A DNA stretch of 64,000 bases. Source: Escherichia coli. GTDB taxonomy: Bacteria > Pseudomonadota > Gammaproteobacteria > Enterobacterales > Enterobacteriaceae. Made by a program: the position numbers and the translations under genes. The stretch is taken from NCBI RefSeq assembly GCF_051903065.1, contig NZ_CP178439.1; one strand, written 5' to 3'. Positions 1 to 64,000 of this stretch are shown piece by piece (within the stretch, counting starts at the first letter, position 1; each line of letters opens with the position of its first letter). A model generated the notes under the pieces. That model was not told where the DNA came from. It did no database searches and worked only from the letters and a program-made list of their open reading frames with translations.

Positions 1-341
1 TTTCGAGATTTCCTCAAAACCTGACGATGATAATTTTCGATCCACTCAATCCGGGCCAGCTGGTATGGGCTGAGCAGCAGTATCGACAACGTCTGGGTAG
101 TGGAAAAGTAATGCCAATGTTTACCCGTATCCAAAAAGATAATGGATGGGATCACCTAAATGATTTACGTGAAAAATTTAACGGTAAGGTGTTTAAAGTA
201 AACGAACAGATTATCTCACGCTTTCAGATTAAAAATACACCTGCGCTTATAACTACTGACCAAGATAAATTCCGGATCACCCTGTTTAGCGAGGCAGAAG
301 TCCGTGGAATCGGAGCCCCAAATCTTTCAGAGGAAAAATAA
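1..341 (+). CDS. traW: TraW/TrhW-like conjugal transfer protein, C-terminal part (5' end lies outside window)
   Basis: Frame is open from the window start; C-terminal residues (IIFDPLNPGQLVWAEQQ, RITLFSEAE) resemble the F-plasmid TraW C-terminus; sits directly upstream of traU and traN. Confidence 0.6.
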   Translation, partial: SRFPQNLTMIIFDPLNPGQLVWAEQQYRQRLGSGKVMPMFTRIQKDNGWDHLNDLREKFNGKVFKVNEQIISRFQIKNTPALITTDQDKFRITLFSEAEVRGIGAPNLSEEK

Positions 342-479
342 TATGAAACTCGGATTTATTATAGGCGCTCTCTTTGCAACATGGCTGACGCTAAATTATC
401 CGGACCAGATGAGAAGTTATTTTACCAAAGCCGTCGACTATATCGAAAGTGTTGCAACATTTATTACATCCAAGTGAGC

Positions 480-1541
480 ATGATGGTGAAAAAATTCAAA
501 AAGTTACTTTTAGAGTTCATTGTAGCAGTTATGCTTTCGCTTTCTATACCTGGTATGGCTATGGCAGCAGATGCTGGAGTCCCTGGGGCTATGTGTCAGT
601 CAGCTGGAGTGTGGCAGGGCTTGATTAAGAATATCTGTTGGAGCTGCATTTTTCCCATGAGGATAATGGGCATAGGGGCTGCTCCAGAAGGCGCTGCACC
701 TTCACGTCCGGGTTGCTACTGCACAGATCAGAACGGCGTACCGGAAATAGGTTGGCAATTGAGCTTCTTTCAGCCGGTGAAGATTGTAGAAGTTGTAAAG
801 AGCCCCTGGTGCAGCCCCTTTCTTGAAGGCACGATGCTTCAAAAATCGCAGTTTGATATTGGTAAAAGCAACACTAATCAGCCAATGACAGCAACTGAAG
901 CCGGATTTTACGATGTTCATCTTTGGGAGTTCCCAATCATGACAATGCTCAAATTACTGATTATTGGCGAGTGCACTGCTGAACCCTATATAGATGCCAG
1001 CCTGACCTATATAAGCGAAGTGGACCCTATGTGGGAAAGTGATCTGCTTACACTCGTCCTGAATCCCGAGGCAGTAGTTTTTGCAAACCCAATTGCCTCA
1101 ATGGTGTGCGCTGCTGACTGTGTAGCAGTAACAGCAGGAAAGGATAATCTCGCTGCATACTTTTGTGCCGGATGCGATGGCAACCTTTACCCATTAACCG
1201 GCCACATTTACGCAAATGATGACGCTGTAAGGACGAGTTCACTGATTACCCAGCGTCTTCTGACAAAACTACATCGCCAAGGCATGCTGATGCGAACGAT
1301 GGGAGCAGACGCAATGTGTGAGAAAACGTGGGAATACTTTACACCACGTTCCCAGTATCGGCTTTCAATGCTTTTCCCTACTCCTGAGGCGAAGGGACCG
1401 GATTGCTGTCATCGTCTTGGTGATTCGGTACACGACTGGTCAACCCTTAAAGGTGGGCGCAAAAAAATAGGCAACGATAATTATGTCTATATGTTGTGGC
1501 GTTACAATGACTGTTGTGTTCGCTACGTTCCGGGCGTTTGA
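480..1541 (+). CDS. traU: F-type T4SS protein TraU/TrhU
   Basis: Signal peptide (MMVKKFKKLLLEFIVAVMLSLSIPGMAMA) then TraU hallmark motifs ICWSCIFP, LNPEAVVFANPIA, KLHRQGM, YMLWRYNDC. Start moved to ATG 480; the track start at 381 adds an unlikely leader. Confidence 0.9.
   Translation: MMVKKFKKLLLEFIVAVMLSLSIPGMAMAADAGVPGAMCQSAGVWQGLIKNICWSCIFPMRIMGIGAAPEGAAPSRPGCYCTDQNGVPEIGWQLSFFQPVKIVEVVKSPWCSPFLEGTMLQKSQFDIGKSNTNQPMTATEAGFYDVHLWEFPIMTMLKLLIIGECTAEPYIDASLTYISEVDPMWESDLLTLVLNPEAVVFANPIASMVCAADCVAVTAGKDNLAAYFCAGCDGNLYPLTGHIYANDDAVRTSSLITQRLLTKLHRQGMLMRTMGADAMCEKTWEYFTPRSQYRLSMLFPTPEAKGPDCCHRLGDSVHDWSTLKGGRKKIGNDNYVYMLWRYNDCCVRYVPGV
500..510. repeat. AAAGTWACTTT palindromic motif copy 1
   Basis: AAAGTTACTTT inside the traU signal-peptide codons (KKLLL). 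Confidence 0.6.
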
Positions 1542-1559
1542 TTTCTAAGGAGAAAATAA

Positions 1560-4500
1560 GTGAAACTTAGAAAAACAATCACCTCAGCGATTATTGCATC
1601 AATGGTTGCCAATACTATGAGTTGGGCTTTTTATGTCACACTCATAAACATGGTAATGACACCACGTGTTTACGCTGCTGACGCTATATTTGACCAGCTC
1701 GAAAATAATTTTAACCTTGCAAATCCTAACGCAAATCGCAATGCAACCACCAGTGCTCAGGACATTGTGGAGAAATACAAGAACGCGGATTCAGGCGAGA
1801 ATGTCAGTGGGAAGATCACCGAGAAATACGTGGGTAAAGCCGAATCCGCTAATCTTAATCTCGGGAAGTATGGGGCAGGGAACTCTAATGAAAGTGTCAT
1901 GAAAAATGCCGCATCCGATGGAAAGTCTATTGGTAGCGCCGTACAACTGCCGAGTATGTCTGGAGGGACAATCAATTCAAACTACACCAAGGAAGGGGCA
2001 AAGCTGCTCTCTCGTGATGCTAATGGCAACATTGGTATAAGCAGTAATCCCAATACTACTCCTGGAACCAAAACAAATACGGGAGAGATTTTCAGCTCAG
2101 AGCAAAAGCACAGCGATATAAAGTTCAACGCCGCAGATCGTTATGGGGATGAGGATGGCTTTGTTAACGATATAAAGAATCGGAAAAGCCAGTTATTTGA
2201 TGCTCAAAGTTATGATGGCGTTGCCTACCGCACCCTCGTAAATGCTAACAAGGACAACCCGGCATCGTCTGTAAAGCCTAACGATCCCATGTTTACTGCG
2301 GGGAGAAATGAGATAACCAATGCTGTTGCTGGTACTGGAAACTGGCTTCAGAACTGTAATGTTGAGACCTCCAAAAAAACAGTAACCACACACTATCCTG
2401 ATTACAAAGAGTTCTACTGTAACTCGCCTAAGCAAGATAACTTCAGCAGCTGCACGATAACTCGTGACTTCTCTGTTCCTGTATACATTTCAGGCGGAAA
2501 CGGAGACATGTCGATGTGCGGCGATAATTGTGTGCGTATATGGTTTGGTCGCCGTGATGACAACTACTGGAGTGACGGGGTATTTAATAACGAACTGACA
2601 TTAAAATTCCATCCGGATGCAAAATTGGCCTCAGCAAAGATTGTTAACGCGGAGTGGGATGACCACATGCGGGTAACACTTGATGGCACGCAGATTTTTG
2701 CTCACATAGATGGTGCATATCGAGAAAGTGACTATCCGGCTCCAAAGGGATCTTGGGAGTTAAAAAAATCGTGGAAACTCGACAAAGTATACGATGTAAC
2801 TGAAAAGGTCAGAAAATCAGTTTATGAAGAACCTGATCGTGAAGTGACAATGGCATCCAGAGTCTGGGTTGGTGGGGGAGGTGAAGGGTACTTTGAGGTT
2901 GAGCTGACGTTTGAAAATATGAAGCTCGAAGATAAGCACGTCCAGGAACCAGCTGGTTGTTACGATGCTGTACAAACACCAAATACATTCTGCCGTTTCG
3001 ATCGGTTTAAAGATATGGATGTTGGCACGAAGCGGCTTCCGGAAAGCGTGCTTTCTATGGCAAAGCCGCTGTATGAAGGCGATAAAGGCTTTCTTACCTG
3101 GAAGACTAACCTTGAAGGCTATTTTTGTGATCCATTGGCTAAAGACAAGATTTGCTCTTATGACGCTAGTGGGAAAATTATGAAAGACGCTAATGGAAAG
3201 GACCTCTGTTACAACTACGAAGAAATTAAGAGTATGCCTGATGCATGTAGTTCTTATAAAAATGATGCAGCATGTGTACTCGATAAACAAACATGTGCAG
3301 AGGGTTGGTTCGATGAGGGCACTAACAGCTGCTACATGTATGAACAGAAATACACCTGTGACAGAGGTAAGGATGTAGTTCGTGAGGTTGAATCTTCTAC
3401 AAATGCCTGTGTTGGCATGATCCCATGTTCTGGAGGAACATGCGAAACTGGGCCAAAGGAAGAGAACAACGATTTTGGAAAAGTTGCGGCTTATTCAAAC
3501 ATGGTTCAGTACATGCAGGGCGAAGCCAAATGCGAAGACCCTAACGATGCCAATTCCTGTTCTGTCTTTGAAGGAAAACCTGAATGGTGTGGTCGTTCAG
3601 TAGGCTTTGTAAATGGCCTGGCAAAGACGGACTGCTGCGAAGCACCGCAGGGAACCGCAGGAGCACTTGAAGGTATCATGCTTGCCGGATCTATGATCAG
3701 AAACACTAACTGGACCAGAGTTAATGCTCAGCTAATAAAATGGACCGGCGGTGATACAGGTACATGGGCTTCTATGTCCAATGCGGTCGGTGAGTGGACT
3801 GCATCAGCTGGTAAAACAGTAGGGCAAATGTGGAACAATGTCACGAGCTCCTTAACGAGCGTATATGAAAACGTCGCTGGTAATCTAAGCAGGGCAGTTG
3901 GGTCTTCCGCAACTTCTGGAGGGGCAGGAGGTGCTGGCCAGTTGGCACAGGAAACAATGTCCAGCTTCGGTATAGGTCAGCTTAAGCAGATGGCAATGAA
4001 GAAAGCCTACGAATTGCTACCAGATACAGTTCGAGACTTTGTCTTTAAGAACGTTGCTACTACCGGAGGAGAGGTTGTCTTCTCGGCTGCGGTTCAAAAC
4101 TTTATGCTTGCATTAAACGTGATCGGTTGGATTTATACAGCCTATCAGGTCACTAAAATGCTTTTAGAAATGTTGGTAGCATGCGACCAGAAAGAGATGG
4201 AAGCTTCTATTCATAAGAATCAAAAATCCTGTTTTACATTAGATACGGAACGATGCGTCAAATATCTGAATGTTGGTTTCACAAAGAAATGCGTTAAAAA
4301 AGCAACAGACATGTGCTGTTATAATTCCATGTTGTCACGCGTTATTATGCAACAAGCTTATCCGCAATTAGGAATAGACCCTGTCGCCTCTAATTGCGTG
4401 GGGCTATCAATAAAGCAAATACAGCAACTGGATTTCGATAAAATTGATCTGACGGAGTGGATTAATGATGCAGTTCAGGTAGGAGAAGTTCCTGATCAAT

Positions 4501-4748
4501 ATTCAAAATTCTCCGAAGAATCAATTGTGGAAAACTTACCATTCCAGAATGAGAACTATCAACTTCCATCAGAACGTACCAAGGAAGCAATGGGCGGTGA
4601 AGAAAATATGATAAAGGCCAGACAAGAAAATGCTCAGGCTATAAAAGAGGAAAATGTAGATTGTAGCTATTTACCTCGACCGGCCATATGTGAGGTAGGT
4701 TCAACTACGCTGGATCCGGTTACGGGCAAGCAGTTGCCGAAATATTGA
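1560..4748 (+). CDS. traN: Mating-pair stabilisation protein TraN/TrhN, long form
   Basis: 1062-aa ORF with GTG start, N-terminal signal peptide, many conserved cysteines in the C-terminal half; conserved traW-traU-traN order. Confidence 0.8.
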   Translation: MKLRKTITSAIIASMVANTMSWAFYVTLINMVMTPRVYAADAIFDQLENNFNLANPNANRNATTSAQDIVEKYKNADSGENVSGKITEKYVGKAESANLNLGKYGAGNSNESVMKNAASDGKSIGSAVQLPSMSGGTINSNYTKEGAKLLSRDANGNIGISSNPNTTPGTKTNTGEIFSSEQKHSDIKFNAADRYGDEDGFVNDIKNRKSQLFDAQSYDGVAYRTLVNANKDNPASSVKPNDPMFTAGRNEITNAVAGTGNWLQNCNVETSKKTVTTHYPDYKEFYCNSPKQDNFSSCTITRDFSVPVYISGGNGDMSMCGDNCVRIWFGRRDDNYWSDGVFNNELTLKFHPDAKLASAKIVNAEWDDHMRVTLDGTQIFAHIDGAYRESDYPAPKGSWELKKSWKLDKVYDVTEKVRKSVYEEPDREVTMASRVWVGGGGEGYFEVELTFENMKLEDKHVQEPAGCYDAVQTPNTFCRFDRFKDMDVGTKRLPESVLSMAKPLYEGDKGFLTWKTNLEGYFCDPLAKDKICSYDASGKIMKDANGKDLCYNYEEIKSMPDACSSYKNDAACVLDKQTCAEGWFDEGTNSCYMYEQKYTCDRGKDVVREVESSTNACVGMIPCSGGTCETGPKEENNDFGKVAAYSNMVQYMQGEAKCEDPNDANSCSVFEGKPEWCGRSVGFVNGLAKTDCCEAPQGTAGALEGIMLAGSMIRNTNWTRVNAQLIKWTGGDTGTWASMSNAVGEWTASAGKTVGQMWNNVTSSLTSVYENVAGNLSRAVGSSATSGGAGGAGQLAQETMSSFGIGQLKQMAMKKAYELLPDTVRDFVFKNVATTGGEVVFSAAVQNFMLALNVIGWIYTAYQVTKMLLEMLVACDQKEMEASIHKNQKSCFTLDTERCVKYLNVGFTKKCVKKATDMCCYNSMLSRVIMQQAYPQLGIDPVASNCVGLSIKQIQQLDFDKIDLTEWINDAVQVGEVPDQYSKFSEESIVENLPFQNENYQLPSERTKEAMGGEENMIKARQENAQAIKEENVDCSYLPRPAICEVGSTTLDPVTGKQLPKY

Positions 4749-4752
4749 AGAA

Positions 4753-4774
4753 GGGGCCGTTAGGCCCCTTTTTT
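4753..4774. terminator. Bidirectional rho-independent terminator between traN and the convergent lipoprotein gene
   Basis: GGGGCC-gtta-GGCCCC stem-loop followed by TTTTTT and preceded by an A-rich tract. Confidence 0.7.
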
Positions 4775-4776
4775 AA

Positions 4777-5649
4777 TTACTTGGCTTTCAATGTTTTTTC
4801 TGGGAAGCCTTTTTTACCGTATTCACCGGTAAAGAGGTAATAATCTTTTCCGTTGATGGAGGCTGCAACACCCCCTGGAGTTGTTGTATTTGGGCTATCA
4901 GAACGGAAAATGATACCCGAAAAATCAGCGCTTGTTTCGTTTCCTTTAAATGGGATGAACACATAACGAATTACAGCGTAATCACCAGCGGGAAGGTTTA
5001 GCTGAGGAATTTCGGTTCCTGTTGCGGGGCGAATCGCCTGAAAGCTGTACATTGAATCTGTAGGGAAAACATCAGCATCAGGCTTAGAGGGCAGATCACA
5101 GGTACTCCATTTATTGACGACTGCCATATCAATTTTACATGTGGCCAGAGCTGCTTTCTGTTTTTCAGGGTTGTATCCAAATGAGGCCTGAGTTGCTTTT
5201 GTATGCTCAAAAACATACTTAGCTCCTTCACGTACCAAACTTTCATCATTGTAAGGCAATTTTTTTGGATTGGGGACGAACACTAGGTATTGATTGACCT
5301 GGATGTATTCGGCGTCAGAAGAACTGTACAAAGAGCCGAGGCTCATGATCCCAAAACCTTTTAGACCGCCTGTTACGTAGCCCATCGAACTATTGATGAG
5401 ATACTTAGAAAGAAAGTTGTCGGCATCCCCTCCAGGAGTAACCTCTTGCTCCTTAAAATTAACGTCGAAACCAGCAAACGAATAGGCATTCTTGGCGACA
5501 GAATCATTTGCTTTAGCATGCCAGTACTGGCCGTGACTGTACGCATTCAGAGCGGTGCCTGGCGTAGTGCCGGTGTCACCGGCACAACCCGATAGGGAAA
5601 AACCAATGACGACAGAAGAGACCAGAGATACTAAACGTAAAAGTTTCAT
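4777..5649 (-). CDS. Putative lipoprotein, function unknown
   Basis: 290-aa ORF; signal peptide with lipobox-like LSGC (LVSSVVIGFSLSGCAGD); no recognised catalytic motif. Confidence 0.6.
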   Translation of the reverse strand: MKLLRLVSLVSSVVIGFSLSGCAGDTGTTPGTALNAYSHGQYWHAKANDSVAKNAYSFAGFDVNFKEQEVTPGGDADNFLSKYLINSSMGYVTGGLKGFGIMSLGSLYSSSDAEYIQVNQYLVFVPNPKKLPYNDESLVREGAKYVFEHTKATQASFGYNPEKQKAALATCKIDMAVVNKWSTCDLPSKPDADVFPTDSMYSFQAIRPATGTEIPQLNLPAGDYAVIRYVFIPFKGNETSADFSGIIFRSDSPNTTTPGGVAASINGKDYYLFTGEYGKKGFPEKTLKAK

Positions 5650-5828
5650 TTAAAGCCCTTTTTGTAATGTCTTTTGGAGATGGAACCATTATTCCATAGT
5701 CACGCGTTTCACAAACAACCTGATTGCATAAAAAAGGAAAAAAAGTGATTTCCAGTAGAACCAGCAGTACACAAGAAAAGCGCTTTTATAAAAATGTATA
5801 ATTATTAAAACGAAGTAATGAGGTTGAA

Positions 5829-7613
5829 ATGGGTAAGCCAACAGAAGAGCAAAGACCTGTTATCGAGAATGCTAGCGCAAACAATATGGTGATAGCAGCG
5901 CCTGGATCAGGCAAATCATTCACCATGATAGAAGCGGTTATATCGATTCTCAAAAAGTATCCATATGCAAGAATCGGGATGGTGACCTTTACTCGCGCTG
6001 CAACAAACGCACTTGCAGCAAAGTTACAAAAGCGATTGAGCAAGAAGGATCTTGACCGGGTGCTGGTGGATACTTTTCACGGACTCGTTAAGAAGCAACT
6101 GGACATGATTCGCTGGCCGGGAAAGATGTTGATAGGGCCAGCACAGAGATCTGTCATTCACCGGGCTTTGAAAGAATCCGGTGTAACGATGAAGTTTGCT
6201 GAAGCTGAATTCGTTATTGATGCTATCGGCAGAGAAATGGATACGGATGTGATTTCAGTTCGGCATAACAGACAACAGATCCATTTATTTAATACCTATC
6301 AGGCGTTATGCCAGAAAGACCATGTGGCGGACCTCAATGCTCTTTCAAAATTTGTTGTCGGTCAAATGCATTCGGGAAAAATGCGCACGTTAGATTTGAC
6401 ACATTTGATAGTAGACGAAGTTCAGGATACTGACTCTATACAATTCTCATGGATAGCATTGCATACAAGAGCTGGAGTCTATACGAGTATAGTTGGAGAC
6501 GATGATCAGGCCATCTACTCCTTCAGATCCTCAGGAGGAGTCAAAATATTTCAACAGTTTGAAAAACACTTCAGACCTAACATATTTTACTTAAACACAT
6601 GCTTTAGGTGTGAACCTGAAATTTTAGAGGTGGCCGGAGCACTGATAGGAAAGAATGTTTACCGTTATGCCAAAGAGTTACGCTCGGCAAAAAAGGGAGG
6701 AGGAAAGGTCACTTTTCGTTCATATGTAGATATGGAGGAACAGATACAGGGTATTTTAAGCCTTATAAATCAGGATCCACATGGATGGGCAATTCTAAGC
6801 CGCAATAATGCTCACTTGGATGAGCTAGAAAGTTTGATCGAACAGCCAGTAATTCGTTACGGAGGTAAATCATTCTGGGATGAAAAAGAAACAAGCGATG
6901 TGTTAAGCCTTATGGCCTTTTTCCGACAATCAAATGATCCTCGCTTAATGAAGAGAGTATTGGCATTGTTTGGAGAACAGGAATCAGTTTTGGATGAAGT
7001 GGCATTGAGTATGAGAGGAAGAAAAGTTACTTTTGGCGACCTTGCCATCCCGGAGGACAGTTCTCTCGAAACAAAAACATTACATTCAAACTTCGTGCGC
7101 TTTACCCAGGAAAGTACTGATAAAGTTGAGATAGCAAAACGTTTCGCCAACCTTACGAAATGGATGGAATCGTCGTCAATCAAGATGAGGAGTAATAAAG
7201 GTACAGCAACCTTAACAAAAATTGCTTTAGACACTTGTAAACAGTGGGCAGAAAAGACTGGTTGGATGAATATGATCAATCGTGCTGCTGCAATGTCATT
7301 AGGCCCTAGGAAGAAGGACGAGGAATACAGCCCAGAGAAAGTAGTCCTATCAACCTTGCATGGTTCAAAGGGTCTTGAGTGGAATAAAGTAATAATAATG
7401 AGTTGTAATGCGGATCAGATACCAAGTAAAAGATCAGTTGGGGAGGAGGCAATAGAAGAAGAAAGACGTTTGCTTTATGTTGGATTTACGCGTGCAGAAA
7501 AGCAACTTTTTGTAATGTGGTATGGTGACCCTTCTTTCTTTTTAAGAGAATGCAGTGAAGAAAAGATAAAAGAAGCAGCTAATATTCGAATTTCTCCAGT
7601 TTATACAGAATAA
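5829..7613 (+). CDS. UvrD/Rep-family (SF1) DNA helicase
   Basis: Walker A AAPGSGKS near the N-terminus, DEVQD (DExx box), C-terminal TLHGSKGLEW and YVGFTRAEKQLFV helicase motifs; 594 aa. Confidence 0.85.
   Translation: MGKPTEEQRPVIENASANNMVIAAPGSGKSFTMIEAVISILKKYPYARIGMVTFTRAATNALAAKLQKRLSKKDLDRVLVDTFHGLVKKQLDMIRWPGKMLIGPAQRSVIHRALKESGVTMKFAEAEFVIDAIGREMDTDVISVRHNRQQIHLFNTYQALCQKDHVADLNALSKFVVGQMHSGKMRTLDLTHLIVDEVQDTDSIQFSWIALHTRAGVYTSIVGDDDQAIYSFRSSGGVKIFQQFEKHFRPNIFYLNTCFRCEPEILEVAGALIGKNVYRYAKELRSAKKGGGKVTFRSYVDMEEQIQGILSLINQDPHGWAILSRNNAHLDELESLIEQPVIRYGGKSFWDEKETSDVLSLMAFFRQSNDPRLMKRVLALFGEQESVLDEVALSMRGRKVTFGDLAIPEDSSLETKTLHSNFVRFTQESTDKVEIAKRFANLTKWMESSSIKMRSNKGTATLTKIALDTCKQWAEKTGWMNMINRAAAMSLGPRKKDEEYSPEKVVLSTLHGSKGLEWNKVIIMSCNADQIPSKRSVGEEAIEEERRLLYVGFTRAEKQLFVMWYGDPSFFLRECSEEKIKEAANIRISPVYTE
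7023..7033. repeat. AAAGTWACTTT palindromic motif copy 2
   Basis: AAAGTTACTTT inside the helicase gene (codons K-V-T-F). Confidence 0.6.
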
Positions 7614-7701
7614 TTCGATATGGGCATTTACTTATGCTTAAAGCTATAGTATAAAAACAATGAGCTTAAATATCAGCTCCCAAATTTGAGTAACTTTGCT
7701 T

Positions 7702-7712
7702 AAAGTTACTTT
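7702..7712. repeat. AAAGTWACTTT palindromic motif copy 3
   Basis: AAAGTTACTTT, intergenic; with the half-site AGTAACTTT at 7689-7697 forms a 9-bp hairpin AGTAACTTT-gctt-AAAGTTACT. Confidence 0.6.
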
Positions 7713-8007
7713 CGCGTTAAGCGTTGATTTAGCCGTGAAAAGCGGCCAGCTTAAACAAGCTGTAAGACACCACCGGCAAAATGTCACCTTTGTCGCTGGT
7801 GCACTTCCCATGCCTGAAAAAGGCAATCTGAATTTACCAAACCGTAACTAATTTAGCTCCTCCTGGAGCTATTTTTGTTGCGTACTTCTAATGCCAGATA
7901 GTATAAATCAGGCGGTTCATAGCTTACGGGAGATGAATGACAGGCTTTGCCTTCGTGTTGAAACAAAAAATTGTTTCTTCCTTCTTACTATATATAGGTG
8001 ACCCCAA

Positions 8008-8880
8008 ATGTCTAAAAATAAAGCTCGCAGTAAAGCCCTTCATCAAACCTTTAGTGAAATTATTCCAGAGATGGATAAGGCGCTAAACAAACAGCTCTTA
8101 GAAGTTCTGATGAAATATACAGAACGTGATAATGAACTGATTGTTATTTTGAATGAGGACGGCCCAAATATCATTGAACTTAAGTCTCTTAAGCCTGTGT
8201 CTTTGTTGGCCGAAAAGCTTTCTGCTTATTCAAGCTATTATCATGTGGATGTTGTGGAGCTCGTGGTCAAGAAAATTGATTTCGAAGGAGCTTATAAGCT
8301 TCTTAAAGCTTCCCCAGATGTACCACTTTTTAAAAGCTTAACTGAACTGGATAAATATCTTGTTGAGGAGTTTGAAAAATACGGATTAAATTCATTTCTT
8401 GACGTGGATAATCTGGATTACTCACTTGAAAAAGCCAGTGAACTCAAAAATGAGCAGTTAATAAATTGGGTTTCGGACATCATTTGCAAACGTGAAAAAT
8501 TAACTTTACGTAAGCGTTTTGATGTCGCAGTAAAGGCCCACTACGAAAATGTAGAAAAAATGTATGATACCATTCGTCCGTTAATGAAAAAACTGGGTTT
8601 CCCAGAAGATCTCATGACGCACACCTTTAGTGAGTTAAGCGTTTTTGAAACTAAAGGATGGGACCATGCAATAAAATCGAAAATTGAGACTCTCGCTAAG
8701 CGTGAAACTCAATATTTAGATGATGCGGCTAAAGCAGAGAATCGACGTCTTGTAACAGAGAAGTTGGAGAACTCTTTAGCGATTGCACCAACTAAACCAA
8801 CAAGAAATTGGTTACATATTGCCGGAATTGCCTGTTTGGTAGTCTGCACGTTCATGTATGTAACTAATAAATTTATTTAA
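8008..8880 (+). CDS. Hypothetical protein, C-terminal membrane anchor (ORFan array)
   Basis: 290-aa ORF; hydrophobic C-terminal segment IAGIACLVVCTFMYV; followed by a hairpin element. Confidence 0.55.
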   Translation: MSKNKARSKALHQTFSEIIPEMDKALNKQLLEVLMKYTERDNELIVILNEDGPNIIELKSLKPVSLLAEKLSAYSSYYHVDVVELVVKKIDFEGAYKLLKASPDVPLFKSLTELDKYLVEEFEKYGLNSFLDVDNLDYSLEKASELKNEQLINWVSDIICKREKLTLRKRFDVAVKAHYENVEKMYDTIRPLMKKLGFPEDLMTHTFSELSVFETKGWDHAIKSKIETLAKRETQYLDDAAKAENRRLVTEKLENSLAIAPTKPTRNWLHIAGIACLVVCTFMYVTNKFI

Positions 8881-8884
8881 TCCT

Positions 8885-8916
8885 GTTAAGGGGGAACCCT
8901 AACGGGGCTTCTCTTT
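8885..8916 (+). terminator. Structured GC-run intergenic element E1
   Basis: GTTAAGGGGG-aa-CCCTAAC-GGGGC then T-rich tract, between the stop at 8880 and the start at 8938. Confidence 0.4.
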
Positions 8917-8937
8917 GAACAAATCGAGGAGCGGAAA

Positions 8938-9315
8938 ATGTCATATCTTGAATATATCAATGAAGTAAAAGTGTCCGGGATAGTTATCAGTGCTGTGGAG
9001 AAAAAAATGACTGACCAGAGTATAGGTTTGTTAATAAAGCTCAAAAATAGGATGAAGACAGAAGTTGATGGTGAAATCACTGAGAGAGAATTTTCAGTTC
9101 AAATCAAGGTGTCGCCTGAAATGTATTCAACCTGTTTCACTGGTATAAATCAGGGTGATGAGTTGATGGTCTCCGGTTATATTGTTGTCGATACTATTAT
9201 GATTGAAGGGAGAGAACATCCTCTTGACTACATGAGAGTGGTAGCAACAAGTAAGTTGGCTCACATACCTAAACCTCTAAAAGGTTTTGGACAAAGTAGC
9301 TTTAATCAGATCTGA
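8938..9315 (+). CDS. Hypothetical protein
   Basis: 125-aa ORF, ATG start, same strand as neighbours, followed by a strong hairpin. Confidence 0.5.
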   Translation: MSYLEYINEVKVSGIVISAVEKKMTDQSIGLLIKLKNRMKTEVDGEITEREFSVQIKVSPEMYSTCFTGINQGDELMVSGYIVVDTIMIEGREHPLDYMRVVATSKLAHIPKPLKGFGQSSFNQI

Positions 9316-9322
9316 CATTAAA

Positions 9323-9366
9323 CCCACCCTAAAGGGGAGAAATCCCTTCATGGGATTTCTCCTTTT
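9323..9366 (+). terminator. Structured GC-run intergenic element E2 (rho-independent terminator-like)
   Basis: CCCACCC..GGGG, then an 11-bp stem GGAGAAATCCC / GGGATTTCTCC with loop TTCAT, then TTTT; the CTCC in the 3' arm is complementary to the downstream GGAG ribosome-binding site. Confidence 0.55.
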
Positions 9367-9375
9367 GGAGTCCCC

Positions 9376-10353
9376 ATGAAACAAAAATTTAGGGCTACTG
9401 CAATAAGTAGTAATCAACTTAGTTTTTTTTCTATACTCGATATAGATGAAGATGAAATAACGCAAATAGTTGATTCACCCAAAGAGCATTTAAATGATGC
9501 TTACACGTCCGGATTAAACTTTAAATCAGAAGAAAGTAACATTTCTGAGATAAATTATGATTCTGAAAGGCGTGAAAATCACCTTTATGAAAAATCCAAA
9601 TTACTTAAAAATCAGATTTTGCATACAATTAATTTTGCAACAGAAACAGATTATCTATATACGGTTGAAGAATATAACCCAGATTTGGGTGGTCTGGTAA
9701 TAGAATGGACCCCTGAGGATGTGTATGTTGTTTTTCTATCCGCTATGGAAGAGTCTTTGGAAATCATTAAAGAACTAGTGTTGAGGAGAAAGTTATTCTT
9801 CAAAGATGACAATGGTAATATCACAGTGAATCCACTTTTAGAAGCTGAAACACGGTGGTATATGTCAAAATCATTTGAATACACTTGTTTATCTCATGGA
9901 CTTGATGCATGTGAATTTAGAGCGGAATTAAAATCATGGCTCTATTATCATTCGCATCGTTCGATTAGTGAAAACACGAAATTAGCTGAATGCAGGAATG
10001 ATGATGAAATCATTTTGCATGATTGCAATGACGATATGGGCTGGGACATCTTCTTTGATCAGGATTATTTAATGTCAGAAAAAAAACTGGCTGTTAAATG
10101 GACTGACAGGGAAATTATGGATGTTTACATAAAAGCTTTTAAATCCTCATTAGAGTTGTTTGACGAGCTTGTTTCATGTGATCTGTTAACTAAACGAAAC
10201 GCTTTTGGCAAGTTAGAAATCAATCCAATATTCGAAAATCATTTTGAATGGATCATGTCTGAAGCTTTTGAAATAGTGGGAAATCATCTTGGTTATAATG
10301 TGCCTCAAATCAGGAAACTGATGGCAACTATTTGCCAAATGAATCTCAAATAA
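9376..10353 (+). CDS. Hypothetical protein
   Basis: 325-aa ORF, ATG start 10 nt after element E2. Confidence 0.55.
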   Translation: MKQKFRATAISSNQLSFFSILDIDEDEITQIVDSPKEHLNDAYTSGLNFKSEESNISEINYDSERRENHLYEKSKLLKNQILHTINFATETDYLYTVEEYNPDLGGLVIEWTPEDVYVVFLSAMEESLEIIKELVLRRKLFFKDDNGNITVNPLLEAETRWYMSKSFEYTCLSHGLDACEFRAELKSWLYYHSHRSISENTKLAECRNDDEIILHDCNDDMGWDIFFDQDYLMSEKKLAVKWTDREIMDVYIKAFKSSLELFDELVSCDLLTKRNAFGKLEINPIFENHFEWIMSEAFEIVGNHLGYNVPQIRKLMATICQMNLK

Positions 10354-10410
10354 AATGCCACTGGCAAACATCTGCCAGAGGGCGGTGTTTGCATTTTACC
10401 GGAGTTAAAA

Positions 10411-11469
10411 ATGTCTAATGCCGCTATGAAGTTAAATGAAACATCTTCTGATGCTTATGAAAAATTAGAAGCTCTTCTTTCCCCGGATGTTATAAAGTTA
10501 AAACATTATGTGGATAAAGGTGAGTATCTTTTAGTTCTAGCAAAGGACCTTTTTGGTATTCCAGAAATGGATCCAAAGATGGCTGTGCCTGTTTTCAAAA
10601 CTAAAACCTCGTATCGAGCTCCGCTGAACAAAGACTACATACCAAATCCCCGAATACTTGAACAAGTGGTTAAACTGCTTATCAGTCCGGATATAGATTT
10701 AAGTGTGTGTCTTAAAGGTGAGTCCGGTTCTGGCAAGACTGAAATGGTAATGTACATTAGCCACATGATGAATTGGCCGCTGACAATTAAGCAGATCAAC
10801 AGCAATATTCGAGTTGATGAGCTTGAAGGTGAGCGCAGTCTTAATGGTGGTAATACAGGTTTTGTACACAGCGATTTGGTAACGGGATTTCGTAATGGTC
10901 ACCTCATTCTTCTGGATGAAGTGGACAAAATCGATCCTGATACGGCAGCAAAACTTCACATGCCCATTGAACGTAAGCCCTGGTCACTCAGTGCTAATGG
11001 TGGTGAGGTTATAACTGCTAATGGCTACACGCGATTTATTGGTACTGCAAACACAAACATGAGTGGAGGCGCTCGCCGGTTCGTTTCTTCTCAACGTCAA
11101 GATGCAGCTTTTATAAAGCGGTTCTTGATAGTTGAAATGGAGAAGCCCGACAAAGTTGCTTTAACCAATGTGCTTACTAAACGATATAGCTCTTTGCCTT
11201 TTCAGGTCATTGAGAAGTTCGTAAGAGTAGCGATTGCAGTAAATGACTCTGGTACAGAAGACAGTGTGATGGATATTCGTCAATTAGTAGCTTGGGTTGG
11301 CACGTCGATGACGTTAAAAACCTTTAGTCTTCTTGACACTTTCAAAATAGCTTTTGCTTCTGCTTTACCTTTACATGTGGTCGATCTTGTTCTTCAAGCT
11401 ATAGATCTTTCTCTTGGCGAAGACAAGGATAAATCGCTGGAGTATTTCACAGCAAAAAAGTCGAGTTAG
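10411..11469 (+). CDS. AAA+ ATPase, MoxR/CbbQ/CobS-like
   Basis: Walker A GESGSGKT and Walker B HLILLDEVDK; 352 aa; a vWA-domain partner lies two genes downstream. Confidence 0.7.
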   Translation: MSNAAMKLNETSSDAYEKLEALLSPDVIKLKHYVDKGEYLLVLAKDLFGIPEMDPKMAVPVFKTKTSYRAPLNKDYIPNPRILEQVVKLLISPDIDLSVCLKGESGSGKTEMVMYISHMMNWPLTIKQINSNIRVDELEGERSLNGGNTGFVHSDLVTGFRNGHLILLDEVDKIDPDTAAKLHMPIERKPWSLSANGGEVITANGYTRFIGTANTNMSGGARRFVSSQRQDAAFIKRFLIVEMEKPDKVALTNVLTKRYSSLPFQVIEKFVRVAIAVNDSGTEDSVMDIRQLVAWVGTSMTLKTFSLLDTFKIAFASALPLHVVDLVLQAIDLSLGEDKDKSLEYFTAKKSS

Positions 11470-11780
11470 ATGGGATTTGTTATGAAACCTCTGATATTTG
11501 TATCTCAGAGTTATCCCATCTTGAATTTAGTGCGTTTTTAAGTACGGATGGTGCTGCTACCATTGCTATAGCAAAAAACGGAACTAATTTTACTGGACTT
11601 ATGCAACTGAATAACGACTATTCTTTATTGTTTTATCATGATGGTAAAATAAATATGGAAGGTCTGATTAAACAAATGGAATTAAAAGGTTATATGTATC
11701 AGGGAGCAATGGGCAATGATGATGTTGTTGCTGAGTTTCCCGGTATTCTTTTAATTTCACCAGAGTAGCTTTAATATCAA

Positions 11781-11827
11781 CCCTATCGGGAAATCTTTCC
11801 CGTTGGGGAGGGTTTCCCCTTTTTTTT
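11781..11827 (+). terminator. Structured GC-run intergenic element E3
   Basis: CGGGAAA-tc-TTTCCCG hairpin, GGGGA-GGGTT-TCCCC hairpin, T8 tract; GGGTTTC is complementary to the downstream GAAACCC next to the start codon. Confidence 0.5.
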
Positions 11828-11837
11828 GGAGAAACCC

Positions 11838-12965
11838 ATGACTTTAAATACTTCAATGCTTAACAAAGTATCTGCAAAACAAATCTCTGAGAATTTTGCA
11901 AAATCATATCCAGATTTACTGGAAGGTGCAGTTATAACAAAAATTGAAATAAGTGGCTGTCAAGGATCGCGTCGAACCGATAAAATCGATTTGTCTTATG
12001 ATGGAGATGATATTACGGATCAAAAAAGCGTATCTAAAAGCGAAGTACGCTGGATTGACATAAAAGCCCTTAGCTTCAAAAGTACGATTACCAGCAGAAT
12101 ATCAACTCTTTGCTCACGCTTGTGCATCCGCTATAGCAATATGTGGATTTTACCAGTATCCAGTATGGAAGAGTTTCTGGAAGGGGCCCAAGAGATTGAA
12201 CGAGAGTTTCAGGCAGGTATTCAAAACGTTGTAGACAATTATGAGATGCATATTGAGGCTGAAAAAAATAGAAGCCCAAGAATGTCTTCTTTGATTGATC
12301 AGTTGAAATTAACTAAAGATGATTTCATAAAATCCTTTAGATTTAATATTGCTCACTTTATTCCTTTTACGCCTATTAGCGTTGAAGGTGATGAAACCCA
12401 GGACTACTATCAGGAACAATTGATAACAGATCTGGCAGAAGAAGCAATGAAGGTTTATGAAAAAATTAGCAAAAATAACAATTTGCGCTCAAGTACTATT
12501 GACCGACTGAAGCAAATGCAAAATAAGATCATTAGCTTCATGTTTATACATAAAGAGGCGGCAGTACTTGCAGAAGCTATAAAACACATAATGAATAATT
12601 TACCTAAAGGTGCCATTTCTGAACCTCGCGACGTTGCGGTGTTACAGCAGTGGTTTTATTTCATGAGTGATGCTTCAATGTTAAAGCGTATTATTTCAGG
12701 AGAGCAAAAGGTTACTGACTGGTTGGAATCTATTACCAGATCATTTAATCAAAGCTCACAAACAGAACCGAACGCGCTACAGAACACAGGTATTGAAGCT
12801 ATTTTAGATTCAACAAATGTGTTCCAGGTTGAACCTGTCGTAGAGAACGATATAAATAACAGCACGTTTTCAAACACTGATCCTGTAGCTGAACCTGAGA
12901 AATCAGTTTCGCAACAGGAAGACAATGTTGAAAATGGTTTTGATATCGAGCTCAAAGGCTGGTAA
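11838..12965 (+). CDS. Hypothetical protein
   Basis: ORF in track from 11826 (TTG); ATG at 11838 with GGAGAAACCC upstream preferred; 375 aa. Confidence 0.55.
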   Translation: MTLNTSMLNKVSAKQISENFAKSYPDLLEGAVITKIEISGCQGSRRTDKIDLSYDGDDITDQKSVSKSEVRWIDIKALSFKSTITSRISTLCSRLCIRYSNMWILPVSSMEEFLEGAQEIEREFQAGIQNVVDNYEMHIEAEKNRSPRMSSLIDQLKLTKDDFIKSFRFNIAHFIPFTPISVEGDETQDYYQEQLITDLAEEAMKVYEKISKNNNLRSSTIDRLKQMQNKIISFMFIHKEAAVLAEAIKHIMNNLPKGAISEPRDVAVLQQWFYFMSDASMLKRIISGEQKVTDWLESITRSFNQSSQTEPNALQNTGIEAILDSTNVFQVEPVVENDINNSTFSNTDPVAEPEKSVSQQEDNVENGFDIELKGW

Positions 12966-12984
12966 CTGTTTGCTTTATTAAAAA

Positions 12985-13027
12985 CCCCAGATGGGTACTT
13001 CACCATCTGGGTGAGTACCCCTTTTTT
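12985..13027 (+). terminator. Structured GC-run intergenic element E4, interleaved dyads
   Basis: CCCAGATGG/CCATCTGGG and GGGTACT/AGTACCC dyads interleaved (pseudoknot-like or alternative hairpins), followed by TTTTTT. Confidence 0.5.
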
Positions 13028-13042
13028 ATAAAGAGGTATTCT

Positions 13043-15055
13043 ATGAAATTAGATCTTAAATCATCACCGCGCCATATTAAGCGTTTACAGAATATAGCAA
13101 AAGTCATTAGCGGCTTAGGCGATGTAAGAGTTGTAATAGACGACAATACCAAAGGACCGTATTTTGATCCTGTAAATAAAGTTTGTGTTTTACCAAACGG
13201 CGATTATAGCGATGATGACTTTGTCAGTCTGATTGAAGGTTTTACCTGTCATGAAGCTGGTCATGGTCGCTATACCGACAGCGAGGTTTACAGTGACGCC
13301 TTTAATAGTGTTCTCAAGTCATCTGAAGGGTTTACACGCTTCGATGACGGAATGAATGCAGAGTTTGAGAGCCTCGCTGAGAAACGTAAAGCTTATAGCA
13401 GGGCAAAACGTCTTACCGGGCTTATAAATCTGTTCGATGATGTACAGATGGAAGAGAAGGTTGGTAACGATTATCCGGATGCAAAGCGGCGGCTTGCAGC
13501 CACTTACGCACTGATGGTTAAAGCCGGAAGGATGACTCCTGATATATCTTCTCGTCCGGAAAATCCTGTCCTATTTATTGAGTGGTATCTGCTTAACTCA
13601 TTGCGAGTAAAAGTCCTTCAGCAGGCAGGTCACAAAGAAACACTCGATCCGTTTTTTGACTATGCCCAAAAGATACTTTCTCCAGTAATTTCTGATGTTG
13701 AGGAAATTTTTCATGATGCTCTTGGTTGTGAAAATACTCAGGGCTGTGAATCCCTTGCTCGTAAGACCCTGGCTCTTTTAGAGAGACTGCGGGATGAGGC
13801 AAGGGAACAACAGCAGCAGACAGAGCAGGAGGAGCAGGAGGCATATGATGAATCCGAGACCGAGACCGAGACCGATACCGAATCAGAAGATAAATCGCTT
13901 GAGTCGACTGATAGTCGTGAGGATGATTCTGAGGACGATAGTGAAGGTCAGGCAGATACTTCCGATAACTCTGATCTTGCTCAAGAGGGATGTTCTGAGC
14001 CTTCAGAACTTGCTGAAGATAACGAGGGAAATAATGAACCCACCGGTGGCAATCCCACAGGTGATAACATTATTGAAGACGATACTGATGCGATTAACCC
14101 TTCCGAGAGTGAATCAGATGAAGCCAGTTCGACTAACGTTGAAGATGAAAGTAACTTTTCATCGGCTCAATGGGAGATACTGGCAGATTTGTTGGATGCC
14201 TTTCTTGGCAGTGATGAGGATAGCGAAGATTATCACGATGCTTTGGCTAAAGAGATTGAAGGTATTGCATCAAAAGTATCCGATGACGTGAAAGCCGAAT
14301 TCGGTGCTTCTGAATGGGATATCCCTGATCTCCTTATCGATTTGAATGTTTACAATGAGGCTTTGTCTCTGAGTCATTCAATCGGTAGCGACTTGTCTGT
14401 TTTACAGCAGGTTAAAATGCGTGGCCGAAACAAAACTCATGAGCGTGGAATTACCTTCGATGGAAATCGATTAATTCTGTCACCAATGGGAGTTCGTGAT
14501 GTCTTCAGAGCTCAAAGCGAATCTAAAAATAGAGGGCATGTTGGCCTCGTATTAGTTCGTGATATTTCAGCGTCAATGGCTAATGATGAAAGATATATTC
14601 ATGCCATTAAGTCAGATCTTGCTTTATCGATGGCCGCTGAAAGTTTGTCAAAAATGCATGTCTCCAATATAGTCTTTCCCTTCAAGGAAAGTGAATTTGA
14701 GATTATCAAAACGTTTGATCAAAGCGTTGAGGAATCTCTATCGAAATTCACTCTTGGATGTAAGGGTTATTATACCCCTACGGGATCGGCTTTAATGGCA
14801 GCTGTTGATCTGTTACTTGACAGCCAATTCGATAGGAAAATAATTTTTCTTATAACTGATGGTTATCCGAATAAATCGGAATTTACTATCGGCGAAGTTA
14901 TGGAAAAGGCTAAATGTAATGGAATAGAAATCGTTGGTGTTGGTATTAAGACTGATGAAATAATTGGTTTTGAAACGGACACTTTCGTAACAGTTGATGA
15001 TACTTCTTTATTGTCTATTGAAGTCAGTAAGCTAGTTCATCAAATACTTTCTTAA
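13043..15055 (+). CDS. vWA-domain protein with long acidic linker (CobT/ViaA-like partner of the AAA+ ATPase)
   Basis: C-terminal vWA/MIDAS motifs (VRDISASM, TPTGSA, ITDGYPN); central Asp/Glu-rich low-complexity stretch (ETETETDTESEDKS and onward); 670 aa. Confidence 0.7.
   Translation: MKLDLKSSPRHIKRLQNIAKVISGLGDVRVVIDDNTKGPYFDPVNKVCVLPNGDYSDDDFVSLIEGFTCHEAGHGRYTDSEVYSDAFNSVLKSSEGFTRFDDGMNAEFESLAEKRKAYSRAKRLTGLINLFDDVQMEEKVGNDYPDAKRRLAATYALMVKAGRMTPDISSRPENPVLFIEWYLLNSLRVKVLQQAGHKETLDPFFDYAQKILSPVISDVEEIFHDALGCENTQGCESLARKTLALLERLRDEAREQQQQTEQEEQEAYDESETETETDTESEDKSLESTDSREDDSEDDSEGQADTSDNSDLAQEGCSEPSELAEDNEGNNEPTGGNPTGDNIIEDDTDAINPSESESDEASSTNVEDESNFSSAQWEILADLLDAFLGSDEDSEDYHDALAKEIEGIASKVSDDVKAEFGASEWDIPDLLIDLNVYNEALSLSHSIGSDLSVLQQVKMRGRNKTHERGITFDGNRLILSPMGVRDVFRAQSESKNRGHVGLVLVRDISASMANDERYIHAIKSDLALSMAAESLSKMHVSNIVFPFKESEFEIIKTFDQSVEESLSKFTLGCKGYYTPTGSALMAAVDLLLDSQFDRKIIFLITDGYPNKSEFTIGEVMEKAKCNGIEIVGVGIKTDEIIGFETDTFVTVDDTSLLSIEVSKLVHQILS
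14148..14158. repeat. AAAGTWACTTT palindromic motif copy 4
   Basis: AAAGTAACTTT inside the vWA gene acidic region (E-S-N-F). Confidence 0.6.
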
Positions 15056-15063
15056 TAAACTCT

Positions 15064-15099
15064 ACCCAATCGGGGCAAAAGGCCCCGGTGGGTCTTTTT
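15064..15099 (+). terminator. Intergenic element E5, rho-independent terminator
   Basis: ACCCAATCGGGGC-aaaag-GCCCCGGTGGGT nested hairpin followed by CTTTTT. Confidence 0.6.
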
Positions 15100-15126
15100 G
15101 CTCCATGAAGGAATAAGGAGCAAAAT

Positions 15127-15348
15127 ATGACTCAGATAAAAACTTACCGTGTAGAACATGAAAAAGTCGGTGCGATGCATAAAGTCCGTATTTTCGGACG
15201 TGTTGGTGAAGTTATAAGCAATGATAGCCCTCAGGAAAGAATCTTCCGCGAAGTCACTATAGCGGAGGGTAATAGCCAGCAGGCTGCGTTACTTGTAGAT
15301 AACTACATACAGCGTCTTGAGAATAATGGCTTCACGACTGAAGCATAA
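15127..15348 (+). CDS. Small hypothetical protein (73 aa)
   Basis: ATG start with AAGGAG upstream; flanked by hairpin elements E5 and E6. Confidence 0.5.
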   Translation: MTQIKTYRVEHEKVGAMHKVRIFGRVGEVISNDSPQERIFREVTIAEGNSQQAALLVDNYIQRLENNGFTTEA

Positions 15349-15354
15349 ATGTTG

Positions 15355-15377
15355 AGGGCCCCCGGGCCCTCTTTCTT
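15355..15377 (+). terminator. Intergenic element E6
   Basis: GAGGGCCC-CC-GGGCCCTC perfect hairpin followed by TTTCTT. Confidence 0.55.
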
Positions 15378-15461
15378 AAATTCTGCGTTGTGGGTTTCTC
15401 CCTGTCTTCTGCACCGCAGAAGGCATTGAGAAACTCACAATGCCAGATAAGAGAGATCATC

Positions 15462-16694
15462 ATGACTTATGCATCCCCGGCTCTTCGTCGTAATCCACAG
15501 GAAGTATCTGAACACTTTATTAAACTCGTTCATGCTCGAATTGCTGAAGTGTCTGGCTGGAAGTATATATTCGAAAGAATACCTGCTTTCAAAGACGCTT
15601 GTGCAAAAGCCCCGAGCCAGGTTCCTTGCCCGTTTACTGGCGCAGGGAAATCGAAGTTTCGTTTCCGACAAAAAGACCTTTATACCGGATGTGCGATCCA
15701 TAATGACTTTCCGGTAAATGAGTTTTGCGACGGAATTGATGTTCTGGCGAAATATTATGAATTAAGTAAAACGCAGACTTGCAAAAAGATTCTCTCAGAT
15801 TTTTTCGGGATGGATCTGCATGCTCCGTTAACTGACGCCGACATTGAAAATGAACGACGCTATAAATCAGCAGTTCGTGCCACAGAAACTCTTGACCGAG
15901 AGGAAGTGGCAAAGCGAATGCGAAAACTTGATGTGATGTATCACTATACCGGTGAAATCAAGCCTAATACTCCTGTTGCTTTGTACCTCCGTAATCGTGG
16001 GATCTCCCGCTTACTGAGTCACTTACCAAAGGATTTAGGCTTTAATAACCGGATCTACTATTGGGATAAAGATAAGCAGAAATCGATTATCTATCCGGGA
16101 ATGATTGCGATCTATCGTGACACCCGAGGTCGGCCTCTGACTATTCATAGAACATACGTAGACAAAAATGGTGATAAGGCACCTGTAGAAAATCCAAAGC
16201 TGATGATGAAGCCTCCTGCCGATATGACAGGTGGCTCAATTCAGTTGTTTGACCCTCACTATGATTCAGGTAGTTCGACCTGGACACTGGGAGTGGCTGA
16301 AGGGATCGAGAACGCGCTTTCTGTTGTAGAAGCGACTTCAACACCATGCTGGGCAGCCAGCTCCGCATGGTGCCTTGAAAACGTTACTGTTCCTGATTTT
16401 TTACTGCCTCCGCCGGATGTAAAATCTATAAACTTTTATATCTGGGCGGATAAGGATATTGCTAACTCACAAGGCACTCGTGCCGGTATTGAAGCTGCTC
16501 AGCGACTTCAAAGCCGCATGGTTGAGTTTTTGGCTAAACGATATCCCGCATCAAAGCTGACAATTGAAGTCTTCGAACCAGCACAAGATATTCCTGATGG
16601 GAAAAAGGGTATCGACTGGAACGATGTTCTCCAGTTAACAGGGCAGGATGGATTCCCGATTCACTGGGCTCCTGAATGTCTTAATCAGCTGTAA
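15462..16694 (+). CDS. DNA primase-like protein (zinc-ribbon plus Toprim)
   Basis: N-terminal CPFTGAGKSKFRF..GCAIHNDF resembles the primase-helicase zinc-binding motif; Toprim-like VAEGIENALSV and WADKDIANSQG (DxD); track ORF starts at GTG 15390, ATG 15462 preferred. Confidence 0.5.
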   Translation: MTYASPALRRNPQEVSEHFIKLVHARIAEVSGWKYIFERIPAFKDACAKAPSQVPCPFTGAGKSKFRFRQKDLYTGCAIHNDFPVNEFCDGIDVLAKYYELSKTQTCKKILSDFFGMDLHAPLTDADIENERRYKSAVRATETLDREEVAKRMRKLDVMYHYTGEIKPNTPVALYLRNRGISRLLSHLPKDLGFNNRIYYWDKDKQKSIIYPGMIAIYRDTRGRPLTIHRTYVDKNGDKAPVENPKLMMKPPADMTGGSIQLFDPHYDSGSSTWTLGVAEGIENALSVVEATSTPCWAASSAWCLENVTVPDFLLPPPDVKSINFYIWADKDIANSQGTRAGIEAAQRLQSRMVEFLAKRYPASKLTIEVFEPAQDIPDGKKGIDWNDVLQLTGQDGFPIHWAPECLNQL

Positions 16695-16701
16695 CAACGA
16701 T

Positions 16702-16733
16702 AACTCCCCCGCTTTTTGCGGGGGGGGTTATCT
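16702..16733 (+). terminator. Intergenic element E7
   Basis: CCCCCGC-TTTTT-GCGGGGG hairpin immediately after the stop at 16694. Confidence 0.5.
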
Positions 16734-16773
16734 TATCAATATTATATTTTAAAATTGTATTGATAAGATAACC
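16726..16773. promoter_or_regulatory. 14-bp perfect inverted repeat flanking a 20-bp AT-rich spacer
   Basis: GGTTATCTTATCAA (16726-16739) and TTGATAAGATAACC (16760-16773) around TATTATATTTTAAAATTGTA; sits in a 270-bp gene-free interval. Confidence 0.4.
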
Positions 16774-16904
16774 GCTTTCCTTCGTGATAATTACCTGCCT
16801 TTAAGGTCTTTTCACGGCTGAGATGCTTGCTCAGTTAAATAAATGTGCGGTACTACTGGCTATGGTCGGTTGTATGACATGGTTATTCCATAAACTATTA
16901 AAAC

Positions 16905-16930
16905 CCATAACGGGAGTATTACCGTTATGG
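16905..16930. promoter_or_regulatory. 9-bp inverted repeat, candidate operator upstream of the gene at 16965
   Basis: CCATAACGG-gagtatta-CCGTTATGG, 35 bp upstream of the ATG. Confidence 0.35.
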
Positions 16931-16964
16931 TGATGCTCGTCGTTTTACATCGGAGAGCATTTTA

Positions 16965-17486
16965 ATGAATTTTCAAATTAACGAAGTTTTTAATAAATTT
17001 GCTGCTGTTATAAAATCGCGCATCGTCAATGAACCATCGTCATGCTATTTGCTGCATGATAATGAGATAGATATAACGATTTTGAAACATAGCATATTAG
17101 AAAATGACAGAAACCTGTTGTACGTAGTTCGTCCTTCAGGAACGTGTTTGTTGCGTTGTGACAAATATTTCTATCCGAAATATTATCTTCGTTGCCGTGG
17201 AGATTATAAGTCATTCATATATGTCCATCTTGATCTACATAGTGGTGAAGCTAAAGAAATCACATGGGAGCAAGCAGACGATATGCTGTCTAGTCCAGGA
17301 AAACCCCCATTAAAAGGGAATCTTGGACGATTTGAGTATATAAAAGTTGTGGTTGAGGACCTTCGTATTCGAGGTTACGCTGATTATCTTCCTGCGTATA
17401 ATCTTGATGACCTTCGCCGTTTTGCCTTACAGGACGACCGCCCATCCCTTGTCAGATACATTGACAATGTCATGGCAACGGTCTGA
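16965..17486 (+). CDS. Hypothetical protein
   Basis: 173-aa ORF, ATG start. Confidence 0.5.
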   Translation: MNFQINEVFNKFAAVIKSRIVNEPSSCYLLHDNEIDITILKHSILENDRNLLYVVRPSGTCLLRCDKYFYPKYYLRCRGDYKSFIYVHLDLHSGEAKEITWEQADDMLSSPGKPPLKGNLGRFEYIKVVVEDLRIRGYADYLPAYNLDDLRRFALQDDRPSLVRYIDNVMATV

Positions 17487-17512
17487 TTGATTGCTAATTG
17501 ATTTACATATTT

Positions 17513-17539
17513 TCCCTGATGGCCAACCTGCATCAGGGA
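17513..17539. other. Intergenic hairpin
   Basis: TCCCTGATG-gccaacctg-CATCAGGGA dyad between the genes ending 17486 and starting 17565; no downstream T-tract. Confidence 0.35.
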
Positions 17540-17564
17540 GGCCTCAATAACGAATGGAGGCTGT

Positions 17565-18443
17565 ATGAAGTTAGCTACGGACCTGGTAAAAGCTATTTTG
17601 ATTAGAAATGGCGTTGAACCAGTAAATATAAGCGAATCATCTAAGTTATCTTTGAAACAACCACTGACAGAACTTAAATTCAGTTTATATTTGCGAACTG
17701 AGCATTTATCTCACTTCCTACCCGGTTATGTTTATTCTATAAAAGAATGTCCACTGTCATATGACATCGGGATCGAAATTCAGAAAATCTTCGAAAGTTT
17801 ACATTTGTTAAACGAAGAATTTGAATCCCTCGGTTTTGTTTCTGTATGGATAGAAATGCATCAAAGCATTTTTGAACAAAGTCGGTTTAAGAAAAGTAAC
17901 TTTACTTTTCGGGAGGAAGAGGTCGAGCTTGCTAAAGGGCTTGTTTGTTCTCACAATTCACAAATAAGTAATGCGGCTTATTTCTGGCTTCAGCACTTTG
18001 AGGAGTTTATGATTTATGTTCGTAATAAGCTTATCGACCTCTTTCGAGAGGCCTATGACCTGATCCTTGGAATGCAGCAAGTATTTTTCATTCGGGAAAA
18101 GGAAGAGCTGTTGAAAACTATAAGTTATGGCGATGAGCTGTATGAGGTGAAATTCATGGCGGCTGAGCTTTACTCTATCGAACAGAACTTAAAGTGTTCT
18201 GAATCGATAAGTACAAAATCTCAAGCTTCGGCATATATTAACCGCATCCGTGAGTTTGTGCGTTCGGGGTGGAGGCAGGGCTATATAGTCTGCCATCATA
18301 AGCGAAGTAATCAAATTTCATCATTGTCATTACCGATGTACTTGAAAGATACGTCAGGCCGAAGTGCTCGAAAGCGAGTAAAACGTCTTATATCTTCTAC
18401 AGTTTGTGGTAGAAATAAAGATTTAGGTCTTACAGATTTTTAA
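17565..18443 (+). CDS. Hypothetical protein
   Basis: 292-aa ORF; contains one AAAGTAACTTT motif copy. Confidence 0.55.
   Translation: MKLATDLVKAILIRNGVEPVNISESSKLSLKQPLTELKFSLYLRTEHLSHFLPGYVYSIKECPLSYDIGIEIQKIFESLHLLNEEFESLGFVSVWIEMHQSIFEQSRFKKSNFTFREEEVELAKGLVCSHNSQISNAAYFWLQHFEEFMIYVRNKLIDLFREAYDLILGMQQVFFIREKEELLKTISYGDELYEVKFMAAELYSIEQNLKCSESISTKSQASAYINRIREFVRSGWRQGYIVCHHKRSNQISSLSLPMYLKDTSGRSARKRVKRLISSTVCGRNKDLGLTDF
17893..17903. repeat. AAAGTWACTTT palindromic motif copy 5
   Basis: AAAGTAACTTT inside the ORFan gene at 17565-18443 (K-S-N-F). Confidence 0.6.
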
Positions 18444-18453
18444 TTAAATTATA

Positions 18454-18497
18454 CCCATGTGGGGATCACACCCCATATGGGAGTGATCCCTTTTTTT
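18454..18497 (+). terminator. Structured GC-run intergenic element E8, interleaved dyads
   Basis: CATGTGGGG/CCCCATATG and GGGATCAC/GTGATCCC dyads interleaved, then T7; a third GGATCAC copy overlaps the downstream ribosome-binding site. Confidence 0.5.
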
Positions 18498-18513
18498 ATT
18501 GAGAGAGGATCAC

Positions 18514-19269
18514 ATGAAAATTATCGAAAAAATCATTAATGCCTTTTTGGTTGTTCAACATAAAAAAATACAGGTTAAAAACATTACATTTTTAGACAAT
18601 GGGCAGGGCATGTTCTCTGGTATGTCTTTTGATGCTGATGTTTCACTGGAGTTTATGTATGAATCAGCAAAAGCATATAGTTCTTGTTTCTGTGATATTC
18701 CCTTTCCAGGTTTTGAAGATGCAAATCTGGAGGAAATTACGAAATTTCAATTAGATGCTCTGAAGCAAAGAAAGAATCATTCTTTCTTTGTTAACCATTT
18801 GAGGTTTCCTATAGTTTTAAGGGAAGGGTGCAAAATCGAAAGAGGAGAAGTCTATTCAATTTCGAATTGCACTTATAATAAAGAAAGATTGCAGTATCTT
18901 TTTTCTCAGGATATTTACGGTAAGTTGTATAATTCCTTAGAGAAAGAATTAAGCTCGTTTTTCTCATTTATCAATGTTGAGGTGCACGAGTTGTTAAAAG
19001 ATGCTGTATGCTTTGCATTAAAAATCCTGAATAAGATATCTTTGGATACACCTGAAAGACTTATTAAAGCTTTTAATTATCGTGACTGGTATTGTAGTTA
19101 CGATGTTGAGCTTTTTAGGAAAGGCTTACCTGGTCATATTCTGGAAGAGCTCATTGCTCCAGATATCTTACTTTCAGACCTTAACGGTTGTAGAAAAATA
19201 CTTAGAAATGCAAAACGATTTCTAAATGGACATACACAAACCAATTGTGTTTATATTAAATATGAATGA
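18514..19269 (+). CDS. Hypothetical protein
   Basis: Track ORF from TTG 18499; ATG 18514 with GAGAGAGGA upstream preferred; about 251 aa. Confidence 0.55.
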   Translation: MKIIEKIINAFLVVQHKKIQVKNITFLDNGQGMFSGMSFDADVSLEFMYESAKAYSSCFCDIPFPGFEDANLEEITKFQLDALKQRKNHSFFVNHLRFPIVLREGCKIERGEVYSISNCTYNKERLQYLFSQDIYGKLYNSLEKELSSFFSFINVEVHELLKDAVCFALKILNKISLDTPERLIKAFNYRDWYCSYDVELFRKGLPGHILEELIAPDILLSDLNGCRKILRNAKRFLNGHTQTNCVYIKYE

Positions 19270-19462
19270 TGGTTGGGGCCTGTTGATACCTCACACTCAG
19301 CTAAGTTGATGTCTGACAAAGAAATTAATAACCGAAGTGACTTGAAGAATTTTTCAAAGGTCTTTTTCAAAGAGTGTTTAAGTTCTGGTAAGTCGGAATA
19401 TGAAAACCATCTTAGTGAAAAAGAACATGCGCTTCGCTATAATTATTAATTAAAATTATTTT

Positions 19463-19510
19463 CTCCCATAGGGATTTCTCCCTATGGGAGAAATCCCTCT
19501 ATTAAGAGGG
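19463..19510 (+). terminator. Structured GC-run intergenic element E9
   Basis: TCCCATAGGGA and GGGATTTCTCCC/GGGAGAAATCCC dyads (same arms as E2); CCCTCT-atta-AGAGGG can sequester the downstream ribosome-binding site. Confidence 0.5.
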
Positions 19511-19517
19511 TATTGAA

Positions 19518-20438
19518 ATGAATGCTATACAAAAGTTAGTTGAATCTATTCTTGTTAAAATGGGTTTTGTTGGCGCTGTAGTGGAAAATATATATTTGGA
19601 TTCAAAACCATTTCGGCATATTCGATTTGTGGCTGATATTCCAGTAATATCTTTTCTACCTCATTTGGTGAAATATCTTAAGGGTGCAGACCATCTTTAC
19701 AGTGGTAACGATGATTTGCATCCTCTTTTCATTTATTTTTCCGAAGCGGCTACATTAAAAGCAGGTCCTGTAAATCTCGCGAACTTTCGTTTTGAAGTTT
19801 CTATAGCTTCAACTCATTTACGACTGGTCTCAGAGCAGCCTGATTTGCTTTTCAAAGGATTTAACCGGGATAATCTAGAATACGTTTATTACCGCTCAGA
19901 TTTGGCCTCTAAGGATCTTATACTAGGCCTTGTTGAACACGGTTCTCCTTTCATAAAACATCTACATGGACTTATACAAAAGCGAATTTTAAACGAGTTC
20001 TCTCTGATTTTTTCTGTTCTTGAAAAGATTTTAGAAAGCGCGAAGCCACAAATTCTTGCTTGCTTCCATAGTGTTGATTATGAAATGAACGTAAAAATAA
20101 TAGCCGAAGCTATACCTGAAACTGTATCTAATCAGATAGTCACATCTGATTATATAGTTAATTCTATATCAGATGCGGACAAGTTTATAAATCATGTTCG
20201 TCGCTATTTAGCAGGCAGGGTAATGAAGAGGCGGATATACGCTGAATTAGATGTTTGTGAAGAAACATCAAGTATTTCACTAGTGAACTTAGGATGCTTT
20301 ACGTCTCCTCTGCTCGTTACGGAATATCAAATGTTTAAGCCACACTCTTCAGGGTTATATCGAAAAGCTATAAACAACTCCTTAAAACAGTTCAAACCAG
20401 AAATGCATGTACCTTCTGAAGAACTCTTTTATAATTAA
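19518..20438 (+). CDS. Hypothetical protein
   Basis: 306-aa ORF, ATG start. Confidence 0.55.
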   Translation: MNAIQKLVESILVKMGFVGAVVENIYLDSKPFRHIRFVADIPVISFLPHLVKYLKGADHLYSGNDDLHPLFIYFSEAATLKAGPVNLANFRFEVSIASTHLRLVSEQPDLLFKGFNRDNLEYVYYRSDLASKDLILGLVEHGSPFIKHLHGLIQKRILNEFSLIFSVLEKILESAKPQILACFHSVDYEMNVKIIAEAIPETVSNQIVTSDYIVNSISDADKFINHVRRYLAGRVMKRRIYAELDVCEETSSISLVNLGCFTSPLLVTEYQMFKPHSSGLYRKAINNSLKQFKPEMHVPSEELFYN

Positions 20439-20442
20439 TCTA

Positions 20443-20486
20443 ACCCATCCGGGAACCTGCTTCCCGGTGGGAAGCACTTCCTTTTT
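20443..20486 (+). terminator. Structured GC-run intergenic element E10
   Basis: CCGGGAA/TTCCCGG and GGAAG-cac-TTCC dyads followed by TTTTT; GAGGTAGTGTAAATG ribosome-binding context downstream. Confidence 0.5.
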
Positions 20487-20504
20487 AGTCATGAGGTAGT
20501 GTAA

Positions 20505-21368
20505 ATGTTTAAAGAATCTGACCACGTGGAATTTGTTAGTGCCTTTCTTTATCAAAATTTAGGCCTTAATGTTTCCGCTGACGATATAACCGTTCAATTA
20601 TCTGATACTTCGTTCGACAAAGTAACCTTTGATTACGATGTAGATATCGATAATTTAAATTGTATGTTGGATCTCTACATATCTGAGCTAATAAAGCACA
20701 ACGCATCTTACTCCGATTCTATTCTTTTGAAACAAAAAATAATTTATTTTCTTGGAGTATTTAAGAATTTCGGATTTTTTACGTTTGATATTCGCGGATA
20801 TAGTAATACTTTAAGCCCAGTTAAAGTTATTGATATTGTTTCAATGATTATTAATGACTGTGAAGAGTTATCTAAAGCTAATTCTTCTACTGATGCTATA
20901 AGAAATCTTTATCTCGATAAAATGAAGGTGGATGGGAAAGTGTTAGTTGCGAAATTTGCACTTAAACAGTTTTTTCATTCCGACTTTGGTGACTTTATCT
21001 CATTTGTCGAGAAAAGAATTACAGATTGTCTTAATGAAACTTTAAGGATTATCAAAGCTGTTGAACATGGCTTTGTACGTGTAGGGCAGCATAAGATTAA
21101 TCGCCGTATTAATGATGACTTAAAGTTATGCATTGATTTCAATACTGATGATTATCCGGCAAATATGCCAGATATATATATTAAGTTTAACGATACATTT
21201 GATGGGAACGGGGCGTTATATTGTGACAATGATGCCCTCATATCCCTCTATACCGATGTTGCTTCAATTATCAATGTGCCGGTGATGATGGAAGTAAGAT
21301 TGATCAATAAAAGAGGGCGTGTTGTCTGTGATTCTTCGCATTCAACTTACGTATCTCGGCTTTGTTGA
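20505..21368 (+). pseudogene. Hypothetical protein, paralog A; 3' end truncated by IS903
   Basis: Clear paralog of the gene at 22681-23637 (KVDGKVLVAKFALKQFF vs QVDGQVMIARFALQQFW). The ORF runs into the IS903 left end; removing the IS restores a C-terminus similar to the paralog. Confidence 0.6.
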
Positions 21369-22414
21369 ATAAATCGAACTTTTGCTGAGTTGAAGGATCA
21401 GATCACGTATCTTCCCGACAACGCAGACCGTTCCGTGGCAAAGCAAAAGTTCAAAATCACCAACTGGCCCACCTACAATAAAGCCCTCATCAACCGTGGC
21501 TCCATAACTTTCTGGCTGGATGATGAAGCTATTCAGGCCTGGTATGAGTCAGCAACACCTTCTTCACGAGGCAGACCTCAGCGCTATTCTGACCTTGCCA
21601 TCACGACTGTGCTGGTCATTAAACGCGTATTCAGGCTGACCCTGCGCGCTGCGCAGGGCTTTATTGATTCCATTTTTTCTCTGATGAACGTTCCGCTACG
21701 CTGCCCGGATTACAGCTGTGTCAGCAGGCGGGCAAAGTCGGTTAATGTCAGTTTCAAAACGCCCACCCGGGGTGAAATCGCACACCTGGTAATTGATTCC
21801 ACCGGGCTGAAGGTCTTCGGTGAAGGCGAGTGGAAAGTCAAAAAGCATGGCCAGGAACGCCGCCGTATCTGGCGTAAGCTGCATCTCGCCGTTGACAGTA
21901 AAACACATGAAATCATCTGCGCTGACCTGTCGCTGAACAACGTTACGGACTCAGAGGCCTTCCCCGGGTTAATCCGGCAAACCCACCGGAAAATCAGGTC
22001 AGCCGCCGCCGATGGCGCTTACGATACCCGGCTATGTCACGATGAACTGCGGCGTAAGAAAATCAGCGCGCTTATCCCTCCCCGAAAAGGTGCGGGTTAC
22101 TGGCCCGGTGAATATGCAGACCGTAACCGTGCAGTGGCTAATCAGCGAATGACCGGGAGTAATGCGCGGTGGAAATGGACAACAGATTACAACCGTCGCT
22201 CGATAGCGGAAACGGCGATGTACCGGGTAAAACAGCTGTTCGGGGGTTCACTGACACTGCGTGACTACGATGGTCAGGTTGCAGAGGCTATGGCCCTGGT
22301 ACGAGCGCTGAACAAAATGACGAAAGCAGGTATGCCTGAAAGCGTGCGTATTGCCTGAAAACACAACCCGCTACGGGGGAGACTTACCCGAAATCTGATT
22401 TATTCAACAAAGCC
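21358..22414 (+). mobile_element. IS903 (IS5 family), complete, 1057 bp
   Basis: 18-bp terminal inverted repeats GGCTTTGTTGAATAAATC at both ends; 9-bp direct target duplication ACGTATCTC at 21349-21357 and 22415-22423. Confidence 0.9.
21435..22358 (+). CDS. IS903 transposase
   Basis: 307-aa ORF from GTG 21435 (track extends upstream to TTG 21390); spans nearly the whole element between the inverted repeats; matches my recollection of the IS903 transposase. Confidence 0.85.
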   Translation: MAKQKFKITNWPTYNKALINRGSITFWLDDEAIQAWYESATPSSRGRPQRYSDLAITTVLVIKRVFRLTLRAAQGFIDSIFSLMNVPLRCPDYSCVSRRAKSVNVSFKTPTRGEIAHLVIDSTGLKVFGEGEWKVKKHGQERRRIWRKLHLAVDSKTHEIICADLSLNNVTDSEAFPGLIRQTHRKIRSAAADGAYDTRLCHDELRRKKISALIPPRKGAGYWPGEYADRNRAVANQRMTGSNARWKWTTDYNRRSIAETAMYRVKQLFGGSLTLRDYDGQVAEAMALVRALNKMTKAGMPESVRIA

Positions 22415-22529
22415 ACGTATCTCTCGAAAGTAATGACCGATACAGAGTAACTGATCGCACATTACTAATAACTGAAGCTTTTGACGATTTTCGTAACGCG
22501 TCTCAATGATCCTTTTGCTTCAGTCCAAA

Positions 22530-22540
22530 AAAGTAACTTT
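22530..22540. repeat. AAAGTWACTTT palindromic motif copy 6
   Basis: AAAGTAACTTT, intergenic; embedded between CTTCAGTCCAA and TTGGCTGAAG inverted repeats. Confidence 0.6.
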
Positions 22541-22620
22541 GGTTGGCTGAAGACACTTGTCTATGACAATGTAAAATCTGTCGCTGGCATCTTCTTTTAG
22601 CTTAACCAAATTTTTATCTA

Positions 22621-22662
22621 ACCCAGTGGGGAAGTCGCTTCCCTTCTGGGGCACTTCCTCTC
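22621..22662 (+). terminator. Structured GC-run intergenic element E11
   Basis: CCCAGTGGGGAAG-tcg-CTTCCC..GGGG runs ahead of the GAGGTAGTGTATATG start context, as upstream of paralog A. Confidence 0.4.
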
Positions 22663-22680
22663 AAATTCGAGGTAGTGTAT

Positions 22681-23637
22681 ATGACACATTCATCTGATGA
22701 TAAAAACTATGTCCGAGCAGTTCTGAGTTATCTTGGCATAGATTTTGATGAGGCGGATATAGTATTAAGTGTTTGCCATTGTCAAAGTGACGAGCTTTCT
22801 TTTACCTGTAATATCAAAGCTATTGAACTCAAGAATGCTGTTGATTTATATGTCGATAGTATCTCTGAGAATGAAATAGAAGCTTTAAACAGAGAATCTT
22901 TAAAATCGCGACTCTGTTACTTTCTTGAGGTGTTTGACGCAGTCTCTGGTCAGTACCTTGAAATTTCAGGAAAACACTTTGCAACTAGTCGTTTTGAATA
23001 TGATGATGTTTGTAGTGAAGTTCTTAGCATGTCTAATGATGTTTCTCAGTCGAAAGGTTATGACCGGGATGAATATAACAGACTGATGCAGGTTGATGGT
23101 CAGGTTATGATTGCCCGTTTTGCTTTGCAACAGTTCTGGGATACTCATTTTATTGGACTAATAACATTTGTATCTGAGTCTATAACATCGAGCCTCTATA
23201 AAGCTTATGAAACTTTTAGTGATATTAGTTTGGCTTGCTATAAACTGAGTGAATATTCTTATTCACGCTCTATCAACAGTGAATTGACCCTTAATATTTC
23301 ACTTAAAGAAAATGACTTCTGTGAGGACCTATCTGATTGCTATATGGAAGATGAGGCTTTACCTTCTGGTAGGGTAATTTCTCGACGCAACAATGACTCC
23401 ATAATAAGTATTTATGAGAGCTATGCTGCGGCTTCTTATATTCCGATGATTGCATCTTTGGAAGTCGTTGATGAATACGGCGAAGTGGTTACTGACCTCT
23501 GCCATACCGTTTATGTTTCAGAGTTAACCGGTGGGCGGATTAAAATCCACGACCGTAATGACTTAGTATCTGAAGTTTTCGATAACCTAAGAAATTTAAA
23601 TCTTGCAGTTGGAGATTCAGTTTCACAAGCTGCTTGA
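22681..23637 (+). CDS. Hypothetical protein, paralog B (intact)
   Basis: ATG 22681 with GAGGT upstream; 318 aa; C-terminal half aligns with paralog A. Confidence 0.6.
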   Translation: MTHSSDDKNYVRAVLSYLGIDFDEADIVLSVCHCQSDELSFTCNIKAIELKNAVDLYVDSISENEIEALNRESLKSRLCYFLEVFDAVSGQYLEISGKHFATSRFEYDDVCSEVLSMSNDVSQSKGYDRDEYNRLMQVDGQVMIARFALQQFWDTHFIGLITFVSESITSSLYKAYETFSDISLACYKLSEYSYSRSINSELTLNISLKENDFCEDLSDCYMEDEALPSGRVISRRNNDSIISIYESYAAASYIPMIASLEVVDEYGEVVTDLCHTVYVSELTGGRIKIHDRNDLVSEVFDNLRNLNLAVGDSVSQAA

Positions 23638-23676
23638 TTCTTTCCCTGATTTTGATTTTTTCTCACATACTCTTAT

Positions 23677-23701
23677 GGCACGGTTTCCGTGCCTTTTTTT
23701 T
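23677..23701 (+). terminator. Rho-independent terminator
   Basis: GGCACGG-ttt-CCGTGCC followed by T8. Confidence 0.7.
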
Positions 23702-23900
23702 GCCTCGCTTACAAGCGTCTACTCCTCTTCTACCTATCCCACCTTACATCACCACTTAAAATCTATCTTTCTAATTCCATTATCCTTTTCGTAGCCTCTA
23801 ATGCTCTGGTATGAACATACTCTTTAAACTCAAAAAAGTGCTATTAACGAAAAAAAATCCCTAAAGAGATTTGTATACTGTTCTCAACCAAGGAGAGCTC

Positions 23901-24176
23901 ATGAATGAACTAAAATCCAAAAACGAGAACAGTACCAAAAGCAACTTTCCCCCGGTTGATAATCAGTTTTGCTTTTACCATGTTGATTTCAGCATAGAAC
24001 GACTACTTTCTACGGCCGAGGATCTCCAGCTTGAGTACATCTTCCAGAAACCTGGAAGTGAAGTAAGAAAGGATTTGGTTGAGCGATTCGAACGTGGAGA
24101 GCGCTTTGTTACAGCTTCACACTGTGACAATTTCTGTGAAATCCTTGGTTGTCAAGGCCATCAGGAAAATGCATAA
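23901..24176 (+). CDS. Small hypothetical protein
   Basis: ATG 23901 preceded by AAGGAGAG; track ORF starts at TTG 23871. Confidence 0.45.
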   Translation: MNELKSKNENSTKSNFPPVDNQFCFYHVDFSIERLLSTAEDLQLEYIFQKPGSEVRKDLVERFERGERFVTASHCDNFCEILGCQGHQENA

Positions 24177-24220
24177 ACCCATAAACCTACATTTCCACTT
24201 TTAAGGATGTTCACTAAAGA

Positions 24221-24811
24221 ATGATTGGAGAAAGTATTTTTGACTGGGTAATTTACGGAATATCCATTTTGATATTTGCCTCAGCACTAATTGAAGGAAA
24301 GACAACTCGCTACCCAGCACTTTTTTTCTATGGGAGTTTAATTTTAATGTTAATCCTGATAGTTGCTGGAGGCCTTAACTGGTGGTTCTACAGGTCAAAA
24401 TATGGCGCAGTAATCGTTATCTTCACAGTGGTTTCTTTACTGATGACTCGATTCCGCCTGGTCATATATAAATTAAGATTAAGAAAGTTAGTTTCAGAGA
24501 TCAGATTTCGTATAAAAACGGGTTTTCGTATAATTCTTGTTTTGTCGGATAATGAGGATGAGCGTAATGTTCTGCTGTCTATGCTTAGCAACGTATTGCC
24601 AGAGCAAACGCTTATTCACACGCGTGATGCTCTCGGACCTCATTCAGGGCCTATCCTAAAAGCTCTTGAGCTACATCATCAACAGGGAACAGGTTACATA
24701 CTCGTCTGTGAACAACAAATCTCAGCGCGTACGTGGTTGAGTATCGTAGAAAATGGGAAACCTGATACATCTATAGCTGTTAATTTTCATTCGATCCCAG
24801 AAATGGAGTGA
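24221..24811 (+). CDS. Hypothetical membrane protein
   Basis: 196-aa ORF with three predicted N-terminal transmembrane segments. Confidence 0.5.
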   Translation: MIGESIFDWVIYGISILIFASALIEGKTTRYPALFFYGSLILMLILIVAGGLNWWFYRSKYGAVIVIFTVVSLLMTRFRLVIYKLRLRKLVSEIRFRIKTGFRIILVLSDNEDERNVLLSMLSNVLPEQTLIHTRDALGPHSGPILKALELHHQQGTGYILVCEQQISARTWLSIVENGKPDTSIAVNFHSIPEME

Positions 24812-24818
24812 TTTTTCA

Positions 24819-25076
24819 ATGAGTAGAACCGTTTCACAAAGTGTCACAGAAGATTGTCTTTTTGATACCCGCACACAAGTCAGATTACAACTAAGTCGAA
24901 GCGTTCATAAAACGCTGGCATCTGCTAAAGAAATTTTACAGGGAAGGGGGGTTGATTCGGTCTCTATTGAAGATCTTGTGCGAGCCTGTCTTGAAGAGAA
25001 CCAGCCAATTGATCTCGCCTCACTTTACCTTGAAAATCTCTTAAAACAGAAAGGTACCAGCATTTGCGATTTTTAG
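24819..25076 (+). CDS. Small hypothetical protein (85 aa)
   Basis: ORF 7 nt after the preceding stop, same strand. Confidence 0.4.
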   Translation: MSRTVSQSVTEDCLFDTRTQVRLQLSRSVHKTLASAKEILQGRGVDSVSIEDLVRACLEENQPIDLASLYLENLLKQKGTSICDF

Positions 25077-25149
25077 TGTTTTCAAACCTATTAGATAAAA
25101 TGCCGGTTGTGTTTATATAACATCAATAATTTCATGCAACAGGTAAAAC

Positions 25150-25686
25150 ATGAGTACTCAAAAGCAACTTTCCAGAACAACCGGCACTGAACGTATGTTT
25201 AAGGAAGAGCTGGCGTTATCCTTAATTTGTTGGGTTTTCACCAGTCCATTTACCAACTGGACCGATAAAGTCTTCAGTGGTATTGAAGTTCCGTCTGAAG
25301 GACCGTCAACATTACTGGGTGAGGCTGAAAAATTCTTTCGTTTTGTCGTTAATGAAGAAGGCTACGACGCAGGAAGGGCTGCTCTTGGTCTTGACCTATG
25401 TTGTTTTTCACTTCCGTCGTGTTTGTTCCCGGACGCTGCCCTGTCTGAGGAAGAGGTTATGAGTAAGTTAACCGGAGAAGTTATCCATGGGATTCTTCTT
25501 TCCTTACCTGAATTTATTGATATGCCAGAAGTGCTCGCTTACCAGGTCAGGGATGAAATTCTTGCTTTTAACACTCGCTGTGGAGACGGGATCTTTCATG
25601 GTTGGAACACGGCTTCAGAATTGTGGAAGTTTGAAATCTTTCCCCGCACCACCATCATGATGCAGCATACTTCGGCAATACATTAA
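25150..25686 (+). CDS. Hypothetical protein
   Basis: 178-aa ORF. Confidence 0.5.
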   Translation: MSTQKQLSRTTGTERMFKEELALSLICWVFTSPFTNWTDKVFSGIEVPSEGPSTLLGEAEKFFRFVVNEEGYDAGRAALGLDLCCFSLPSCLFPDAALSEEEVMSKLTGEVIHGILLSLPEFIDMPEVLAYQVRDEILAFNTRCGDGIFHGWNTASELWKFEIFPRTTIMMQHTSAIH

Positions 25687-25702
25687 AATTAGGCGGGGCA
25701 GA

Positions 25703-26149
25703 ATGCATAAAAAACTTTTTCTTCTCGAATGGAAACCCTGTCAGAGCCGCGTATGGGCCGGTTGGATGGCCCTGTGGTTGACTATCAGTTTTCTGATGTT
25801 ATCTGCCTTGCTTATGACAGATCATCTCCTGAACAAAGTCATCCTGCCGCCAACATGGTTGTTGATCTGGTTTTCGCCAATGCTGGGGTTTTTGATAAAA
25901 GTTCGCGTCGTCGAAACTCAACATTTCCTGGAGCATGACCTCTGTGTTGCAGGTTTCTCTTTTTACCGCTGGAAGAGGTTAGTTTCTCCCGGGCTTTGGT
26001 CAGTTGACTGTATAAATGGTCGTTTTCGCCTCAATCGGATCACCCAGGTGGGTAAGACTATCCACTATCCATGGCGTCTCCATTATCATCCTTTGTTCAT
26101 GAGCCCTATCGAACATAAATCGCATGCTGTGAAAGCTGTTTCAAAATGA
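25703..26149 (+). CDS. Hypothetical membrane protein
   Basis: 148-aa ORF with two hydrophobic segments. Confidence 0.45.
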   Translation: MHKKLFLLEWKPCQSRVWAGWMALWLTISFLMLSALLMTDHLLNKVILPPTWLLIWFSPMLGFLIKVRVVETQHFLEHDLCVAGFSFYRWKRLVSPGLWSVDCINGRFRLNRITQVGKTIHYPWRLHYHPLFMSPIEHKSHAVKAVSK

Positions 26150-26221
26150 CTTCTTTAGAGGTTTACATGACATTTATGTTCTGCAAGGTCAGCCAGGGCA
26201 GCAAAATTGATTTGAAATAAC

Positions 26222-27202
26222 ATGAGCCTGGAGAAACGTATGAGTTATGACGATTTGCCCTATTTTCGTGACCAGATTCTGGAACGTATCGACTCGCTTA
26301 AGTGTTTTCTTTCGAACACCCCCCCGCTGATGGCAAACCTGATGACTGTCTCCACCGTATCTCGAACAGAAGAGCGACTGAAGCAGGTTAAACCCATCAG
26401 GGTTAGTGTTAAAGACGATGCTTCGGTTGAGGAAATTATTCAGGCACTTACTGACATCTGTGTGGATGACATAGAGTCATTAAGTCATGATTCCACCAAA
26501 GTGACCACTAAATACCCGGGTCTTATCATTGTCCCAGAAAGAGCAGATCTTCTCGAAAGCTTGATCACATCTATAAATGAAGCAAAAAATGATTTTGCTG
26601 CGGCAATGAGGCGTATCGATAATAAAAAGAATGTCCGTTTTGATAAAGTGCACAAGAAGCTCCCGGGCCTTGTCGCTATGCACTCAACAAGAAATGTCCT
26701 TTTCATCAAGTCCCAGCTTAAAAAAGTTACTTTTTCATGGCGGCTAAACCGAAACCAGGAAGTTAAAACAGCAGAGCAACTTGTGAGTTTGTTGGAGCGC
26801 AGGAGAGCCTCAGAAGTAAAAAATGTAGCAACTACCAATTTGAATGTCGTGTCTAATATCGATAAGGCTTTACACCGTCTTGAATTTCACCCACTGAAGC
26901 AGGGCGAATCTTATCGCCTTTGTCGAACTAACTCTTTCCCTGTTCCGATTGCTCACATTTTTGCATTTAGGCCTGAAGGGCAGGAACGAAACGGGAATAA
27001 ATATGCTGAGACTGATTATTCAGTAGTAAAAGCATCCTTGCCCATTTTCGCAGCAGGCAACATACCTCAATTAAAAACGCTCTCTGACTGGGCTCCTGAA
27101 AACAGCCAGGGCCCGTCCAACCAACGGAAGCTGAGCCTGAAATATACAGAACTCGTGCCGGGGGCTGAGCTGGGCATTTTCATTGTCAGCCCCGAAAATT
27201 AA
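26222..27202 (+). CDS. Hypothetical protein
   Basis: 326-aa ORF; contains one AAAGTTACTTT motif copy. Confidence 0.55.
   Translation: MSLEKRMSYDDLPYFRDQILERIDSLKCFLSNTPPLMANLMTVSTVSRTEERLKQVKPIRVSVKDDASVEEIIQALTDICVDDIESLSHDSTKVTTKYPGLIIVPERADLLESLITSINEAKNDFAAAMRRIDNKKNVRFDKVHKKLPGLVAMHSTRNVLFIKSQLKKVTFSWRLNRNQEVKTAEQLVSLLERRRASEVKNVATTNLNVVSNIDKALHRLEFHPLKQGESYRLCRTNSFPVPIAHIFAFRPEGQERNGNKYAETDYSVVKASLPIFAAGNIPQLKTLSDWAPENSQGPSNQRKLSLKYTELVPGAELGIFIVSPEN
26723..26733. repeat. AAAGTWACTTT palindromic motif copy 7
   Basis: AAAAAGTTACTTTTT (15-bp palindrome) inside the ORFan gene at 26222-27202 (K-K-V-T-F). Confidence 0.6.
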
Positions 27203-27211
27203 GGAACAACA

Positions 27212-28117
27212 ATGCAATGGATTTCCACAGCCAGCCAGAAAATCGATGAGCGTCTCTATCGTGTCTGTGTCTGGGTAAAAAAATATCACGCTGATGCGAT
27301 TAACCGCGTTGTGCTTACCGTTGATCTAAGTAAAGCCCGACATGACCCTGACGAGGACCAGGTAAGAGCAGAGCTGCTGTGCGGCCATTATTTTTTGCTT
27401 CGTAAGGAAAACGCTTCGAACTCTGCGCCTGACGATCAAAAGTTTGCTTTCCTGCCTGACGGGCGCAATCTGTGTTGGCAGACCGCAACCCCGGTGCTTC
27501 AGCATCTCCTGCTCAATAAAAACGTTCCTGAGTCGCTGAGGTTGCTTACGGACTACATACATATGCGTCTGGCCAGGCTGACAATGGTACCAATGTCCGG
27601 AACCATCATGAACGAGGCTCTGCTGGACAGCATCAGCTGGGTTAAGGTGGATTTGACCTACTTCTGGCAGTACGAACAGCTCAGCTCTCATCTGGGACCC
27701 ATCCAGATAACCCACAAGGCACTAGTACGCTTCGGGCATCTGGCAAAGAATGATGAAAACTCCAGTGCCATAAGAATCCTGCGTCAGCGTCTGTCTTCAG
27801 AATTCTTACAAGAATTTCAGATGGCTGAGGATGAGCTAAAGCGCAAACAGTCGTTGATGGGCACCATGGACGTGAAAATGCTGTTTCATGCTCATTACCC
27901 CAGCCAGAAGATGCTGGTGGCTCGATATAAAAATGGTTGGGTAATGGTGGATTGTTTTCTGTTTCATCATACCAAACCTAAGAAAAAAGCAAAAAACAAA
28001 ACTACTGTGGCTAAGCCTCAACTTAAAGAGACTAAAAGAGAAGGGAGTGAAAATGGAACTGGGCATTATGGTGTGCATCGTGTTGTTACTCTCCGTGGCG
28101 GCGGCGTGGATCAGTAA
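27212..28117 (+). CDS. Hypothetical protein with Lys-rich C-terminus
   Basis: 301-aa ORF starting 10 nt after the preceding stop. Confidence 0.55.
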   Translation: MQWISTASQKIDERLYRVCVWVKKYHADAINRVVLTVDLSKARHDPDEDQVRAELLCGHYFLLRKENASNSAPDDQKFAFLPDGRNLCWQTATPVLQHLLLNKNVPESLRLLTDYIHMRLARLTMVPMSGTIMNEALLDSISWVKVDLTYFWQYEQLSSHLGPIQITHKALVRFGHLAKNDENSSAIRILRQRLSSEFLQEFQMAEDELKRKQSLMGTMDVKMLFHAHYPSQKMLVARYKNGWVMVDCFLFHHTKPKKKAKNKTTVAKPQLKETKREGSENGTGHYGVHRVVTLRGGGVDQ

Positions 28118-28397
28118 TAAGACAGTTGATTTGCTCGAAAGATTCTATTTCAAGCGTCCGCTGAGCATGGAGTACGCGGCATGGCTACGTGTAATGTGTG
28201 CAGGCTTGTTATTGGTTTTTATTCAGGTTGCTCCACAATTTACACTTCTGTATACCCTTAAACTTGTCACGCTTATTAATCTTGGAATCCAGACAATGAA
28301 ATTAAATGGCGTGTACAAATATAAAAGAACGGGAATTTTGCCTCCGGGAGGGGCACTCTCTAATCTCACCAGACTTAACCCGTTCAAGAAAAAATAA
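28053..28397 (+). CDS. Small hypothetical membrane protein
   Basis: ATG 28053 preceded by AAGGGAG; overlaps the 3' end of the preceding gene in another frame; two hydrophobic segments. Confidence 0.4.
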   Translation: MELGIMVCIVLLLSVAAAWISNKTVDLLERFYFKRPLSMEYAAWLRVMCAGLLLVFIQVAPQFTLLYTLKLVTLINLGIQTMKLNGVYKYKRTGILPPGGALSNLTRLNPFKKK

Positions 28398-28418
28398 AGT
28401 TATGCGCCCGTGAGGGCG

Positions 28419-29603
28419 CTATTCATCAAAGGCATTTCGCATAAGCTTGATCATTGCTTTTTTACCAGCTTCAATATTACGAATGTAGCGCATAACCATT
28501 TCTTCATTCGACCAGTTCCCCATTTCCATAATCTGTGGTAGCGAGTAACCTTCAATATTTAGCTGTATCGCTCCGCCTACACGAACGCTGTGCCCTGTCC
28601 AGTAACGAGTTTTAGTCTCATTTGGATAAAGCTCATTCCACATCTCTTTAAATGCTCGTAAAAGGGAATTTTTGCTGAGCATACCGGCATCGTCCACAGT
28701 GTCTTCTTCATCTTCATCGTTCAGAAGACTTTGCTTAGCACGATAGGGTAGGTTATGCCTTTTAAGAAGTTCAGATAGCTCATTCCCCTTACTCCGAAGC
28801 TTCCAGCCGGGTGGCATATAGCCTGTATCATGGAAATTTACGGCCTGGAAAAGGAATTCATCCGGATGACTGTGCTGATCCATTTTCACGAGGTTCATCA
28901 ATCTCAAGAGGCAGTTAGTTAACTGACGTGTCAGCCGGTAGGTAAGAAGTGTACTAATGTTCGTTTTTGTACGGTATACCGTCAGGTTAAATTCACCGGT
29001 CATACTATCCAGAGACAGATCTTTCAGACGTATACGTCGAATTTCGGATGAACGGAGCAGTGTTTCAAAGCCTGTCCAGATCAGGCACAGGTCACGAAGT
29101 TTACGAACTGAGTTTGTAGTACTGCGTAACTTTATCAGAGCCTTGAGATCGCCAATAAGAAAGGGAGTTGCCTGTTTAGTCGTCTTTCGCTTCCGGGCTT
29201 CCGATTGTTTTAAGGCTTCCAGCATGTACCATGCTTCAGACGTAATAATCCCGGGCAGGTTAAGCCCTTTTTTATGGATACTATTTAAGGCCTGAAGACA
29301 GCTGTTTATGCTGCTTCGTGACAATTTGCCTTCAAGATGCCCCATAAACGCAAGCAGAGCGTCCTCAGACACGGGGAGCGAACTTACTGGCCAGTCTGTA
29401 TGCAACCGGGCATTCGCCAGATACCATTCGTTCCATACTCGTAGCCAGTGCAGATAGGTTTTAGCAGTGTTGTATCTCAGATGGGAAAAGTAACGGATCA
29501 AGCGTGAAAGCTGTTTATCATGGTTGCCGAACGTTTCCAGCTGCTGATGCAATTCGCTTTCCGAAAACTGTCTGATCACTGATTGATTCTTCATCCTGCT
29601 CAC
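28419..29603 (-). CDS. Tyrosine site-specific recombinase (phage-integrase family)
   Basis: C-terminal catalytic region with GHSVRVGGA (H-x-x-R) and the nucleophile Tyr in MRYIRN; upstream Arg box (LRSSEIRRI); 394 aa. Confidence 0.75.
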   Translation of the reverse strand: MSRMKNQSVIRQFSESELHQQLETFGNHDKQLSRLIRYFSHLRYNTAKTYLHWLRVWNEWYLANARLHTDWPVSSLPVSEDALLAFMGHLEGKLSRSSINSCLQALNSIHKKGLNLPGIITSEAWYMLEALKQSEARKRKTTKQATPFLIGDLKALIKLRSTTNSVRKLRDLCLIWTGFETLLRSSEIRRIRLKDLSLDSMTGEFNLTVYRTKTNISTLLTYRLTRQLTNCLLRLMNLVKMDQHSHPDEFLFQAVNFHDTGYMPPGWKLRSKGNELSELLKRHNLPYRAKQSLLNDEDEEDTVDDAGMLSKNSLLRAFKEMWNELYPNETKTRYWTGHSVRVGGAIQLNIEGYSLPQIMEMGNWSNEEMVMRYIRNIEAGKKAMIKLMRNAFDE

Positions 29604-29758
29604 CGGGATACACTGGTTTTAATTACAGGTCATTTTAGCACTCATGTACCTGGTTATGAACAGGGTGGAAACAACGAAAAAGGTTGTGAAATCGTTAGGC
29701 TTAAGTGAAAAATGATATTAAGATTATCCCTGGCCAGTTGAGGCCTGTCTAAAGAAGG

Positions 29759-29977
29759 TTGATTATGTCTGACACAAAGCAGTCTTATTTAATGAAATTC
29801 CGTAAGTGTAGTTCGTTCGAAACGCTCGAAAAAGTATTTGAAAGGTTATGTGAAAAAAACTCGGGTGTCGCCTCTCTTGAAATTTCTGGTGCTTATGATC
29901 ATCGTAAAGCCGAACTGACAATGAAAAAGTTATATGACAAAGTTCCTGCGAGTGTGTGGACCTTTGTTCGCGAGTAA
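29759..29977 (+). CDS. Small hypothetical protein (72 aa)
   Basis: Isolated short ORF in the recombinase-proximal intergenic region; weak evidence. Confidence 0.3.
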   Translation: MIMSDTKQSYLMKFRKCSSFETLEKVFERLCEKNSGVASLEISGAYDHRKAELTMKKLYDKVPASVWTFVRE

Positions 29978-30167
29978 TTATTAATATTGGCACAACAAAA
30001 AGACTGTGCCTGGATTTGAAAATAGTTTATGCCCCTTTCGGGGCTAAAGGCATTGTAATAGCCTGTCTTTTAAAGTTGTTTATTAAGTTCGGAGAAAAAC
30101 TTTAATCATAAGCCAAGCCCACTGCTAAATACATCCGATATTCTCCTTCATTTTATTAGAAGTGATA

Positions 30168-30178
30168 AAAGTTACTTT
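30168..30178. repeat. AAAGTWACTTT palindromic motif copy 8
   Basis: AAAGTTACTTT, intergenic, upstream of the IS100-interrupted gene. Confidence 0.6.
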
Positions 30179-30184
30179 ACCTAA

Positions 30185-32774
<2,590 letters not shown>

Positions 32775-32779
32775 CTGAT

Positions 32780-33379
32780 ATTGAATATGAAATCAGTCAG
32801 GTGCAGCTCGGGCGACGTAAAACAACATACAGTGAGTGCATTGAAAGCCTGATCATTGATGAGACCAGTTCCCGGGAATGGCTATATCATCCATTAATGC
32901 ATGAACTTGAATCTGAACCTCTTCAGGAGTATCGGGGACGGGAGCCTTCAGAGGAAGGGCCTCTTCTTCAGCGCCTTGCTGACTGTAAGATGAAATTGCC
33001 TGATATCCTTCCGGGCAGTCATAACGCGCTAGTCAGGTTACAGCAGGATACGATTGTATGTCTGTGTCGGTTAACGGTTCGGGCTTATGACATCGCTCAG
33101 ACCGATGAATTTCCTTTGTTCCTTCGCTATTTCAGGTTGCACTGCCTGGAAAACAGCGAACATGTCAGTTACGAAAGACTGATCTGCTGGCAGGAAATGA
33201 TTTCAAAAACCCAGGAAGGCCAGTCCTTGACACAAAACGAACTTGAATATCTTCATGAGATTGTCCGCATCGCCTTTTACAATCACCGGCTTAACAATGT
33301 CAGTATTTCAGATGTTAAAAACCATGACACTGGAAAGAAGAGCGGCAGGGTAGAGTCACAAAACTATTCACTTTTATAA
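32780..33379 (+). pseudogene. Zinc-finger protein (CoiA-like?), 3' fragment downstream of IS100
   Basis: In frame with 30308-30820 once IS100 and one copy of the duplication are removed; the track ORF start at 32747 is inside IS100. Confidence 0.5.
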
Positions 33380-33545
33380 ATAACTTGGGCTTTGCGCATT
33401 AAACCCTTGCCGCAGGCGGTGTACCGCATATCCGGCACAGACAGTCAGTTTTTTCTGGCAGCTTAAATTTGACACTGCTTAATATAGTGATTCATTAAAC
33501 AGGTTCAGTATGCTGCCAGAACGTTTTAGTCGTAATGGGCGTCCG

Positions 33546-35099
33546 TTAGTTTTCAACTAACTGAACGACGACCAGCCTGCCGCCTTCCTCCTTTGACAGA
33601 ACAAACTGAGCGTTATTCGTCAGTTCAATTTTTTCCCCAATGGCAATCTGTCGTTTATCCGGTAATGACATAAGCCCATTTATGCCTTCATTTACTAACC
33701 ACCACTGATCGTTATGGAAAACAAAATACCCAACTCGTTTCCTTTGTGCATCGGTTGTGCGCTCATTTGGCGCAATGAGGCGATTCACATGCCACGCATA
33801 GATTGACTGCCCGCTCCACACCATCAACCGGTGGTCGTCAGGACGATAACTGCCTTCCTTTCGGGATGAATATAAATTTAGAACCGGTAATTTACCCTTG
33901 TATGGCGTACCGCAGTAGGGACAAACCGGCTTTGTCTTACCTGAGAAAACGTACCATTTCTGTTCACACGCCTTGTTCTGGCAGGGCTGTATCAGATCGA
34001 CTGTTTTAACCAGGGCACTTTCCCACTCATCGGCGGTCGGGCGTTTATTGGCATCGTGTAAGCCATCAATAAAGGCGCGTTCAAACAAAGGCGTCAAATA
34101 AGGGCCCATGATGGTGTAAGGAATTTTCTCCGGGTCAGCCCAGGGCAGTGAAAAGGAGGATAGCTGACTGACTTTGACTGCATTGCTTTTGTCTGTCGGA
34201 TGTTCAATGAAGAGTGCCTTCTCACCCATAGATAAGGTCTCATCACGTACTTCATCCGACATGTCATGTATTTTTCCGCCACGTAGCGGATGACGGAAGA
34301 ACAGATACATGTAGATAAGCACCGACAGCGCATGACGGTCAGTAGAAATGCTTGGCAATACGCGGTTCGGATCCTCTTTGGAAAGATGGCTGGTTTTCAC
34401 CACTTCCGGAGCGATAAAATCCGGGGTGCCCACGACGTCGGGAGGATACTTTCCAGGGACAACCAGGCCGTCTACGTCAATGATGCAGGCATGTCCCATT
34501 TCTGGATCGATAAGCACGTTTTTATAGCTTAGATCGCTGTGACAGAGACCTGCCGCATGCATCCTTCTGACGGCTCTTGTTAGCAGCAGACAGACCTTGA
34601 GATAGGTAAGCGTATTGCCTCGTTCACGTGGGTCGAGAAATTTATTCTGGTTGCTGGCGCTGGCAAACCATTTGCCTTCCTTTTCACGGCCTTTTATGCC
34701 AAGAAAATCATCGTTTTTAGAGCCGTATTTAAAGAAAAAGTAGCTTTTGTAGGTTGGAACCACGATGCCGATTTTATCCCCATGCTCAACAACGTGGGTC
34801 GGCCAGCAAAACAGGTCCTTCCAGTATTCACCTCCGGACTGGCCAAAAATGTTTTGCCTGTAGCGTCCGGTGATCATATCAATCCGATCCCGGGCCTGCT
34901 CGTTCTGCGGTTTATGATAAAAAGCGACGACGTATGATTTATCAGGCGAGAAGTAAACATCCTTCATCGAGCCCGAACCAATTACCTCGTCAACATACTG
35001 GACTGTTTCGCCGTCCTTTGTTTTGCACGTAACAATATTTGCCATATTGATCACCGAAGAAGCGTATCCCTTACCACAACACCGCAATAGTGCGGTCAT
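33546..35099 (-). CDS. Ser/Thr protein kinase, Ter-linked, with C-terminal zinc-ribbon region
   Basis: Glycine loop GSGSMKDVYF, catalytic loop HSDLSYKNVLI, DFG-like IIDVDGL; C-terminal CPYCG; the true start may be the internal ATG at 35045. Confidence 0.7.
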   Translation of the reverse strand: MTALLRCCGKGYASSVINMANIVTCKTKDGETVQYVDEVIGSGSMKDVYFSPDKSYVVAFYHKPQNEQARDRIDMITGRYRQNIFGQSGGEYWKDLFCWPTHVVEHGDKIGIVVPTYKSYFFFKYGSKNDDFLGIKGREKEGKWFASASNQNKFLDPRERGNTLTYLKVCLLLTRAVRRMHAAGLCHSDLSYKNVLIDPEMGHACIIDVDGLVVPGKYPPDVVGTPDFIAPEVVKTSHLSKEDPNRVLPSISTDRHALSVLIYMYLFFRHPLRGGKIHDMSDEVRDETLSMGEKALFIEHPTDKSNAVKVSQLSSFSLPWADPEKIPYTIMGPYLTPLFERAFIDGLHDANKRPTADEWESALVKTVDLIQPCQNKACEQKWYVFSGKTKPVCPYCGTPYKGKLPVLNLYSSRKEGSYRPDDHRLMVWSGQSIYAWHVNRLIAPNERTTDAQRKRVGYFVFHNDQWWLVNEGINGLMSLPDKRQIAIGEKIELTNNAQFVLSKEEGGRLVVVQLVEN

Positions 35100-36711
35100 C
35101 GTGGTTCCCTGTGGAGAAAAAGTTAAGCCAGTCGCCTAACCTCTCAGGCGCAATACTGGCGTCTGTAAGGACAGGGATGAGCTCATCAAGGAGACGGGTC
35201 CATTTTTCGTCACTGCGAAGCCCGTTATCTGTCTCAAACAGAGGGTCTGATACGCCATCTGTCATGAGGATCAAGTGAGATACATCATTCCATTTACCCA
35301 CGCTGATGCGGCCGCTAAACGAGGGGTCTGCGATAATGCTCTGGTCAAGAAAGCGGGTTTGTCCTGCGTATTCTCCGCTATCGGGATTTCCCAGTATCCT
35401 GACTTTACCGGAAGGGCTGTATGCACCTATCGCACCATCACCAAGCCAGAATGCAGCCGCAAACAGCTCGTTATCAGTTCGTAGCGCTACAGTTGCCAGT
35501 AGGGTTGTTGAATAGGATTTCACAGGTTGTTCTGCACAAATGGCTTCGTTCTGGATACTGTTGACCGCGAGCGTAGCTGCCTGTTTAAAATGATGAAGCA
35601 TGGCGTTTATGGTTGCCTGCTGATCGCTCCCTTCCCACGCCGTGATGTGCTGCTTTAGATGGACGCCTTTCAAACCACTGAGCTGATTGAAAAGGTAATC
35701 GCCAGCCGTTTGGACTGCAATCCGGGAGCCTTCCCGGGAATTTACCGCACTACCGGCCCCGTCTGCGACCAGCATGACAGACCATCCTGTTTCCTGGCAG
35801 TGGTTGATATAGAAGTCGTCATCTCTGAAGCTCCCGGCATGCTCATGAGATCGTCCCCGGCGACTGGCGGCAGCAATACGTATGTCACCCCTGACCAGGC
35901 CAGCAGCGTCCAGATGGGACTTAGGGTAGGAAGCGTCTGCTGGTGGCTCTACCACCTTCCACAGGCTTCTCGGATCGGGATTGACTATAAAAAGCTGTTT
36001 TGTTTCGCATTCGTCGTGCGAAGCGCATGACCAGAGTACTGAAAGCTCTATATCGCCGCTTTCGGTGGGTGTACCTGTCAGCAACTTATGCTCTTTGTCA
36101 AAGGTCAGGCCAATGTTCCTGGGAAAGACAACGTCCCTGACAGTAGCCTGCTGGCCCTCATCCAGAACTATAGCAACCGGCGAAGAGAAACGTTCGCCTG
36201 CGCGGGCGTTGGGAATAACTATTTTAGCTCTCGGGGGAACGGCAGGTGGCACAGCTAATCCGGCCCGCTGCTGGCCTGTCGGTATCTGCCCGGGTTTTAA
36301 TACCAGGGAAGACAGGTTTTCGTCTTCCCTCTGTGCTGGTTTATCAAATTCGTAATAAGGCATCAGCTTCCAGAACGGAGGATGAGGTTCATTTTCTGGC
36401 AGGGGTTGCAGTAATGGTGTATCGGTAGCGTCAATGCCCGGGTTATCAGCATCACTTACGACCGTTTGTTGCTGATCGGAAAGGCTGGATGCTGACGAGG
36501 GGGCGATCTCTGCGTCGTTATAACCTTCGCTAACCCGCGCAGATAAACCCTGTGCAAGGCTCTCAATCCGCTCTTTAAGCCGCATAATCTCTTCAGTAAG
36601 GGAAGGGTCGTGCGATAGAAGAAAAAGCCGCTCACCTTCTACAGGGTGGCCCAGCTCAGACAGCACTAAGCGGATAATCTTCTCTTCAAGTAAAACATTT
36701 TGCGACATCAA
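35071..36711 (-). CDS. PP2C-family Ser/Thr protein phosphatase, Ter-linked
   Basis: PP2C motifs LVADGAGSAV, WLGDGAIG, LMTDGVSD; 546 aa; overlaps neighbours at both ends (operon-like). Confidence 0.65.
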   Translation of the reverse strand: MMSQNVLLEEKIIRLVLSELGHPVEGERLFLLSHDPSLTEEIMRLKERIESLAQGLSARVSEGYNDAEIAPSSASSLSDQQQTVVSDADNPGIDATDTPLLQPLPENEPHPPFWKLMPYYEFDKPAQREDENLSSLVLKPGQIPTGQQRAGLAVPPAVPPRAKIVIPNARAGERFSSPVAIVLDEGQQATVRDVVFPRNIGLTFDKEHKLLTGTPTESGDIELSVLWSCASHDECETKQLFIVNPDPRSLWKVVEPPADASYPKSHLDAAGLVRGDIRIAAASRRGRSHEHAGSFRDDDFYINHCQETGWSVMLVADGAGSAVNSREGSRIAVQTAGDYLFNQLSGLKGVHLKQHITAWEGSDQQATINAMLHHFKQAATLAVNSIQNEAICAEQPVKSYSTTLLATVALRTDNELFAAAFWLGDGAIGAYSPSGKVRILGNPDSGEYAGQTRFLDQSIIADPSFSGRISVGKWNDVSHLILMTDGVSDPLFETDNGLRSDEKWTRLLDELIPVLTDASIAPERLGDWLNFFSTGNHDDRTIAVLW

Positions 36712-37748
36712 CCTCTCCCTCTGTTTACGTCGAAGTTAGTGTTTCCGCCATCATTGCTGAATGACAGACCTGTTTCACACCACGGGCAGATCACGTCATC
36801 CGGGCCGTCAATGCACAGCAATTTTCCGCATGAGCACAGGGCAAACGCACTGGCATTACCGCAGTGAGGGCAACCCGGTACGCCATGCAGTTCGCTGGTG
36901 TTTACCTGCAAACCGGTAGCGGTGGCATCTGACCATGCAAAATAGTCTTCATCGATGGGATAGCATCCGGCAATATTAAAGCTGTTCAGGTTCAGGCTGA
37001 AATCGAGCCCGGAAATCCTTGCTGGTGGCCGTTCATACTTCATCAGATACGGACGACGGGTCTTGCTGCAACGGCCGGTAAGCGTAACGCAGTTTTCGTC
37101 GTACGCTTTTACTGGCTCGTCCTTGGCCAGCCGGACTATGTATTCAGTCTGGCTGAGCTCAGGTTGTTTGTCGTCTCCGACGCTGCGGCTGTGCGCCGTA
37201 ACCGAGGCTGTGATCCATTTGATGAAGCGGGTAAAGTCCCCTTCCTGAGACTCGGTGAACAGCATGACATTCTCTGTCAGTTGCCGCAGGGTATTCAGGT
37301 CCGCTGACGGCCCCAGGCCAACGGCAATGAGATTCACTTTACTCGCGTAGTGATCCTTCCAGCGCTTCACTTCTGCGGTTGTGTCGTCAGTCGGACGTCC
37401 GTCGGTAAGGAGATACACGACGGGTTTCCAGTCGCCTTTAGCCTCATGAGTGGTTTTTCTGACCTGGGTATCAATTTGTACGGTCAGCTCACGCAATGCG
37501 GCCCCAAGGCTCGTACCGCCGCCAACGGGAAGGCGGGGAGGGTAGAACGAGGCAATTTCGTGAAGAGGTACAATCGTACGGGCTACACCGGCAAATGCGA
37601 TTACCGAAACCCAGGCTGTTTCAAGTGCGTGTGGATCCTTTCTTAAATCTCCGATGATCATTTGCAGACCATCAGTCATTTTTTTCAGGTTTTCACCAAT
37701 CATGGACTCTGAACAGTCCAGGACAAAAAACACGGGAAGGCGTCTCAT
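36708..37748 (-). CDS. terY: TerY-like vWA protein with C-terminal zinc ribbon
   Basis: MRRLPVFFVLDCSESM MIDAS start, LLTDGRPTDD; C-terminal CPHCG..CSCG..CPWC; start set at ATG 37748 with GAGGA upstream (track ORF extends to 37952). Confidence 0.7.
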   Translation of the reverse strand: MRRLPVFFVLDCSESMIGENLKKMTDGLQMIIGDLRKDPHALETAWVSVIAFAGVARTIVPLHEIASFYPPRLPVGGGTSLGAALRELTVQIDTQVRKTTHEAKGDWKPVVYLLTDGRPTDDTTAEVKRWKDHYASKVNLIAVGLGPSADLNTLRQLTENVMLFTESQEGDFTRFIKWITASVTAHSRSVGDDKQPELSQTEYIVRLAKDEPVKAYDENCVTLTGRCSKTRRPYLMKYERPPARISGLDFSLNLNSFNIAGCYPIDEDYFAWSDATATGLQVNTSELHGVPGCPHCGNASAFALCSCGKLLCIDGPDDVICPWCETGLSFSNDGGNTNFDVNRGRG

Positions 37749-37833
37749 AATTTTCCTCGTACGGCTGGTACGGCCAGCAGAAAACGTTGCTGTACAGAAA
37801 GGTGCTGCCCGGAAAGCAGCACCTTTCTGTCTG

Positions 37834-38475
37834 TCAGAGCACCAGCTGGATTTCTGGTGGAGGAGGGGGAAGGGTATCAGTTCCGTTATTGATCCCCGCG
37901 CTTGTGCTGCCGGAAGACACGCTGGCCGATACCCATTTAAAGAAACCTGCAAACGCGGTTGAATCTAGCGTCTCCAGAGACACAACCTTATCGGTGAGCT
38001 GTTTTAAGTGCTCATGGCCTGCTTTAGGACCAACGGCGCAGGCAATGATGGATCCGAATCCCCGGCCGCGAATCGCTTTTACCGCTTCACCGTACGCCAG
38101 GGCATCAGAAGGGGTTCCATCAGTCATCAGGAATACCAGAGGACGCCAGTCTCCTTTTGTATCACCATCTGAGCGACGTACATCCCGTTCAACACACTGC
38201 ATCAGACATTCAAGGGCAGCACCGGTGAACGTCCCGCCTGCGCTTGGCACAACGATGTCAGAAAACTGGAAGTCTTCCAGCGGCGTGAGAGGAATGAACT
38301 CACGCGCCTCATTGTCATAGGTGATAATGGAGATATGAACGCTTTCGAGGGCGTAGGGATCCTGGCGAAGAGCGCTAAGCATCGCCTGAATTCCAACGTT
38401 AACGGAATGGATGGACTCACCGCGCATCGAGCCGGATGTGTCGATAACAAGGTAAACAGGCAGGCGGCGCATCAC
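37834..38475 (-). CDS. terY: TerY-like vWA protein
   Basis: MMRRLPVYLVIDTSGSM, FLMTDGTPSD; 213 aa; start overlaps the terX stop. Confidence 0.75.
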   Translation of the reverse strand: MMRRLPVYLVIDTSGSMRGESIHSVNVGIQAMLSALRQDPYALESVHISIITYDNEAREFIPLTPLEDFQFSDIVVPSAGGTFTGAALECLMQCVERDVRRSDGDTKGDWRPLVFLMTDGTPSDALAYGEAVKAIRGRGFGSIIACAVGPKAGHEHLKQLTDKVVSLETLDSTAFAGFFKWVSASVSSGSTSAGINNGTDTLPPPPPEIQLVL

Positions 38476-39113
38476 ATGTAATTCCTCAGGTGCGAGACAA
38501 ACGAATCTGATTCTGAAGGCTCACCAATTGCCCTGAGTTTCCAGCCTGTAGCCTCGCGTATCAGCTCGGCAAAAACCATGGAGCGCTGGCTGGCGAAGGC
38601 GGGTCCGCCAGAAAGATCGAATCGTGCCATTTCAATATTACGGGCATCTACTGCCCGGATGAAGGCATTCTGAACTTTACCAAAGTGCTGCTGGAGCTTT
38701 TCACCATTGTAGATCTGAACGATGAACACAATTTTCTCGTACTGAGCGTCAAGGGAATTCAGGCGCACAATAATTTGCTCATCGTCACCATCACCGGCTC
38801 CGGTTCGGTTATCGCCCGTCAGCCAGATATTTCCTGACTTATGGCGAAGGCTGTTGAAAAAGATGATATCGCCATTCACAAGCGTTGGTTTACCATTTTC
38901 CACATTGCCGAGATCGGTCACCTTTCCGGCTGAATTACACAGGAAAGCGATCACATCAAGGTCGTATTCTTCTTCTTTTTTACCAAAGATCCCGCCGAGG
39001 AAACCTTTCTTTTCCTCATTAATATCCCAACCCAGGCCGATAGTAACGGACGAGAGATCGTATTCATTTTTTTTCAGGCTTACGCCCTGGCCTTTGCTCA
39101 GACTGACAGACAT
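38472..39113 (-). CDS. terX: TerD-family protein TerX
   Basis: TerD signature GDNRTGAGDGDDE; 213 aa; flanked by terY paralogs. Confidence 0.75.
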   Translation of the reverse strand: MSVSLSKGQGVSLKKNEYDLSSVTIGLGWDINEEKKGFLGGIFGKKEEEYDLDVIAFLCNSAGKVTDLGNVENGKPTLVNGDIIFFNSLRHKSGNIWLTGDNRTGAGDGDDEQIIVRLNSLDAQYEKIVFIVQIYNGEKLQQHFGKVQNAFIRAVDARNIEMARFDLSGGPAFASQRSMVFAELIREATGWKLRAIGEPSESDSFVSHLRNYM

Positions 39114-39135
39114 GACATCCCCTTAATTAATAAAA

Positions 39136-39774
39136 TTATAAGACCACGTTTACTTCTGGCGGCGGCGGTGGCAGGTCTTCAAGACCGATCACTTCTTTTT
39201 TGCTGGACTCCACTTTCTGACTGCCTACCGAAATGCTCGCACTGACCCATTTAAAGAAAGCTTTAATCGTCGAACTGTCAGCTGTATCGAGCTGAACCAC
39301 GATTTCAGTGATTTCTTTGAGGACGCTGGTATCGGCATCATGCCCGGCTGCACATGCCACAACAACGCCGGTTCTGGCCGCTTTAAAGTCATTCAGGCCT
39401 TTACGCCAGTCATCATTCGGACTTCCATCCGTCATCAGGAATACAAGGGGACGCCAGTCACCTTTAGTGTCAGCCGTCGTTTTCTGTACTTCTTTGGCAA
39501 TGGAGCTGGCCGTGAGGGAAAGCGCTTCGCCAAGAGAGGTGGTGCCGCTGGCTGTTAGTGCTGGCATCTGGAAACTCAGGAGGTCTGTCAGGGGGACTGC
39601 CTGTCGGGCTGAAGAATCAAAGGTGATCACTGACACGTAAGCCGTTTCGAGTGCATACGGATCCTGTTTCAGCGTGGTAAGCAGCGTCTGAACGCCATTC
39701 TTAACCGCTTCGATAGGCTCTCCGTGCATAGAGCCGGACGTGTCGAGTAGCAGATATACGGGTAAGCGTCTCAA
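39136..39774 (-). CDS. terY: TerY-like vWA protein, probable TTG start
   Basis: LRRLPVYLLLDTSGSM and FLMTDGSPND; homologs begin MRRLPVY, so the TTG at 39774 (AAGAAGGAA 6 nt upstream) is preferred over the track ATG at 39855. Confidence 0.65.
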   Translation of the reverse strand: MRRLPVYLLLDTSGSMHGEPIEAVKNGVQTLLTTLKQDPYALETAYVSVITFDSSARQAVPLTDLLSFQMPALTASGTTSLGEALSLTASSIAKEVQKTTADTKGDWRPLVFLMTDGSPNDDWRKGLNDFKAARTGVVVACAAGHDADTSVLKEITEIVVQLDTADSSTIKAFFKWVSASISVGSQKVESSKKEVIGLEDLPPPPPEVNVVL

Positions 39775-40200
39775 ATGTAATTCCTTCTTAAGAGATCGGA
39801 AGAGGAGAGTAGTTTCAGGAAGAGGCCAGAGTTTGTAGATTTGATAAAACGGCACGACATCTGTCGGGTGGAGATTAAATACTCAGAAGCGGCATTAAAG
39901 AAATAAGTTAACCACCATTGAATTACCGACATGTGAATGGCCTCTTATCAGAGAAAAAAATTCAGACCGTACTGGAATATAAATTTCTGAAAAAAACTCC
40001 GGCAAAAATAAACTTTCTTATGTATGAAAATCATCATACATCACAGATCTGCATGAATGGAGTGTAAATCGCCCAAAGATTGATGTGTAGCACAAGAGGA
40101 TGTCAAGACACCAGGTTTTGTAGGCAGAAAGGCGCTGCTGACATTGCGGGAGGAGAATAGATCAAAACTCCGTCACGCAGATACAGAGGTGAAATATGAC

Positions 40201-40222
40201 AAAACCGGGGTTTTCACCCCGG
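40201..40222 (-). terminator. Hairpin plus T-tract between terW and terY (attenuator/terminator on the minus strand)
   Basis: Minus-strand reading gives CCGGGG-tgaaaa-CCCCGG followed by TTTT. Confidence 0.45.
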
Positions 40223-40236
40223 TCTGAGATTTAGCG

Positions 40237-40704
40237 TCAGGACTTTTTAGCGCTGTATTCTTTTATCAGTTCATCAACGGAGTGCAGAGCCAGCTTCTCT
40301 ACCGCTTCACTTCGGGTCGAGCCACTCAGCGCAGCCAGACGGTCAATTTTTCTTAAAATCCGCATGCGTAGCGATAATGACACGGCTGTTTTTTTATCCT
40401 TATCGAGTACGACCTTCCCTGTGGACTCACCGGTTTTCAGTTCAGCATTCTGTGCGAGCGCTTCATTCATCCGGCGAAGGGTCTTTTTATCCAGCTGGCC
40501 CGGATTAACGAGATGGTAGGAATGACCTGCCTTGCTGTATTTGATCTCCGCAGAATATGACTCGCGTAGCTCTTTGAGTGCCCGGGTTAATGTCGGCTCT
40601 GAGCATTCCAGACTGGTTATAATGTCGGCAGCGGAAACGGGCTTGCCGGTGCCCAGTAAGTTGGCAAGCTTAAAAATCCGGGCCTGTCTGGTATTTAATT
40701 GCAT
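40237..40704 (-). CDS. terW: TerW, winged-helix DNA-binding protein
   Basis: 155-aa ORF with N-terminal helix-turn-helix-like segment (AADIITSLECSEPTLTRALKELR); position upstream of terY/terX. Confidence 0.65.
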   Translation of the reverse strand: MQLNTRQARIFKLANLLGTGKPVSAADIITSLECSEPTLTRALKELRESYSAEIKYSKAGHSYHLVNPGQLDKKTLRRMNEALAQNAELKTGESTGKVVLDKDKKTAVSLSLRMRILRKIDRLAALSGSTRSEAVEKLALHSVDELIKEYSAKKS

Positions 40705-40721
40705 CGTAAGATTTAGCCTGC

Positions 40722-41930
40722 TTAAAGGGTTAGTGGTTCAATAGGCTGAAAAATGAAGGTACTGCTCATCTTTCGAATAACCGGGTGATCGCCTAACGCT
40801 TCAACCGGATCAATGTGTTCTAAGCCTGCAAAATTTACTGACGACATCTGGCTGCGACTGCATTTGCAGGACAGGATATACTCATCCTCCAGATAGCCGG
40901 TCCGCTTACTGACCCGTTGCGTAAAGCCTGACACAATCACGTTGTCGAACGGTAGCGTATGTAAAACGATACCGACCAGGCGGAACAAGCAGCCATGGAC
41001 GTGGCGGGCATAGTTTTCGCGTACGGCTTTTTGCGTCATGGCTTTTTCCGTCAGCTCCGTGCCCCGGGCATTAACGCCGTAAATCTTATCAGGGAAATCT
41101 TCAATCTCAGCTAAATCAACATCCAGCAGGACTGCTGATAGCTCCGGCTTTACTTCAAATGCAACAAGCGTTTCACGCGGCCATTCAGTTTCTGCCAGCA
41201 CACCCGCCAGGTATGATTCGAAAAACGCGGCGTCTGTCCGGAACTGCTGCCGGGCATCTGCCTGAGCCGTGGCGAGCCGTTTTTCATGTTCTTCAGCCTC
41301 AAACTTCCAGTTTGCATACTGTTCGGCCCAGGCCGTCCGTTGTTGCTGGTACCGGTGCTGTCGAAGGGTATTCTCACGCTCCACATCAATCAGCTCCTGC
41401 TGCCACCGGCGAAGATTTTCGGCGTGGCGCTCAGCTTTAGCTGATTCCGATTCAAACCATTTACCCAGAAAACTAATGCCTTCGCTCTCGGCAGGCTTTT
41501 CCGGCAATGCAAGATAGTCTGGCTTTTCTGGACGCACCGGTGCCGGAACCTGAAAAGGCGACGTTCTGTTATGCAGGTATACTGCTTCCAGCTCTGCCCA
41601 GCTGATGCCTGTTTTAGGATCCGGCGTCAGCTCGTGAATATTACGGATTGCGGTCACCGCTGACATGAGATCAGCGGCTTCCTCCTCAAGCGCCTGTCTG
41701 AGCCCCGGGTCGGTAGCCGTCCGGTTCCCACCTCCGGAACGCGCGGCCCGATCAAGCCGGGTACGGTAACTCAGCCCGGTACCGGGCAAGCCCAGATTGG
41801 CATAGGTCCCCCGGCTTCCAAAAGAAACAGAAGCACCTCTCGGCCCGACACTCAGGCTCGGTGCACCGTTACTCAGGTTGAGGCGAACACCAGGAATAAT
41901 GTTGATCGACTTTCTGAATCTGAACCCCAT
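40722..41930 (-). CDS. Ter-linked hypothetical protein (DUF4236-like N-terminus)
   Basis: N-terminus MGFRFRKSINIIPGVRLNLS, Gly/Arg-rich, then coiled-coil-like region; 402 aa. Confidence 0.5.
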   Translation of the reverse strand: MGFRFRKSINIIPGVRLNLSNGAPSLSVGPRGASVSFGSRGTYANLGLPGTGLSYRTRLDRAARSGGGNRTATDPGLRQALEEEAADLMSAVTAIRNIHELTPDPKTGISWAELEAVYLHNRTSPFQVPAPVRPEKPDYLALPEKPAESEGISFLGKWFESESAKAERHAENLRRWQQELIDVERENTLRQHRYQQQRTAWAEQYANWKFEAEEHEKRLATAQADARQQFRTDAAFFESYLAGVLAETEWPRETLVAFEVKPELSAVLLDVDLAEIEDFPDKIYGVNARGTELTEKAMTQKAVRENYARHVHGCLFRLVGIVLHTLPFDNVIVSGFTQRVSKRTGYLEDEYILSCKCSRSQMSSVNFAGLEHIDPVEALGDHPVIRKMSSTFIFQPIEPLTL

Positions 41931-41940
41931 TATGATTTCC

Positions 41941-42900
41941 TTAATGATGCTGGGTCACGGTAAGTAATCTGATTCCATCAGCGCTTTGCTCGTTCTGTAA
42001 CCCATAAAAACGAGCTCTGTCCAGAATGCCAGCCGCCCAGCGGCGATGTGTGGCGGGTTCACACATTGCTCCCTGCGACTTAAACACGGCCTGGGTAGAG
42101 TTCAGGATCCGCAGAGCGTCAGAATGCTCACCCTGAGTGACCATCAGCGCGTTTTGAATGACCTCTATCTGACCCGGGTGAATGGCCGTTTTCCCAACAA
42201 GCCCATGTGCCATATCAAGAGCCAGCTCTCTGGCCATTACGGCATGATCGTCAATATGCTCACATACGGGCGCGGTCAGGGCAAAATCACGCGGGCCGAA
42301 GACCGAAACGAGCATTTTGATGACGTAGCCCATCGGGCTGTCATACAGCGTCAGGTCCCGGGGACGGCGAAGCGACACAACGTTCATAAGATCGTTGCCG
42401 CCGATTCGAAGCGCAATAATGCGGTCGTGGCAGGGATGTTCCACCAGACGGGTGGCCAGCTCCCGCATCTGAACCACGTCAAAGACGTCTTCTGTTTCCA
42501 GCGTTGGCATCATGCACAGGTGAGTCCCGCCCATGATATCCCACCATTCAGCTAACGAACTGAGGGTAAATTTCGGCAACACAAACCCGTCGACAGCGGA
42601 AAGATCATAATGCGCTTTTAACCATCTGCCCATTTCGGCATGCCGGGGGCGAATGAACACCAGAGGCCAGTCATTTTTACCCAGGCTATGCATGCTGTTA
42701 CTGAGCTCGTGCAGCAGGTGCTCCAGATTTTTGAGGGCGACGGGGATGTCTGCTTCACTGACAGCATCCTCCAGGCAAATCACCAGAGAGCGCAAACCCG
42801 GGATTTTCCCGTGCAGGACGGCATCAGCAATATCTTCCCGTGTTGCAGGCATGTATAGCGTGGCTCCCAGATTCCAGGGAGAAAGACGATTTTTCATCAA
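41941..42900 (-). CDS. HpcH/HpaI aldolase / citrate lyase beta-like (TIM barrel) protein, Ter-linked biosynthesis module
   Basis: LVICLEDAVSE motif typical of the CitE/HpcH family; 319 aa. Confidence 0.6.
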   Translation of the reverse strand: MMKNRLSPWNLGATLYMPATREDIADAVLHGKIPGLRSLVICLEDAVSEADIPVALKNLEHLLHELSNSMHSLGKNDWPLVFIRPRHAEMGRWLKAHYDLSAVDGFVLPKFTLSSLAEWWDIMGGTHLCMMPTLETEDVFDVVQMRELATRLVEHPCHDRIIALRIGGNDLMNVVSLRRPRDLTLYDSPMGYVIKMLVSVFGPRDFALTAPVCEHIDDHAVMARELALDMAHGLVGKTAIHPGQIEVIQNALMVTQGEHSDALRILNSTQAVFKSQGAMCEPATHRRWAAGILDRARFYGLQNEQSADGIRLLTVTQHH

Positions 42901-43976
42901 AGTACCTTCTTGATAATGGTTACAGCCCGATACTGGCCGAGGGTTCCCCCCATTTCTGTAACAACTATTCCCTTTTCACGAGCAAGCCCTACAAGCAAGG
43001 CAACGTCCGGGTCGTCAATAGAACGCACAAATACATGGTCCGGTACCCGACGTAATACAGCCCGGGTTGCTTCAGCAATACCGGGTTTTATACGATTGAC
43101 GCTGTCCACTTTAAATTCATCGGCCAGGAACGCGATAACGTCGCGACTTGTCTGCCATAAGATCCGGGCTGACTCCGTATTCCAGCTCAGGGGAGCGAGG
43201 GATGACGGGGTTAACTTCTTACGGAAATGAGCGACGGTATCGACAAGCATCCGGCTGCATTCGAATTCACTGAGATGCTCGCAAACCATGCACCCGTGTA
43301 ATCCTTCAGAGGACCACACTGACCGGGAGATCAGGCCTGACACCGGCGCACCCATGATGCCAAAAGGAATGAGCCAGTCATCATCACTGGCTGCAAGCCA
43401 GGAGCAGCCACAGGGATCGGCCAGGACAACCAGTCGCGGCTGCTCAGGATAGCCCGGGCGATCTTTCAGTGCGCGTACAAGCTCTCCGGTAATTGCGCCT
43501 TTACCTGTCCATCCGTCAACAAAGACAATACCGCTGGTACCATGCCGCTCTTCAATGACGTCGAGGGCTGCACCGTCAATTCCACGATCCCGGATAATGC
43601 TGATACCGTAATGCCATGAGGTTTTCCCCATGTCACGCAGGGCCTGGTGCAGCATAACGCCGAGCGGCACGCCAGCCCTGACAAGACTGGCCAGTACAAT
43701 GGGCTCATCACCAAAGCGTTTGGCCAGAGCAATAGCGAGCTGTGTGACTTCTTTTGCAAGTCTCTCTGCGCCCCGATCCAGCGCCCGGTGAAACAAATCA
43801 AGATGCCATTGTGTTGGCGCTGGCTCCTGACTGAGCATGTCCGAATAATGTTTCTTCCCTGACTGAATCAGCTCTTCTTTTTGCTCAACCGGCGTCATCT
43901 CAATGACAACCGGCTTTAGCAGAAATTCCACGTCACCGGGCTGGTATGAGCCGGTAAATGTGTCATGTGGCTGCAT
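42897..43976 (-). CDS. Ter-linked biosynthesis-module protein (possible divergent phosphoribosyltransferase-like)
   Basis: IVFVDGWTGKGAITG loosely resembles a PRTase PRPP loop; start set at the internal ATG (track ORF to 44042 overlaps the upstream gene). Confidence 0.45.
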   Translation of the reverse strand: MQPHDTFTGSYQPGDVEFLLKPVVIEMTPVEQKEELIQSGKKHYSDMLSQEPAPTQWHLDLFHRALDRGAERLAKEVTQLAIALAKRFGDEPIVLASLVRAGVPLGVMLHQALRDMGKTSWHYGISIIRDRGIDGAALDVIEERHGTSGIVFVDGWTGKGAITGELVRALKDRPGYPEQPRLVVLADPCGCSWLAASDDDWLIPFGIMGAPVSGLISRSVWSSEGLHGCMVCEHLSEFECSRMLVDTVAHFRKKLTPSSLAPLSWNTESARILWQTSRDVIAFLADEFKVDSVNRIKPGIAEATRAVLRRVPDHVFVRSIDDPDVALLVGLAREKGIVVTEMGGTLGQYRAVTIIKKVL

Positions 43977-43977
43977 T

Positions 43978-44751
43978 TTAATTTTCTCCAAAAATTCGCT
44001 GTGAAATGGCATCTGCAAACTGACTCTGACGCGGGATGCCAAACCAGCTGCACAGTTTCATAAAACGATGATCGCTCAGGCTGTCGCCCAGGCCAATTAC
44101 GGGGAAGACTCCGCGTTCAGCCCGAAGTTTTTCAAGCAGCCATCTGACGGCCAGCCCTTTCTCAACCGGGGTGGGAAGCCAGGCCACGTTATTACTGTTG
44201 CGGTGGATGTAGAAGCCCTCGGTCGGAAACACCGTTTCTATCTCATCTGCAATGGCATTGAGCTCGTCAAGGCGGGTGCTGTCGCGGTGCTTCATCACCA
44301 TATAAACCGCCGTTTCACCGTATTCGAAGTTCAGCCTTGCCCAGGCATTGATCCCTTTTGCGTCCATCATTTCAGTGATCAGACGCTGCATCGATGTCAG
44401 CTTTTCCTGGTAGGGAGCCAGCTGGCCAAGCATATGGGCCTTCCACTCCTCGTCGGGTTTGCCTTCAGGCGTGAGAATGACGGCCCCGTGCGTGGTGATT
44501 GCCCAGGAGTGGAAAGGGATCCGGACGCGGCTGATTTCTTCAGTTCCCCGGGCGGTAACAGGTATGAGTTCAGCCTGCTCCAGGAGCCAGTCCACCAACA
44601 TGGACTGTTCTTCCGTCATAAAGCTTCGTGGATTCAGGGTGCGATCAACGGCACCGGTACGGAATGGCTCCAGGGCCAGCTCGTCCACCATTTTACGACG
44701 GGTCTGAAAGAGCGTGTCGTCAAGGTCGCTCAGAACAACGGGTTTATTCAT
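43978..44751 (-). CDS. HAD-superfamily hydrolase, Ter-linked biosynthesis module
   Basis: HAD motif I VVLSDLDDTLF; start set at ATG 44751 (MNKPVV); the track ORF's upstream extension overlaps the PRTase gene out of frame. Confidence 0.65.
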   Translation of the reverse strand: MNKPVVLSDLDDTLFQTRRKMVDELALEPFRTGAVDRTLNPRSFMTEEQSMLVDWLLEQAELIPVTARGTEEISRVRIPFHSWAITTHGAVILTPEGKPDEEWKAHMLGQLAPYQEKLTSMQRLITEMMDAKGINAWARLNFEYGETAVYMVMKHRDSTRLDELNAIADEIETVFPTEGFYIHRNSNNVAWLPTPVEKGLAVRWLLEKLRAERGVFPVIGLGDSLSDHRFMKLCSWFGIPRQSQFADAISQRIFGEN

Positions 44752-45892
44752 AGGTAACAATCTCCACGACGGGCGCAACCTCAGCCAGGGCTTTAAGAAG
44801 CTGCGTGTCAATACTTTCTGCGGGTGTCTCAGTACACACAAGAATACGGTCAAACTGCTGGTGGGCGACGTTATAGACAAAATTGGGGATGCCCAGCCCG
44901 TAGTTATCCGTAAAGGAAATGGCGGACTCAATGGCATAACCAACGGCGATAGGGGAGCGGGTGGTCGAACCATAAAGTGCCTGTGCTCCGGCAGCTTCGA
45001 GCCGTTCAGCAAGCAGGAACGGCTCCCAGACGAATTCCCCGGTCCCGAGAACCAGAATACGTTCCCCCTTGCGGACGGAGACCTCATGGCCGAGATCGGC
45101 CGCAGGTGCGAGCATCCCCAGTCGACCCCAGGACTGTTTTCCCAGGATGTCCCATTCTCCGCGTGAAGTTACGTTGACTTTCGGCATGTCCGGGACAGGT
45201 GCATCAGGTAATGGGGTCCATCCCCACTGACCGCTTACAAGCGAAACCGAAGTGACGGGCAAGGATGTGCGCTCCGACAGGGCGTTGCTACTCCAGTCGG
45301 TAAGCGTAACGGCGATAACCTGTTCAATATGTTGAAGCTTGCCGGTATTACGCAGGGCAGAAAGCAGGTTAATAAAGGTATTACCGGTGGTTGCCTCGTC
45401 ATCAATCAAAACCAGCGTTCGTGCGTTGGTAACACGACGTCTTTTCTCTTCATCATCTGGCAGATAGATCAGATGATCGGTGGCGTGGCTGTGTTCTTCC
45501 TTGAACTCGCAAAGTAACGTGCCATCAACCGGGTGACGGGTAGAGGTCAGATAGACAGATTCACGATGCTGGTGGCGCACTTCATCAAACACACCGGCCC
45601 CTAGCCCAACGGCGGTTTCAGCCATACCGATAAAAAGTACGGGCCCTGTCAGCGTTGCGGGGAACTGGCTGGCAAGCTGTCTGTAGGCCTGCCGCATGAC
45701 TGAGGGTGGCACGGGAATGTGCCTGCCGAGTACTTTGCTGACAAACAGAAAGGCGCGTTTCGGGTTACGTCTTTCAGCGATATCAAACAGGTCATCGAGC
45801 GAAACATCACCCTGGTCGCGGGTTACCTGTATCGTACCGCATGAGAGGGTACGGCGATAAATCATATCTTCGAGGGTATCAGACATAAACAC
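44744..45892 (-). CDS. Phosphoribosyltransferase-domain protein, Ter-linked biosynthesis module
   Basis: PRPP-binding motif LVLIDDEATTGNTF; 382 aa. Confidence 0.65.
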   Translation of the reverse strand: MFMSDTLEDMIYRRTLSCGTIQVTRDQGDVSLDDLFDIAERRNPKRAFLFVSKVLGRHIPVPPSVMRQAYRQLASQFPATLTGPVLFIGMAETAVGLGAGVFDEVRHQHRESVYLTSTRHPVDGTLLCEFKEEHSHATDHLIYLPDDEEKRRRVTNARTLVLIDDEATTGNTFINLLSALRNTGKLQHIEQVIAVTLTDWSSNALSERTSLPVTSVSLVSGQWGWTPLPDAPVPDMPKVNVTSRGEWDILGKQSWGRLGMLAPAADLGHEVSVRKGERILVLGTGEFVWEPFLLAERLEAAGAQALYGSTTRSPIAVGYAIESAISFTDNYGLGIPNFVYNVAHQQFDRILVCTETPAESIDTQLLKALAEVAPVVEIVTYE

Positions 45893-45895
45893 GCC

Positions 45896-46954
45896 TTAAT
45901 TCAGATGGTTAGAGAGTGATTCCGGGTAAACGATGACATCTGTGATGGATCTCACTGCAACCGGAGAAAAGGTATTTCTGGCGCTCTGGATCACCGCATC
46001 TTCAGACATCAGACCGAGCTTAAAGGCAGCAAACAACCCGGGAAGGTTCACCCCGCTGTGAAGGGTATAACCCACCCCGCCTGACGGACGCATGTTGGTT
46101 TCAAGCAGCACCGGGTTGCCATTCACATCGTTTCGCGTCTGAACATTCACCAGCCCGTCGGCCTTCATAACCCGGGCGCAGTCACAAGCCAGTTCCCAGG
46201 CGCTTCCTTCGTTTACCAGATACTGGATAGCCCCTTCCTTACGGCGTCCCACGGCTGCGAGTATTTCGCCCTTATCCGCGAGGATATCGACGGAAAATTC
46301 CGGGCCTGGCAGGTACGGCATCAAAACAAGGGGTTTAAACGACTCAGAAGCCGATGCTGCTGCAATATACTGTTGCGGACTGACCAGACGATGTTCGGGA
46401 TGATTAAAGACGGCCATGGGCGAAGCACTGTCATCAAAGCGCCAGAATCCCATGCCATAGATACCCGTCACCGGCTTCACGCATACCGGGCTGTCCGAGA
46501 ACGGCGGGGCCGCGAGGTGCGTCTTTAATTCTGCCAGCGTATTCACCCGCCAGGACGGTACGACCGGGAGCCCGTTTTGCTCCATAAACTGAGCAAAAGT
46601 AACTTTTTCGTCAGCCAGAGTTAACCAGTCGACGCCTGTTGCACCGGTAGTAAGGGTGGCTCCGGTCGATTCAATGGCTGAACGGTGTTCTTCAAACCAC
46701 TGGCTGTTACGGCCAGTATGAATATGGTGGATGCCGTAGGTCTGAATGGTTTCCTGAATAAACTGAAGACGTTTTTGAGGATCTTCAGGTTCAGTCAAAG
46801 AATAATCGGCAACGGAAAGAATTTCATGTCTTTCGTTACGGTGGGAGGCAAATACGGTAATAGCAAAATTATTTTTTTGTGCAAATGATTTTACCCCCTG
46901 AATAATATCTCGCTGGGAGGACAAACCTTCCATAAACCAAATTTTCTTGTTCAT
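45896..46954 (-). CDS. ATP-grasp enzyme, Ter-linked biosynthesis module
   Basis: 352-aa ORF, first gene of the minus-strand biosynthesis operon divergent from terZ; Gly-rich VCVKPVTGIYGMGF segment; call based mainly on position. Confidence 0.5.
   Translation of the reverse strand: MNKKIWFMEGLSSQRDIIQGVKSFAQKNNFAITVFASHRNERHEILSVADYSLTEPEDPQKRLQFIQETIQTYGIHHIHTGRNSQWFEEHRSAIESTGATLTTGATGVDWLTLADEKVTFAQFMEQNGLPVVPSWRVNTLAELKTHLAAPPFSDSPVCVKPVTGIYGMGFWRFDDSASPMAVFNHPEHRLVSPQQYIAAASASESFKPLVLMPYLPGPEFSVDILADKGEILAAVGRRKEGAIQYLVNEGSAWELACDCARVMKADGLVNVQTRNDVNGNPVLLETNMRPSGGVGYTLHSGVNLPGLFAAFKLGLMSEDAVIQSARNTFSPVAVRSITDVIVYPESLSNHLN
46596..46606. repeat. AAAGTWACTTT palindromic motif copy 9
   Basis: AAAGTAACTTT inside the minus-strand ATP-grasp gene (E-K-V-T-F on the coding strand). 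Confidence 0.6.
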
Positions 46955-46985
46955 TTTTTTTAATTATCCGGAACGCCATGCAAAT

Positions 46986-47036
46986 TTATGATTGAGAAGT
47001 GAGTCTATGAGTGTCTACGCTACATGTCAATCATAA
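46986..47036. promoter_or_regulatory. Inverted repeats in the divergent ter promoter region
   Basis: TTATGATTGA (46986-46995) and TCAATCATAA (47027-47036), 31-bp spacer, overlapping a second dyad ATCATAaTATGAT; lies between the biosynthesis operon and terZ. Confidence 0.4.
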
Positions 47037-47277
47037 TATGATTAATAACTTCAGTGGTTATGGAGTGCGTCAGTGTTTTTTTTAGTGCCTTATAACGTAT
47101 TGATATTTAAATTAAAAATAGAAAAATGAACACCATGAAAAGGATTTATTTTTGTGTTTTTGAAGAAAACTACCAAAATTTCCCTTGTCAGAGAACTTCA
47201 TCATGATATGATTTTCTTCGTCAGTTACTAAATATACCTTTGATTGTCTCGGTCATTACCATTTTAAGGAATAAAAC

Positions 47278-47859
47278 ATGGTTTCATTAGTTAAGAACCA
47301 GACGGTATCACTCAGCAAAGAATCATCTGCATTAAGCCAGCTTCATTTCGGTCTCGGTTGGGATCCGGTTAAGAAAAAAGGTCTTCTTGGAGGATTGTTT
47401 GGAGGCAACGACTCAATCGATCTCGATGCTGGCTGCGTATTAATGGACAGCACCGGTAAAACAATTGACACCATCTGGTTCCGCAAACTGGAATCCACCT
47501 GCGGCGCTGTTGTGCACAGTGGCGATAACCTGACCGGTGAGGGTGACGGTGACGATGAGGTGATTAAGGTCAACCTCTCCCGACTGCCTGCAAACGTTGA
47601 ATACCTGGCGTTTACGGTAAACAGCTTCCGTGGTCAGTCGTTCAATGACGTCGAAAACGCGTTCTGCCGCGTTGTCGATCAAACCGGCAAAGAGCTGGCT
47701 CGCTACAAGCTGACTGAGCAGGGCTCACATACCGGGATCGTTATTTCTTCGCTGCGCCGTAATAACGGCAACTGGGACTTTACCGCCCTTGGCCATGCCT
47801 GTCGCGGCCGCACAATTGACGATATGCACTCCGATATCGTTTCAGCGGTTATTCGCTAA
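47278..47859 (+). CDS. terZ: Tellurite resistance protein TerZ (TerD family)
   Basis: [13 protein letters not shown] signature; 193 aa; first gene of the terZABCDEF order. Confidence 0.85.
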   Translation: MVSLVKNQTVSLSKESSALSQLHFGLGWDPVKKKGLLGGLFGGNDSIDLDAGCVLMDSTGKTIDTIWFRKLESTCGAVVHSGDNLTGEGDGDDEVIKVNLSRLPANVEYLAFTVNSFRGQSFNDVENAFCRVVDQTGKELARYKLTEQGSHTGIVISSLRRNNGNWDFTALGHACRGRTIDDMHSDIVSAVIR

Positions 47860-49016
47860 TGAACCTGACGCCGGGGGGCAATGCCCCCGTTCCAGCCCAG
47901 GAGTTGCGGGTCCGGATCACCTCGGGCGGCCAGGTGGATGCTTCGGCGTTTCGCCTGTATGCCGACGGGAAGGTGCAGGGTGATGCGGACATGGTGTTTT
48001 ATGGTCAGCCACGTAACGATGATGGTACCGTCAGCCTGGTCAGTGAAGGCCAGTACTCAACCTTTACTGTCGCGCTCAACCGGCTGAAACCTGATGTCCA
48101 GAAAATTGCGTTCACCGTGACCTGTGACGGTGGGCAGACGGTGTCCGGTCTTCGTAATCTTTCCATCGACGTGGAGCAAGGGGCTACCGGCCTGGTTAGC
48201 GGCAGTGTCGAACTGAGCGGCCGTCAGGAAGCAGCCTTAATTCTGGGTGAATTTTACCGTCGTAATAATGACTGGAAATTCCGCTTCGTTGCGCAGGGGT
48301 TCAACGGTGGACTTAAACCGCTGGCAGAGCATTTCGGCGTAAATATTGCCGACGAACCGGCTCCCGCAGCCCCGACTCCTCCGGTTGTAACCCCTCCGCC
48401 AGTTGAGACAAAAATCAGCCTGAGCAAGGTATCGCTGACAAAAGAGAAGCCTGCAATCAGCCTGACCAAACGGGATAACTTCGGTGAAATCCGGATCAAC
48501 CTGAACTGGCACCGGGGCAGCGGCAAATCAGGCTTTGCAGGCATGTTCGGCTCCAAAGGAATCGACCTGGATCTGGGGGCCTTTGTTGAGCTTCAGGACG
48601 GGTATAAATCGGTCATTCAGGCGCTCGGTAATGCATTCGGTAATTATCGCGATGAACCGTATGTTCAGCTCAAGGGCGATGACCGGACGGGTGATGTATC
48701 AGACGGCGAGTGGCTGCATATCAATGGACGTGAATGGAAGCATATCCGCGAAGTGCTGATTTACGCCTTTATTTATGAAGGTGTTCCCAGCTGGGACAAG
48801 ACTGATGGTGTGGTCACCATTCATGTGCCGGATCAACCGCCCATTGAGACCCGCCTGACCGAAGGTGAAAACCGTCGCACATTGTGCGCCATTGCCAGAC
48901 TCGTAAACGAAAACGGCGCAATTAAAGTCGAGCGAATTAACCAGTACTTCAAAGGCCAGGACGAAATGGACCGGGCATTTGGCTGGGGATTTCGCTGGAG
49001 CGCCGGTTCTAAATAA
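47859..49016 (+). CDS. terA: Tellurite resistance protein TerA
   Basis: 385-aa TerD-family-like protein; start overlaps the terZ stop. Confidence 0.8.
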   Translation: MNLTPGGNAPVPAQELRVRITSGGQVDASAFRLYADGKVQGDADMVFYGQPRNDDGTVSLVSEGQYSTFTVALNRLKPDVQKIAFTVTCDGGQTVSGLRNLSIDVEQGATGLVSGSVELSGRQEAALILGEFYRRNNDWKFRFVAQGFNGGLKPLAEHFGVNIADEPAPAAPTPPVVTPPPVETKISLSKVSLTKEKPAISLTKRDNFGEIRINLNWHRGSGKSGFAGMFGSKGIDLDLGAFVELQDGYKSVIQALGNAFGNYRDEPYVQLKGDDRTGDVSDGEWLHINGREWKHIREVLIYAFIYEGVPSWDKTDGVVTIHVPDQPPIETRLTEGENRRTLCAIARLVNENGAIKVERINQYFKGQDEMDRAFGWGFRWSAGSK

Positions 49017-49038
49017 CACAGCAACAAAGGAAACAGGT

Positions 49039-49494
49039 ATGAGCTTTTTCGACAAGGTAAAAGGTGCCATTAACTCTGGCCGGGACGAACTGACCCGCCA
49101 GGTTGGTCGTTTCAAAAACAAAAAATTTATGCACGGCACCGTTGCTGTATGTGCCCGTATTGCCGTATCGAGTGACGGCGTGAGTTCGGAAGAAAAGCAG
49201 AAAATGATGGGCTTTCTTCGCTCTTCAGAAGAGCTGAAGGTCTTCGATACCAATGAGGTGATCGAGTTCTTCAATAAACTGGTTTCAAGCTTCGATTTCG
49301 ATGTTGAAATCGGCAAGGGCGAAACCATGAAATACATCCTGGCGCTGAAAGATCAGCCTGAGGCCGCTCAGCTGGCCTTACGTGTTGGTATTGCCGTTGC
49401 GAAAAGTGACGGTAACTTCGATCAGGACGAGAAACTGGCCTCCCGCGAGATCGCTATCGCGTTGGGCTTCGACCCGGCTGAATTTGGCCTCTGA
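49039..49494 (+). CDS. terB: Tellurite resistance protein TerB
   Basis: MSFFDKVKGAINSGRDE N-terminus; 151 aa; start set at ATG 49039 (the track's earlier start overlaps terA). Confidence 0.85.
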   Translation: MSFFDKVKGAINSGRDELTRQVGRFKNKKFMHGTVAVCARIAVSSDGVSSEEKQKMMGFLRSSEELKVFDTNEVIEFFNKLVSSFDFDVEIGKGETMKYILALKDQPEAAQLALRVGIAVAKSDGNFDQDEKLASREIAIALGFDPAEFGL

Positions 49495-49516
49495 TCCACA
49501 TCCCTAAGGGTAAAAT

Positions 49517-50557
49517 ATGGTTTCCACACACATCGGCTTCCCGACTGAAACGGTCATTGTTTTCATTGCGCTTTCAGTCGGTGCCATCTTTATTGACCTG
49601 TTTATGCACCGTGATGACAAGCCCATTTCCCTGAAGAGTGCGGCGCTCTGGTCCGTATTCTGGGTTGTGGTTGCGATGGCATTTGCCGGTTTCCTCTACA
49701 TCCACCACGGTGCTGAGGTTGCCAGCCTGTTTGTAACGGGTTATGCGCTGGAGAAAGTGCTGTCGGTCGACAACCTGTTTGTCATGATGGCCATCTTCTC
49801 CTGGTTCGCCGTTCCTGATCGTTACCGCCACCGTGTTCTCTACTGGGGGATCATTGGTGCCATCGTCTTCAGGGGCATCTTTGTCGCCATCGGTACGAGC
49901 CTGCTGAGTCTGGGGCCGTATGTTGAAGTTGTCTTCGCTATCATCGTCGCCTGGACGGCGGTCATGATGCTTAAAAGCGGTGATGACGATGATGAAATTG
50001 AGGATTATTCCCAGCATCTGGCTTACCGCATGGTTAAACGCTTCTTCCCTATCTGGCCGAAGCTCAGAGGTCATGCTTTCCTGCTTAACCAGAAGGAAGT
50101 GGATGCCGAACTGGCGAAACCAGAAAACAGCGATGTCACCATTGGCCGTGGTAAAAAGGCGGCGCTGTATGCGACCCCTCTGTTCCTGTGTGTGGCCGTG
50201 GTTGAACTCTCGGATGTTATGTTTGCGTTTGACTCGGTACCGGCAATCATTGCCGTCAGTCGTGAACCGCTTATCGTCTATAGTGCCATGATGTTTGCTA
50301 TCCTGGGCCTGCGTACTCTGTACTTTGTCCTTGAAGCACTGAAACAGTACCTGGTTCATCTGGAGAAGGCCGTTATCGTGCTGCTGTTCTTCATCGCGGC
50401 AAAACTGGGCCTGAATGCGACCGATCACATTTGGCATCATGGTTACAGCATCGCGGCGACAACCAGCCTGTATGTTGTACTGGGTGTTTTGGCGCTGGGC
50501 ATTCTCGCAAGCGTCATGTTCCCGGGCAAACCTGAATCTGAGGAAAAGGGGAGCTGA
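49517..50557 (+). CDS. terC: Tellurite resistance integral membrane protein TerC
   Basis: 346-aa polytopic membrane protein with many hydrophobic segments, in the canonical position. Confidence 0.85.
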   Translation: MVSTHIGFPTETVIVFIALSVGAIFIDLFMHRDDKPISLKSAALWSVFWVVVAMAFAGFLYIHHGAEVASLFVTGYALEKVLSVDNLFVMMAIFSWFAVPDRYRHRVLYWGIIGAIVFRGIFVAIGTSLLSLGPYVEVVFAIIVAWTAVMMLKSGDDDDEIEDYSQHLAYRMVKRFFPIWPKLRGHAFLLNQKEVDAELAKPENSDVTIGRGKKAALYATPLFLCVAVVELSDVMFAFDSVPAIIAVSREPLIVYSAMMFAILGLRTLYFVLEALKQYLVHLEKAVIVLLFFIAAKLGLNATDHIWHHGYSIAATTSLYVVLGVLALGILASVMFPGKPESEEKGS

Positions 50558-50605
50558 TCCCCTGAAGTGTTAACCTGAACAATTACTAATCGAAGAGGTT
50601 ATTTT

Positions 50606-51184
50606 ATGAGTGTTTCTCTTTCCAAAGGCGGGAACGTCTCCCTGAGTAAAGCAGCTCCGTCAATGAAAAACGTCCTGGTGGGCCTTGGCTGGGATGCGCG
50701 TTCAACAGACGGTCAGGACTTTGACCTGGATGCTTCAGCATTCCTGCTGGCCGCAAATGGCAAAGTGCGCGGCGATTCAGATTTCATCTTCTATAACAAC
50801 CTGACGTCATCTGACGGTTCCGTAACCCATACCGGTGATAACCGTACCGGTGAAGGTGATGGTGATGATGAATCGCTGAAAATTAAACTGGACGCCGTCC
50901 CGTCTGATGTTGACAAGATCATCTTCGTTGTCACTATCCATGATGCTCAGGCTCGTCGCCAGAGCTTTGGTCAGGTATCCGGTGCGTTTATTCGCCTGGT
51001 CAATGACGATAACCAGACTGAAGTCGCTCGCTACGATCTGACCGAAGATGCGTCCACTGAGACTGCCATGCTGTTCGGCGAGCTGTATCGCCACAATGGT
51101 GAGTGGAAATTCCGCGCAGTGGGCCAGGGTTATGCTGGTGGTCTGGCATCTGTATGTGCTCAGTACGGCATTAACGCGTCCTGA
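50606..51184 (+). CDS. terD: Tellurite resistance protein TerD
   Basis: [13 protein letters not shown] signature; 192 aa. Confidence 0.9.
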
Positions 51185-51188
51185 TCGA

Positions 51189-51199
51189 AAAGTAACTTT
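51189..51199. repeat. AAAGTWACTTT palindromic motif copy 10
   Basis: GAAAAGTAACTTTTC (15-bp palindrome) in the terD-terE intergenic region. Confidence 0.6.
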
Positions 51200-51251
51200 T
51201 CACCCGGGGCTGTTAATGCAGCCCTCATTCAACTGTTTGCAGGAGCTAAAA

Positions 51252-51827
51252 ATGGCAGTTTCTCTCGTAAAAGGCGGCAACGTATCTCTGACCAAAGAAG
51301 CACCAACCATGAATATCGCTATGGTTGGCCTCGGCTGGGATGCCCGTGTAACTGACGGTCAGGCTTTTGACCTGGACGCTTCCGTGTTCGCAGTAGGCGA
51401 AGACGGTAAAGTGCTGTCAGATGCGCATTTCATTTTCTTCAATAACAAAACCAGCCCTGATGGCGCGGTAGAGCACCAGGGCGACAACCGTACCGGTGAA
51501 GGCGACGGTGACGATGAGCAGGTCAAAATCGATCTGACCAAAGTCTCAGCAGATATCAAAAAACTGGTGTTTGCCGTTACCATCTATGATGCAGAAGCGC
51601 GTAAACAAAACTTCGGCATGGTGAGCAACAGCTTCATGCGCGTTTACAACAACGACAACGGCACGGAAATTGCCCGTTTCGATCTGTCTGAAGATGCCTC
51701 AACCGAAACCGCTATGGTCTTCGGTGAACTGTATCGTCATGGCGCTGAGTGGAAGTTTAAAGCTGTCGGTCAGGGCTTTGCCGGTGGCCTGGCGGCTCTT
51801 GCCTCCCAGCACGGCGTTAACATCTAA
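51252..51827 (+). CDS. terE: Tellurite resistance protein TerE
   Basis: [13 protein letters not shown] signature; start at ATG 51252 with AGGAGC upstream (the track ORF begins upstream in the intergenic region); 191 aa. Confidence 0.9.
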
Positions 51828-51844
51828 AACAACGCTGAATCATA

Positions 51845-51869
51845 CCCCGGCAATGCCGGGGTTTTTTTT
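51845..51869 (+). terminator. Rho-independent terminator after terE
   Basis: CCCCGG-caatg-CCGGGG followed by T8. Confidence 0.75.
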
Positions 51870-52255
51870 GGTTGCGATCCGCTTTCAGGAGGGAGTAGTA
51901 GAAAGGGGACTGGAAATTTCAGAAAGCAGGTCATGTTAATTCAGACCTGAGCCTTTTAAAGGCAGGAAACGGATTTATCTCTGGTTGCTGGTTAAAGCCG
52001 GTATTCCGTGCCTTTTATCAACAGAATGCCCCTCTGATATATGTTACTTTTGCGGTTTATGAAGGAACGGGATCTGGAACATAAGATACCCGGTCAATCA
52101 AAATTCCAGTTCAACAGGTATAGAAACTTCAGCGTGATGAAATATGGTGTCACACCATATATACGCCTCACCAGAAATCCAGCGTCCTGAACTAAGCCTG
52201 GGGAACATATATAAGCGCTGCGCTTTAAAAATAATCAAAAATCAGGAGAGTTAAT

Positions 52256-53497
52256 GTGAATCTACAATCCGGACAAAACATACCGCTTCAGCAATCTGCG
52301 ATCAGGCTGAATCTTCAGTACCCTGCCAAATCCGGCTTTAAAGGCGAACCCGATACCTGCCTCTTCCTGCTTAATGCTCAGGGAAAGGTAACCGGCGATT
52401 CTGACTTTATCTTTTATAATAATCTGTCTTCTCCTGAAGGGGCAGTAAAGCTCGTTACCGGTTCTCAGCAGTCCAGCATTGAGATAGCACTGGATCGTGT
52501 TCCGGCGAACGTCAGTAAGATTGCGATCACCGTTGTCATTGATGGTGAAGATACTATCAGTGGGCTCAGTTTATTGAGCATTCAGGCTCCTGGTATCGCT
52601 GATTTTCAGGCTGAGACTCAGGGCCGCAGTGAGAAAGCAATCATCCTGGGTGAAGTATATCGGCACAATGGCGCCTGGAAGCTTCGTGCGCTCGGGCAGG
52701 GTTTCAACGGTGGTCTTGAGCCTCTGGCCATTAGCTTTGGCGTTGATGTCGCACAGCCAGCTCCGCAGCCAGCAAAGCCTGCTCGTATCAGTCTGGAAAA
52801 GAAACTTGAAACCAGATCTCCGCGCCTCGTAAGCCTCGCTAAAAAAGCCTCGGTCAGTCTCACTAAAAATAAACTGGACACCCTTGAGGCAGCGGTTGCA
52901 TTTGTACTTGACGCATCCGGCTCAATGAGTGGCCAGTTCAGTAAGGGCAACGTTCAGTCTGTGCTGGACCGCATCGCCGTTCTTGCCGCCCAGTTCGACG
53001 ACGACGGTGAAATGGATGTCTGGGGATTTGGAGAGAAGCACAAGAAGTATCCAAACGTCACACTGGACAACCTGGACACATATATTCAGTCCATTCGCGG
53101 GTCTGGAAAGCGTTCAGCCTGGGAGAACCTGCCGGGACTTGGTGGGACAAACAATGAGCCCCCTGTGATGGAAGAAATTGTCGACTACTTTAAGGACTCG
53201 AAAATCCCGGTATATGTTGTATTTATTACCGATGGCGGGATCAGCAAGACCCGGGCGATTAAAGATGCAATCCGGCGTTCTGCCAACTACCCCATCTTCT
53301 GGAAGTTTGTCGGCCTGGGTGGTTCAAGCTACGGTATCCTCAAAAATCTGGATGACTTTACTGACCGCCGGGTTGATAACACCCACTTCTTTGCCATGGA
53401 TGATTTCGGTTCGATCAGCGATGAAAAGTTATATGATAATTTACTGGAAGAATTCAGACCGTGGATCGATGAAACAAAAAGGTTAGGCATCCTGTAA
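52256..53497 (+). CDS. terF: TerF (TerD-like N-terminal domain plus C-terminal vWA-like domain)
   Basis: GTG start; N-terminal TerD-like region ([10 protein letters not shown]); C-terminal [11 protein letters not shown] and FITDGG vWA motifs; 413 aa. Confidence 0.75.
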
Positions 53498-53524
53498 TAC
53501 GCACAGTTTTCGCATGGTTAAAGG

Positions 53525-53560
53525 AGCTCTACAGCAGCTTAATACTGTAGAGCCTTTGTT
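53525..53560 (+). terminator. Hairpin terminator after terF
   Basis: GCTCTACAG-cagcttaata-CTGTAGAGC followed by CTTTGTT. Confidence 0.5.
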
Positions 53561-54059
53561 CACTGGAAATCGTACAGGGAGGAGCATATGGACCGCATCA
53601 AGTACCTGAAATGGATAGCTGAAGAATCACCAACTGATGATGAAATCGACAACTACGATAGTATCATTAGTCGGGGCGCAGAAAGGGCCGAGAAGGTTCA
53701 GTTGTCTTTAAGACGTTAATATACGGGAGTTTAAATGTTCGCAGAAATCAAAGATAATTATTCGTTAGGTGGATAAAGAAAGGTTGCCATTACCAGCTTT
53801 CGACGAGTCGAAAATAAAAACCTTATTTATAGTGACAGGGAGTATGAGCTGACGCTTGCCAATGGAACAATAATTAAAAATGTACTTAGAAAAGAAGAGT
53901 GGGAACTGTTAGAAAGCAATTCAATTAAGGTTATATTATAACGAAAATATATTTACAGTTTTGGATAGGTTTCAAACGAGTCCGGACATTTGTACCTGAA
54001 GTATCTGACATTACAGTTAAGTGACGATTATGCCAGCACGTCTGTTGCTGGCAGCTTAG

Positions 54060-54341
54060 CTATCGGTCTAAAAGCTGATCCATTAATAATTCTTCGTAAA
54101 GCCCAGAGGTATCGGGCTTTATTACAATATCCGTTATTTCGAAGCGTTCAAGTACAAATTGCAGATATTCCGGAGTAACGTAGTAGGGATCAGGTTCAGC
54201 CAGATTAGTATAGAGTGGGTCTTCTGCTGCATTAATGTCATAATCAATGCACATATGAAACCACTGCAAAGGTGGATCCCAGCCTAACATCACCTGAACA
54301 ATTCCCTGATTGCTTTTCACCTCATACCAGTGCTGGCTCAT
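54060..54341 (-). CDS. Small hypothetical protein (93 aa)
   Basis: ORF convergent with the ter operon; no recognised motif. Confidence 0.4.
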   Translation of the reverse strand: MSQHWYEVKSNQGIVQVMLGWDPPLQWFHMCIDYDINAAEDPLYTNLAEPDPYYVTPEYLQFVLERFEITDIVIKPDTSGLYEELLMDQLLDR

Positions 54342-54390
54342 ACTTAGTCCTTAAGAAAATTTGTCATCGGAAAATAACACGAAGCCTGCA

Positions 54391-54582
54391 TCATCGAGGC
54401 GCATAACCTTCTTCCCTTAACGCCTGTTGTAATTTATCAACTGCGCTTTTCATTACCCAGGCTTCTTCGTCACTCACAGCACAACCACGTAGATCGCTCC
54501 AGCTCAGACGTTTAACAAATTGAGCAAGGGCCATAGTTTCGTTCTCATCAAGCCGCAAACTCAGTGTCTCAATACCTTCCAC
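54391..54582 (-). CDS. Small hypothetical protein (63 aa)
   Basis: Immediately upstream of the 93-aa ORF on the same strand; possible two-gene module. Confidence 0.35.
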   Translation of the reverse strand: MEGIETLSLRLDENETMALAQFVKRLSWSDLRGCAVSDEEAWVMKSAVDKLQQALREEGYAPR

Positions 54583-54805
54583 TATCTAACCTCCCTTATA
54601 ATGAAAAATGGCGCTTTACTTCTGACCAGATGCCGAAGCCTTGAATGCAGCCGGAACTGTCGTTGTTTCTACTTTACAGAAATGGAATTAAAAAGTGGTG
54701 ATGCTGTCAGCGCCAGTGATATAAGACGGTAATTCGCCATTTGGATTGTCCGCTCCACCCAACATGTTGTTTCCTTAAGGTTCTCACACCAGAAAGGACA
54801 TCAAC

Positions 54806-56775
<1,970 letters not shown>

Positions 56776-56813
56776 CGAAAGTATTTAGCGGGCATGAAAA
56801 TGGCAAATAACGG

Positions 56814-57179
56814 TCAAACATCGTGGCGTTGACAATGCTGGGCACGTTTCTTTTCCAGCCGGGGTTTAAGCCAGAGCTGAAACTCATTCAACTTCTCAGC
56901 AGCCAAAACCGCTTCAACGGGGAAAACTTTATATTTACCCTGTTGCTGAGGTTCACCCAGCCATCGCCTGATGGCTCCGTCAGTCCATAAACGAGTCTCT
57001 TTTAGCCTAGTTACAGTGACCCATTTTCTGGACCATTCATCAAATTGTCGCTGGCGATCCCGATAACGTTGTTCTTCCTGCTGCCGAAGCCACTCGCGAT
57101 CAACAGCAAATTTTCGGTATCCAACAAAGAGCCCTTGTACTTTGGCCATGTCATATTCCGGTTGCTTAGAGTTACTCAT
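56814..57179 (-). CDS. Hypothetical protein, C-terminus altered by the IS21-like insertion
   Basis: The last 21 nt including the stop codon lie inside the IS right end; without the IS the ORF would end ..KRAQHHHFLIPFL. Confidence 0.5.
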   Translation of the reverse strand: MSNSKQPEYDMAKVQGLFVGYRKFAVDREWLRQQEEQRYRDRQRQFDEWSRKWVTVTRLKETRLWTDGAIRRWLGEPQQQGKYKVFPVEAVLAAEKLNEFQLWLKPRLEKKRAQHCQRHDV

Positions 57180-57482
57180 TCAACCAAAACCTAAACGTCG
57201 ATACAAACTCTGTTTCATAACCAGGGTTTTATCCTTACCGCGACAGTAAGTAACAGGGGCTGCATAAACCGGTCATTTAGTCCGTTATGCAAAAATTATT
57301 GAGGATCCGGGCTGTTAAACTGTTCTTCCTCTTTCGCTTCCGGTGAAAAGGGGAGGTGTCACCCTGCGAGCCCGTGTAGTGAAAGGGATTCGTCGTAATA
57401 CAGGCCAAAGGCTAACATGACCGCAAAGGACGCCCGGGCGACCGGATACCTGCCGGGTTGTGCGATGTAAAATCCGGAAGCA

Positions 57483-57914
57483 GTGATAACACAAACAGGC
57501 CCCTACAGCGTAAGGATTGTGATGGACGATAAAGAGCAGTTTACGAATCTTGTGGCAAAGCATGCCTCCGGACTCACCGAAGAGCAGCTGGCCGGGTACG
57601 ATGCCTGTTCCCTGGATGGTGAATGCGTCACGCCTTCATACGAGGTTTTCCGGGGGTATCGTACCCGCCACACACTGGATGAATTTCTGGAGATGGCCAT
57701 ATCGCTGAATGCCATCCACCCGGATGAATATTTAACGGATATGCTGCTGAAGCCTCATGAGGTGATCGGCGCTCTGGCCGATGAAGGCGACCAGCTGAAC
57801 AACGCCACCCCGGTTTATTTCTTTCCGGATACCGGCGTCTATGCAGCGGCCGTTAGTGAAACCCGGGTGCTCGATGCCTGGCTTTGCTGGCCATGCTACC
57901 CGGCGAACTGGTAA
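57483..57914 (+). CDS. Hypothetical protein (143 aa)
   Basis: ORF with ATG start; no recognised motif. Confidence 0.45.
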   Translation: MITQTGPYSVRIVMDDKEQFTNLVAKHASGLTEEQLAGYDACSLDGECVTPSYEVFRGYRTRHTLDEFLEMAISLNAIHPDEYLTDMLLKPHEVIGALADEGDQLNNATPVYFFPDTGVYAAAVSETRVLDAWLCWPCYPANW

Positions 57915-57982
57915 CGCGGCCGTTGGAATTGCACCGGCCGGATACGAATTTAACCGACCCCGTGGCGGGAAGGCTATCAGAG

Positions 57983-58235
57983 TTGCATGTCCTCATCCCT
58001 CAAGCCCCCTGCCAGGCCCCAACGTGCTGTCAGGCTTCGCCTGATTCCCGATCTGCGCCGATACTTCAGCCGATAACTTTTTGTTTTCTTTTTATTTTCT
58101 TCCCATTTCCTCAAAAATCGCGGGCGGCGTGGACAGGGCACCATTGCCGCATGTGGGGTCTTAATAAGGGCAGGGTGGTCAGTTTTGCTCGATGCCAGGG
58201 GTAGGCCCTCCCCTTCATGGGATGAGGACATGCAA
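57983..58235. repeat. Non-coding element of about 253 bp bounded by 17-bp perfect inverted repeats
   Basis: TTGCATGTCCTCATCCC (57983-57999) and GGGATGAGGACATGCAA (58219-58235); interior is GC-rich with T-rich stretches and no credible ORF. Confidence 0.5.
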
Positions 58236-58386
58236 GTAAGCTAACTATCTGAAATGACGAAGGTTCATTTGGTGAATGTCGCTTCATATTAATGTTGTGT
58301 CACTTATGATCGTATGTAGCTGGTTGCAAAGAGGAGCGATGAGACAATAAAGTTGTATCGCTAACAAGATTTATGCTGCCACATAG

Positions 58387-58490
58387 TAACAGCCTAAAAG
58401 TTGTACGCCCTATTTAACAGCTTTTAGGCTGTTAATTTGATATTACAGCTTTTAGGGTGTATGTTTAGGAAACAGCCTGCAAGGTGTATC
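58387..58490. promoter_or_regulatory. Four imperfect palindromic repeats (ACAGC-N6-GSTGT) upstream of hipB, candidate operators
   Basis: AACAGCCTAAAAG, AACAGCTTTTAGGCTGTT, TACAGCTTTTAGGGTGTA, AACAGCCTGCAAGGTGTA within 100 bp ending 25 bp before the hipB start. Confidence 0.5.
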
Positions 58491-58514
58491 AGAGGAAACT
58501 ACTGAGGCCAGCTT

Positions 58515-58811
58515 ATGATCAATAATGATTACCCGTTAAACACGCTCAACCAGCTGCGTCCCTTGCTCATTGGTTTTCGCAAGGCGAATGGCCTGACGCA
58601 AAAAGACCTGTCCGAAAGGTTAGGCGTCACTCAACAGACATACTCACGTCTGGAAGCCAACCCTGCCAGTGCGAGCATTGAACGGCTATTCAAGGTGTTT
58701 TCCATCCTGGGCGTAAAAATCAGCTTCTCCTCGGCAACCACCTCTTCAGAGAGGAAGCAGACGGAAGAAATGCTTAAATCAAACTCACCTGCACGACAGG
58801 AGGATTGGTAA
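58515..58811 (+). CDS. hipB: HipB-like XRE-family helix-turn-helix antitoxin
   Basis: Helix-turn-helix segment GLTQKDLSERLGVTQQTYSRLE; 98 aa; stop 4 nt before the hipA start. Confidence 0.8.
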   Translation: MINNDYPLNTLNQLRPLLIGFRKANGLTQKDLSERLGVTQQTYSRLEANPASASIERLFKVFSILGVKISFSSATTSSERKQTEEMLKSNSPARQEDW

Positions 58812-58815
58812 CGAT

Positions 58816-60141
58816 ATGAGCCGGAAACAGCAACGTCTGGTAATTTGGATGAACGGCATCAAAGTCGGGTACTGGGAAAAAAGCAAAGGGGTAGACAGCT
58901 TAGAATACCTTCCTGAATGGGTTGCTGACGAACAGGGAAGGCCGCTGTCATTGTCCCTTCCTTTTACTCCCGGGAACCAGGTCTGGCGTGGAAATGTGGT
59001 ACGTGACTATTTTGATAATTTACTGCCGGACAGCGAAGGCATACGCAGACGTCTGGCAATGCGTTACAAGGCCGATAGCCTGGAGCCTTTTGATCTGCTG
59101 ACGGAGCTGGGAAAAGACTGCGTGGGCGCGATACAGCTGCTTCATGACGGAGATGAACCCACTGATTTATATTCCGTGAAGTATCACCCGCTTACTGAAT
59201 CAGAAATTGCGGCAACTTTGCGTAATACCACGGAGACATTGCTACCGGGCAGGCCAGAAGATAACGACGACTTACGTTTATCTATTGCCGGTGCTCAGGA
59301 GAAAACAGCCCTACTGTGGCATGAAGATCGGTGGTGTATGCCGGAGGGTAATACACCAACGACGCATATATTCAAGCTACCGCTCGGACTTGTGGGGAAC
59401 ATGAAAGCCGACATGAGCTCGTCGGTTGAAAATGAATGGCTCTGCTCGGTACTTCTCGGCCAGTACGGGCTCCCCGTGGCAAGAACGCAGATTGCTCACT
59501 TTGAAGATCAGAAAGCGCTGGTGGTAGAACGTTTTGACCGAAAATGGTCAGGAGACGGACAATGGATCATTCGTTTACCCCAGGAGGATATGTGTCAGGC
59601 CCTGGGCGTTTCGCCATTACGAAAATATCAGGCGGACGGCGGGCCAGGTATATCGGAAATTATGGAGGTTCTGAGTAATTCAGACCGTGCTGAGCGTGAC
59701 AAAGCGCAGTTTTTTATGACGCAGATAATTTTCTGGATGATGGCCGCAACAGATGGCCACGCTAAAAATTTCAGTATTTCTATTGGGCCACAGGGACGTT
59801 ATCACCTTACACCAAACTATGATGTGTTGTCGGCATGGCCGGTGATCGGTCATGGGAACAATCAGATATCCTGGCAGAAGTGCAAACTGGCGATGGCCGT
59901 ACGTGGCAGTAGCAACTATTACCAGATATATCGAATACAACGACGCCACTGGATCAGGCATGGTGAGATAACCGGCCTGAGTAAACAGCAGACAGAGGCG
60001 ATGATAGAGGAAATCATCGCCAGAACCCCGGGTGTCATTGAACGTGTTAGCGGGCTTCTTCCGGACCAGTTCCCCCAGCAGCTTGCGGAAAGTATTTTTG
60101 ATGGAATGAGGCAGCAATGCAGGCGCCTGGCTGAGAAATGA
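58816..60141 (+). CDS. hipA: HipA-family Ser/Thr kinase toxin
   Basis: 441 aa; conserved HipA blocks (FFDNLLPDS, SIAGAQEKTALL, ERFDR, ATDGHAKNFS) matching E. coli HipA along its length. Confidence 0.9.
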   Translation: MSRKQQRLVIWMNGIKVGYWEKSKGVDSLEYLPEWVADEQGRPLSLSLPFTPGNQVWRGNVVRDYFDNLLPDSEGIRRRLAMRYKADSLEPFDLLTELGKDCVGAIQLLHDGDEPTDLYSVKYHPLTESEIAATLRNTTETLLPGRPEDNDDLRLSIAGAQEKTALLWHEDRWCMPEGNTPTTHIFKLPLGLVGNMKADMSSSVENEWLCSVLLGQYGLPVARTQIAHFEDQKALVVERFDRKWSGDGQWIIRLPQEDMCQALGVSPLRKYQADGGPGISEIMEVLSNSDRAERDKAQFFMTQIIFWMMAATDGHAKNFSISIGPQGRYHLTPNYDVLSAWPVIGHGNNQISWQKCKLAMAVRGSSNYYQIYRIQRRHWIRHGEITGLSKQQTEAMIEEIIARTPGVIERVSGLLPDQFPQQLAESIFDGMRQQCRRLAEK

Positions 60142-60201
60142 CAGCCGCAATTTATAGTGTGCATGTTTTCAGAATAGCTGATGTAAGCGTGAGGATTCAG
60201 T

Positions 60202-60408
60202 ATGACTGAAGAACAAAAAAGAATAGAGCGGGCTATTGAGTTGGCTTGTCGTTACGGCGGAACCGATGAAATGCATCATCTGCAATGGGTCGTGGATCAG
60301 ATGGTAAGAGAACTTGCTGGAGAACGTTATGCACAGATTGTAGCTGATGCCACCAGCGGAGAAGATGGGCCTGATACTTACAAATGGAGTGTTGGGATCG
60401 CGCCTTAA
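60202..60408 (+). CDS. Small hypothetical protein (68 aa)
   Basis: Short ORF with ATG start downstream of hipA. Confidence 0.35.
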   Translation: MTEEQKRIERAIELACRYGGTDEMHHLQWVVDQMVRELAGERYAQIVADATSGEDGPDTYKWSVGIAP

Positions 60409-60509
60409 CAGCTGTCGGTCTGGGGGTGAAAACGTATTCTTCATTCAGCGAATTCCCAGGCTTCACATTAAGACTAAAGCGGCGGCCGCAGTAACGTAAG
60501 AGAAAATAA

Positions 60510-60920
60510 ATGGCTATTTTAGCAATCATTGCAGTTATCGCCCTGGGTGGGTACGCCTACGGATTTATTAAAACCCGTGAGCTGAGCGCTTTGCGTAAAG
60601 AAATGAAACTATACGTGGATCGCATGGAAGCGGCGGAGCTGGACTTACACGCAATCAGAAGTGTAGCGGAGCACCGGTTGCACGGTGCAGGTAAACAGTT
60701 TGCCGACCTTTACAGCCGTATCGACGGTGCAACTGTGACGCTGACACCCGAAGATCAGCTGTTACTGGCAACGATGCCATTTAATATTCAGGATGTAGAA
60801 GACATCGTAAACGAGCGCGGTCCAAAGACAATTAGCGGCCGTCCATTCTGGGAAGTTGAGCCAGGCCCGCATGATTATGAATATGGCCCGCAATATCCGT
60901 ATTTCCCAGACCAGCGCTAG
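60510..60920 (+). CDS. Hypothetical protein with N-terminal transmembrane anchor
   Basis: N-terminus MAILAIIAVIALGGYAYGFI; 136 aa; ends 12 nt before the HNH gene. Confidence 0.5.
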   Translation: MAILAIIAVIALGGYAYGFIKTRELSALRKEMKLYVDRMEAAELDLHAIRSVAEHRLHGAGKQFADLYSRIDGATVTLTPEDQLLLATMPFNIQDVEDIVNERGPKTISGRPFWEVEPGPHDYEYGPQYPYFPDQR

Positions 60921-60932
60921 GAAGAGATCAAG

Positions 60933-61748
60933 ATGAGAGAGCCAAGACCACGCCATACCTTGCAGGTCATTCGTGTACCTTCTCTGGAGGTTCAGGACCT
61001 GGGGCTGACCAGCTTTGATAGCTGGCTTGACGAGCACGGGTATGACAAAACGAATGCCAGAAATAACCGTACCATCTGGGCGAGAGAAGGCGGATGGCAT
61101 CTGAAACGTTGCAGAAATCTTGAAACTGGCACGGACGATTTCTGGTTTATCGCTTTCGATGGTAAAGGCGGGAAGATTTACCCGCTGAAAACCCAAAGAG
61201 ACTACCGGGCTGCATATCGTAAGCTGGAAGCAGAAGGTTATGCGCCTGCGGTCATCGAGCAAATGACCACAGGCGCAGCATATAACCTGGCCTATCCACG
61301 TTCCACCCTAAAACAAGCTGAGACGGCCACCAGCGAGCCAATTCGGAAACCTGACGTAGATATCCAGGGTGAGCACTGCGAGCGCGTAGTGACGCAACGT
61401 AGTGGCGTGGCACAGGGTAAATTCAAAGCTCTGCTCATCGAGAATTTCGCAGGCCGTTGTGCGGTAACCGGTTGGGTTAATGGAGGTGTCCTGGATGCGG
61501 CACACATTGAACATGGAACCCGGTACAATCCGTCTAATGGCATCCTGATGACTCCAACAATGCATGCGCTGTTTGATGCCGATCTTATGGGCATAGATCC
61601 GGCCACCCTGACCGTTCATTTTAAGCCAGGCATTGAGGTGGGCGAGCTGTTTGAAGGCCGTAAAATCACACCGCTGGTGTACGATCTGGACTTAGAGCGG
61701 CTGGCCGTACGCTGGGCAGAATACCAGGGCCTTGCTCAGGACCAATGA
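60933..61748 (+). CDS. HNH endonuclease-domain protein (HNH_2-like)
   Basis: C-terminal CAVTGW..LDAAHIEH..SNGILMTPTMHALFDADLMGI matches the HNH nuclease signature; 271 aa. Confidence 0.65.
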   Translation: MREPRPRHTLQVIRVPSLEVQDLGLTSFDSWLDEHGYDKTNARNNRTIWAREGGWHLKRCRNLETGTDDFWFIAFDGKGGKIYPLKTQRDYRAAYRKLEAEGYAPAVIEQMTTGAAYNLAYPRSTLKQAETATSEPIRKPDVDIQGEHCERVVTQRSGVAQGKFKALLIENFAGRCAVTGWVNGGVLDAAHIEHGTRYNPSNGILMTPTMHALFDADLMGIDPATLTVHFKPGIEVGELFEGRKITPLVYDLDLERLAVRWAEYQGLAQDQ

Positions 61749-62001
61749 AGGGTGACAGCCAGGTTGTGCCTAAACCTGGCAGTAAAACCTGCATGCCACA
61801 AACCTTTAAATTCTGACTCAAGAGCCTGGCACAAGATAAAAGCGAAATGAAAAGGTTAAAACCGGTGCACCAGACCTCTTAGGTTTAATACCTGAGCCAG
61901 TATACTGGCAGTCTCAGGTAAGTGGGTATCATACACTTCAGAAATATCCACACCGAGATAACCGCAACAGTTAAAGAGCTAAAAAGGACGGTTTTAATTT
62001 T

Positions 62002-62427
62002 ATGAATAAAACAGCTTTAATTATGATTCTGGGAATCCTCGGATGTGGTAAAGCATTTGCAGCCACTGAATTACAGCTCCAGCAAAAACGCGTTATGCAT
62101 TTCTGTGCCAATGCCAGCCTTCCGTTGTTGATTGCCGGTACAACTTATGCGAATACGTCTGACAATGGACGACCAGAAAAAGAAAGAGTGGCAATCCTGA
62201 AAAATTCAGTTGCAAGCTCGACAGCTTATAAAATGGCATCTCCCGGAGTTCAGATGGCCATGATGAGCGTGGTGGAAGATATTGCCGATCCGAAAGAATT
62301 AGCTCTACATCAAAAAGAAGTTAGACGTCTTGGGGCTAGTTATCTTTCCGACAGCGGTGTTTCATGGGCTTCAAAAACTGTTTCACCATTTACAGCCTGG
62401 TGTAACTTTAACCGTTTAGAAAGTTAA
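62002..62427 (+). CDS. Putative secreted protein or lipoprotein
   Basis: Signal peptide MNKTALIMILGILGCGKAFAA; 141 aa. Confidence 0.5.
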   Translation: MNKTALIMILGILGCGKAFAATELQLQQKRVMHFCANASLPLLIAGTTYANTSDNGRPEKERVAILKNSVASSTAYKMASPGVQMAMMSVVEDIADPKELALHQKEVRRLGASYLSDSGVSWASKTVSPFTAWCNFNRLES

Positions 62428-62453
62428 GGCTGGCAAGGCGGTTTCTGTTCAGG

Positions 62454-62464
62454 AAAGTTACTTT
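62454..62464. repeat. AAAGTWACTTT palindromic motif copy 11
   Basis: GGAAAGTTACTTTCC (15-bp palindrome), intergenic; a related inverted pair GTAACTTT..AAAGTTA lies at 62402-62427. Confidence 0.6.
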
Positions 62465-62975
62465 CCGTGCGGGGACCGTAAGATACAGATAAAGCTTAAG
62501 GCCTTTGAATTTTTGGAAAGCATTTGAAAATTTCATTGCGCTTGTCTGATATGAAACAGCCCCTGCATTTCTGCAAAGGCTGAAAGAGTGTGTACGGACT
62601 TTGGAAGGAGTGATGATATACGCCTGAGCCATCCCATCACCGCAGACAGGGTAATTAACCCTGACTAAAGCTTTCACCTATTCCGTCGCTCGCAAGCGGC
62701 TTTCGCACACTAACGAAGGTATGGCCTTTCGTCGGTGTTAAATTTTTCAAACTTTGCTTACTTTGTCAAGGAAGGTGACCGCAGTAGCAGGCACAACTAC
62801 TTTAATCTGTATGAATAATAAGGTAGAACCGGCCAGTGAATGAATGCTTACCCTGAAATCAGGCGGACAACCTTCAGGAATATTGATAGCAAGACTGAAT
62901 CTCTCGCTGCGGCGATAAACATTTCGCCATAACCCTGAACGAGAGTGGTTCATCCATCATATACAGGAGCGTTAC

Positions 62976-63284
62976 ATGCGCAAATTTAAGTACATAATCT
63001 GTCACCAGTGCGAAGGCCACGGGACCATGGAAAACCCGGCCTTTGAAAATGGATTCACCCAATCAGAAATGGCTGAGTGGGAGCCAGAAATGCGTGAAAA
63101 GTATTTTGCCGGAGCATTTGATGTTCGCTGTAACGTTTGTGCCGGTGACGGTAAGCTCAGCGTACCAAACGTAGCGGCTATGTCTTTTTCAGAACGACGG
63201 GTTCTGGCAGCACGGCGGCGTGATGAGCGTCTTCAGGCTGCTGATGAACGGCTGTCCCGCCAGGAACGAGCAATGGGGTACTGA
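62976..63284 (+). CDS. Small zinc-finger protein (CxxCxGxG repeats)
   Basis: CHQCEGHG and CNVCAGDG DnaJ-type zinc-finger motifs; 102 aa; directly upstream of the second HNH gene. Confidence 0.5.
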   Translation: MRKFKYIICHQCEGHGTMENPAFENGFTQSEMAEWEPEMREKYFAGAFDVRCNVCAGDGKLSVPNVAAMSFSERRVLAARRRDERLQAADERLSRQERAMGY

Positions 63285-63299
63285 GGTGCTACAGCAAAG

Positions 63300-64000
63300 A
63301 TGAAAATGACGAAGCCAAAACCGGTAAGCCGGATGAAAAGACCGTTTATTAGTGAGCTTGCAGAGCTGGGTTTATCGGGTGAAATTCTTTCAATTCGAAC
63401 TGACGGCATGCAGGGGACGCTCATACCCGATCTTACCGCAGGGGTGAGTGAAGCAGGCCGTGTGAAAACCGGCAACTGGGTAATCTCTGACAAGAGAACC
63501 TTCGACCATGTCGTTCTGTGTGTTGAAAGACAAGATGAGAACCATGATGTGTACGTAGGTAAATTCATCCAGTTACATGTAGCCGCTAATAAGAGCCTTA
63601 AGATCGTCGAAATGGGCGATGTGAAACTGGTGGCCATAACCAGCTCGATTCCTACCACTTTTAATGGTGGGATAAAGAGATACAAAGGGGTTACGTATGT
63701 GTCACTTTCCCAAACAGCTCAAACCACTATCGACTTCCCGAAGCGTATCTACAAAGAGGGCCAGGAATGTACTTCTGTCACCAGTCCTGACCAAGGTCCT
63801 TTCGCCCGGGATGTTAGGTTGAATTGCTACGGGCGATGTGTTGTCACCGGCGTAAGGTCCCCCTGGCGTACTGAGGCCGCGCACTTAACGCCACGTCATG
63901 AAGAAGGCATTCCCGACGTAACGAACGGAATTTTACTTCGCCGTGATATCCATACACTGTTCGACAATGACCATTGCGCCATAAACCCTGACACTATGAA
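63300..64000 (+). CDS. HNH endonuclease-domain protein, paralog-like (3' end outside window)
   Basis: Open frame from ATG 63300 to the window end, absent from the ORF track; contains CVVTGV..EAAHL..TNGILLRRDIHTLFDNDH, similar to the C-terminus of the 60933-61748 protein. Confidence 0.6.
   Translation, partial: MKMTKPKPVSRMKRPFISELAELGLSGEILSIRTDGMQGTLIPDLTAGVSEAGRVKTGNWVISDKRTFDHVVLCVERQDENHDVYVGKFIQLHVAANKSLKIVEMGDVKLVAITSSIPTTFNGGIKRYKGVTYVSLSQTAQTTIDFPKRIYKEGQECTSVTSPDQGPFARDVRLNCYGRCVVTGVRSPWRTEAAHLTPRHEEGIPDVTNGILLRRDIHTLFDNDHCAINPDTM

Follow-up and report, generated by a model that had tools for sequence, protein, structure and literature searches.

The region described here almost certainly represents, as read from its sequence, the distal Tra2 edge of an IncHI2 plasmid, in which positions 5829-7613 of the window (the whole 64,000-nt stretch of Escherichia coli DNA that was analyzed) hold trhI, a conserved backbone gene for an SF1A helicase that appears catalytically intact by its motifs, and positions 4777-5649 hold a conserved IncHI lipoprotein gene of outer-membrane type, orthologous to R27 R0004. 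The most probable job of TrhI, held with a little less than even confidence, would be to unwind DNA during conjugative processing, as an auxiliary motor supplied by the plasmid.

Identity and gene order

The window is IncHI2 plasmid backbone, colinear with pAPEC-O1-R at 99.97-100% identity, and its segment 4500-8100 is 100% identical at the nucleotide level to more than 1,000 IncHI2 plasmids with annotated trhI. Both ORFs named in the preliminary description, a helicase of 594 aa on the plus strand and a 290-aa lipoprotein on the minus strand, were found at their positions, each with an ATG start (Table 1). The helicase ORF is 100% identical to the RefSeq entry “IncHI-type conjugal transfer helicase TrhI”, a label it carries in more than 1,100 plasmids. 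By sequence identity it is thus an already named and routinely annotated IncHI backbone gene, trhI (a name presumably echoing traI of F), rather than a lone helicase without assignment. The observation is therefore genuine but unremarkable, and recognizing trhI adds nothing new in itself. A full-text literature search for trhI returned gene lists and maps with the label “DNA helicase”, and no tested role.

Table 1. Coding and non-coding features in and around trhI (positions in the window)
Feature	Position	Strand	Details
trhN, F-type TraN homolog	1560-4748	+	Closes the “AN” transfer operon of R27; context
Lipoprotein gene	4777-5649	-	290 aa, ATG start; R27 R0004 ortholog; RefSeq WP_000771832, “hypothetical protein”; points toward trhN and away from trhI
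Divergent spacer	5650-5828		179 bp, 32% GC; likely trhI promoter; recurrent insertion site in related plasmids
trhI, SF1A (UvrD/Rep/PcrA-like) DNA helicase	5829-7613	+	594 aa, ATG start; WP_000517886; from sequence identity, Pfam domains and motifs
Palindrome AAAGTTACTTT within trhI	7023-7033		In codons R-K-V-T-F; nt 1195 of trhI
Hairpin AGTAACTTT/gctt/AAAGTTACT with “motif copy 3”	7689-7712		Arms 7689-7697 and 7702-7710; motif copy AAAGTTACTTT at 7702-7712
Three conserved stem-loops, trhI 3′ region	7732-7801	+	GCCGTGAAAAGCGGC; CAGCTT-AAAC-AAGCTG; CACCACCGGC...GCTGGTG; from RNA fold and covariation
Intrinsic-terminator-like hairpin followed by a T-run	7843-7882	+	Hairpin core 7854-7871; probable trhI transcript end
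Near-invariant non-coding block	7883-7951	+	TACTTCTAATGCCAGATAGTATAAATCAGGCGGTT...GACAGGCTTTGCC, TATAAA at 7902-7907; candidate promoter/leader of the downstream operon
290-aa gene, R27 R0002 ortholog	8008-8880	+	Opens the downstream operon; context, outside trhI

The order trhU-trhN-lipoprotein-trhI is that of R27, whose own TrhI (R0003; WP_000517883, shared with pHCM1) is 82% identical to the one in the window and alike in length, neighbors and orientation. Downstream of trhI lies an operon that runs from a 290-aa gene through genes for AAA_5, DUF3150 and VWA proteins to a toprim gene. The entire arrangement of traN, opposite-strand lipoprotein, helicase, spacer of about 400 bp and operon is kept in IncHI1, IncHI2 and IncHI3, and also in five more IncHI-like lineages, in the Vibrio plasmid pIFL1_1 and in metagenomic locus L013, which bears out the conservation of position that had been proposed as a check. 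The description of the helicase as “lone” holds in that it is the sole UvrD-like ORF within the window and has an apparent promoter and terminator of its own, but it holds a set place in a conserved gene order and is no isolated insertion.

The divergent lipoprotein

The lipoprotein begins with MKLLRLVSLVSSVVIGFSLSGC, which comprises a signal peptide and an LSGC lipobox (residues 19-22; pattern used, [LVI][ASTVI][GAS]C) with Ala at +2, and the lipobox Cys is invariant in 21 homologs; the gene diverges from trhI, as had been noted, with the spacer between them. By the E. coli +2 rule, the Ala or Ser found at +2 suggests sorting to the outer membrane. We found no sequence or fold similarity to a described, structurally characterized lipoprotein family, no similarity to the genes overlapping the start of the helicase gene in loci L007-L009, and nothing convincing past the signal peptide in comparisons with the lipoproteins at the same position in Vibrio pIFL1_1 and L013. 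The product is a separate envelope protein, constitutively and highly expressed, and its position after traN is conserved.

Domains of TrhI and its relation to known helicases

Pfam searches over the whole 594 aa of TrhI returned only helicase domains and no relaxase domain: UvrD-helicase (PF00580; E = 9.9e-33, 114.4 bits against a cut-off of 23), UvrD_C (PF13361; E = 3.5e-32, 112.6 bits against 25.6) and AAA_19 (E = 5.4e-15). Residue-by-residue alignment to UvrD (3lfu), which covers TrhI residues 6-564, located all SF1A motifs, namely Walker A GxGKS/T, Ia, II DExQD, III GDxxQxIYxFR, IV, V and VI VGxTRA, in agreement with the preliminary reading of a complete SF1 helicase of the UvrD/Rep type. 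Across 21 members of the clade, with identities as low as 26%, no change is seen in Walker A residues G26, G28 and K29, D196, E197, Q199 and D200 of DExQD, motif III (residues 223-233, G223-R233), R260, motif V (511-516; H511, K514, G515, L516) and motif VI (547-556; R547, T554, R555, A556). By its domains and motifs TrhI is a member of the SF1A UvrD/Rep/PcrA-like superfamily, and by comparison of IncHI1 with IncHI2 (pN 0.11 versus pS 0.83) its gene is under strong purifying selection.

TrhI shares its fold class and the seven helicase motifs with UvrD (E = 4.7e-33), Rep (E = 2.4e-29) and Bacillus stearothermophilus PcrA (E = 1.6e-25), although its PcrA/UvrD-like database matches reach only about 21-27% identity. 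In a neighbor-joining tree, the phylogenetic check that had been suggested, the TrhI clade is monophyletic, with E. coli UvrD, Rep and HelD all placed outside it. Orthology to these enzymes was rejected on NCBIfam equivalog cut-offs: TrhI scores 176.6 bits against 965 (NF008743) and 175.7 against 1144 (TIGR01075) for UvrD, 179.9 against 951 for Rep, 158.6 against 911 for PcrA and 91.4 against 543 for HelD. It is also shorter, at 594 aa versus 673-724 aa in UvrD, Rep and PcrA, and lacks the C-terminal ~100 aa of UvrD, with an alignment that extends over UvrD residues 12-614 and stops there (the NCBIfam models put the full length at about 720 aa). The C-termini of UvrD/Rep-type helicases mediate partner contacts. 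Unlike these three enzymes, TrhI is plasmid-borne and tied to conjugative elements.

Conjugative DNA unwinding, the job proposed here for TrhI, is performed by TraI of F and TrwC of R388, each a single polypeptide that joins a relaxase domain to an SF1B (RecD-like, 5′-3′) helicase. TrhI, in contrast, is of the SF1A type and has no N-terminal HUH relaxase domain fused to it, which rules out a relaxase-helicase of the TraI/TrwC type; the IncHI relaxase is a separate protein, MobH.

Relatives in other conjugative elements

All relatives of TrhI that were examined sit in conjugative elements. In loci L007, L008 and L009, relatives at 26-33% identity directly adjoin genes for DtrJ-like, T4CP and TraI_2 (MOBH relaxase) proteins, with VirB3, VirB4 and VirB11-like (T2SSE) genes in place of F-type ones in L009; in L006 the relative lies directly 3′ of traU. 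The most constant neighbors of TrhI-clade genes form a cluster of SSB, recombinase, AAA_5, DUF3150, VWA and primase-like genes, of which AAA_5, DUF3150, VWA and toprim are present in the IncHI1/2/3 module, SSB, AAA_5, DUF3150, VWA and Toprim in Vibrio plasmids, Toprim and RecT in L006, SSB and PDDEXK in L007, L008 and L015 (L007 additionally has AAA_5, DUF3150 and CobT/VWA), and Toprim and DUF3150 in L009. The toprim protein encoded downstream resembles a primase, having DUF7146 and Toprim_3 and, in L009, a primase zinc ribbon, and is not an OLD-family nuclease. On this comparative evidence, the TrhI clade is tied to conjugative elements, several of them MOBH, over deep divergence.

Non-coding regions around trhI

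In the divergent spacer, TG plus TATAAT at 5795-5802 is the likely trhI promoter, followed by a Shine-Dalgarno GAGG at 5820-5823. In IncHI1 the TATAAT is retained on the trhI side despite an IS1 about 113 bp upstream; insertions into the spacer include IS1 and IS200/IS605 in IncHI1, and IS200/IS605 and toxin-antitoxin genes in IncHI3. Our promoter calls rest on the reading of conserved hexamers, while a generic promoter scan of 4600-8100 gave no enrichment over shuffles and missed the candidates.

The spacer 3′ of the helicase (7614-8007) is, at 394 bp, about as long as the ~400 bp originally given, but its description as AT-rich fits poorly, since it has 39.6% GC versus 40.6% over the first 20 kb, and among local 394-bp windows 43% are no richer in GC. 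RNA folding of 7611-7885 yielded a z-score of -6.25. The three stem-loops in this region (helices 6, 7 and 8) are 85-93% paired over eight lineages, with both partners replaced at three pairs in each of helices 7 and 8; the terminator-like hairpin (helices 10 and 11), at which the trhI transcript probably ends, is 83% paired and shows such two-sided changes at six pairs. Four copies of GCTTAAA are clustered at 7636-7755, mostly inside stem-loop arms. Farther downstream, positions 7866-7925 are 97% identical between IncHI1 and IncHI2, versus 74% for the trhI coding sequence, with conservation reaching IncHI3, and the near-invariant block, judging from its sequence, probably serves the downstream operon as promoter and leader. 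An Rfam scan of 4000-10000 at E ≤ 1 gave no match, so the structured trhI 3′ region and the conserved leader do not belong to known RNA families.

A dispersed palindrome

The palindrome AAAGTWACTTT occurs 11 times in the window, versus 0.05 copies expected, and 42 times per plasmid across the backbone, with one copy fixed inside trhI. This intragenic copy occupies the same trhI position in IncHI1, IncHI2, IncHI3 and five other IncHI-like lineages, though synonymous sites are saturated. The third copy in the window had been placed in a hairpin, and a hairpin with 9-nt arms, 100% complementary, and a 4-nt loop does exist there, its 3′ arm overlapping the copy; the hairpin (helix 4), however, is kept only in IncHI1 and IncHI2, with 51% of cells paired over the eight lineages, while a motif copy somewhere in the trhI 3′ spacer is found in seven of the eight. 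The copies are probably bound by protein, as putative sites. Literature searches for the palindrome sequence returned nothing relevant, and those for TrhR, TrhY or HtdA binding sites found nothing. We regard this palindrome as the most interesting loose end of the analysis.

Expression in R27

In wild-type R27, trhI (R0003) is not thermoregulated, with similar levels at 25 and 37 °C (560 versus 494 units), and it is not counted among the 35 genes that make up the six tra operons (Gibert 2020). In the htdA mutant at 25 °C it is de-repressed 8.7-fold, as compared with 12-17-fold for neighboring tra genes, in a response that is non-specific in that it also involves 106 of 170 non-tra genes. The nine genes R0002-R0204, which start just 3′ of the near-invariant block, are induced 5-23-fold at 25 °C and 19-61-fold in the htdA mutant.

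Possible roles of TrhI

The preliminary description left the role of the helicase among conjugation, replication and defense; its context favors conjugation or DNA metabolism, defense is unlikely, and nothing points to replication. As a conjugative motor, TrhI would act after MobH, which has no recognizable helicase domain of its own, has nicked oriT: as a 3′-5′ SF1A helicase by analogy with PcrA, it would load at the nick on the strand that stays behind and displace the T-strand, so that transfer and replacement synthesis can proceed. UvrD or Rep of the host can probably stand in for it, in which case TrhI would not be essential but would raise efficiency or widen host range. The gene appears to have its own transcript, starting at a promoter of extended -10 type and ending at a hairpin terminator some 260 nt beyond the stop codon; in R27 it is expressed at both temperatures and de-repressed with the transfer regulon upon loss of HtdA. 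A parallel is provided by ICEBs1, in which the relaxase NicK, lacking a helicase domain, uses a separate UvrD/PcrA-type helicase, PcrA, from nicked oriT together with the processivity factor HelP; PcrA is also known to unwind for RCR plasmids. The ICEBs1 helicase, however, is host-encoded and its requirement has been demonstrated, whereas that of TrhI is inferred, and the relaxase here belongs to a different family, MOBH.

Counted in favor of the conjugative motor are the fixed order beside traN, the neighbors in L006-L009, the de-repression in the htdA mutant, and the helicase-less MobH, since the IncHI2 protein (1,050 aa) contains a TraI_2 domain only, with no P-loop helicase domain at E ≤ 0.01 in a domain search. 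Counted against it are the distance of about 108 kb from trhI to the mobI-mobH-traD cluster, the expected oriT site, the lack of thermoregulation, the non-specific htdA response, the position outside the tra operons, and the helicase-free sets of conjugation-required genes in the related MOBH elements Rts1 and SXT. These complete sets of 32 and 23 genes, respectively, include the relaxase, T4CP, TraJ/DUF4400 and MobI, and contain no helicase according to the published required-gene lists; for R27, that paper names two auxiliary Dtr proteins as essential, and TrhI is not one of them. The SSB/recombinase/AAA_5/DUF3150/VWA/primase-like neighbors also count against it, as they fit another role for TrhI too, as part of the downstream DNA-metabolism module (SSB, RecT or PDDEXK exonuclease, AAA_5/DUF3150/VWA and the toprim primase-like protein), acting on incoming or recombining plasmid DNA and not at the donor oriT, for example in recipient establishment, complementary-strand synthesis, recombination or repair. 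We consider this unlikely, though deserving of serious attention: the module members are the steadiest neighbors of TrhI-clade genes, and in R27 they are co-induced with transfer, but trhI seems to be transcribed separately, up to a terminator of its own, and, unlike the module, changes only 1.13-fold at 25 °C, and its relatives abut relaxase and T4CP genes in three elements.

It is rather improbable that TrhI is an accessory replisome helicase of the Rep/UvrD kind, serving vegetative maintenance by clearing transcription complexes and tightly bound proteins off a very large plasmid densely covered with protein and thereby lowering its fitness cost. Such a helicase would agree with expression independent of transfer conditions, with profile scores closest to Rep and UvrD, and with 42 backbone copies of a probably protein-bound palindrome, one of them in trhI itself; yet the C-terminal part of UvrD is missing, distant relatives adjoin Dtr or Mpf genes and not replication genes, and repHI2 and a RepB-family gene lie about 72 kb and about 38 kb, respectively, from trhI. 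Grouping with a conserved backbone helicase of the plasmid family, which the preliminary description linked to a purely replicative role, was indeed observed, but nothing marks it as a replication helicase.

Least probable by far is membership in an anti-phage or anti-plasmid defense system, of the Gabija type or related. GajB is UvrD-like and similar in size to TrhI, GajB profiles give the best PADLOC matches (E about 1e-42 to 2.9e-42, 143 bits), together with a profile for a DRT-associated helicase, and in SXT/R391 ICEs the equivalent traN-proximal position is a variable hotspot. The GajB matches, however, are generic, being no better than those to Rep, UvrD and PcrA; none of six neighbors searched with PADLOC (4777-5649 and 8008-15055, apart from the ORFs at 8938-9315 and 11601-11768) matches GajA or another defense partner, the flanking genes coding for the lipoprotein and a hypothetical protein; the nature of the toprim protein speaks against it as well; and trhI is fixed backbone, not variable cargo, in lineages down to 26% identity. 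Given the absence of GajA among the neighbors searched, the conserved conjugative setting and the distinct clade, Gabija (GajA/GajB) membership was rejected.

Implications

Returning to the conjugative motor, a broader reading, possible but on the whole doubtful, is that the TrhI family represents a distinct class of helicases supplied in trans, carried by a subset of MOBH elements with either F-type or VirB-like mating-pair genes to unwind DNA for helicase-less relaxases, and that trhI in addition houses a fixed site of a 42-copy AAAGTWACTTT network by which a putative IncHI DNA-binding protein would control or organize the whole plasmid. What is added here is modest: the tie between the TrhI clade and conjugative elements, the conserved non-coding architecture, and the dispersed palindrome, the latter two of which, around and inside trhI, may merit separate study. 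A literature search for TraDIS or Tn-seq on IncHI plasmids yielded nothing relevant. Much multidrug, mcr-1 and heavy-metal resistance in Salmonella, E. coli, Enterobacter and Klebsiella travels on IncHI plasmids, which are among its major vehicles, and there is therefore practical value in knowing which of their backbone genes drive transfer.

A fixed backbone segment carries trhI and its lipoprotein neighbour

In a database search, more than 1,000 IncHI2 plasmids from E. coli, Salmonella and Enterobacter share the segment 4500-8100 at 100% identity (with a threshold of 99% the count is 1,115 records), and the window is colinear with the IncHI2 plasmid pAPEC-O1-R (NC_009838; typed as IncHI2A, with a MOBH relaxase and MPF_F), at 99.97-100% identity for the first 20 kb and most of the remainder. 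The preliminary description had recognized here an SF1 UvrD/Rep-type helicase of 594 aa and a divergent 290-aa lipoprotein, and both readings hold: the former ORF contains UvrD-helicase and UvrD_C domains and every SF1A motif, and the latter a signal peptide and an LSGC lipobox. The helicase is labeled in RefSeq as "trhI, IncHI-type conjugal transfer helicase TrhI" (WP_000517886), and the lipoprotein as a hypothetical protein ("lipoprotein" in IncHI1 records). The helicase had also been described as standing alone; it is indeed the sole UvrD-like ORF in the window and is apparently monocistronic, but it forms part of a fixed backbone segment.

Domain searches identify the genes preceding the pair as trhU (TraU, E 4.7e-82) and trhN (TraN), the final genes of the "AN" transfer operon in the IncHI1 reference plasmid R27, where the counterparts are R0003 (trhI, "DNA helicase"), R0004 (lipoprotein) and R0005 (trhN). 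Comparison with related plasmids, which had been proposed as a check, reveals that the traN-lipoprotein-helicase order is conserved across IncHI-like lineages. The full order comprises traN, a lipoprotein gene of ~290 aa on the opposite strand, the helicase, a spacer of ~330-430 bp, genes of ~290, 125 and 330 aa, and AAA_5, followed by DUF3150, VWA and toprim in IncHI1, IncHI2 and IncHI3 where flanks reach further. It is kept in IncHI1 (82% TrhI identity), in five more IncHI-like lineages drawn from assemblies and metagenomes (78-54%), and in Klebsiella plasmids with the IncHI1B replicon, here called IncHI3 (49%), while its core (traN, opposite-strand lipoprotein, helicase) is kept in a Vibrio campbellii plasmid (31%) and in the metagenomic locus L013 (30%). 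As gene order is kept across lineages, the transfer genes on one side and the presumed ORFan array on the other are joined by a fixed backbone segment, and not by chance insertion. The array itself opens with a conserved operon (~8008-16700) of 290-, 125- and 325-aa genes, AAA_5, DUF3150, VWA and a primase-like toprim gene, corresponding to R0002-R0204 of R27, which is induced together with transfer; in relatives, SSB and RecT or PDDEXK genes are added.

Coordinates of features in the window and in related loci
Feature	Position	Strand	Remarks
Spacer before lipoprotein gene	4749-4776
Lipoprotein gene	4777-5649	-	290 aa
Lipoprotein-trhI spacer	5650-5828		179 bp, 32% GC
trhI	5829-7613	+	594 aa
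Spacer after trhI	7614-8007		394 bp
GCTTAAA cluster	7636-7755		four same-strand copies within 120 nt
Motif hairpin	7689-7710		9-nt inverted repeat, 4-nt loop
Three stem-loops	7732-7801
Terminator-like hairpin	7843-7882
Non-coding block	7883-7951		TATAAA at 7902-7907
Operon ORFs	8008-8880, 8938-9315, 9376-10353, 10411-11469, 11826-12965, 13043-15055		then toprim
AAAGTWACTTT, window (starts; 11 nt each)	500, 7023, 7702, 14148, 17893, 22530, 26723, 30168, 46596, 51189, 62454		7023-7033 in trhI (codons RKVTF); 7702-7712 in spacer
AAAGTWACTTT, pAPEC-O1-R region L011	23697-23707, 24182-24192		non-coding, upstream of mobI-mobH-traD
Unannotated gene before helicase, L007	9279-10004		overlaps helicase start
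Unannotated gene before helicase, L008	8901-9974		ends 26 nt short
Unannotated gene before helicase, L009	9147-10004		overlaps helicase start
Unannotated gene before helicase, L015	8902-9996		ends 4 nt short

The TrhI family and its genomic contexts

TrhI aligns with E. coli UvrD over residues 6-564, and database searches recover a compact clade (P0001-P0031, 587-625 aa, identity 99% down to 26%), beyond which scores fall to generic 738-aa PcrA/UvrD-like proteins. In the suggested phylogeny, a neighbor-joining tree without bootstrap, all 29 clade members included, the Vibrio protein among them, are monophyletic, with E. coli UvrD, Rep and HelD outside. Scores of 91-180 bits against the NCBIfam equivalogs for Rep, UvrD, PcrA and helicase IV lie far below the cut-offs of 543-1,144, so that, judged by sequence, TrhI is an orthologue of no housekeeping helicase. 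Catalytic residues are invariant across the whole clade, and TrhI is under strong purifying selection (pN 0.11 versus pS 0.83 between IncHI1 and IncHI2); it is almost certainly an active ATPase/helicase.

The contexts of seven clade genes at 26-33% identity were inspected, and each is surrounded by mobile-element genes for conjugation or DNA metabolism. In L006 the helicase directly follows S26 peptidase, TrbC and TraU genes and precedes a toprim gene and RecT; in L007 and L008 it is flanked on one side by DtrJ-like, T4CP and TraI_2 (MOBH relaxase) genes and on the other by SSB and PDDEXK, to which L007 adds AAA_5, DUF3150 and CobT/VWA. L015 resembles L008 on its upstream side, its contig stopping just beyond the helicase, and L013 has the IncHI layout. 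In the Vibrio plasmid (L014) the helicase is upstream of SSB, AAA_5, DUF3150, VWA and toprim, and in L009 it is near FlhC-like, TraI_2, T4CP and DtrJ-like genes, in an element with VirB3, VirB4 and VirB11-like (T2SSE) genes instead of F-type ones. A MOBH relaxase is present in six of the helicase contexts. These gene contexts indicate that the helicase tracks conjugative elements and a DNA-metabolism module, not a particular pilus type.

In the distant branch, an unannotated gene of 241-364 aa immediately precedes the helicase on the same strand, beside MOBH relaxase genes where flanks reach. In the four loci that carry it, its product has no Pfam match and no similarity to the IncHI lipoprotein, and it may be a partner of the helicase.

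The lipoprotein gene and its flanks

A homologue search found no relatives of the lipoprotein family outside IncHI-like Enterobacterales plasmids. The gene is under purifying selection, and in the protein alignment the lipobox Cys22 and Cys184 are invariant and Cys171 nearly so. At the corresponding site, and oriented alike, the Vibrio plasmid and L013 encode a similarly sized protein with a lipobox but no detectable sequence similarity to the IncHI lipoprotein; such occupation of one site by lipobox proteins hints at an envelope function linked to the position beside traN. R0004 is among the most highly expressed R27 genes at both temperatures (9,779 and 5,433 units; PMC7366339), and this constitutive, high expression argues against a regulated pilus component. 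In related plasmids the spacers on both sides of the gene have repeatedly taken up insertions, the genes remaining intact: the lipoprotein-trhI spacer has received IS1 and IS200/IS605 in IncHI1, and IS200/IS605 and toxin-antitoxin genes in IncHI3; another class of IncHI1 plasmids has a break at the trhN-lipoprotein junction, and a transposon has been reported between trhN and trhI in typhoid plasmids.

The spacer after trhI and the dispersed palindrome

The spacer after trhI had been described as about 400 bp long and AT-rich; the length is borne out, but its GC content of 39.6% does not stand out in this region of the plasmid. It is functional DNA, though not on the ground first put forward. 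Between IncHI1 and IncHI2, conservation is poor over the initial 90 nt (55% identity) and reaches 87% over positions 7701-7960, versus 74% for trhI and 67% for the next gene. The RNA fold of 7611-7885 has z = -6.25; the three stem-loops and the terminator-like hairpin are 83-93% paired over eight lineages, most helices showing compensatory changes, and this structured 3' region, which matched no Rfam family, may be a stabilizing 3' UTR or a small RNA. GCTTAAA copies cluster locally above chance, largely in stem-loop arms, the window total of 17 being not above chance.

The non-coding block that follows, just upstream of the next ORF, is near-invariant between IncHI2 and IncHI3, whose proteins share only ~49% identity. 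TATAAA lies within it, with the -35 not conserved, and like the structured region it matched no Rfam family; it probably serves as leader and activator-dependent promoter for the thermoregulated operon R0002-R0204, which extends from the 290-aa gene to toprim. In R27 these nine genes, starting right after the spacer, are induced 5-23-fold at 25 C and 19-61-fold in an htdA mutant, their function being called unknown by the authors (PMC7366339).

The third window copy of the palindrome AAAGTWACTTT does overlap a perfect inverted repeat, as described; this hairpin is not structurally conserved (51% paired over eight lineages). The palindrome (in its longer form, aAAAGTWACTTTt) has 11 copies in the window versus 0.05 expected, and 42 in pAPEC-O1-R (41 in the 187-kb backbone and one in the 54-kb resistance region), where the next commonest odd palindrome has five copies. 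Mapped copies are mostly intragenic, and positions are conserved across IncHI1, IncHI2 and IncHI3. The trhI-internal copy occupies the same gene nucleotide in all eight IncHI-like lineages examined, with synonymous sites saturated, and a spacer copy is kept in seven of eight, its position shifting; no copy occurs in the Vibrio plasmid or the distant metagenomic elements examined. The palindrome is a plasmid-wide feature, not specific to trhI, and resembles a set of scattered operators for a DNA-binding protein encoded by the plasmid, comparable to the KorB OB sites of RK2. A literature search found no description of it. Two pAPEC-O1-R copies lie upstream of mobI-mobH-traD, where oriT would be expected by analogy with SXT and IncC.

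Possible roles of TrhI

As an SF1A helicase TrhI is intact, and it is a fixed component of conjugative backbones, of which several are MOBH. In the IncHI2 MobH relaxase (1,050 aa) a domain search detected TraI_2 only, and no P-loop helicase domain. We tentatively favor a role in which TrhI unwinds plasmid DNA starting at the relaxase-made nick, a proposal to which we give somewhat less than even chances; it would then travel 3'-5' along the retained strand, in the manner of PcrA on RCR plasmids and ICEBs1. We expect such a function to be an auxiliary one that host UvrD/Rep also provide, because no helicase is included among all the genes required by two related MOBH systems, Rts1 (32 genes) and SXT (23 genes), because R27 is credited only with a relaxase, T4CP and two auxiliary Dtr proteins, and because trhI lies outside the tra operons. 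In R27 it is left out of the 35 tra-operon genes counted and is expressed at similar levels at 25 C and 37 C (560 versus 494 units). At 25 C an htdA mutation raises it 8.7-fold, and the tra genes, like the greater part of the plasmid, rise with it (Gibert et al. 2020, PMC7366339).

The preliminary description had left conjugation, replication and defense open, and the choice now narrows towards a conjugative or DNA-metabolic helicase. TrhI could work in establishment or recombination with the module next to it (SSB, recombinase, CobS/T-like and primase-like genes), which we consider rather unlikely, and an accessory replisome helicase maintaining the large plasmid is more doubtful still. A part in defense is highly improbable and was rejected, as the GajB matches are generic and neither GajA nor any other partner turned up among the six neighboring proteins scanned.

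Overall, trhI is an already named, ubiquitous backbone gene of IncHI plasmids, and the gene beside it encodes a conserved orphan lipoprotein; the only points that would perhaps repay more work are the experimental status of trhI, the network of palindromes and the conserved leader.

Follow-up and report, generated by a model that had tools for sequence, protein, structure and literature searches.

A conserved AAA+ ATPase, DUF3150 and vWA gene module beside the mating-pore genes of IncHI2 resistance plasmids, with a possible part in plasmid establishment

Downstream of transfer genes in a 64,000-nucleotide stretch of Escherichia coli DNA (contig NZ_CP178439.1; hereafter the window, to which coordinates refer) lies a run of 15 plus-strand ORFs of 125-670 codons (8008-23637), and the question it raises is what so long a co-directional array does for the element that carries it. 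A sequence-only reading had taken it for a row of ORFans in a plasmid leading region, with no motif beyond AAA+, vWA and primase-like proteins, and for the likely seat of an undescribed system.

Apart from two IS insertions, the window matches the IncHI2 plasmid pEC21Z137-237K at 100% identity, and the block is part of the IncHI2 resistance-plasmid backbone, located 3' of the mating-pore genes. It is preceded by trhU, trhN and trhI, and thus sits right after the tra genes as first described, with trhU and trhN co-directional with it. The ORFs, their strand and their sizes were also correctly listed, but one of them (21390-22358) is the transposase of IS903B, which splits the gene p12, and another, p10, is truncated; two further small annotated ORFs lie inside the array (11601-11768 and 15127-15348). 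As more than 1000 sequenced plasmids carry the block, and one ORF belongs to an insertion sequence, the ORFan label does not hold. We treat the block as two units, unit 1 comprising trhI and p01-p08 (5829-17486) and unit 2 comprising p09-p13 (17565-23637). The features of unit 1 and its flank are:

4777..5649, minus strand: ORF of 290 aa between trhN and trhI, within the conserved synteny
5829..7613, plus strand: trhI, UvrD-type helicase (RefSeq annotation; UvrD-helicase profile matches), a module member
7878..7910, plus strand: promoter-like block 5' of p01 (TTGCGT, 18 nt, TATAAA), containing AATGCCAGATA
8008..8880, plus strand: p01, 290 aa, with predicted coiled regions and a predicted C-terminal hydrophobic tail anchor
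8938..9315, plus strand: p02, 125 aa, divergent SSB-like OB-fold protein without an acidic C-terminal tail
9376..10353, plus strand: p03, 325 aa, with an internal duplication of ~100 aa and no recognised family
10411..11469, plus strand: p04, MoxR/CobS-type AAA+ ATPase (Pfam AAA_5, 9e-28)
11601..11768, plus strand: small ORF annotated in RefSeq, 55 aa (IncHI1 orthologue 89 aa, 52% identical)
11838..12965, plus strand: p05, DUF3150 protein, an N-terminal beta domain followed by helical bundles
13043..15055, plus strand: p06, CobT-like protein with a long acidic linker and C-terminal vWA domain (Pfam VWA, 7.8e-7)
15127..15348, plus strand: small ORF, 73 aa, between the vWA and primase genes (66% identical in IncHI1, 30% in IncHI1B)
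15382..15447, plus strand: 66-nt hairpin directly 5' of the p07 primase RBS
15462..16694, plus strand: p07, DnaG-type primase-like protein, DUF7146 (Zn-ribbon-like) plus Toprim_3, counterpart of SXT s072
16704..16726, plus strand: strong GC-rich terminator-like hairpin 3' of p07, kept in five lineages
16965..17486, plus strand: p08, 173 aa, no recognised family (orthologues 70% identical, and 28% in IncHI1B)

A Pfam scan of the block returned no families other than AAA_5, DUF3150, VWA and DUF7146 with Toprim_3, and PADLOC found no defence system. The ATPase p04 has intact Walker A (GESGSGKT) and Walker B (LILLDE) motifs and matches midasin, NorQ, CobS and CbbQ in the PDB; Pfam does not report a CbbQ_C domain in it. 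It is a homologue of IncC Vcrx089 and SXT s067 (27% identity to the IncC ATPase, E 2e-19), and a phmmer search gave a match at 7e-25. Its partner p06 retains the MIDAS motif DISAS, further matches PHROG CobT and NCBIfam cobaltochelatase profiles, and has vWA homologues in 8/8 lineages. The AAA and vWA genes are always accompanied by the DUF3150 gene, and comparison of the fold of its product yielded no clue to function. Both the primase-like p07 (Pfam 3.9e-19 and 6.6e-12; PHROG DNA primase 1.4e-27) and TrhI have intact motifs (EGIE and DKD; Walker A GSGKS and DEVQD, respectively), and trhI homologues adjoin AAA/DUF3150 genes in six lineages. For p02, phmmer gave E 5.8e-8 against a Pfam-SSB protein in the syntenic position of lineage L010; a profile built from IncHI sequences only had a single PDB match, an SSB OB domain at E 0.014, which became E 8e-7 when true SSBs were added.

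The remaining proteins of unit 1 are less readily placed. Searches of Pfam, NCBIfam and PADLOC gave no match to p01, whose orthologues are 60% identical in IncHI1 and 25% in IncHI1B. The protein p03 aligns with a family in L010 and L012 at 55% hhalign probability and is possibly the positional counterpart of the gene 5' of AAA_5 in distant relatives; it has no similarity to Vcrx090, for which hhalign probability was below 1% with every protein of the block. Bet and Exo are likewise absent by Pfam. The minus-strand ORF at 4777..5649, annotated 'lipoprotein' in pHCM1, has orthologues 77% identical in IncHI1 and 42% in IncHI1B and a gene at the equivalent position in L012, L015, L016 and L017; the same four lineages have an ORF of 72-89 aa at the position equivalent to 15127..15348.

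The module of trhI and p01-p08 is always found 3' of traN in MOBH/F-type conjugative elements, including IncHI1, IncHI1B, IncC, SXT and others, with matching gene order in IncHI1 pHCM1, IncHI1B and three more IncHI-like lineages. AAA_5, DUF3150 and VWA co-occur in 8/8 lineages compared, and Toprim and UvrD in 6/8. The core is invariant, namely a MoxR/CobS-type AAA ATPase, DUF3150 and a CobT-like vWA protein, with SSB, UvrD helicase and Toprim primase as usual company. In unit 1 the core is accompanied by TrhI, the tail-less p02, the primase p07 and four proteins without a recognised family. Distant contigs have the order TraN, UvrD, SSB, AAA_5, DUF3150, VWA/CobT_C and DUF7146-Toprim, one of them with RecT and a nuclease in addition; IncC has traN ... 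AAA, hypothetical, ssb, bet, exo, DUF3150, VWA, and SXT has exo, s067 (CobS), s088, s068, s069, s070 (CobT?), radC, s092, s072 (primase?). The AAA, DUF3150, vWA and primase genes of IncHI are homologues of SXT s067, s068, s070 and s072 and of IncC vcrx089/094/095.

Unit 2 is of a different character, consisting of the distant tandem paralogs that had been noticed at the outset:

17565..18443, plus strand: p09, paralog subfamily A
18514..19449, plus strand: p10, subfamily B, truncated by TGG>TGA at 19267-19269 (intact allele 311 aa)
19518..20438, plus strand: p11, subfamily B
20505..22509, plus strand: p12, subfamily C, intact length 312 aa, interrupted by IS903B, which leaves a 5' portion at 20505-21357 and a 3' remnant at 22415-22509
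21358..22414, plus strand: IS903B, 1057 bp, transposase 21390-22358, inverted repeats GGCTTTGTTGAATAAATCG
22681..23637, plus strand: p13, subfamily C, 318 aa

IS903B was identified from an annotated copy in pE94-1 (98.7% identical) and is flanked by a 9-bp target duplication, ACGTATCTC, at 21349-21357 and 22415-22423. The paralogs p12 and p13 are 27% identical (E 1e-35), p10 and p11 match at E 1e-4, and in profile comparison subfamily B is linked to A at 97% and to C at 66%. The AF2 model of p13 is confident and compact; among solved structures, none had the same fold or gave a functional clue. Copy number per lineage is 0, 2, 4, 5 or 5. Between IncHI1 and IncHI2, p09-p13 are 48-64% identical, as against 76-87% for TrhI, p02, the AAA ATPase, DUF3150 and primase proteins and 56-70% for p01, p03, the vWA protein and p08. 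On these identities and profiles, p09-p13 are an IncHI-specific, fast-diverging family.

The spacers between the genes share a common architecture, and the claim that a structured element delimits each gene is borne out:

8881..22674, plus strand: 13 intercistronic spacers, mostly 55-80 nt, each with hairpin H1 and then H2
23677..23693, plus strand: intrinsic terminator at the array end (GGCACGG-TTT-CCGTGCC, then T8)

In each spacer a GC-rich hairpin, H1, is followed by H2, which has the Shine-Dalgarno sequence in its 3' arm. Terminator-like hairpins number 29, against 12.1 +/- 3.4 in shuffles, and the 70 nt 5' of genes fold at -28.5 kcal/mol in the block versus -12.2 kcal/mol upstream of 70 genes elsewhere on the plasmid (p = 3e-8); RBS masking modestly exceeds background (0.65 vs 0.52, p = 0.02). 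The element also occurs in IncC and other relatives, its architecture is conserved around p09-p13, and Roy et al. reported an RBS-sequestering structure upstream of vcrx089 (PMC7498323). This two-hairpin, RBS-masking spacer was the least expected feature of the block. The 66-nt hairpin before p07 is unique within the window and had no match in an Rfam search. It is almost invariant, with an outer-stem sequence that does not vary across six lineages, although the proteins encoded on either side share only ~45% identity. In an alignment of six IncHI lineages, 7878..7910 is near-invariant within a 394-nt spacer that has otherwise diverged, and it would act as a promoter; the hairpin at 16704..16726 probably ends the first transcription unit.

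Where the block lies relative to oriT bears directly on the leading-region proposal, by which it would enter the recipient first and be transcribed from single-stranded promoters. MobI genes adjoin oriT in R27 and SXT (PMC10838148), and since mobI and the MobH relaxase gene of pEC21Z137-237K are at 163.5-165.5 kb, we place oriT there. On this 237-kb circle the block occupies 39.2-53.8 kb, ~110 kb from mobI, relaxase and oriT either way round, and therefore enters the recipient late, which contradicts the leading-region reading. That reading had in its favour the shared direction of the genes, the SSB-like gene and the structure between the cistrons; the hairpins, however, are of 15-35 nt, lie in mRNA-like, RBS-bearing spacers unlike the ~300-nt Frpo/ssi elements, and have no Rfam match, and a better candidate leading region adjoins oriT on the same plasmid. 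We regard this proposal as very improbable.

The best explanation, which we credit about as much as we doubt, is that unit 1 is a transfer-linked establishment and anti-restriction module and unit 2 a set of accessory, conflict-type paralogs, with expression gated by hairpins. Unit 1 would be expressed together with conjugative transfer or directly afterwards and would aid survival and establishment of the incoming DNA, the SSB-like p02, primase p07 and helicase TrhI handling the single strand that is transferred and helping to make it double-stranded, while the ATPase, vWA and DUF3150 trio may form an ATP-driven remodeller that blunts restriction. This last role is suggested by experiments on the IncC homologue Vcrx089 (with Vcrx090): vcrx089-090 act in the recipient and protect against type I restriction-modification, vcrx094 being co-transcribed (PMC7498323), and vcrx089-90 deletion raises EcoKI and EcoBI restriction 424-906-fold (PMC11602122). 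We infer that p09-p13 are accessory proteins of host interaction. Transcription would probably proceed as one or two long units from the conserved promoter-like block at 7878-7907, each cistron being gated by its conserved hairpin pair masking the RBS. The earlier guess of anti-defence, establishment or DNA processing is thus plausible by analogy, because of the ATPase homology to the hde (host defence evasion) operon of IncC and the constant company of SSB, helicase and primase (in relatives, RecT and exonuclease), but the system is not undescribed, having homologues in SXT and IncC, where vcrx089-090 is a published anti-restriction system. Against the establishment reading stand the missing Vcrx090, Bet and Exo, the lack of a Pfam-reported CbbQ_C domain in p04, the uninformative DUF3150 and p13 folds, the modest excess of RBS masking, the ~110 kb to oriT, the IncC TnSeq that flagged vcrx089-093 only and passed over the DUF3150 and vWA genes (PMC7498323), and the mild effect in laboratory matings of s067, s068 or s070 deletion in SXT, which cuts transfer <=10-fold (PMC2791158). 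It also counts against this reading that IS insertions and a nonsense mutation within the block are tolerated by natural plasmids, among them the present one.

Other readings draw on much of the same material. The primase, helicase, SSB-like protein and a Tus-like protein might instead be plasmid-encoded accessories to the replisome of a very large, low-copy replicon, with the AAA and vWA proteins as loader or chaperone; the Tus-like gene (26222-27202; Pfam Ter, 6.5e-19) is 2.6 kb downstream and syntenic in all IncHI lineages, p04 has weak clamp-loader/RFC profile matches, and the primase and helicase motifs are intact. We consider such a vegetative role unlikely, given that the module is linked to traN and not to the replicon, is present in SXT/R391 elements that integrate and need no plasmid replisome, adjoins bet/exo in IncC and naturally tolerates IS insertions in its vWA and AAA region, and that the anti-restriction phenotype of the IncC ATPase homologue is complemented in the recipient. 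That same complementation, from the recipient and not the donor, tells against a donor-side transfer accessory, in which the genes would process DNA in the donor through unwinding by TrhI, priming of the replacement strand and remodelling of the relaxosome, as do the <=10-fold cost of the SXT deletions and the distance to the relaxase genes. RefSeq nevertheless names TrhI a conjugal transfer helicase, the block adjoins the co-directional trhU and trhN, the transfer activator SetCD drives the SXT counterpart operon, and deletion of bet or exo in Rts1 lowers conjugation ~70-fold; on balance we judge donor-side action slightly less probable than a replicative one.

Decay is a further reading, at least for the paralogs, which in the present plasmid include a nonsense codon in p10 and a split p12 and elsewhere fall to zero copies. 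That the array, and perhaps more, is cargo without current function seems improbable when IncHI1, IncHI2, L015 and L016 retain full-length orthologues with intact reading frames (48-64% identity), AF2 predicts a compact fold with confidence, and the nearby spacer architecture is conserved. Scarcely credible is a cobalt chelatase or other metabolic function, as the CobS/CobT labels would have it: the weak profile likeness to CobS and cobaltochelatase subunits scores far under curated cut-offs (34 vs 559 bits), a Pfam scan of 23 proteins found no CobN-like or other metabolic family, and the partner genes without exception serve DNA metabolism and lie on mobile elements.

Returning to the establishment reading, its parts resemble several known systems. 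The MoxR-type AAA+/vWA pairs (CobS-CobT, NorQ-NorD, CbbQ-CbbO and midasin) share with IncHI an AAA_5 ATPase with intact Walker motifs and a partner with an acidic linker and C-terminal MIDAS vWA domain; unlike them, IncHI encodes no metal-chelatase or enzyme-maturation client nearby, has DUF3150 as a constant third partner and always occurs among conjugative DNA-metabolism genes. The leading-region genes of F, IncI and IncP (ssb, psiB, ardA; the Sog and TraC primases) also include a plasmid SSB-type protein and primase, which in IncHI plausibly serve the transferred strand, and an anti-restriction role like theirs is possible; the IncHI block differs in lying far from oriT, in having no PsiB, ArdA, ArdB or ArdC and no detected Frpo-type single-strand promoters, and in its DUF7146/Toprim_3 type of primase.

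Closer is the SXT/R391 core, s089-ssb-bet-exo-s067-s088-s068-s069-s070-radC-s092-s072-s073 (PMC2791158, PMC4344509), which lies between traN and traF and has an IncHI-like order of CobS-like ATPase, s068/DUF3150, CobT-like and primase-like genes. Its annotators already saw likeness to Salmonella Typhi proteins, for s067 explicitly to an S. Typhi plasmid, and s068, a conserved hypothetical so matched, would be the DUF3150 gene. The operon, which starts at s089, is SetCD-activated and has the strongest SetCD peak (PMC4344509), and unlike IncHI it has Bet/Exo and RadC and lacks both a UvrD helicase in the block and the paralog array. The IncC hde operon (vcrx089-093 with co-transcribed vcrx094/095) is, like the IncHI block, directly 3' of traN in a MOBH/F-type element, with a homologous AAA_5 ATPase (27% identity, E 2e-19), DUF3150 and vWA genes in the same direction, an SSB-type gene and an RBS-masking hairpin. 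It too is not adjacent to oriT, standing ~31 kb from the relaxase gene, on the relaxase side, and distance from oriT therefore does not exclude a role in defence evasion. While the IncHI block is without Vcrx090, Bet, Exo and a Pfam-reported CbbQ_C, it has beyond hde a UvrD helicase, a Toprim primase, p01, p03, p08 and the five-gene paralog array.

The window comes from the backbone of an IncHI2 conjugative resistance plasmid. Its positions 1-21357 and 22415-54706 show 100% or 99.996% identity to the E. coli plasmid pEC21Z137-237K (NZ_CP101234.1), from which it differs by two insertions, one of 1057 bp (21358-22414) and one of 2.1 kb (54707-56834). In Salmonella, E. coli, Enterobacter and Klebsiella, plasmids of the IncHI2 and IncHI1 types are among the main vehicles of multidrug resistance, and the mcr-1 and mcr-9 plasmids in the literature found belong to them. 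The gene block at 8008-23637 is carried by well over a thousand sequenced plasmids and by 271 complete E. coli genomes, and its G+C content (36-42%) lies below that of the tra genes and of the remainder of the window. It follows directly on transfer genes.

Features preceding the block, from the RefSeq annotation of pEC21Z137-237K
381-1541, trhU, upstream of the block
1560-4748, trhN, upstream of the block
4777-5649, open reading frame, minus strand
5829-7613, helicase gene trhI, directly upstream of the block

On its 3' side lie a Tus-like gene, a tyrosine recombinase gene, hha and a tellurite cluster. The Tus-like gene (Pfam Ter, 26222-27202), which is kept 3' of the block in all IncHI lineages, is followed by the recombinase gene (28419-29603, minus strand) and hha.

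The sequence-only reading counted about 15 plus-strand genes here, and 15 ORFs of 125-670 codons are indeed found within 8008-23637. Its statement that no motif could be assigned except in AAA+, vWA and primase-like proteins is close to what Pfam recognises, which is only AAA_5, DUF3150, VWA and DUF7146 with Toprim_3, and the picture of 15 unassignable ORFs needs four corrections: one ORF is a transposase gene, p12 is split, p10 is truncated and p02 is of the SSB type. The ORF at 21390-22358 encodes the transposase of IS903B (IS5 family). This element of 1057 bp is bounded by terminal inverted repeats and flanked by a 9-bp target duplication, ACGTATCTC; inserted at 21358-22414, it splits p12, which is intact at 312 aa in plasmid pE94-1. 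A TGG>TGA nonsense codon at 19267-19269 shortens p10 from 311 to 251 aa; the 100%-identical plasmids share this codon and pE94-1 lacks it. The 2.1-kb insertion at 54707-56834 is an IS21-family element, as shown by its IstA-like (390 aa) and IstB-like (266 aa) gene products. Insertions are seen elsewhere too: pE94-1 has its IS903B copy in the vWA gene instead of p12, and other plasmids have IS1B, ISKpn8 or ISVsa5 within the block. PADLOC found no defence system in the block, and a defence-system reading was set aside, the PADLOC similarity being merely that of generic ATPases and helicases.

The genes fall into two units, trhI with p01-p08 (5829-17486) and the paralogs p09-p13 (17565-23637). 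At the centre of the first is a trio of AAA_5 ATPase (p04), DUF3150 protein (p05) and vWA protein (p06). The ATPase retains its Walker A (GESGSGKT) and Walker B (LILLDE) motifs and matches midasin, NorQ, CobS and CbbQ in the PDB, a resemblance that identifies it as a MoxR-type ATPase whose vWA partner is CobT-like and has an acidic linker; in that partner the MIDAS motif DxSxS is intact (DISAS). The predicted structure of the DUF3150 protein (pLDDT 82) matches only generic helical bundles, and a literature search on DUF3150 and DUF7146 gave nothing useful. Partners in single-stranded DNA metabolism surround the trio, namely p02, p07 and the UvrD-type helicase TrhI, in which Walker A and DEVQD motifs are intact. 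From its sequence, p07 fits a putative DnaG-type primase, with DUF7146 (Zn-ribbon-like) and Toprim_3 domains, intact EGIE and DKD motifs and a match to a PHROG DNA primase (1.4e-27). The p02 protein is a divergent SSB-type OB-fold protein without an acidic tail: it matches the Pfam-SSB protein that a distant relative has in the syntenic position (phmmer E 5.8e-8), and the only PDB match of a profile of IncHI sequences alone is an SSB OB domain (E 0.014).

By Pfam, the trio genes are co-directional in a single cluster, all three occur together in eight of eight lineages, and the cluster follows traN/trhN in an element whose relaxase is of the MobH type. The order minus-strand ORF, trhI, p01, p02, p03, AAA, DUF3150, vWA, 73-aa ORF, Toprim, p08 is kept in IncHI1 pHCM1 (core proteins 76-87% identical), in three further IncHI-like lineages and in the Klebsiella IncHI1B/FIB lineage, where the proteins are 25-52% identical. 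A word-indexed homologue search for DUF3150 gave IncHI-type relatives only, the wider set of 747 representative relatives coming from a full HMM search; no phage locus was confirmed among viral contigs. In distant relatives the order runs TraN, minus-strand ORF, UvrD helicase, SSB, AAA_5, small ORF, DUF3150, vWA/CobT_C, small ORF and DUF7146-Toprim, and one has TraN, SSB, AAA_5, DUF3150 and vWA with RecT and a nuclease alongside. The helicase, Toprim, AAA, DUF3150 and vWA genes are also present, in another order, on a MOBH plasmid of Aeromonas, and in IncC plasmids traN is followed, at some remove, by AAA, a hypothetical gene, ssb, bet, exo, DUF3150 and vWA.

In IncC, the hde (host defence evasion) operon of pVCR94, vcrx089-093, was defined by TnSeq; within it vcrx089 (AAA_5 with CbbQ_C) and vcrx090 guard against type I restriction, with complementation working from the recipient and not from the donor, while ssb, bet and exo repair CRISPR-Cas breaks (PMC7498323). 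A primer in vcrx094 reverse-transcribes hde mRNA, which places vcrx094 on the same transcript, and 5' of vcrx089 the authors noted a structure that occludes the ribosome-binding site (PMC7498323). In pKAZ3, deletion of vcrx089-90 raises EcoKI and EcoBI restriction 424-906-fold (PMC11602122). For the counterparts in SXT, deletion of s067, s068 or s070 cuts transfer 10-fold or less (PMC2791158), and the strongest SetCD site drives the operon (PMC4344509).

The block had been said to fit a plasmid leading region or establishment island, and the leading-region part of that suggestion does not survive the location of oriT. In pEC21Z137-237K the Tra1 region (trhG, trhH, then mobI, the MobH relaxase gene and traD) occupies 155-174 kb, with a 758-bp gap preceding mobI at 163.5-164.25 kb; in R27 and SXT, MobI genes directly adjoin oriT (PMC10838148). 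The block lies at 39.2-53.8 kb on the 237-kb circle, so that ~110 kb separates it from mobI, relaxase and oriT in either direction, whereas a leading region is expected within about 30 ORFs of oriT, facing away from the relaxase (Samuel et al. 2024). The leading-region reading thus fails on position, and the practical consequence is not to handle the block as one. As for the single-strand promoters Frpo/ssi, a search with general Rfam families rather than a dedicated Frpo model gave no match, and the hairpins of the block are short and intercistronic. A better candidate for the true IncHI2 leading region is the 174-200 kb segment of pEC21Z137-237K. This flank of Tra1 and oriT holds a long run of small ORFs, among them Hok, DUF3085, DUF957, HNH nucleases, a PAPS-reductase-domain protein and a DNA methyltransferase. 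The validated IncC hde operon is itself on the relaxase side, with ~31 kb between it and the beginning of the relaxase gene, and distance from oriT is therefore no argument against a role in the recipient.

The structured element claimed for each gene is borne out: the spacers from p01 to p13, most of 55-80 nt, each fold into two hairpins, a GC-rich H1, typically CCC..GGGG-loop-CCCC..GGG, and next to it H2, with the Shine-Dalgarno (SD) sequence within its 3' arm. The 13 spacers span 8881-22674. Terminator-like sites number 29, where shuffles give 12.1 +/- 3.4; the 70 nt preceding these genes have a fold energy of -28.5 kcal/mol, while 70 other genes on the plasmid have -12.2 (p = 3e-8), and the SD pairing probability is 0.65 against 0.52 for that comparison set (p = 0.02). 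The layout recurs with differing sequences in six of six IncHI lineages, and also in IncC and two distant lineages at protein identities of only 20-30% (beyond the window: L007, the IncHI1B lineage L008, the distant relatives L010 and L012, IncC L014, and the IncHI-like L015-L017). When single spacers were aligned with MAFFT and RNAalifold, H1 was recovered with some compensatory pairs and H2, its sequences having diverged, aligned poorly, so it is per-sequence folds and the shuffle test that carry the case for H2. Across 40 spacer instances, the 5' arm of H2 has a second complementary partner in the 5' arm and loop of H1 (mean z -2.3 against shuffles; p <= 0.05 in 67%), which means that H1 hides a mimic of the SD region, and a U-run often lies 3' of this alternative pairing. 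SD mimic, anti-SD and SD may form a three-part switch. The elements can be read in three ways, as strict translational coupling, as attenuation or as a switch triggered by entry into a new cell. Directly 5' of the primase gene, a 66-nt hairpin (15382-15447) is near-invariant in six lineages with flanking proteins ~45% identical; its 3' end carries the motif AATGCCAGATA, shared with positions 7890-7900 of a promoter-like block (7878-7910) that is similarly conserved across lineages. An Rfam search of the elements gave nothing credible. An AT-rich palindrome at 16726-16773 was dropped as a feature, as it has no conservation in other lineages.

Unit 2 consists, as had been proposed, of distant tandem paralogs, falling into subfamilies A (p09), B (p10, p11) and C (p12, p13), with profile comparison probabilities of 97% for A-B and 66% for B-C over co-linear, nearly full-length alignments. 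Their sequence-level relatives occur in IncHI-type plasmids only (28 clusters, in a word-indexed search with p13), the IncHI1 and IncHI2 arrays have five copies each with orthologues only 48-64% identical, and copy number varies in the other lineages.

Paralog arrays in other IncHI lineages
L015, IncHI-like: 15538-19535, four copies
L016, IncHI-like: 15586-20514, five copies
L017, IncHI-like: 15636-17417, two copies, one A and one C
L008, IncHI1B: none

The two-copy array, with its one A and one C gene, suggests stepwise duplication. A model of p13 (22681-23637) has full-length fold relatives in AFDB50 at a TM of about 0.6, all uncharacterised, from chromosomes or other elements of Dickeya, Photorhabdus, Pectobacterium, Pasteurellaceae and others; some carry the label 'NgrC'.

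The evidence best supports reading unit 1 as the IncHI form of a traN-distal, transfer-associated module for DNA processing and defence evasion in MOBH elements, and unit 2 as an accessory family that is lineage-specific and evolves fast; the functional side of this reading, which draws on homologues and gene neighbourhood, may equally well prove right or wrong. Four other readings are weaker. A metabolic chelatase would accord with the labels that NCBIfam and PHROGs added, which are only DNA-primase and weak CobS/CobT-like ones; a cobaltochelatase is rejected for its scores and context, the NCBIfam equivalogs for CobS and for a chelatase subunit giving 34.4 and 33.5 bits against cut-offs of 558.6 and 779.5. 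Decaying cargo would fit the split p12 and truncated p10, but full-length orthologues of the paralogs persist with open frames in IncHI1, IncHI2, L015 and L016. For a replication helper speak p02, p07, TrhI and the Tus-like gene, and against it the link of the module to traN rather than to a replicon. An accessory to transfer on the donor side is weakened by the modest SXT phenotypes and the recipient-side complementation in IncC.

A joint reading goes further and is, in our estimation, improbable. In it the trio would be an ATP-driven counter-defence machine universal to MOBH conjugative elements, into which lineage-specific adaptors would plug, Vcrx090 in IncC and p01, p03 and p08 in IncHI; the paralog array (NgrC-like fold, 0-5 copies) would supply diversifying inhibitors or decoys against host immune systems; and the three-part RNA elements would keep the operon translationally silent in established hosts and release it in a burst upon entry into a new cell. 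Apart from this, ~9 kb of 'hypothetical' IncHI backbone is now tied to the one defence-evasion operon in this plasmid superfamily that experiments support, which makes the part of the trio in restriction evasion a testable matter. Two unexplained features can likewise be tested, the paralog family with its variable copy number and unmatched fold, and the conserved intercistronic RNA architecture common to IncHI, IncC and distant relatives.

Among the closest known systems is vcrx089_090, included in AntiDefenseFinder as a two-gene model. The p04 ATPase is homologous to Vcrx089 (tblastn, 27% identity over 73% of the query, E 2e-19; phmmer 7e-25), but Pfam lists only AAA_5 and a weak AAA for it at E <= 0.1, with CbbQ_C not reported. 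A nine-sequence Vcrx090 profile, compared with six-lineage profiles of every block protein of no known family, found no homologue among p01, p03, p08, the small ORFs and the paralogs (hhalign probability <1% each), and IncHI therefore fails the two-gene definition. The block also differs from vcrx091_093 and lambda Red-like SSB-Bet-Exo systems in having neither Bet nor Exo: the 23 proteins scanned contain no Pfam family of RecT/Bet annealase or YqaJ/lambda exonuclease, and phmmer gave no link between IncC bet and exo and block proteins. IncC carries in addition a ~90-nt sequence repeated 5' of the AAA and DUF3150 genes and partly 5' of a third.

Regions of the IncC lineage (L014) with the ~90-nt repeat
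10749-10970
15604-15805
19359-19625

They probably correspond to the rpt repeats that serve Bet/Exo repair (Roy et al. 2020); no direct repeats of note of that kind lie inside the IncHI block. With MoxR AAA+/vWA remodeller pairs the block shares the intact Walker A/B motifs of p04 and MIDAS of p06. Judged by sequence, the conserved unit is the AAA/DUF3150/vWA trio rather than the Vcrx089-090 pair, and the block, which had been put forward as the likeliest place in the window for an undescribed system, is by its homology to the IncC and SXT modules neither a new kind of system nor a leading region but a putative variant of a recently described one.

Follow-up and report, generated by a model that had tools for sequence, protein, structure and literature searches.

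A candidate serial gene-control device of Shine-Dalgarno-masking, bistable RNA elements at the gene junctions of an IncHI plasmid array

What is the function of the GC-rich elements that separate the genes of a co-directional array on an IncHI2 plasmid? The window, which is the whole 64,000-nucleotide stretch of Escherichia coli DNA analysed here, is IncHI2 resistance plasmid backbone directly 3' of trhI. A preliminary description had reported elements built from alternating C and G runs in almost every same-strand gap of the array, and this was confirmed: the pattern CCC-N(1-7)-GGG-N(2-14)-CCC-N(1-7)-GGG was found 7 times in the 64-kb window, all within 9.3-22.7 kb, compared to 0.34 ± 0.59 expected per window from dinucleotide shuffles. 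Twelve elements lay at consecutive gene junctions on the + strand (8.9-22.7 kb). Each was an mRNA segment of ~60 nt (55-65 nt) that ran as far as the next gene's start codon and took in its Shine-Dalgarno sequence (SD); the intervals first described had stopped short of the start codon and overlooked the SD. Nine of the 11 intervals listed at first belonged to the family, while two (15355-15377 and 16702-16733) were plain single hairpins without a match to the family covariance model (R1), and three members (10354-10413, which is weak, 16901-16967 and 17511-17567) had been left out.

The covariance-model search proposed earlier found the family only in the array on a complete 237.7-kb IncHI2 plasmid: all 11 matches were on the + strand and inside the array, which occupies 39-54 kb. 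The family was kept in IncHI1 and IncHI1B relatives, despite protein identities of only 38-40%. The elements had a mean column identity of 53%, and the conserved part was restricted to the C/G blocks. Rfam gave no match in the window at gathering thresholds, its E-value mode returned only chance matches far below threshold, and no published account of this element family was found in the literature. Many array proteins had no known family in PHROGs, PADLOC or NCBIfam. A primase gene was also present within the array.

Each element carried six alternating C/G blocks (C1, G2, C3, G4, C5 and G6, of which G6 is the SD) that can form three helices. H1 is a hairpin of C1:G4 and G2:C3 just 3' of the upstream stop codon. 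H3 is the C5:G6 (anti-SD:SD) hairpin, which masks the ribosome-binding site (RBS) of the next gene. H2 is register-shifted and pairs G2 with C5, with C3:G4 at its tip, so that the anti-SD strand is reused and the SD is left free. The elements, with their R1 matches, and the neighbouring hairpins were as follows (g3 and g10 were outside the R1 training set).

8882-8940, + strand: element g2; H1 8882-8906, H3 (anti-SD:SD) 8907-8932, ATG 8938; tandem hairpins with MFE -24.0; R1 match 8878-8940 (E=4.8e-6); weak H2 complementarity
9322-9378, + strand: element g3, with a variant topology; H2-type hairpin 9332-9366 and then TTTT, ATG 9376; the SD (9367-9371) pairs directly with block 1 (ACCC, 9326-9329); MFE -24.4; R1 match 9324-9378 (E=0.004 despite its absence from training); its L003 orthologue folds as H1+H3
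10357-10413, + strand: element g4, a weak member; H1 10357-10383, ATG 10411; alternative hairpin GCAAACA/TGTTTGC inside 10369-10393; R1 E=0.64 only; sequence almost unchanged among orthologues
11781-11840, + strand: element g6; H1 11781-11808, H2 11788-11818 followed by 8 T, H3 11810-11837, ATG 11838; R1 E=3.7e-10
12986-13045, + strand: element g7; H1 12986-13011 (-16.7 kcal/mol), H2 12993-13020 (-17.1 kcal/mol) followed by a T-tract, H3 13013-13041, ATG 13043; R1 E=1.2e-8
15064-15129, + strand: element g8; H1 15064-15093, H2 15072-15104 without a T-tract, H3 15096-15125, ATG 15127; R1 E=3.6e-7
16905-16967, + strand: element g10; H1 16905-16930, H2 16911-16942, H3 16932-16961, ATG 16965; R1 E=2.3e-4 though outside the training set, with orthologues also matched in L002 and L003
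17513-17567, + strand: element g11; H1 17513-17539, H2 17521-17543, H3 17540-17562, ATG 17565; R1 E=0.03
18454-18516, + strand: element g12, the clearest case; H1 18454-18481, H2 18461-18491 followed by 7 T, H3 18483-18513, ATG 18514; R1 E=9e-12
19460-19520, + strand: element g13, 3' of the ancestral g12 stop codon (19447-19449); H1 19460-19493, H2 19470-19498, H3 19495-19510, ATG 19518; R1 E=1.4e-7
20444-20507, + strand: element g14; H1 20444-20471, H2 20451-20482 followed by a T-tract, H3 20474-20502, ATG 20505; R1 E=2.3e-9
22622-22683, + strand: element g15, with the upstream stop codon >100 nt away; H1 22622-22650, H2 22628-22660, H3 22651-22678, ATG 22681; R1 E=2.3e-8
15354-15371, + strand: simple conserved hairpin GAGGGCCCCCGGGCCCTC outside the family, 3' of a 73-aa gene; no R1 match
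16704-16726, + strand: G/C hairpin CTCCCCCGC..GCGGGGGGG outside the family, where the first gene block ends, with a 270-nt gap 3' of it; no R1 match; likely a true terminator
23677-23701, + strand: canonical intrinsic terminator that closes the array; hairpin 23677-23693 (GGCACGG-TTT-CCGTGCC) followed by 8 T

The interleaved dyads at 12985-13027 and 18454-18497 were exactly as first quoted, and the arms reported as common to 9336-9362 and 19470-19496 (GGGAGAAATCCC / GGGATTTCTCC) are real, with their order swapped. A fold with H1 and H3 in tandem, the latter ending 0-11 nt 5' of the start codon, was obtained for 11 of the 12 HI2 junctions, and also for orthologues from three other IncHI lineages that were folded independently. 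The region from -70 to +15 around the array starts folded at -29.5 kcal/mol, compared to -14.1 ± 5.4 kcal/mol for the 77 other plasmid genes compared (Mann-Whitney p=7e-8). In 51 distinct sequences, the covariation score of H1 was 0.330 versus 0.158 in shuffles (reached in 0/500), and every slid register scored lower than H1 itself. A naive sequence alignment of orthologues did not give clean covariation (43 changed pairs kept versus 46 broken), and we attribute the broken pairs to register shifts. In g12 three partners covaried from HI2 to L002/L003: decoy b changed from GGGATCAC to GGGATTAC, anti-SD d from GTGATCCC to GTAATCCC, and SD region e from GGATCAC to GGATTAC. In the predicted folds, H3 (-8 to -14 kcal/mol) sequesters the SD, as in translational coupling, and all but one of the 12 elements had a stable G+C-rich H2 hairpin of the terminator type (-11 to -22 kcal/mol).

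The pairing tests for H2 and H3 used fixed windows that were not taken from the folds. Decoy and anti-SD (H2) paired at -11.8 kcal/mol when cognate and at -6.3 kcal/mol when non-cognate, with the cognate pair in the best 10% in 42 of 50 cases; the corresponding values for anti-SD and SD (H3) were -12.05 and -5.55 kcal/mol, and 44 of 50. Thus, the anti-SD strand pairs equally well with the decoy and with the SD (-11.8 versus about -12.1 kcal/mol). Furthermore, decoy and SD region had an identical 6-mer in common in 15/50 elements, versus 3% of non-cognate pairs. H1 and H2 averaged -15.7 and -16.4 kcal/mol and differed by less than 4 kcal/mol in 38/45 elements, and H2 averaged only -10.1 kcal/mol when the anti-SD strand was shuffled. 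H1 and H2 are therefore predicted to be alternative, near-isoenergetic hairpins of the antiterminator/terminator kind known from attenuators, in line with the mutually exclusive hairpins and the attenuation-type control suggested at first. The pseudoknot proposed at the same time is not supported, as judged from the geometry rather than by computation: a linker of 0-1 nt would need to cross an 11-bp stem.

When 5 nt of block 1 were occluded in the nascent RNA, H2 was the MFE structure in 10 of 11 HI2 elements tested; g4 formed only a short, weak alternative hairpin, and g6 and g10 adopted H2 even without occlusion. At equilibrium, the closed state (H1+H3) lay about 8-14 kcal/mol below H2, and the SD of the full-length RNA stayed closed when 6-15 nt 3' of the stop codon were occluded, so that a switch would require kinetic trapping. 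Because H1 and H2 are near-isoenergetic and H1 is transcribed first, the choice would be kinetic and made on the nascent RNA before the SD leaves the polymerase.

Taken together, these results suggest that the elements are three-helix intercistronic switches in the sense-strand mRNA that act as attenuators and gate translation, a model to which we give a probability of about one half. They are probably neither simple terminators nor leading-region DNA hairpins. In the ground state, H1 would form together with H3, which would hide the RBS of the next gene. In the alternative state, H2 would take the anti-SD strand and free the SD, and at roughly half of the junctions it would look like an intrinsic terminator because a U-tract lies directly 3' of it. 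Whatever hides block C1 would tip the RNA into H2, and this input most likely comes from the ribosome that completes translation of the preceding cistron, or from the lack of one. A junction would thereby grant or refuse the licence to translate the next cistron, and junctions with a U-tract would also bleed off part of the transcription, combining a serial attenuator with a translation gate.

The T-tracts bear on an alternative explanation, an ordinary Rho-independent terminator after each gene with monocistronic or nested transcripts. The tract said to end most elements was present at about half of the junctions only. At least 5 T in the 8 nt past H2 were found at g4 (weak hairpin only), g6, g7, g10, g12 and g14, compared to 4 T at g3 and 1-3 T at the five junctions g2, g8, g11, g13 and g15. 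At g6, g7, g10, g12 and g14, an H2 of -15 to -22 kcal/mol followed by 5-8 T does resemble a terminator, a consensus scan called 11788-11818 (H2 of g6) and 20458-20476 terminator-like (30 such sites overall versus 14 expected), and the T-tract is conserved in orthologues at g6, g12 and g14. However, the tract of g7 decayed in IncHI1 while the helices stayed, and H1 is made first and competes with H2. For a plain terminator, H1, the SD-masking H3 and the SD-matched decoy would all be superfluous. The default H1+H3 fold combines an antiterminator with a masked RBS, the 57-83 nt gaps leave no room for promoters, and promoter-like sites were not enriched (37 found versus 48 expected). We therefore consider terminators after almost every gene, and the monocistronic units once deduced from them, improbable.

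What would set the three-helix switch? The distance between H1 and the upstream stop codon was 0-12 nt at most junctions but rose to 20 nt in g7 and 24-26 nt in g11; g10 and g15 had no close upstream cistron. Given these varying distances, and g10 and g15, ribosomes that terminate upstream cannot set the switch at every junction. A factor acting in trans (an RNA-binding protein of plasmid or host, or a small RNA) that opens or closes all twelve junctions together, by binding to single-stranded block 1 or to the CCC(A)...(U)GGG clamp conserved in H1, much as BglG/SacY proteins act on their RAT hairpin, would supply the non-ribosome input that g10 and g15 need, and near-isoenergetic H1 and H2 are what a protein-tunable platform is expected to look like. 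The outer three C-G pairs and the inner G-C pairs of H1 kept their sequence in 42-49 of 51 sequences, whereas the four pairs in the middle varied freely, and the array is rich in proteins without known family. However, the conserved C/G orientation already follows from the successive alternative pairings, which have their anchor in the G-rich SD, the loops of H1 were not conserved, and PHROGs, PADLOC and NCBIfam revealed no RNA-binding domain among the array proteins. We regard such a factor as unlikely, though a more serious candidate than plain terminators.

Comparison with known systems places these elements near several of them. As in the trp, his and pyrBI attenuators, overlapping and exclusive antiterminator and terminator hairpins are chosen between on nascent RNA, and a ribosome can mask the 5'-most segment. 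In contrast, there is no leader peptide or set of regulatory codons here (the sole mini-ORF, ATG 18457 in g12, has 9 codons and, by our reading of the alignments, has no counterpart in the orthologues of L002 and L003), a full-length gene takes the place of the 'leader', the SD downstream is masked by an additional third helix, and there are 12 successive intra-operon junctions instead of one 5' end. The ermC/cat translational attenuators have the same four-segment logic, in which a freed upstream segment re-pairs the anti-SD and exposes the SD, whereas the present elements lack a stalling peptide and drug sensor and are intercistronic and serial. The RAT hairpin, which BglG and SacY stabilise, shares part of its sequence with a terminator. 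This hairpin likewise competes with the terminator by marginal energy differences in the BglG/SacY/LicT systems; the elements here have no RAT consensus or known binding protein and carry the extra SD-masking helix.

In translational coupling (rpmI-rplT; MS2 coat-lysis/replicase), the downstream RBS is silenced by pairing (PMC12548453), and dependence of the downstream RBS on upstream translation would be expected here too. The stop-to-start spacing of 57-83 nt resembles that of E. coli rpmI-rplT (+52 nt; PMC12548453). In the coupled systems described so far, the upstream ORF itself contains the inhibitory strand, so that unwinding is direct, whereas here the anti-SD strand starts in the intergenic gap, 25-50 nt past the stop codon, and is not covered by ribosomes of the upstream ORF, so that a relay through H1 and H2 (the SD decoy) would be needed. 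We tentatively propose, and with less confidence than the switch itself, that such a relay is serial, each RBS being unlocked only if the preceding cistron is translated on the nascent transcript, or that one factor flips all junctions. If so, pervasive or out-of-frame transcripts of AT-rich, H-NS-prone DNA would stay translationally silent, expression would be all-or-none along the 15-kb array, and the SD decoy, anti-SD strand and lock hairpin would constitute an undescribed operon-wide control. By its predicted structure, the array is a candidate serial gene-control device, and its SD-masking bistable elements are kept across the IncHI plasmids.

Structured punctuation of co-directional genes is also known from the RNase III sites of the phage T7 early region and from the intergenic REP/BIME palindromes. 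Cleavage defines the T7 sites, each a single irregular hairpin, and REPs are a dispersed sequence family, whereas here the architecture and C/G blocks, not the sequence, are common, the SD is included, and all family matches are confined to one 13-kb array. RNA processing could act on these elements in the manner of the intercistronic T7 sites, with RNase E (at the AU-rich H3 loop or 5' of H1) or RNase III (at stacked H1/H3) cutting the polycistronic RNA into stable units and freeing the SD. The H3 loops (6-14 nt) are A/U-rich, the H1 flanks are AU-rich, the H1-to-H3 gap of 0-2 nt would permit stacking to about 20 bp, and processing with partial termination has been reported for the neighbouring AN operon of R27 (PMC7366339). 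However, no helix was continuous over 20 bp, and H1 would still beat H2 after cleavage, which leaves the decoy:anti-SD complementarity and the matched H1 and H2 energies unexplained. Processing is thus a doubtful explanation, on a par with plain terminators.

Transfer of IncHI plasmids is thermoregulated, and R27 has many non-tra genes with higher expression at 37 °C (PMC7366339). With its masking of the SD, H3 resembles ROSE and fourU elements and might serve as an RNA thermometer. This is very improbable: predicted SD accessibility hardly changed from 20 to 50 °C (mean 0.25 to 0.30 in silico), and H3 at -8 to -14 kcal/mol is too stable to melt in that range.

A DNA-level role in a conjugative leading region, as first suggested, with single-strand promoters or primase sites, or else protein-binding sites or recombination hotspots, is equally far-fetched. 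The elements do fold as DNA (hairpins of -9 to -21 kcal/mol on either strand), and the primase gene lies inside the array. However, the array is ~115 kb away from mobI and the MobH relaxase (167.9-172.3 kb) and thus not adjacent to oriT as Frpo/ssi-type sites would be. No promoter-like hexamer pair was called inside the elements, which are 55-65 nt long and lack the -35/-10 mimic of such hairpins, and in every element the SD of a sense gene forms one of the arms and keeps a fixed distance to the ATG. Furthermore, the sense RNA was more stable than its complement in 41 of 51 elements and used 78 G.U pairs; the summed energies were -340 (sense) versus -302 (antisense) for RNA and -175 versus -169 with DNA parameters, under which the asymmetry vanished.

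The DNA between bases 8000 and 21000 carries a gene array and matches over a thousand IncHI2 plasmids at 100% identity; the array is present at ≥99% identity in more than 1,000 sequenced plasmids. The annotation of one of the IncHI2 plasmids (L001) places the array directly downstream of trhU-trhN-trhI, where Tra2 ends. The genes between 8.0 and 23.6 kb all lie on the + strand. Three genes without a known family come first, followed by a CobS-like AAA ATPase, a small ORF, DUF3150, a CobT-like VWA protein, a 73-aa ORF and a toprim primase; six further genes without a known family, five of them paralogues, end the array. These five consecutive paralogous genes (g11-g15, 17565-23637) encode ~290-320 aa each, and their proteins matched no PHROGs, PADLOC or NCBIfam family. 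One ~300-aa paralogue, intact in L001 and in pEC-IMP (L010), is split here by an insertion:

21358-22414: IS903-type insertion, 1057 bp, with the 9-bp target duplication ACGTATCTC at 21349-21357 and 22415-22423

In addition, g12 (18514-19449) is broken in this lineage into ORFs 18514-19269 and 19273-19449, and it is this break that makes the element at 19460 seem to follow a 250-nt gap; the counterpart of g12 in pEC-IMP is a single 936-nt gene (L010 18669-19604).

A preliminary description had placed structured GC-run elements in nearly every gap of the array, and reading the sequence confirmed this. The regular expression CCC..GGG..CCC..GGG found 7 sites, all at 9.3-22.7 kb, against 0.34 expected from dinucleotide shuffles of the window. 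The elements are, however, longer than the intervals first given, since gap folding showed that each reaches the next start codon. For 11 of the 12 elements, the minimum free energy (MFE) fold consisted of two adjacent hairpins, H1, which starts 0-26 nt past the upstream stop codon, and H3, whose 3' arm is the Shine-Dalgarno (SD) region and ends 0-11 nt before the ATG. A generic scanner for tandem hairpins before a start codon was too unspecific at internal start codons, and a covariance model (R1), built from an alignment of 28 copies, was used instead. With R1, eleven elements of the window scored E ≤ 0.03, two of them (9324-9378 and 16901-16967) outside the training set, while the twelfth, before g4 (10354-10413), reached only E = 0.64. 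The original list had thus omitted 16901-16967, 17511-17567 and 10354-10413; its entries have R1 matches except for two, 15355-15377 and 16702-16733, which are simple hairpins and do not belong to the family. The proposed whole-plasmid search gave 11 matches on a complete 237.7-kb IncHI2 plasmid (L011-L015), all on the + strand, all inside the array and none elsewhere. Rfam searches in gathering and E-value modes returned nothing relevant to the elements, and we found no published description of them in the literature on IncHI plasmids (R27, R478), DUF3150 or translational coupling. Each of g11-g15 has its own diverged copy of the switch in front, which suggests joint duplication of gene and element.

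Several observations bear on whether the elements act as RNA or DNA. Every element includes a sense-strand gene's SD, with constant spacing to the ATG. In 41 of 51 cases, folding was predicted to be stronger for the sense RNA than for the complementary strand (-28.4 vs -25.4 kcal/mol); 78 G.U pairs were used, and the strand asymmetry vanished with DNA parameters. Furthermore, the regions around the 12 starts folded at -29.5 kcal/mol, whereas those of 77 further plasmid genes gave -14.1 ± 5.4 kcal/mol (p = 7e-8). A role in a conjugative leading region had also been suggested; mobI and the MobH relaxase lie ~115 kb from the array, which is therefore not a leading region.

Absence from related plasmids had been named as evidence that would count against the elements, and they proved to be conserved in three other lineages. 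The same architecture occurs at the same gaps in the IncHI1 prototype lineage (L003), in a third lineage (L002, L005, L009) and in the IncHI1B/pNDM-MAR lineage (L004, L006-L008), whose DUF3150 protein shares just 38-40% identity and whose DNA can no longer be aligned. Scanning genome contigs with DUF3150 yielded only 2 more loci, both in known lineages. When 51 distinct sequences were aligned to the model, covariation of H1 was 0.330 compared to 0.158 for shuffled alignments (0 of 500 shuffles as high), and all slid registers of H1 scored lower. The four central pairs of H1 occurred as 4-6 pair types in these sequences, and the outer CCC:GGG and inner GGG:CCC clamps were sequence-conserved. 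Register shifts made naive pair counting in orthologues ambiguous, with 43 changed pairs retained and 46 broken. That the module is kept at a dozen junctions while protein identity has dropped to as low as 38-40% suggests that tight gating of expression is under strong selection.

The interleaved dyads reported earlier correspond to a register-shifted hairpin, H2; an H-type pseudoknot was ruled out on linker geometry. Segment b, the 3' part of the H1 5' arm plus the loop, is complementary to segment d, the strand directly after H1, which doubles as the anti-SD strand of H3. Since d pairs with both b and the SD, b is similar to segment e, the SD region. Pairing was calculated in windows set by model columns rather than derived from folds.

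Predicted pairing energies of element segments (cognate; non-cognate; elements in the best 10%)
b x d (H2): -11.8 kcal/mol; -6.3 kcal/mol; 42/50
d x e (H3): -12.05 kcal/mol; -5.55 kcal/mol; 44/50
b x e (control): -3.9 kcal/mol; -2.9 kcal/mol; 12/50

An identical 6-mer was common to b and e in 15 of 50 elements, compared to 3% of non-cognate pairs. At g12, b, d and e changed jointly between lineages, from GGGATCAC / GTGATCCC / GGATCAC to GGGATTAC / GTAATCCC / GGATTAC. When five bases of block 1, the 5'-most C block, were masked in nascent RNA ending at d, H2 was the MFE structure in 10 of the 11 HI2 elements tested, and g4 formed only a short, weak alternative hairpin; at g6 and g10, H2 was the MFE structure even without masking. 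The mean energies were -15.7 kcal/mol for H1 and -16.4 kcal/mol for H2, with a gap of ≤4 kcal/mol in 38 of 45 distinct elements, and shuffling d left the H2 state at a mean of only -10.1 kcal/mol. This gives a simple rationale for the alternating C and G runs: a G-rich SD requires an anti-SD rich in C, the anti-SD in turn requires a decoy rich in G, and the chain continues back to block 1. Taken together, these calculations demonstrate three specific, mutually exclusive predicted helices per element, near-equal model energies of H1 and H2, and an SD that is masked in the predicted ground state. The elements are a real, conserved and so far undescribed family of predicted cis-acting mRNA switches.

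Beyond the helices, their energy parity and SD masking, we infer the following mechanism. H1 would form first and H3 would lock it once the SD is transcribed, so that H2 would be relevant only kinetically or with block 1 hidden. The most economical input would be a ribosome that terminates on the upstream cistron, given that the distance from the stop codon to block 1 is 0-12 nt in the majority of junctions. If H2 formed, the SD would stay free on that transcript, and a U-tract after H2 would terminate a fraction of polymerases; if upstream translation were absent, the RNA would fold into H1 and H3 and the next cistron would be silent. Ribosome occlusion at equilibrium was rejected as sufficient, since masking 6-15 nt past the stop codon failed to free the SD, and the occlusion model worked only in its nascent-RNA version. 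In addition, the elements at g7 and g11 are separated from the stop codon by 20-26 nt, and g10 and g15 have no adjoining upstream cistron. These weak points make a factor acting in trans through recognition of H1 or block 1 a serious rival to the terminating ribosome, although PHROGs, PADLOC and NCBIfam scans gave no RNA-binding candidate among the array proteins. Reading the elements as RNA processing sites leaves H2 unexplained, and an RNA thermometer is contradicted by the predicted SD accessibility, which was flat from 20 to 50 C. A 9-codon ORF inside the g12 H1 was dismissed as a leader peptide because it is not conserved, and CsrA sites were dismissed because GGA is absent from the H1 loops.

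The array had also been proposed to be a string of monocistronic genes. At least 5 T follow H2 at g4 (weak hairpin), g6, g7, g10, g12 and g14, 4 T at g3, and just 1-3 T at g2, g8, g11, g13 and g15; in orthologues the T-tract is kept at g6, g12 and g14 and decayed at g7. Plain terminator-like hairpins lie at two sites:

16704-16726: plain terminator-like hairpin
23677-23693: plain terminator-like hairpin

The uneven T-tracts and these hairpins argue against monocistronic genes and suggest two or three transcription units whose internal attenuators are partial at most. For R27, an htdA mutant is reported to derepress most of the plasmid's genes (PMC7366339). The -10-like AT-rich hexamers before most H1s were rejected as internal promoters, being expected beside TAA stops in 38%-GC DNA; promoter-like sites were not enriched and were called near elements only at 19415-19443 and 22550-22577. 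A possible phage-type promoter at 9316-9345, similar to the T3 promoter core (CCC.C.CTAAAGGGGAGA), was dropped, as the T3-like core occurs in no other element. Directly after the hairpin at 16704-16726, in a 270-nt gap between two gene blocks, a perfect 16-bp inverted repeat (16726-16773, GGTTATCTTATCAATA / TATTGATAAGATAACC) with a 16-nt AT-only spacer looks like a candidate operator or origin.

The elements have terminator/antiterminator competition in common with attenuators and anti-SD logic in common with ermC-type leaders, and their proposed behaviour resembles that of rpmI-rplT, in which downstream expression depends on upstream translation (PMC12548453). In contrast to attenuators and leaders, they contain no leader peptide; in contrast to rpmI-rplT-type coupling, their anti-SD lies outside the upstream ORF, so that the SD decoy would have to relay the signal; and the module stands twelvefold in series within one array. 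IncHI1, IncHI2 and IncHI1B plasmids are major multidrug resistance carriers, including of mcr-1 and NDM, and the array genes are unannotated despite their presence in so many sequenced plasmids. The 60-nt module would couple antiterminator, terminator-like hairpin and SD mask, and the block it would gate is conserved backbone (CobS-like ATPase, DUF3150, CobT-like VWA protein, primase and the paralogous family). Twelve natural variants of one putatively bistable design in a single operon offer a ready system in which to study how RNA folds during transcription, how ribosome and RNA polymerase are coupled and how translation is coupled over a distance, and the module would serve as a compact part for synthetic operon design.

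Other structured sites were observed in or near the array. The gap before the toprim primase gene contains a very long, near-perfect hairpin (15380-15450) and folds to -62 kcal/mol; the hairpin is kept in IncHI1 and L002, and an 83-nt piece (15373-15455) occurs, unannotated and at ~83% identity, in hundreds of large Klebsiella plasmids. This hairpin differs in kind from the switches; it may serve as an initiation site for primase or on single strands, or be the leader of the primase gene. Ahead of the AAA ATPase gene, the gap contains GGGCGGTGTTTGC (10380-10393), which is invariant in three lineages and shows a loose likeness, possibly by chance, to the RfaH-recruiting ops motif GGCGGTAG, with agreement at 6 of 8 core bases. 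Aeromonas media pAeme5 (L016) carries a syntenic helicase-toprim-AAA-DUF3150-VWA array without R1 matches, in which a different intergenic motif, unlike the IncHI switches, is repeated as 2-4 tandem mini-hairpins (ATCC-TTCG-GGAT / GCC-TTCG-GGC):

L016 5614-5702: repeated intergenic motif
L016 7976-8099: repeated intergenic motif
L016 13152-13217: repeated intergenic motif
L016 13743-13883: repeated intergenic motif

It may be a recurring feature of this gene block that structured elements separate its cistrons.

Follow-up and report, generated by a model that had tools for sequence, protein, structure and literature searches.

A same-strand gene cluster with structure-filled spacers

The window, that is, the whole 64,000-nucleotide stretch of Escherichia coli DNA that was analysed, is from an IncHI2 plasmid that is also a resistance plasmid. 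Downstream of trhN/trhI it carries a same-strand cluster, g1 to gD, of about a dozen consecutive genes of unassigned function, and the reading frames upstream of the junctions are full-length genes of 73-670 aa. The spacers between these genes are 57-78 nt long and are occupied by structure; they hold no leader ORF, and no separate promoter was identified within their 57-78 nt. Because the spacers are filled with structure and no separate promoter was identified, it seems unlikely that de novo initiation contrasts with read-through here.

The original prediction was that in several elements of this region the 3′ arm of a terminator hairpin, or the sequence just after its T-tract, could alternatively pair with the Shine-Dalgarno (SD) region of the next gene. 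The motifs that it named are all present: CTCC-TTTT-GGAG at 9359-9370 before the ATG at 9376; GGGTTTC (11810-11816), a T8 run and GAAACCC (11831-11837) before the ATG at 11838; GGATCAC at 18463-18469 and again at 18507-18513, with GTGATCC at 18483-18489, before the ATG at 18514; and CCCTCT-ATTA-AGAGGG at 19495-19510 before the ATG at 19518. The extent is larger than had been claimed, since 11 of the 12 short spacers between g1 and gD share one design, and the same arrangement also precedes the starts at 8938, 13043, 15127, 16965, 17565, 20505 and 22681 (Table 1). The helices before 11838, 18514 and 19518 are longer than those first listed. When positions 7500-24500 were searched against Rfam 15, nothing came near a gathering score and only four chance-level matches were returned.

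Table 1. Modules in the spacers of the cluster, with their parts and helices (energies in kcal/mol)
Downstream gene	Extent	Strand	Parts	Helices	Remarks
g2 (ATG 8938)	8882-8937	+	P1 8882-8907; anti-SD 8907-8916; SD strand 8923-8932	P3 8 bp, -7.9	MFE P1+P3; z -3.1
g3 (ATG 9376)	9331-9375	+	hairpin 9331-9366, T4 9363-9366; 3′ arm 9352-9362; SD strand 9367-9374		hairpin favoured at T-tract
AAA-ATPase gene (ATG 10411)	10361-10413	+	hairpin A 10361-10378; overlapping hairpin B 10364-10392	GCATTTT 10391-10397 with AAAATGT 10407-10413 (start codon)	z -3.0
DUF3150 gene (ATG 11838)	11781-11837	+	P1 11781-11808; P2 11788-11818; anti-SD 11810-11819; T8 11820-11827; SD strand 11828-11837	P3 9 bp, -12.6; T8 is the loop	z -4.45
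VWA gene (ATG 13043)	12986-13042	+	P1 12986-13011; P2 12993-13020; anti-SD 13013-13024; SD strand 13030-13041	P3 11 bp, -10.0; P1 and P2 differ by 0.6	compensatory changes in P1, P3
g73 (ATG 15127)	15064-15126	+	P1/terminator hairpin 15064-15093; T-tract + GCTCC 15096-15104; SD strand GGAGCAAAA 15117-15125	P3 9 bp, -10.3	z -4.6
g173 (ATG 16965)	16905-16964	+	P1 16905-16930; P2 16914-16938; anti-SD 16932-16942; SD strand 16951-16961	P3 10 bp, -12.1; P1 and P2 differ by 0.3	z -5.2
g292 (ATG 17565)	17514-17564	+	P1 17514-17538; anti-SD GGCCTC 17540-17545; SD strand GAGGCT 17557-17562		SD paired in MFE
gA (ATG 18514)	18454-18513	+	P1 18454-18481; P2 18461-18490; anti-SD 18483-18494 (into T7); SD strand 18501-18513	P3 12 bp, -13.8	z -6.6
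gB (ATG 19518)	19460-19517	+	P1 19460-19493; P2 19471-19497; anti-SD CCCTCT 19495-19500; SD strand AGAGGG 19505-19510	P3 6 bp, -8.1; P1 and P2 differ by 0.5	z -6.1
gC (ATG 20505)	20444-20504	+	P1 20444-20471; P2 20458-20476; anti-SD 20474-20483; SD strand 20493-20502	P3 9 bp, -8.4	P1 beats P2 by 6
gD (ATG 22681)	22622-22680	+	P1 22622-22651; anti-SD 22652-22660; SD strand 22669-22677		MFE P1+P3; z -4.7; opening cost 12.0

Three strands and the predicted read-through fold

Each module begins with a stable hairpin, P1, and the anti-SD strand, X′, lies just downstream of it, often continuing into a T-tract. X′ can pair with the SD/spacer strand of the next gene to form P3, and it can also pair with X, a copy-like segment that resembles the SD strand and is locked in the distal arm and loop of P1. 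The X:X′ pairing, P2, is a terminator-like hairpin, and X′ is the strand common to this helix and to the SD mask. Most module copies share, besides the architecture, a short 5′ motif, (A/U)CCC(A/U)..GGG, at the start of P1, unlike the X and X′ sequences, which are gene-specific; for comparison, REP, ERIC and MITE-like elements are multi-copy elements that have a sequence consensus in common. The module before gD lies beyond the range named in the original prediction.

The SD pairing had been put forward as a possible alternative to the terminator, to be checked by folding of the intergenic RNAs. In read-through RNA this pairing is no weak alternative but, alongside a hairpin other than the terminator, belongs to the fold predicted to dominate: the MFE and centroid folds of all spacers are P1+P3. 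The SD bases are essentially fully paired in the predicted ensembles of 10 of the 12 spacers, with an unpaired probability of about 0, and the folding z-scores of the spacers range from -2.6 to -7.4. P3 in the window spacers has a strength of -8 to -14 kcal/mol, its 6-14 bp reach into the gene-specific spacer, and its loops are single-stranded and A/U-rich.

Two junctions fit the design poorly. The SD of the toprim gene is free and lies behind a different conserved hairpin, and the AAA-ATPase junction, with moderate masking only, has a variant form in which the start codon itself is paired; its MFE fold pairs the T-tract strand with an A-run and the AUG, and opening -13..+3 costs 6.4 kcal/mol. 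Before 9376 the predicted CTCC/GGAG pairing exists, with CTCC in the 3′ arm, but only in a near-optimal alternative fold and no better than in shuffled sequence (z 0.09), the MFE fold pairing GGAG with the 5′ flank of the hairpin. The IncHI1 counterpart of this g3 junction has a 12-bp helix (-16.1 kcal/mol) between the 3′ arm and the SD plus AUG.

Specificity and conservation of the anti-SD strand

In a swap control, each spacer's 5′ part was joined to its own or to another gene's SD part. Opening the SD costs 8.55 kcal/mol with the cognate part vs 5.14 kcal/mol with another gene's (permutation p<1e-5), which supports the claim of a specific complementarity between the 3′ arm and/or T-tract and the SD/spacer of the next gene. 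Against dinucleotide-shuffled 5′ parts, the real pairing reaches a summed z of 5.5, and the hand-chosen X and X′ segments pair at -16.5 kcal/mol when cognate vs -9.0 when not (p<5e-6). The median opening cost is 9.1 kcal/mol in the cluster and 4.9 for 34 non-cluster genes on the plasmid (Mann-Whitney p=5e-4). Taken singly, 19518 is weak against its shuffles (z 1.55). The + strand RNA is more stable than its complement in 57 of 80 sequences, an excess that is expected if G-U pairs matter and therefore points to selection at the RNA level.

The same complementarity is found in relatives. Orthologous junctions of IncHI1, a lineage of L003 type, L016, L033 and IncHI1B-type plasmids have P3 helices of -8 to -16 kcal/mol although their sequences differ, and the pairing is also kept, with compensatory changes, in metagenomic relatives. 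Chimeras across lineages lose about 2 kcal/mol on average. By sequence comparison, X′/SD complementarity is kept through compensatory change across diverged, if few, plasmid lineages. The DUF3150 pairing becomes AGGUUUUCCCA/UGGAGAAAACCU in IncHI1 and GAUAUUUUUCCGGU/ACUGGAGAAAUAUC in IncHI1B-type plasmids, the gB pairing is UUCCUC/GAGGAA at the same place in L033, and g292 orthologues keep 9-bp P3 helices of different sequence.

Compensatory pairs were counted by the tool in P1, P2 and P3. Each junction offers about 6-10 distinct, phylogenetically related sequences, with low power for formal covariation, and some column-wise counts were spoiled by indels. In six distinct gA sequences, pairing in all three helices reaches 99-100%, and a single X′ column covaries with each of its two partners; P2 there is 100% paired with one compensatory pair, and P3 shows AU-to-GC and UA-to-AU changes. 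The VWA junction has three compensatory pairs, and g73 has a GC-to-AU compensatory change inside the IncHI1B group. Spacer identity is 0.63-0.93 vs about 0.5 at codon third positions.

Proposed action of the spacers and alternatives

We think it probable that the spacers are conserved cis-acting translational masks built as three-strand switches, a reading that builds on the three-way complementarity, its specificity, its dominance in the predicted folds and its conservation with compensatory changes. On a polycistronic read-through RNA, the ground state P1+P3 would hide the ribosome-binding site, and P3 would hold translation of the downstream cistron low. Re-pairing of X′ with X into P2 would free the SD and, were P2 to form while the polymerase is on the U-tract, would also favour termination. 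Candidate triggers are kinetic partitioning during transcription, a ribosome that terminates on the preceding gene, cutting of the AU-rich P3 loop by RNase E and a trans-acting factor. We infer that P3 would lower translation in vivo and that the choice between P1 and P2 would serve to set or switch expression. A weaker SD could do the work of a mask that is purely constitutive, so the retention of the three-strand design suggests a conditional role.

A further-reaching version, which we regard as doubtful, is that bistable three-strand riboregulators, one per spacer, are linked in a chain that passes expression on from cistron to cistron. P1 would be unlocked by something that happens where the upstream gene ends, be it the termination of a ribosome or the recognition of the shared ACCC..GGG start of P1 by a factor of plasmid or host origin; X would then capture X′, exposing the next ribosome-binding site and creating the terminator helix, so that translation and transcript length of a 12-14 gene IncHI backbone cluster would be set per junction by refolding.

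Translational coupling by a ribosome relay would refine the masking explanation by naming the trigger, and we consider it unlikely in this specific form. A ribosome terminating upstream would melt the base of P1, freeing X to capture X′ and release the SD 40-60 nt downstream, and each cistron would be translated only if its predecessor were. P1 does begin 5-13 nt past the stop codon at most junctions, the strand topology resembles that of ermC-type attenuation, and in some lineages a 27-nt gap or an ATGA overlap replaces the g3/AAA module that IncHI1 and IncHI2 have. When the first 13-16 nt after the stop are forced to be unpaired, the SD-opening cost falls by more than 4 kcal/mol at some junctions: gA (three lineages), DUF3150 (IncHI1/HI2), VWA (IncHI1B-type) and gC. 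However, the ribosome's footprint past a stop codon is about 10 nt by our own estimate, and at that footprint the effect is small at most junctions. About half of the junctions are unresponsive at every footprint tried, and the constraint makes no difference at VWA, g292 and gB (IncHI1), whose P1 begins 20-27 nt after the stop.

It is less probable still that the spacers are processing or stability modules in which RNase E cuts the P3 loop, parting X′ from the SD. The cut would activate translation, and a P1/P2 hairpin would then protect the 3′ end of the upstream mRNA. This would suit the single-stranded, A/U-rich loops and give all three helices a role, and spacers of this kind in a related Aeromonas plasmid carry another repeated hairpin module, suggesting that structured RNA between cistrons is needed in general. 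Against it stands the short P3 loop before 19518, of just 4 nt.

Very unlikely, in our judgement, is that these are ordinary intrinsic terminators, some of them bidirectional, before strong ribosome-binding sites, with SD complementarity a by-product of pyrimidine-rich 3′ arms and U-tracts that happen to face purine-rich SD regions. Terminator-like sites do number 30 vs 12.7 expected, several of them in cluster spacers (the scan lists 11788-11818, 11805-11819, 15069-15089, 16914-16938 and others) and some on the minus strand at P1. Runs of T4-T8 follow X′ at 9363, 10394, 11820, 13022, 15095, 18491 and 20482. By thermodynamic estimates, the T-tract-abutting hairpin is favoured before 9376, 10411, 11838 and 15127 and the result is mixed before 13043, but P1 beats that hairpin by 9.5 kcal/mol before 18514 and by 6.0 kcal/mol before 20505. 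On these estimates, several "terminators" are not the preferred fold when the polymerase arrives at the T-tract; the barriers to refolding are put at about 17-25 kcal/mol. The pairing before 9376, no better than its own shuffles, would fit a by-product, but elsewhere the complementarity reaches the gene-specific SD-AUG spacer, is specific to the cognate gene and covaries across lineages. Nor are the T-tracts conserved at two IncHI1 junctions that retain the mask: in front of the DUF3150 gene the tract reads ATTTCTAAATCT, in front of the VWA gene TTTATCAAAT, and P1, P2 and P3 are kept at both. At other junctions, for example gA, orthologues retain the U-tract. Finally, a general depletion of anti-SD motifs a short way upstream of SDs has been reported for bacterial genomes (bioRxiv 10.1101/086108), and the cluster's anti-SD strands run counter to this.

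RNA thermometers of the fourU/ROSE type, in which a U-rich strand paired to the SD would melt on warming, can practically be dismissed, for although U-runs participate in several P3 helices and IncHI transfer is thermoregulated, the helices are long, mostly Watson-Crick and not marginally stable (predicted SD-opening cost 7.4-11.5 kcal/mol at 42 °C and 6.2-9.5 at 50 °C), and tra thermoregulation is attributed to H-NS/Hha and TrhR/TrhY-HtdA (PMC7366339).

For the masking reading, the closest likenesses are to systems in which complementary segments compete. Mutually exclusive helices share a strand in ermC/cat-type translational attenuation and in terminator/antiterminator attenuators. As in ermC/cat, the SD would be masked in the ground state and freed by an alternative fold, and the anti-SD strand has a second, upstream partner, with cognate-specific X:X′ pairing; as in terminator/antiterminator attenuators, P1 is formally the antiterminator of P2. 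Unlike ermC/cat, the cluster has no leader peptide, known stalling signal, evident ligand or antibiotic signal. The hok/sok-type mRNA has metastable and fold-back elements (tac, ucb, dcb, fbi), and MS2 has a long-range pairing between coat and replicase; in both, the choice of the complementary segment that pairs with the translation-initiation region controls translation, with an outcome that is set by the order of folding, by processing or by translation upstream. Both systems involve a single gene and long-range pairings, and hok an antisense RNA as well; we found none of these features in the cluster.

Fold-back masking of the ribosome-binding site on read-through transcripts occurs in insertion sequences such as IS10 and IS50. 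Phage T4 has it in I-TevI, segB and mobE (PMC2988022). There, as would hold for the cluster on the masking reading, an upstream complementary segment of the same RNA pairs with the SD, and transcripts from upstream are poorly translated. The plasmid of the window has such a hairpin itself at the istA start of IS100, with an opening cost of 16.1 kcal/mol. A promoter in or after the masking segment yields an unmasked transcript in those cases, whereas none was identified in the cluster spacers, and the cluster differs also in having the mask at about 12 consecutive junctions, each with a third strand, X, as a competitor for the anti-SD. The CT-rich insulators described in sigma-54 promoters (Levy et al., bioRxiv 10.1101/086108) are likewise pyrimidine-rich anti-SD motifs, at most about 25 nt upstream of the SD, that silence read-through translation by anti-SD:SD pairing; those motifs are generic and 3-5 nt long, whereas the cluster helices are 6-14 bp, cognate-specific and inside alternative hairpins. 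Serial use of a known translation-throttling pairing across a cluster apparently has not been described so far.

In Salmonella, E. coli and Enterobacter, resistance to multiple drugs, colistin and heavy metals is carried to a major extent by IncHI1 and IncHI2 plasmids, and neither function nor regulation is known for most of the conserved backbone genes of these plasmids. In IncHI1 plasmid proteomics, the cluster proteins were found only sporadically, with 0-3 peptides (PMC5390554 Table S3). If the masking reading is true, conserved post-transcriptional control of a dozen backbone genes in a row would account for how rarely these proteins are seen, although a weak promoter or termination could equally be the cause. 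It would also give a handle for switching the cluster genes on to learn their functions, and would be a natural case of one anti-SD strand common to a terminator-like helix and an SD mask, serial and gene-specific.

Predicted folds of the cluster spacers

The window is 100% identical to IncHI2 plasmids, e.g., NZ_CP037959, and had no match in the phage collection searched with it. At 8-23 kb, following the trhN/trhI end of the Tra2 transfer region, lies a same-strand gene cluster in the order (our own labels) g1, g2, g3, AAA ATPase, small ORF, DUF3150 protein, VWA protein, g73, toprim/primase-like protein, g173, g292, gA, gB, gC, gD, with gaps of 57-78 nt between most genes. Paralogy within the cluster was detected for gC and gD alone. 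NCBIfam and PHROGs scans of ten cluster proteins gave a primase-like match for the toprim protein as the sole hit, and no RNA-binding regulator candidate was found among these ten.

The RNA folded for each spacer ran from the stop codon of the preceding gene to 15 nt beyond the start codon. For ten of the 12 spacers, both the minimum-energy and the centroid fold consist of a stable hairpin (P1) and then a helix (P3) that joins the strand directly 3′ of P1 (X′, the anti-SD strand, often reaching into the T-tract) to the Shine-Dalgarno (SD) sequence together with the spacer as far as the start codon, and SD bases in these ten are almost never unpaired in the predicted ensemble. Folding z-scores range from -2.6 to -7.4 versus dinucleotide shuffles. 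No mask precedes g1, the first gene. The original prediction was that terminator 3′ arms, or sequence just 3′ of the T-tract, could pair with the downstream SD at the g3, DUF3150, gA, and gB junctions (named by their downstream genes); all four pairings lie exactly where they were placed; on folding they are parts of longer helices, and the arrangement is general. At the AAA ATPase junction, an A-run and the AUG, instead of an SD, are predicted to pair with the T-tract strand. The exception is the primase-like toprim gene, whose SD is free and lies 3′ of a different, very stable and very conserved long hairpin with a 5′-arm 21-mer that is identical in IncHI2, IncHI1, and IncHI1B-type plasmids, where proteins are only ~40% identical.

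The opening cost is the free energy to open positions -16 to -4. In a swap control, where each spacer 5′ part was joined either to its cognate SD part or to that of a different gene, the mean opening cost was 8.55 kcal/mol for cognate versus 5.14 kcal/mol for non-cognate pairs, and the cognate mean was reached by 0 of 100,000 permutations, so the complementarity is more than generic CTCC versus GGAG. Dinucleotide shuffles of the spacer 5′ parts gave a summed z of 5.5, with the gA, g73, g173, g2, DUF3150, and VWA junctions standing out singly and the g3 and gB junctions not. The median opening cost was 9.1 kcal/mol for 14 cluster genes versus 4.9 kcal/mol for 34 other genes of the same plasmid (p = 5e-4). 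With all three controls in agreement, we conclude that the predicted X′:SD pairing exceeds chance.

Toward the end of the cluster, gC is split, relative to a reference plasmid, by a 1,066-bp insertion that we take, from its end sequence, to be IS903-like. The gA gene is truncated to 251 aa, compared with 311 aa in a 99%-identical Enterobacter IncHI2 lineage (L004), so that the 248-nt "intergenic" region before gB is mostly the dead gA 3′ end.

Spacer features, in window coordinates unless stated (junctions by downstream start; z from 5′-part shuffles; T-tract hairpin, whether the adjoining hairpin is the favoured fold; P1 versus P2 from explicit structures, kcal/mol)
Feature	Coordinates	z	T-tract hairpin	P1 versus P2	Strands or detail
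g2 junction	8938	2.6
g3 junction	9376	0.09	favoured
AAA junction	10411		favoured
DUF3150 junction	11838	2.5	favoured	P2 by 5.4	P3: IncHI2 GGGUUUCCCC/GGAGAAACCC; IncHI1 AGGUUUUCCCA/UGGAGAAAACCU; IncHI1B type GAUAUUUUUCCGGU/ACUGGAGAAAUAUC
VWA junction	13043	2.4	mixed	near iso-energetic
g73 junction	15127	3.4	favoured
g73/toprim long hairpin	15382-15446				region MFE -44.7 kcal/mol, z -7.4; 5′ arm ATTCTGCGTTGTGGGTTTCTC
Post-toprim hairpin	within 16704-16778				CTCCCCCGC..GCGGGGGGG
16-bp inverted repeat	within 16704-16778				GGTTATCTTATCAATA..TATTGATAAGATAACC
g173 junction	16965	2.7		near iso-energetic
g292 junction	17565
gA junction	18514	4.5	not favoured	P1 by 9.5	X GGGGATCAC; X′ GTGATCCC; SD strand GGATCAC
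gA stop (truncated)	19269
Real gB spacer	~19450-19517
gB junction	19518	1.55		near iso-energetic	P3: IncHI2 CCCUCU/AGAGGG; L033 UUCCUC/GAGGAA
gC junction	20505		not favoured	P1 by 6.0
gC insertion	21358-22423				begins GGCTTTGTTGAATAAATCG; 9-bp flanking duplication ACGTATCTC
gD junction	22681				start moved here by gC insertion
IS100 istA hairpin	~30885-30906 (29841 in L035)				GCTCTCCTGATTCAGGAGAGC
g3/AAA stop/start overlap	L010 5790-5793				ATGA
g3/AAA unstructured gap	L005/L007 8655-8681				27 nt
Mini-hairpin modules	L009 7617-7699, 15155-15214, 17372-17450, 18416-18518				AATCCTTCGGGATATGACGCCTTCGGGCA

A third strand and the terminator question

X′ has a second possible partner in most modules, a complementary segment (X) within the loop and distal 5′ arm of P1; the X:X′ helix (P2) adjoins the T-tract and for that reason looks like a terminator. 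For hand-chosen segments, the mean X:X′ duplex energy is -16.5 kcal/mol for cognate versus -9.0 kcal/mol for non-cognate pairs (p < 5e-6). Thus, X′ has two competing partners, while X is locked away by P1. Pairing of the P1 loop with X′ as an H-type pseudoknot was rejected on its likely geometry, a 1-nt linker across an 11-bp helix, and a by-eye search of the coding region preceding the gA junction for an upstream "anti-P1" segment found none.

For the T-tract test, only the RNA present once polymerase reaches the T-tract was folded, and the outcome is given by junction in the table. Barriers for P1/P2 refolding along a direct path are estimated at 17-25 kcal/mol. Because P1 is transcribed first, we infer that it should often trap the RNA, acting as a built-in antiterminator; real termination is probably to be expected at some junctions. 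Two junctions in IncHI1 have a decayed T-tract but keep all three helices, and in several modules the U-run is merely part of the anti-SD strand or P3 loop, so the common denominator of the modules is the SD mask, not termination. The strand shared between terminator and SD pairing, as first proposed, is real, but from folding and conservation it is the predicted SD mask, not the terminator, that is dominant and conserved.

A strong terminator-like hairpin is also found 3′ of the toprim gene, and next after it a perfect inverted repeat that resembles an operator opening a second transcription unit, which would run from g173 onward.

Conservation across plasmid lineages

Orthologous junctions were taken from IncHI1 (~73% DNA identity), a third lineage (L003, L008), a 99% IncHI2 variant, and Klebsiella plasmids of the IncHI1B and pKO41 types, which have proteins with just ~40% identity. 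An exact match to the toprim hairpin 21-mer retrieved the 24 metagenomic contigs in the comparison, with a gain of two more lineages (L016, L033), and a DUF3150 protein search of genome contigs gave just one additional locus. In every lineage, nearly all junctions keep a P3 of -8 to -16 kcal/mol, and its sequence often differs between lineages. The cognate opening cost averages 9.1 kcal/mol over 45 junction-lineage pairs, and chimeras of a 5′ part with another lineage's SD part lose ~2 kcal/mol, 72% of them falling below the parental mean. At the gA junction, P1, P2, and P3 are 99-100% paired across 6 distinct sequences, and an A-to-G change in an X′ column is matched by U-to-C in both its X partner and its SD-spacer partner. 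The RNAalifold consensus is P1+P3 at the DUF3150, VWA, and g73 junctions, with compensatory pairs at the latter two. Column-wise covariation on MAFFT alignments mixing IncHI1/HI2 and IncHI1B-type sequences is unreliable because of indels, and per-sequence helix tables and chimeric folding were used in its place. As judged from these comparisons, conservation appears consistent over multiple junctions rather than strong in per-column statistics, since independent lineages are few.

Of 80 sequences, 57 have a sense-strand RNA more stable than the reverse complement (mean difference 2.3 kcal/mol), suggesting that it is the + strand RNA, not the DNA, that is under selection. That the + strand RNA out-folds its complement and uses G-U pairs makes protein operators or cruciforms acting at the DNA level unlikely. 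Between IncHI2 and IncHI1, identity is 63-93% in spacers versus ~50% at codon third positions.

The g3/AAA junction is a structured module of 57-59 nt in IncHI1 and IncHI2, a stop/start overlap in one Klebsiella lineage, and an unstructured gap in another. In the AAA/DUF3150 spacer of L005, L006, L014, L025, and L034, a poly-C of 7 to 11 C lies just 5′ of P1; its length varies among IncHI1B-type sequences that are otherwise identical, which could be slippage or sequencing noise. Aeromonas media pAeme5 (L009) has a distantly related cluster with toprim, AAA, DUF3150, VWA, and other genes, where a different repeated module, tandem mini-hairpins with UUCG-type loops, precedes the SD of many genes.

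Proposed mechanism and known systems

We propose that read-through RNA would be in the P1+P3 state with its ribosome-binding site hidden. Opening costs of 8-14 kcal/mol are expected to lower initiation substantially, as established for SD hairpins. Conservation of the X strand implies that the alternative P2 state, with a free SD, would also matter. A ribosome on the upstream stop codon was modelled as a selector of P2: when 13-16 nt after the stop codon are forced to be unpaired, the opening cost drops by >4 kcal/mol at gA, DUF3150, and gC, as well as at VWA of the IncHI1B type; a ~10-nt footprint, considered more realistic, has little effect, and a P1 located 20-27 nt from the upstream stop does not respond. 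An RNA thermometer was rejected on predicted stability, with masks still closed in silico at 42 C. Candidate selectors of P2 are kinetic partitioning during transcription, RNase E cleavage in AU-rich P3 loops, and a factor that would recognise the (A/U)CCC..GGG start of P1 common to the modules.

Survey proteomics on four IncHI1 plasmids detected cluster proteins in just 3-7 of the 12 combinations of plasmid and condition, and for pB71 with 0-3 peptides each versus 7-10 for the neighbours TrhI, TrhN, and lipoprotein (PMC5390554 Table S3). Such sparse detection is compatible with, and not specific to, the SD mask model.

Masking of an SD by a complementary segment 5′ of it, on transcripts that enter from upstream, is a known principle. 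Such masking occurs in insertion sequences. Homing-endonuclease genes of T4 are another described case (PMC2988022), as are the CT-rich insulators of sigma-54 promoters, in a paper that also reports depletion of anti-SD motifs near SDs in bacterial genomes (10.1101/086108). The alternative-helix logic resembles that of terminator/antiterminator attenuators and of ermC-type attenuation, although the spacer modules have no leader peptide. An Rfam search of 7500-24500 gave nothing beyond chance level, and in the literature covered (open, non-subscription journals) on IncHI intergenic or terminator structures and conjugative-plasmid intercistronic anti-SD elements the modules are undescribed. What appears to be new is the series of gene-specific three-strand modules at ~12 consecutive junctions and their conservation across IncHI1/HI2/HI1B-type backbones. 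The spacer modules would be a new variation on a known kind of cis-regulatory RNA.

The plasmid also has an internal example of insertion-sequence style SD masking, a hairpin that buries the SD of IS100 istA, which lies outside the cluster and has the highest opening cost in the plasmid segment (16.1 kcal/mol).
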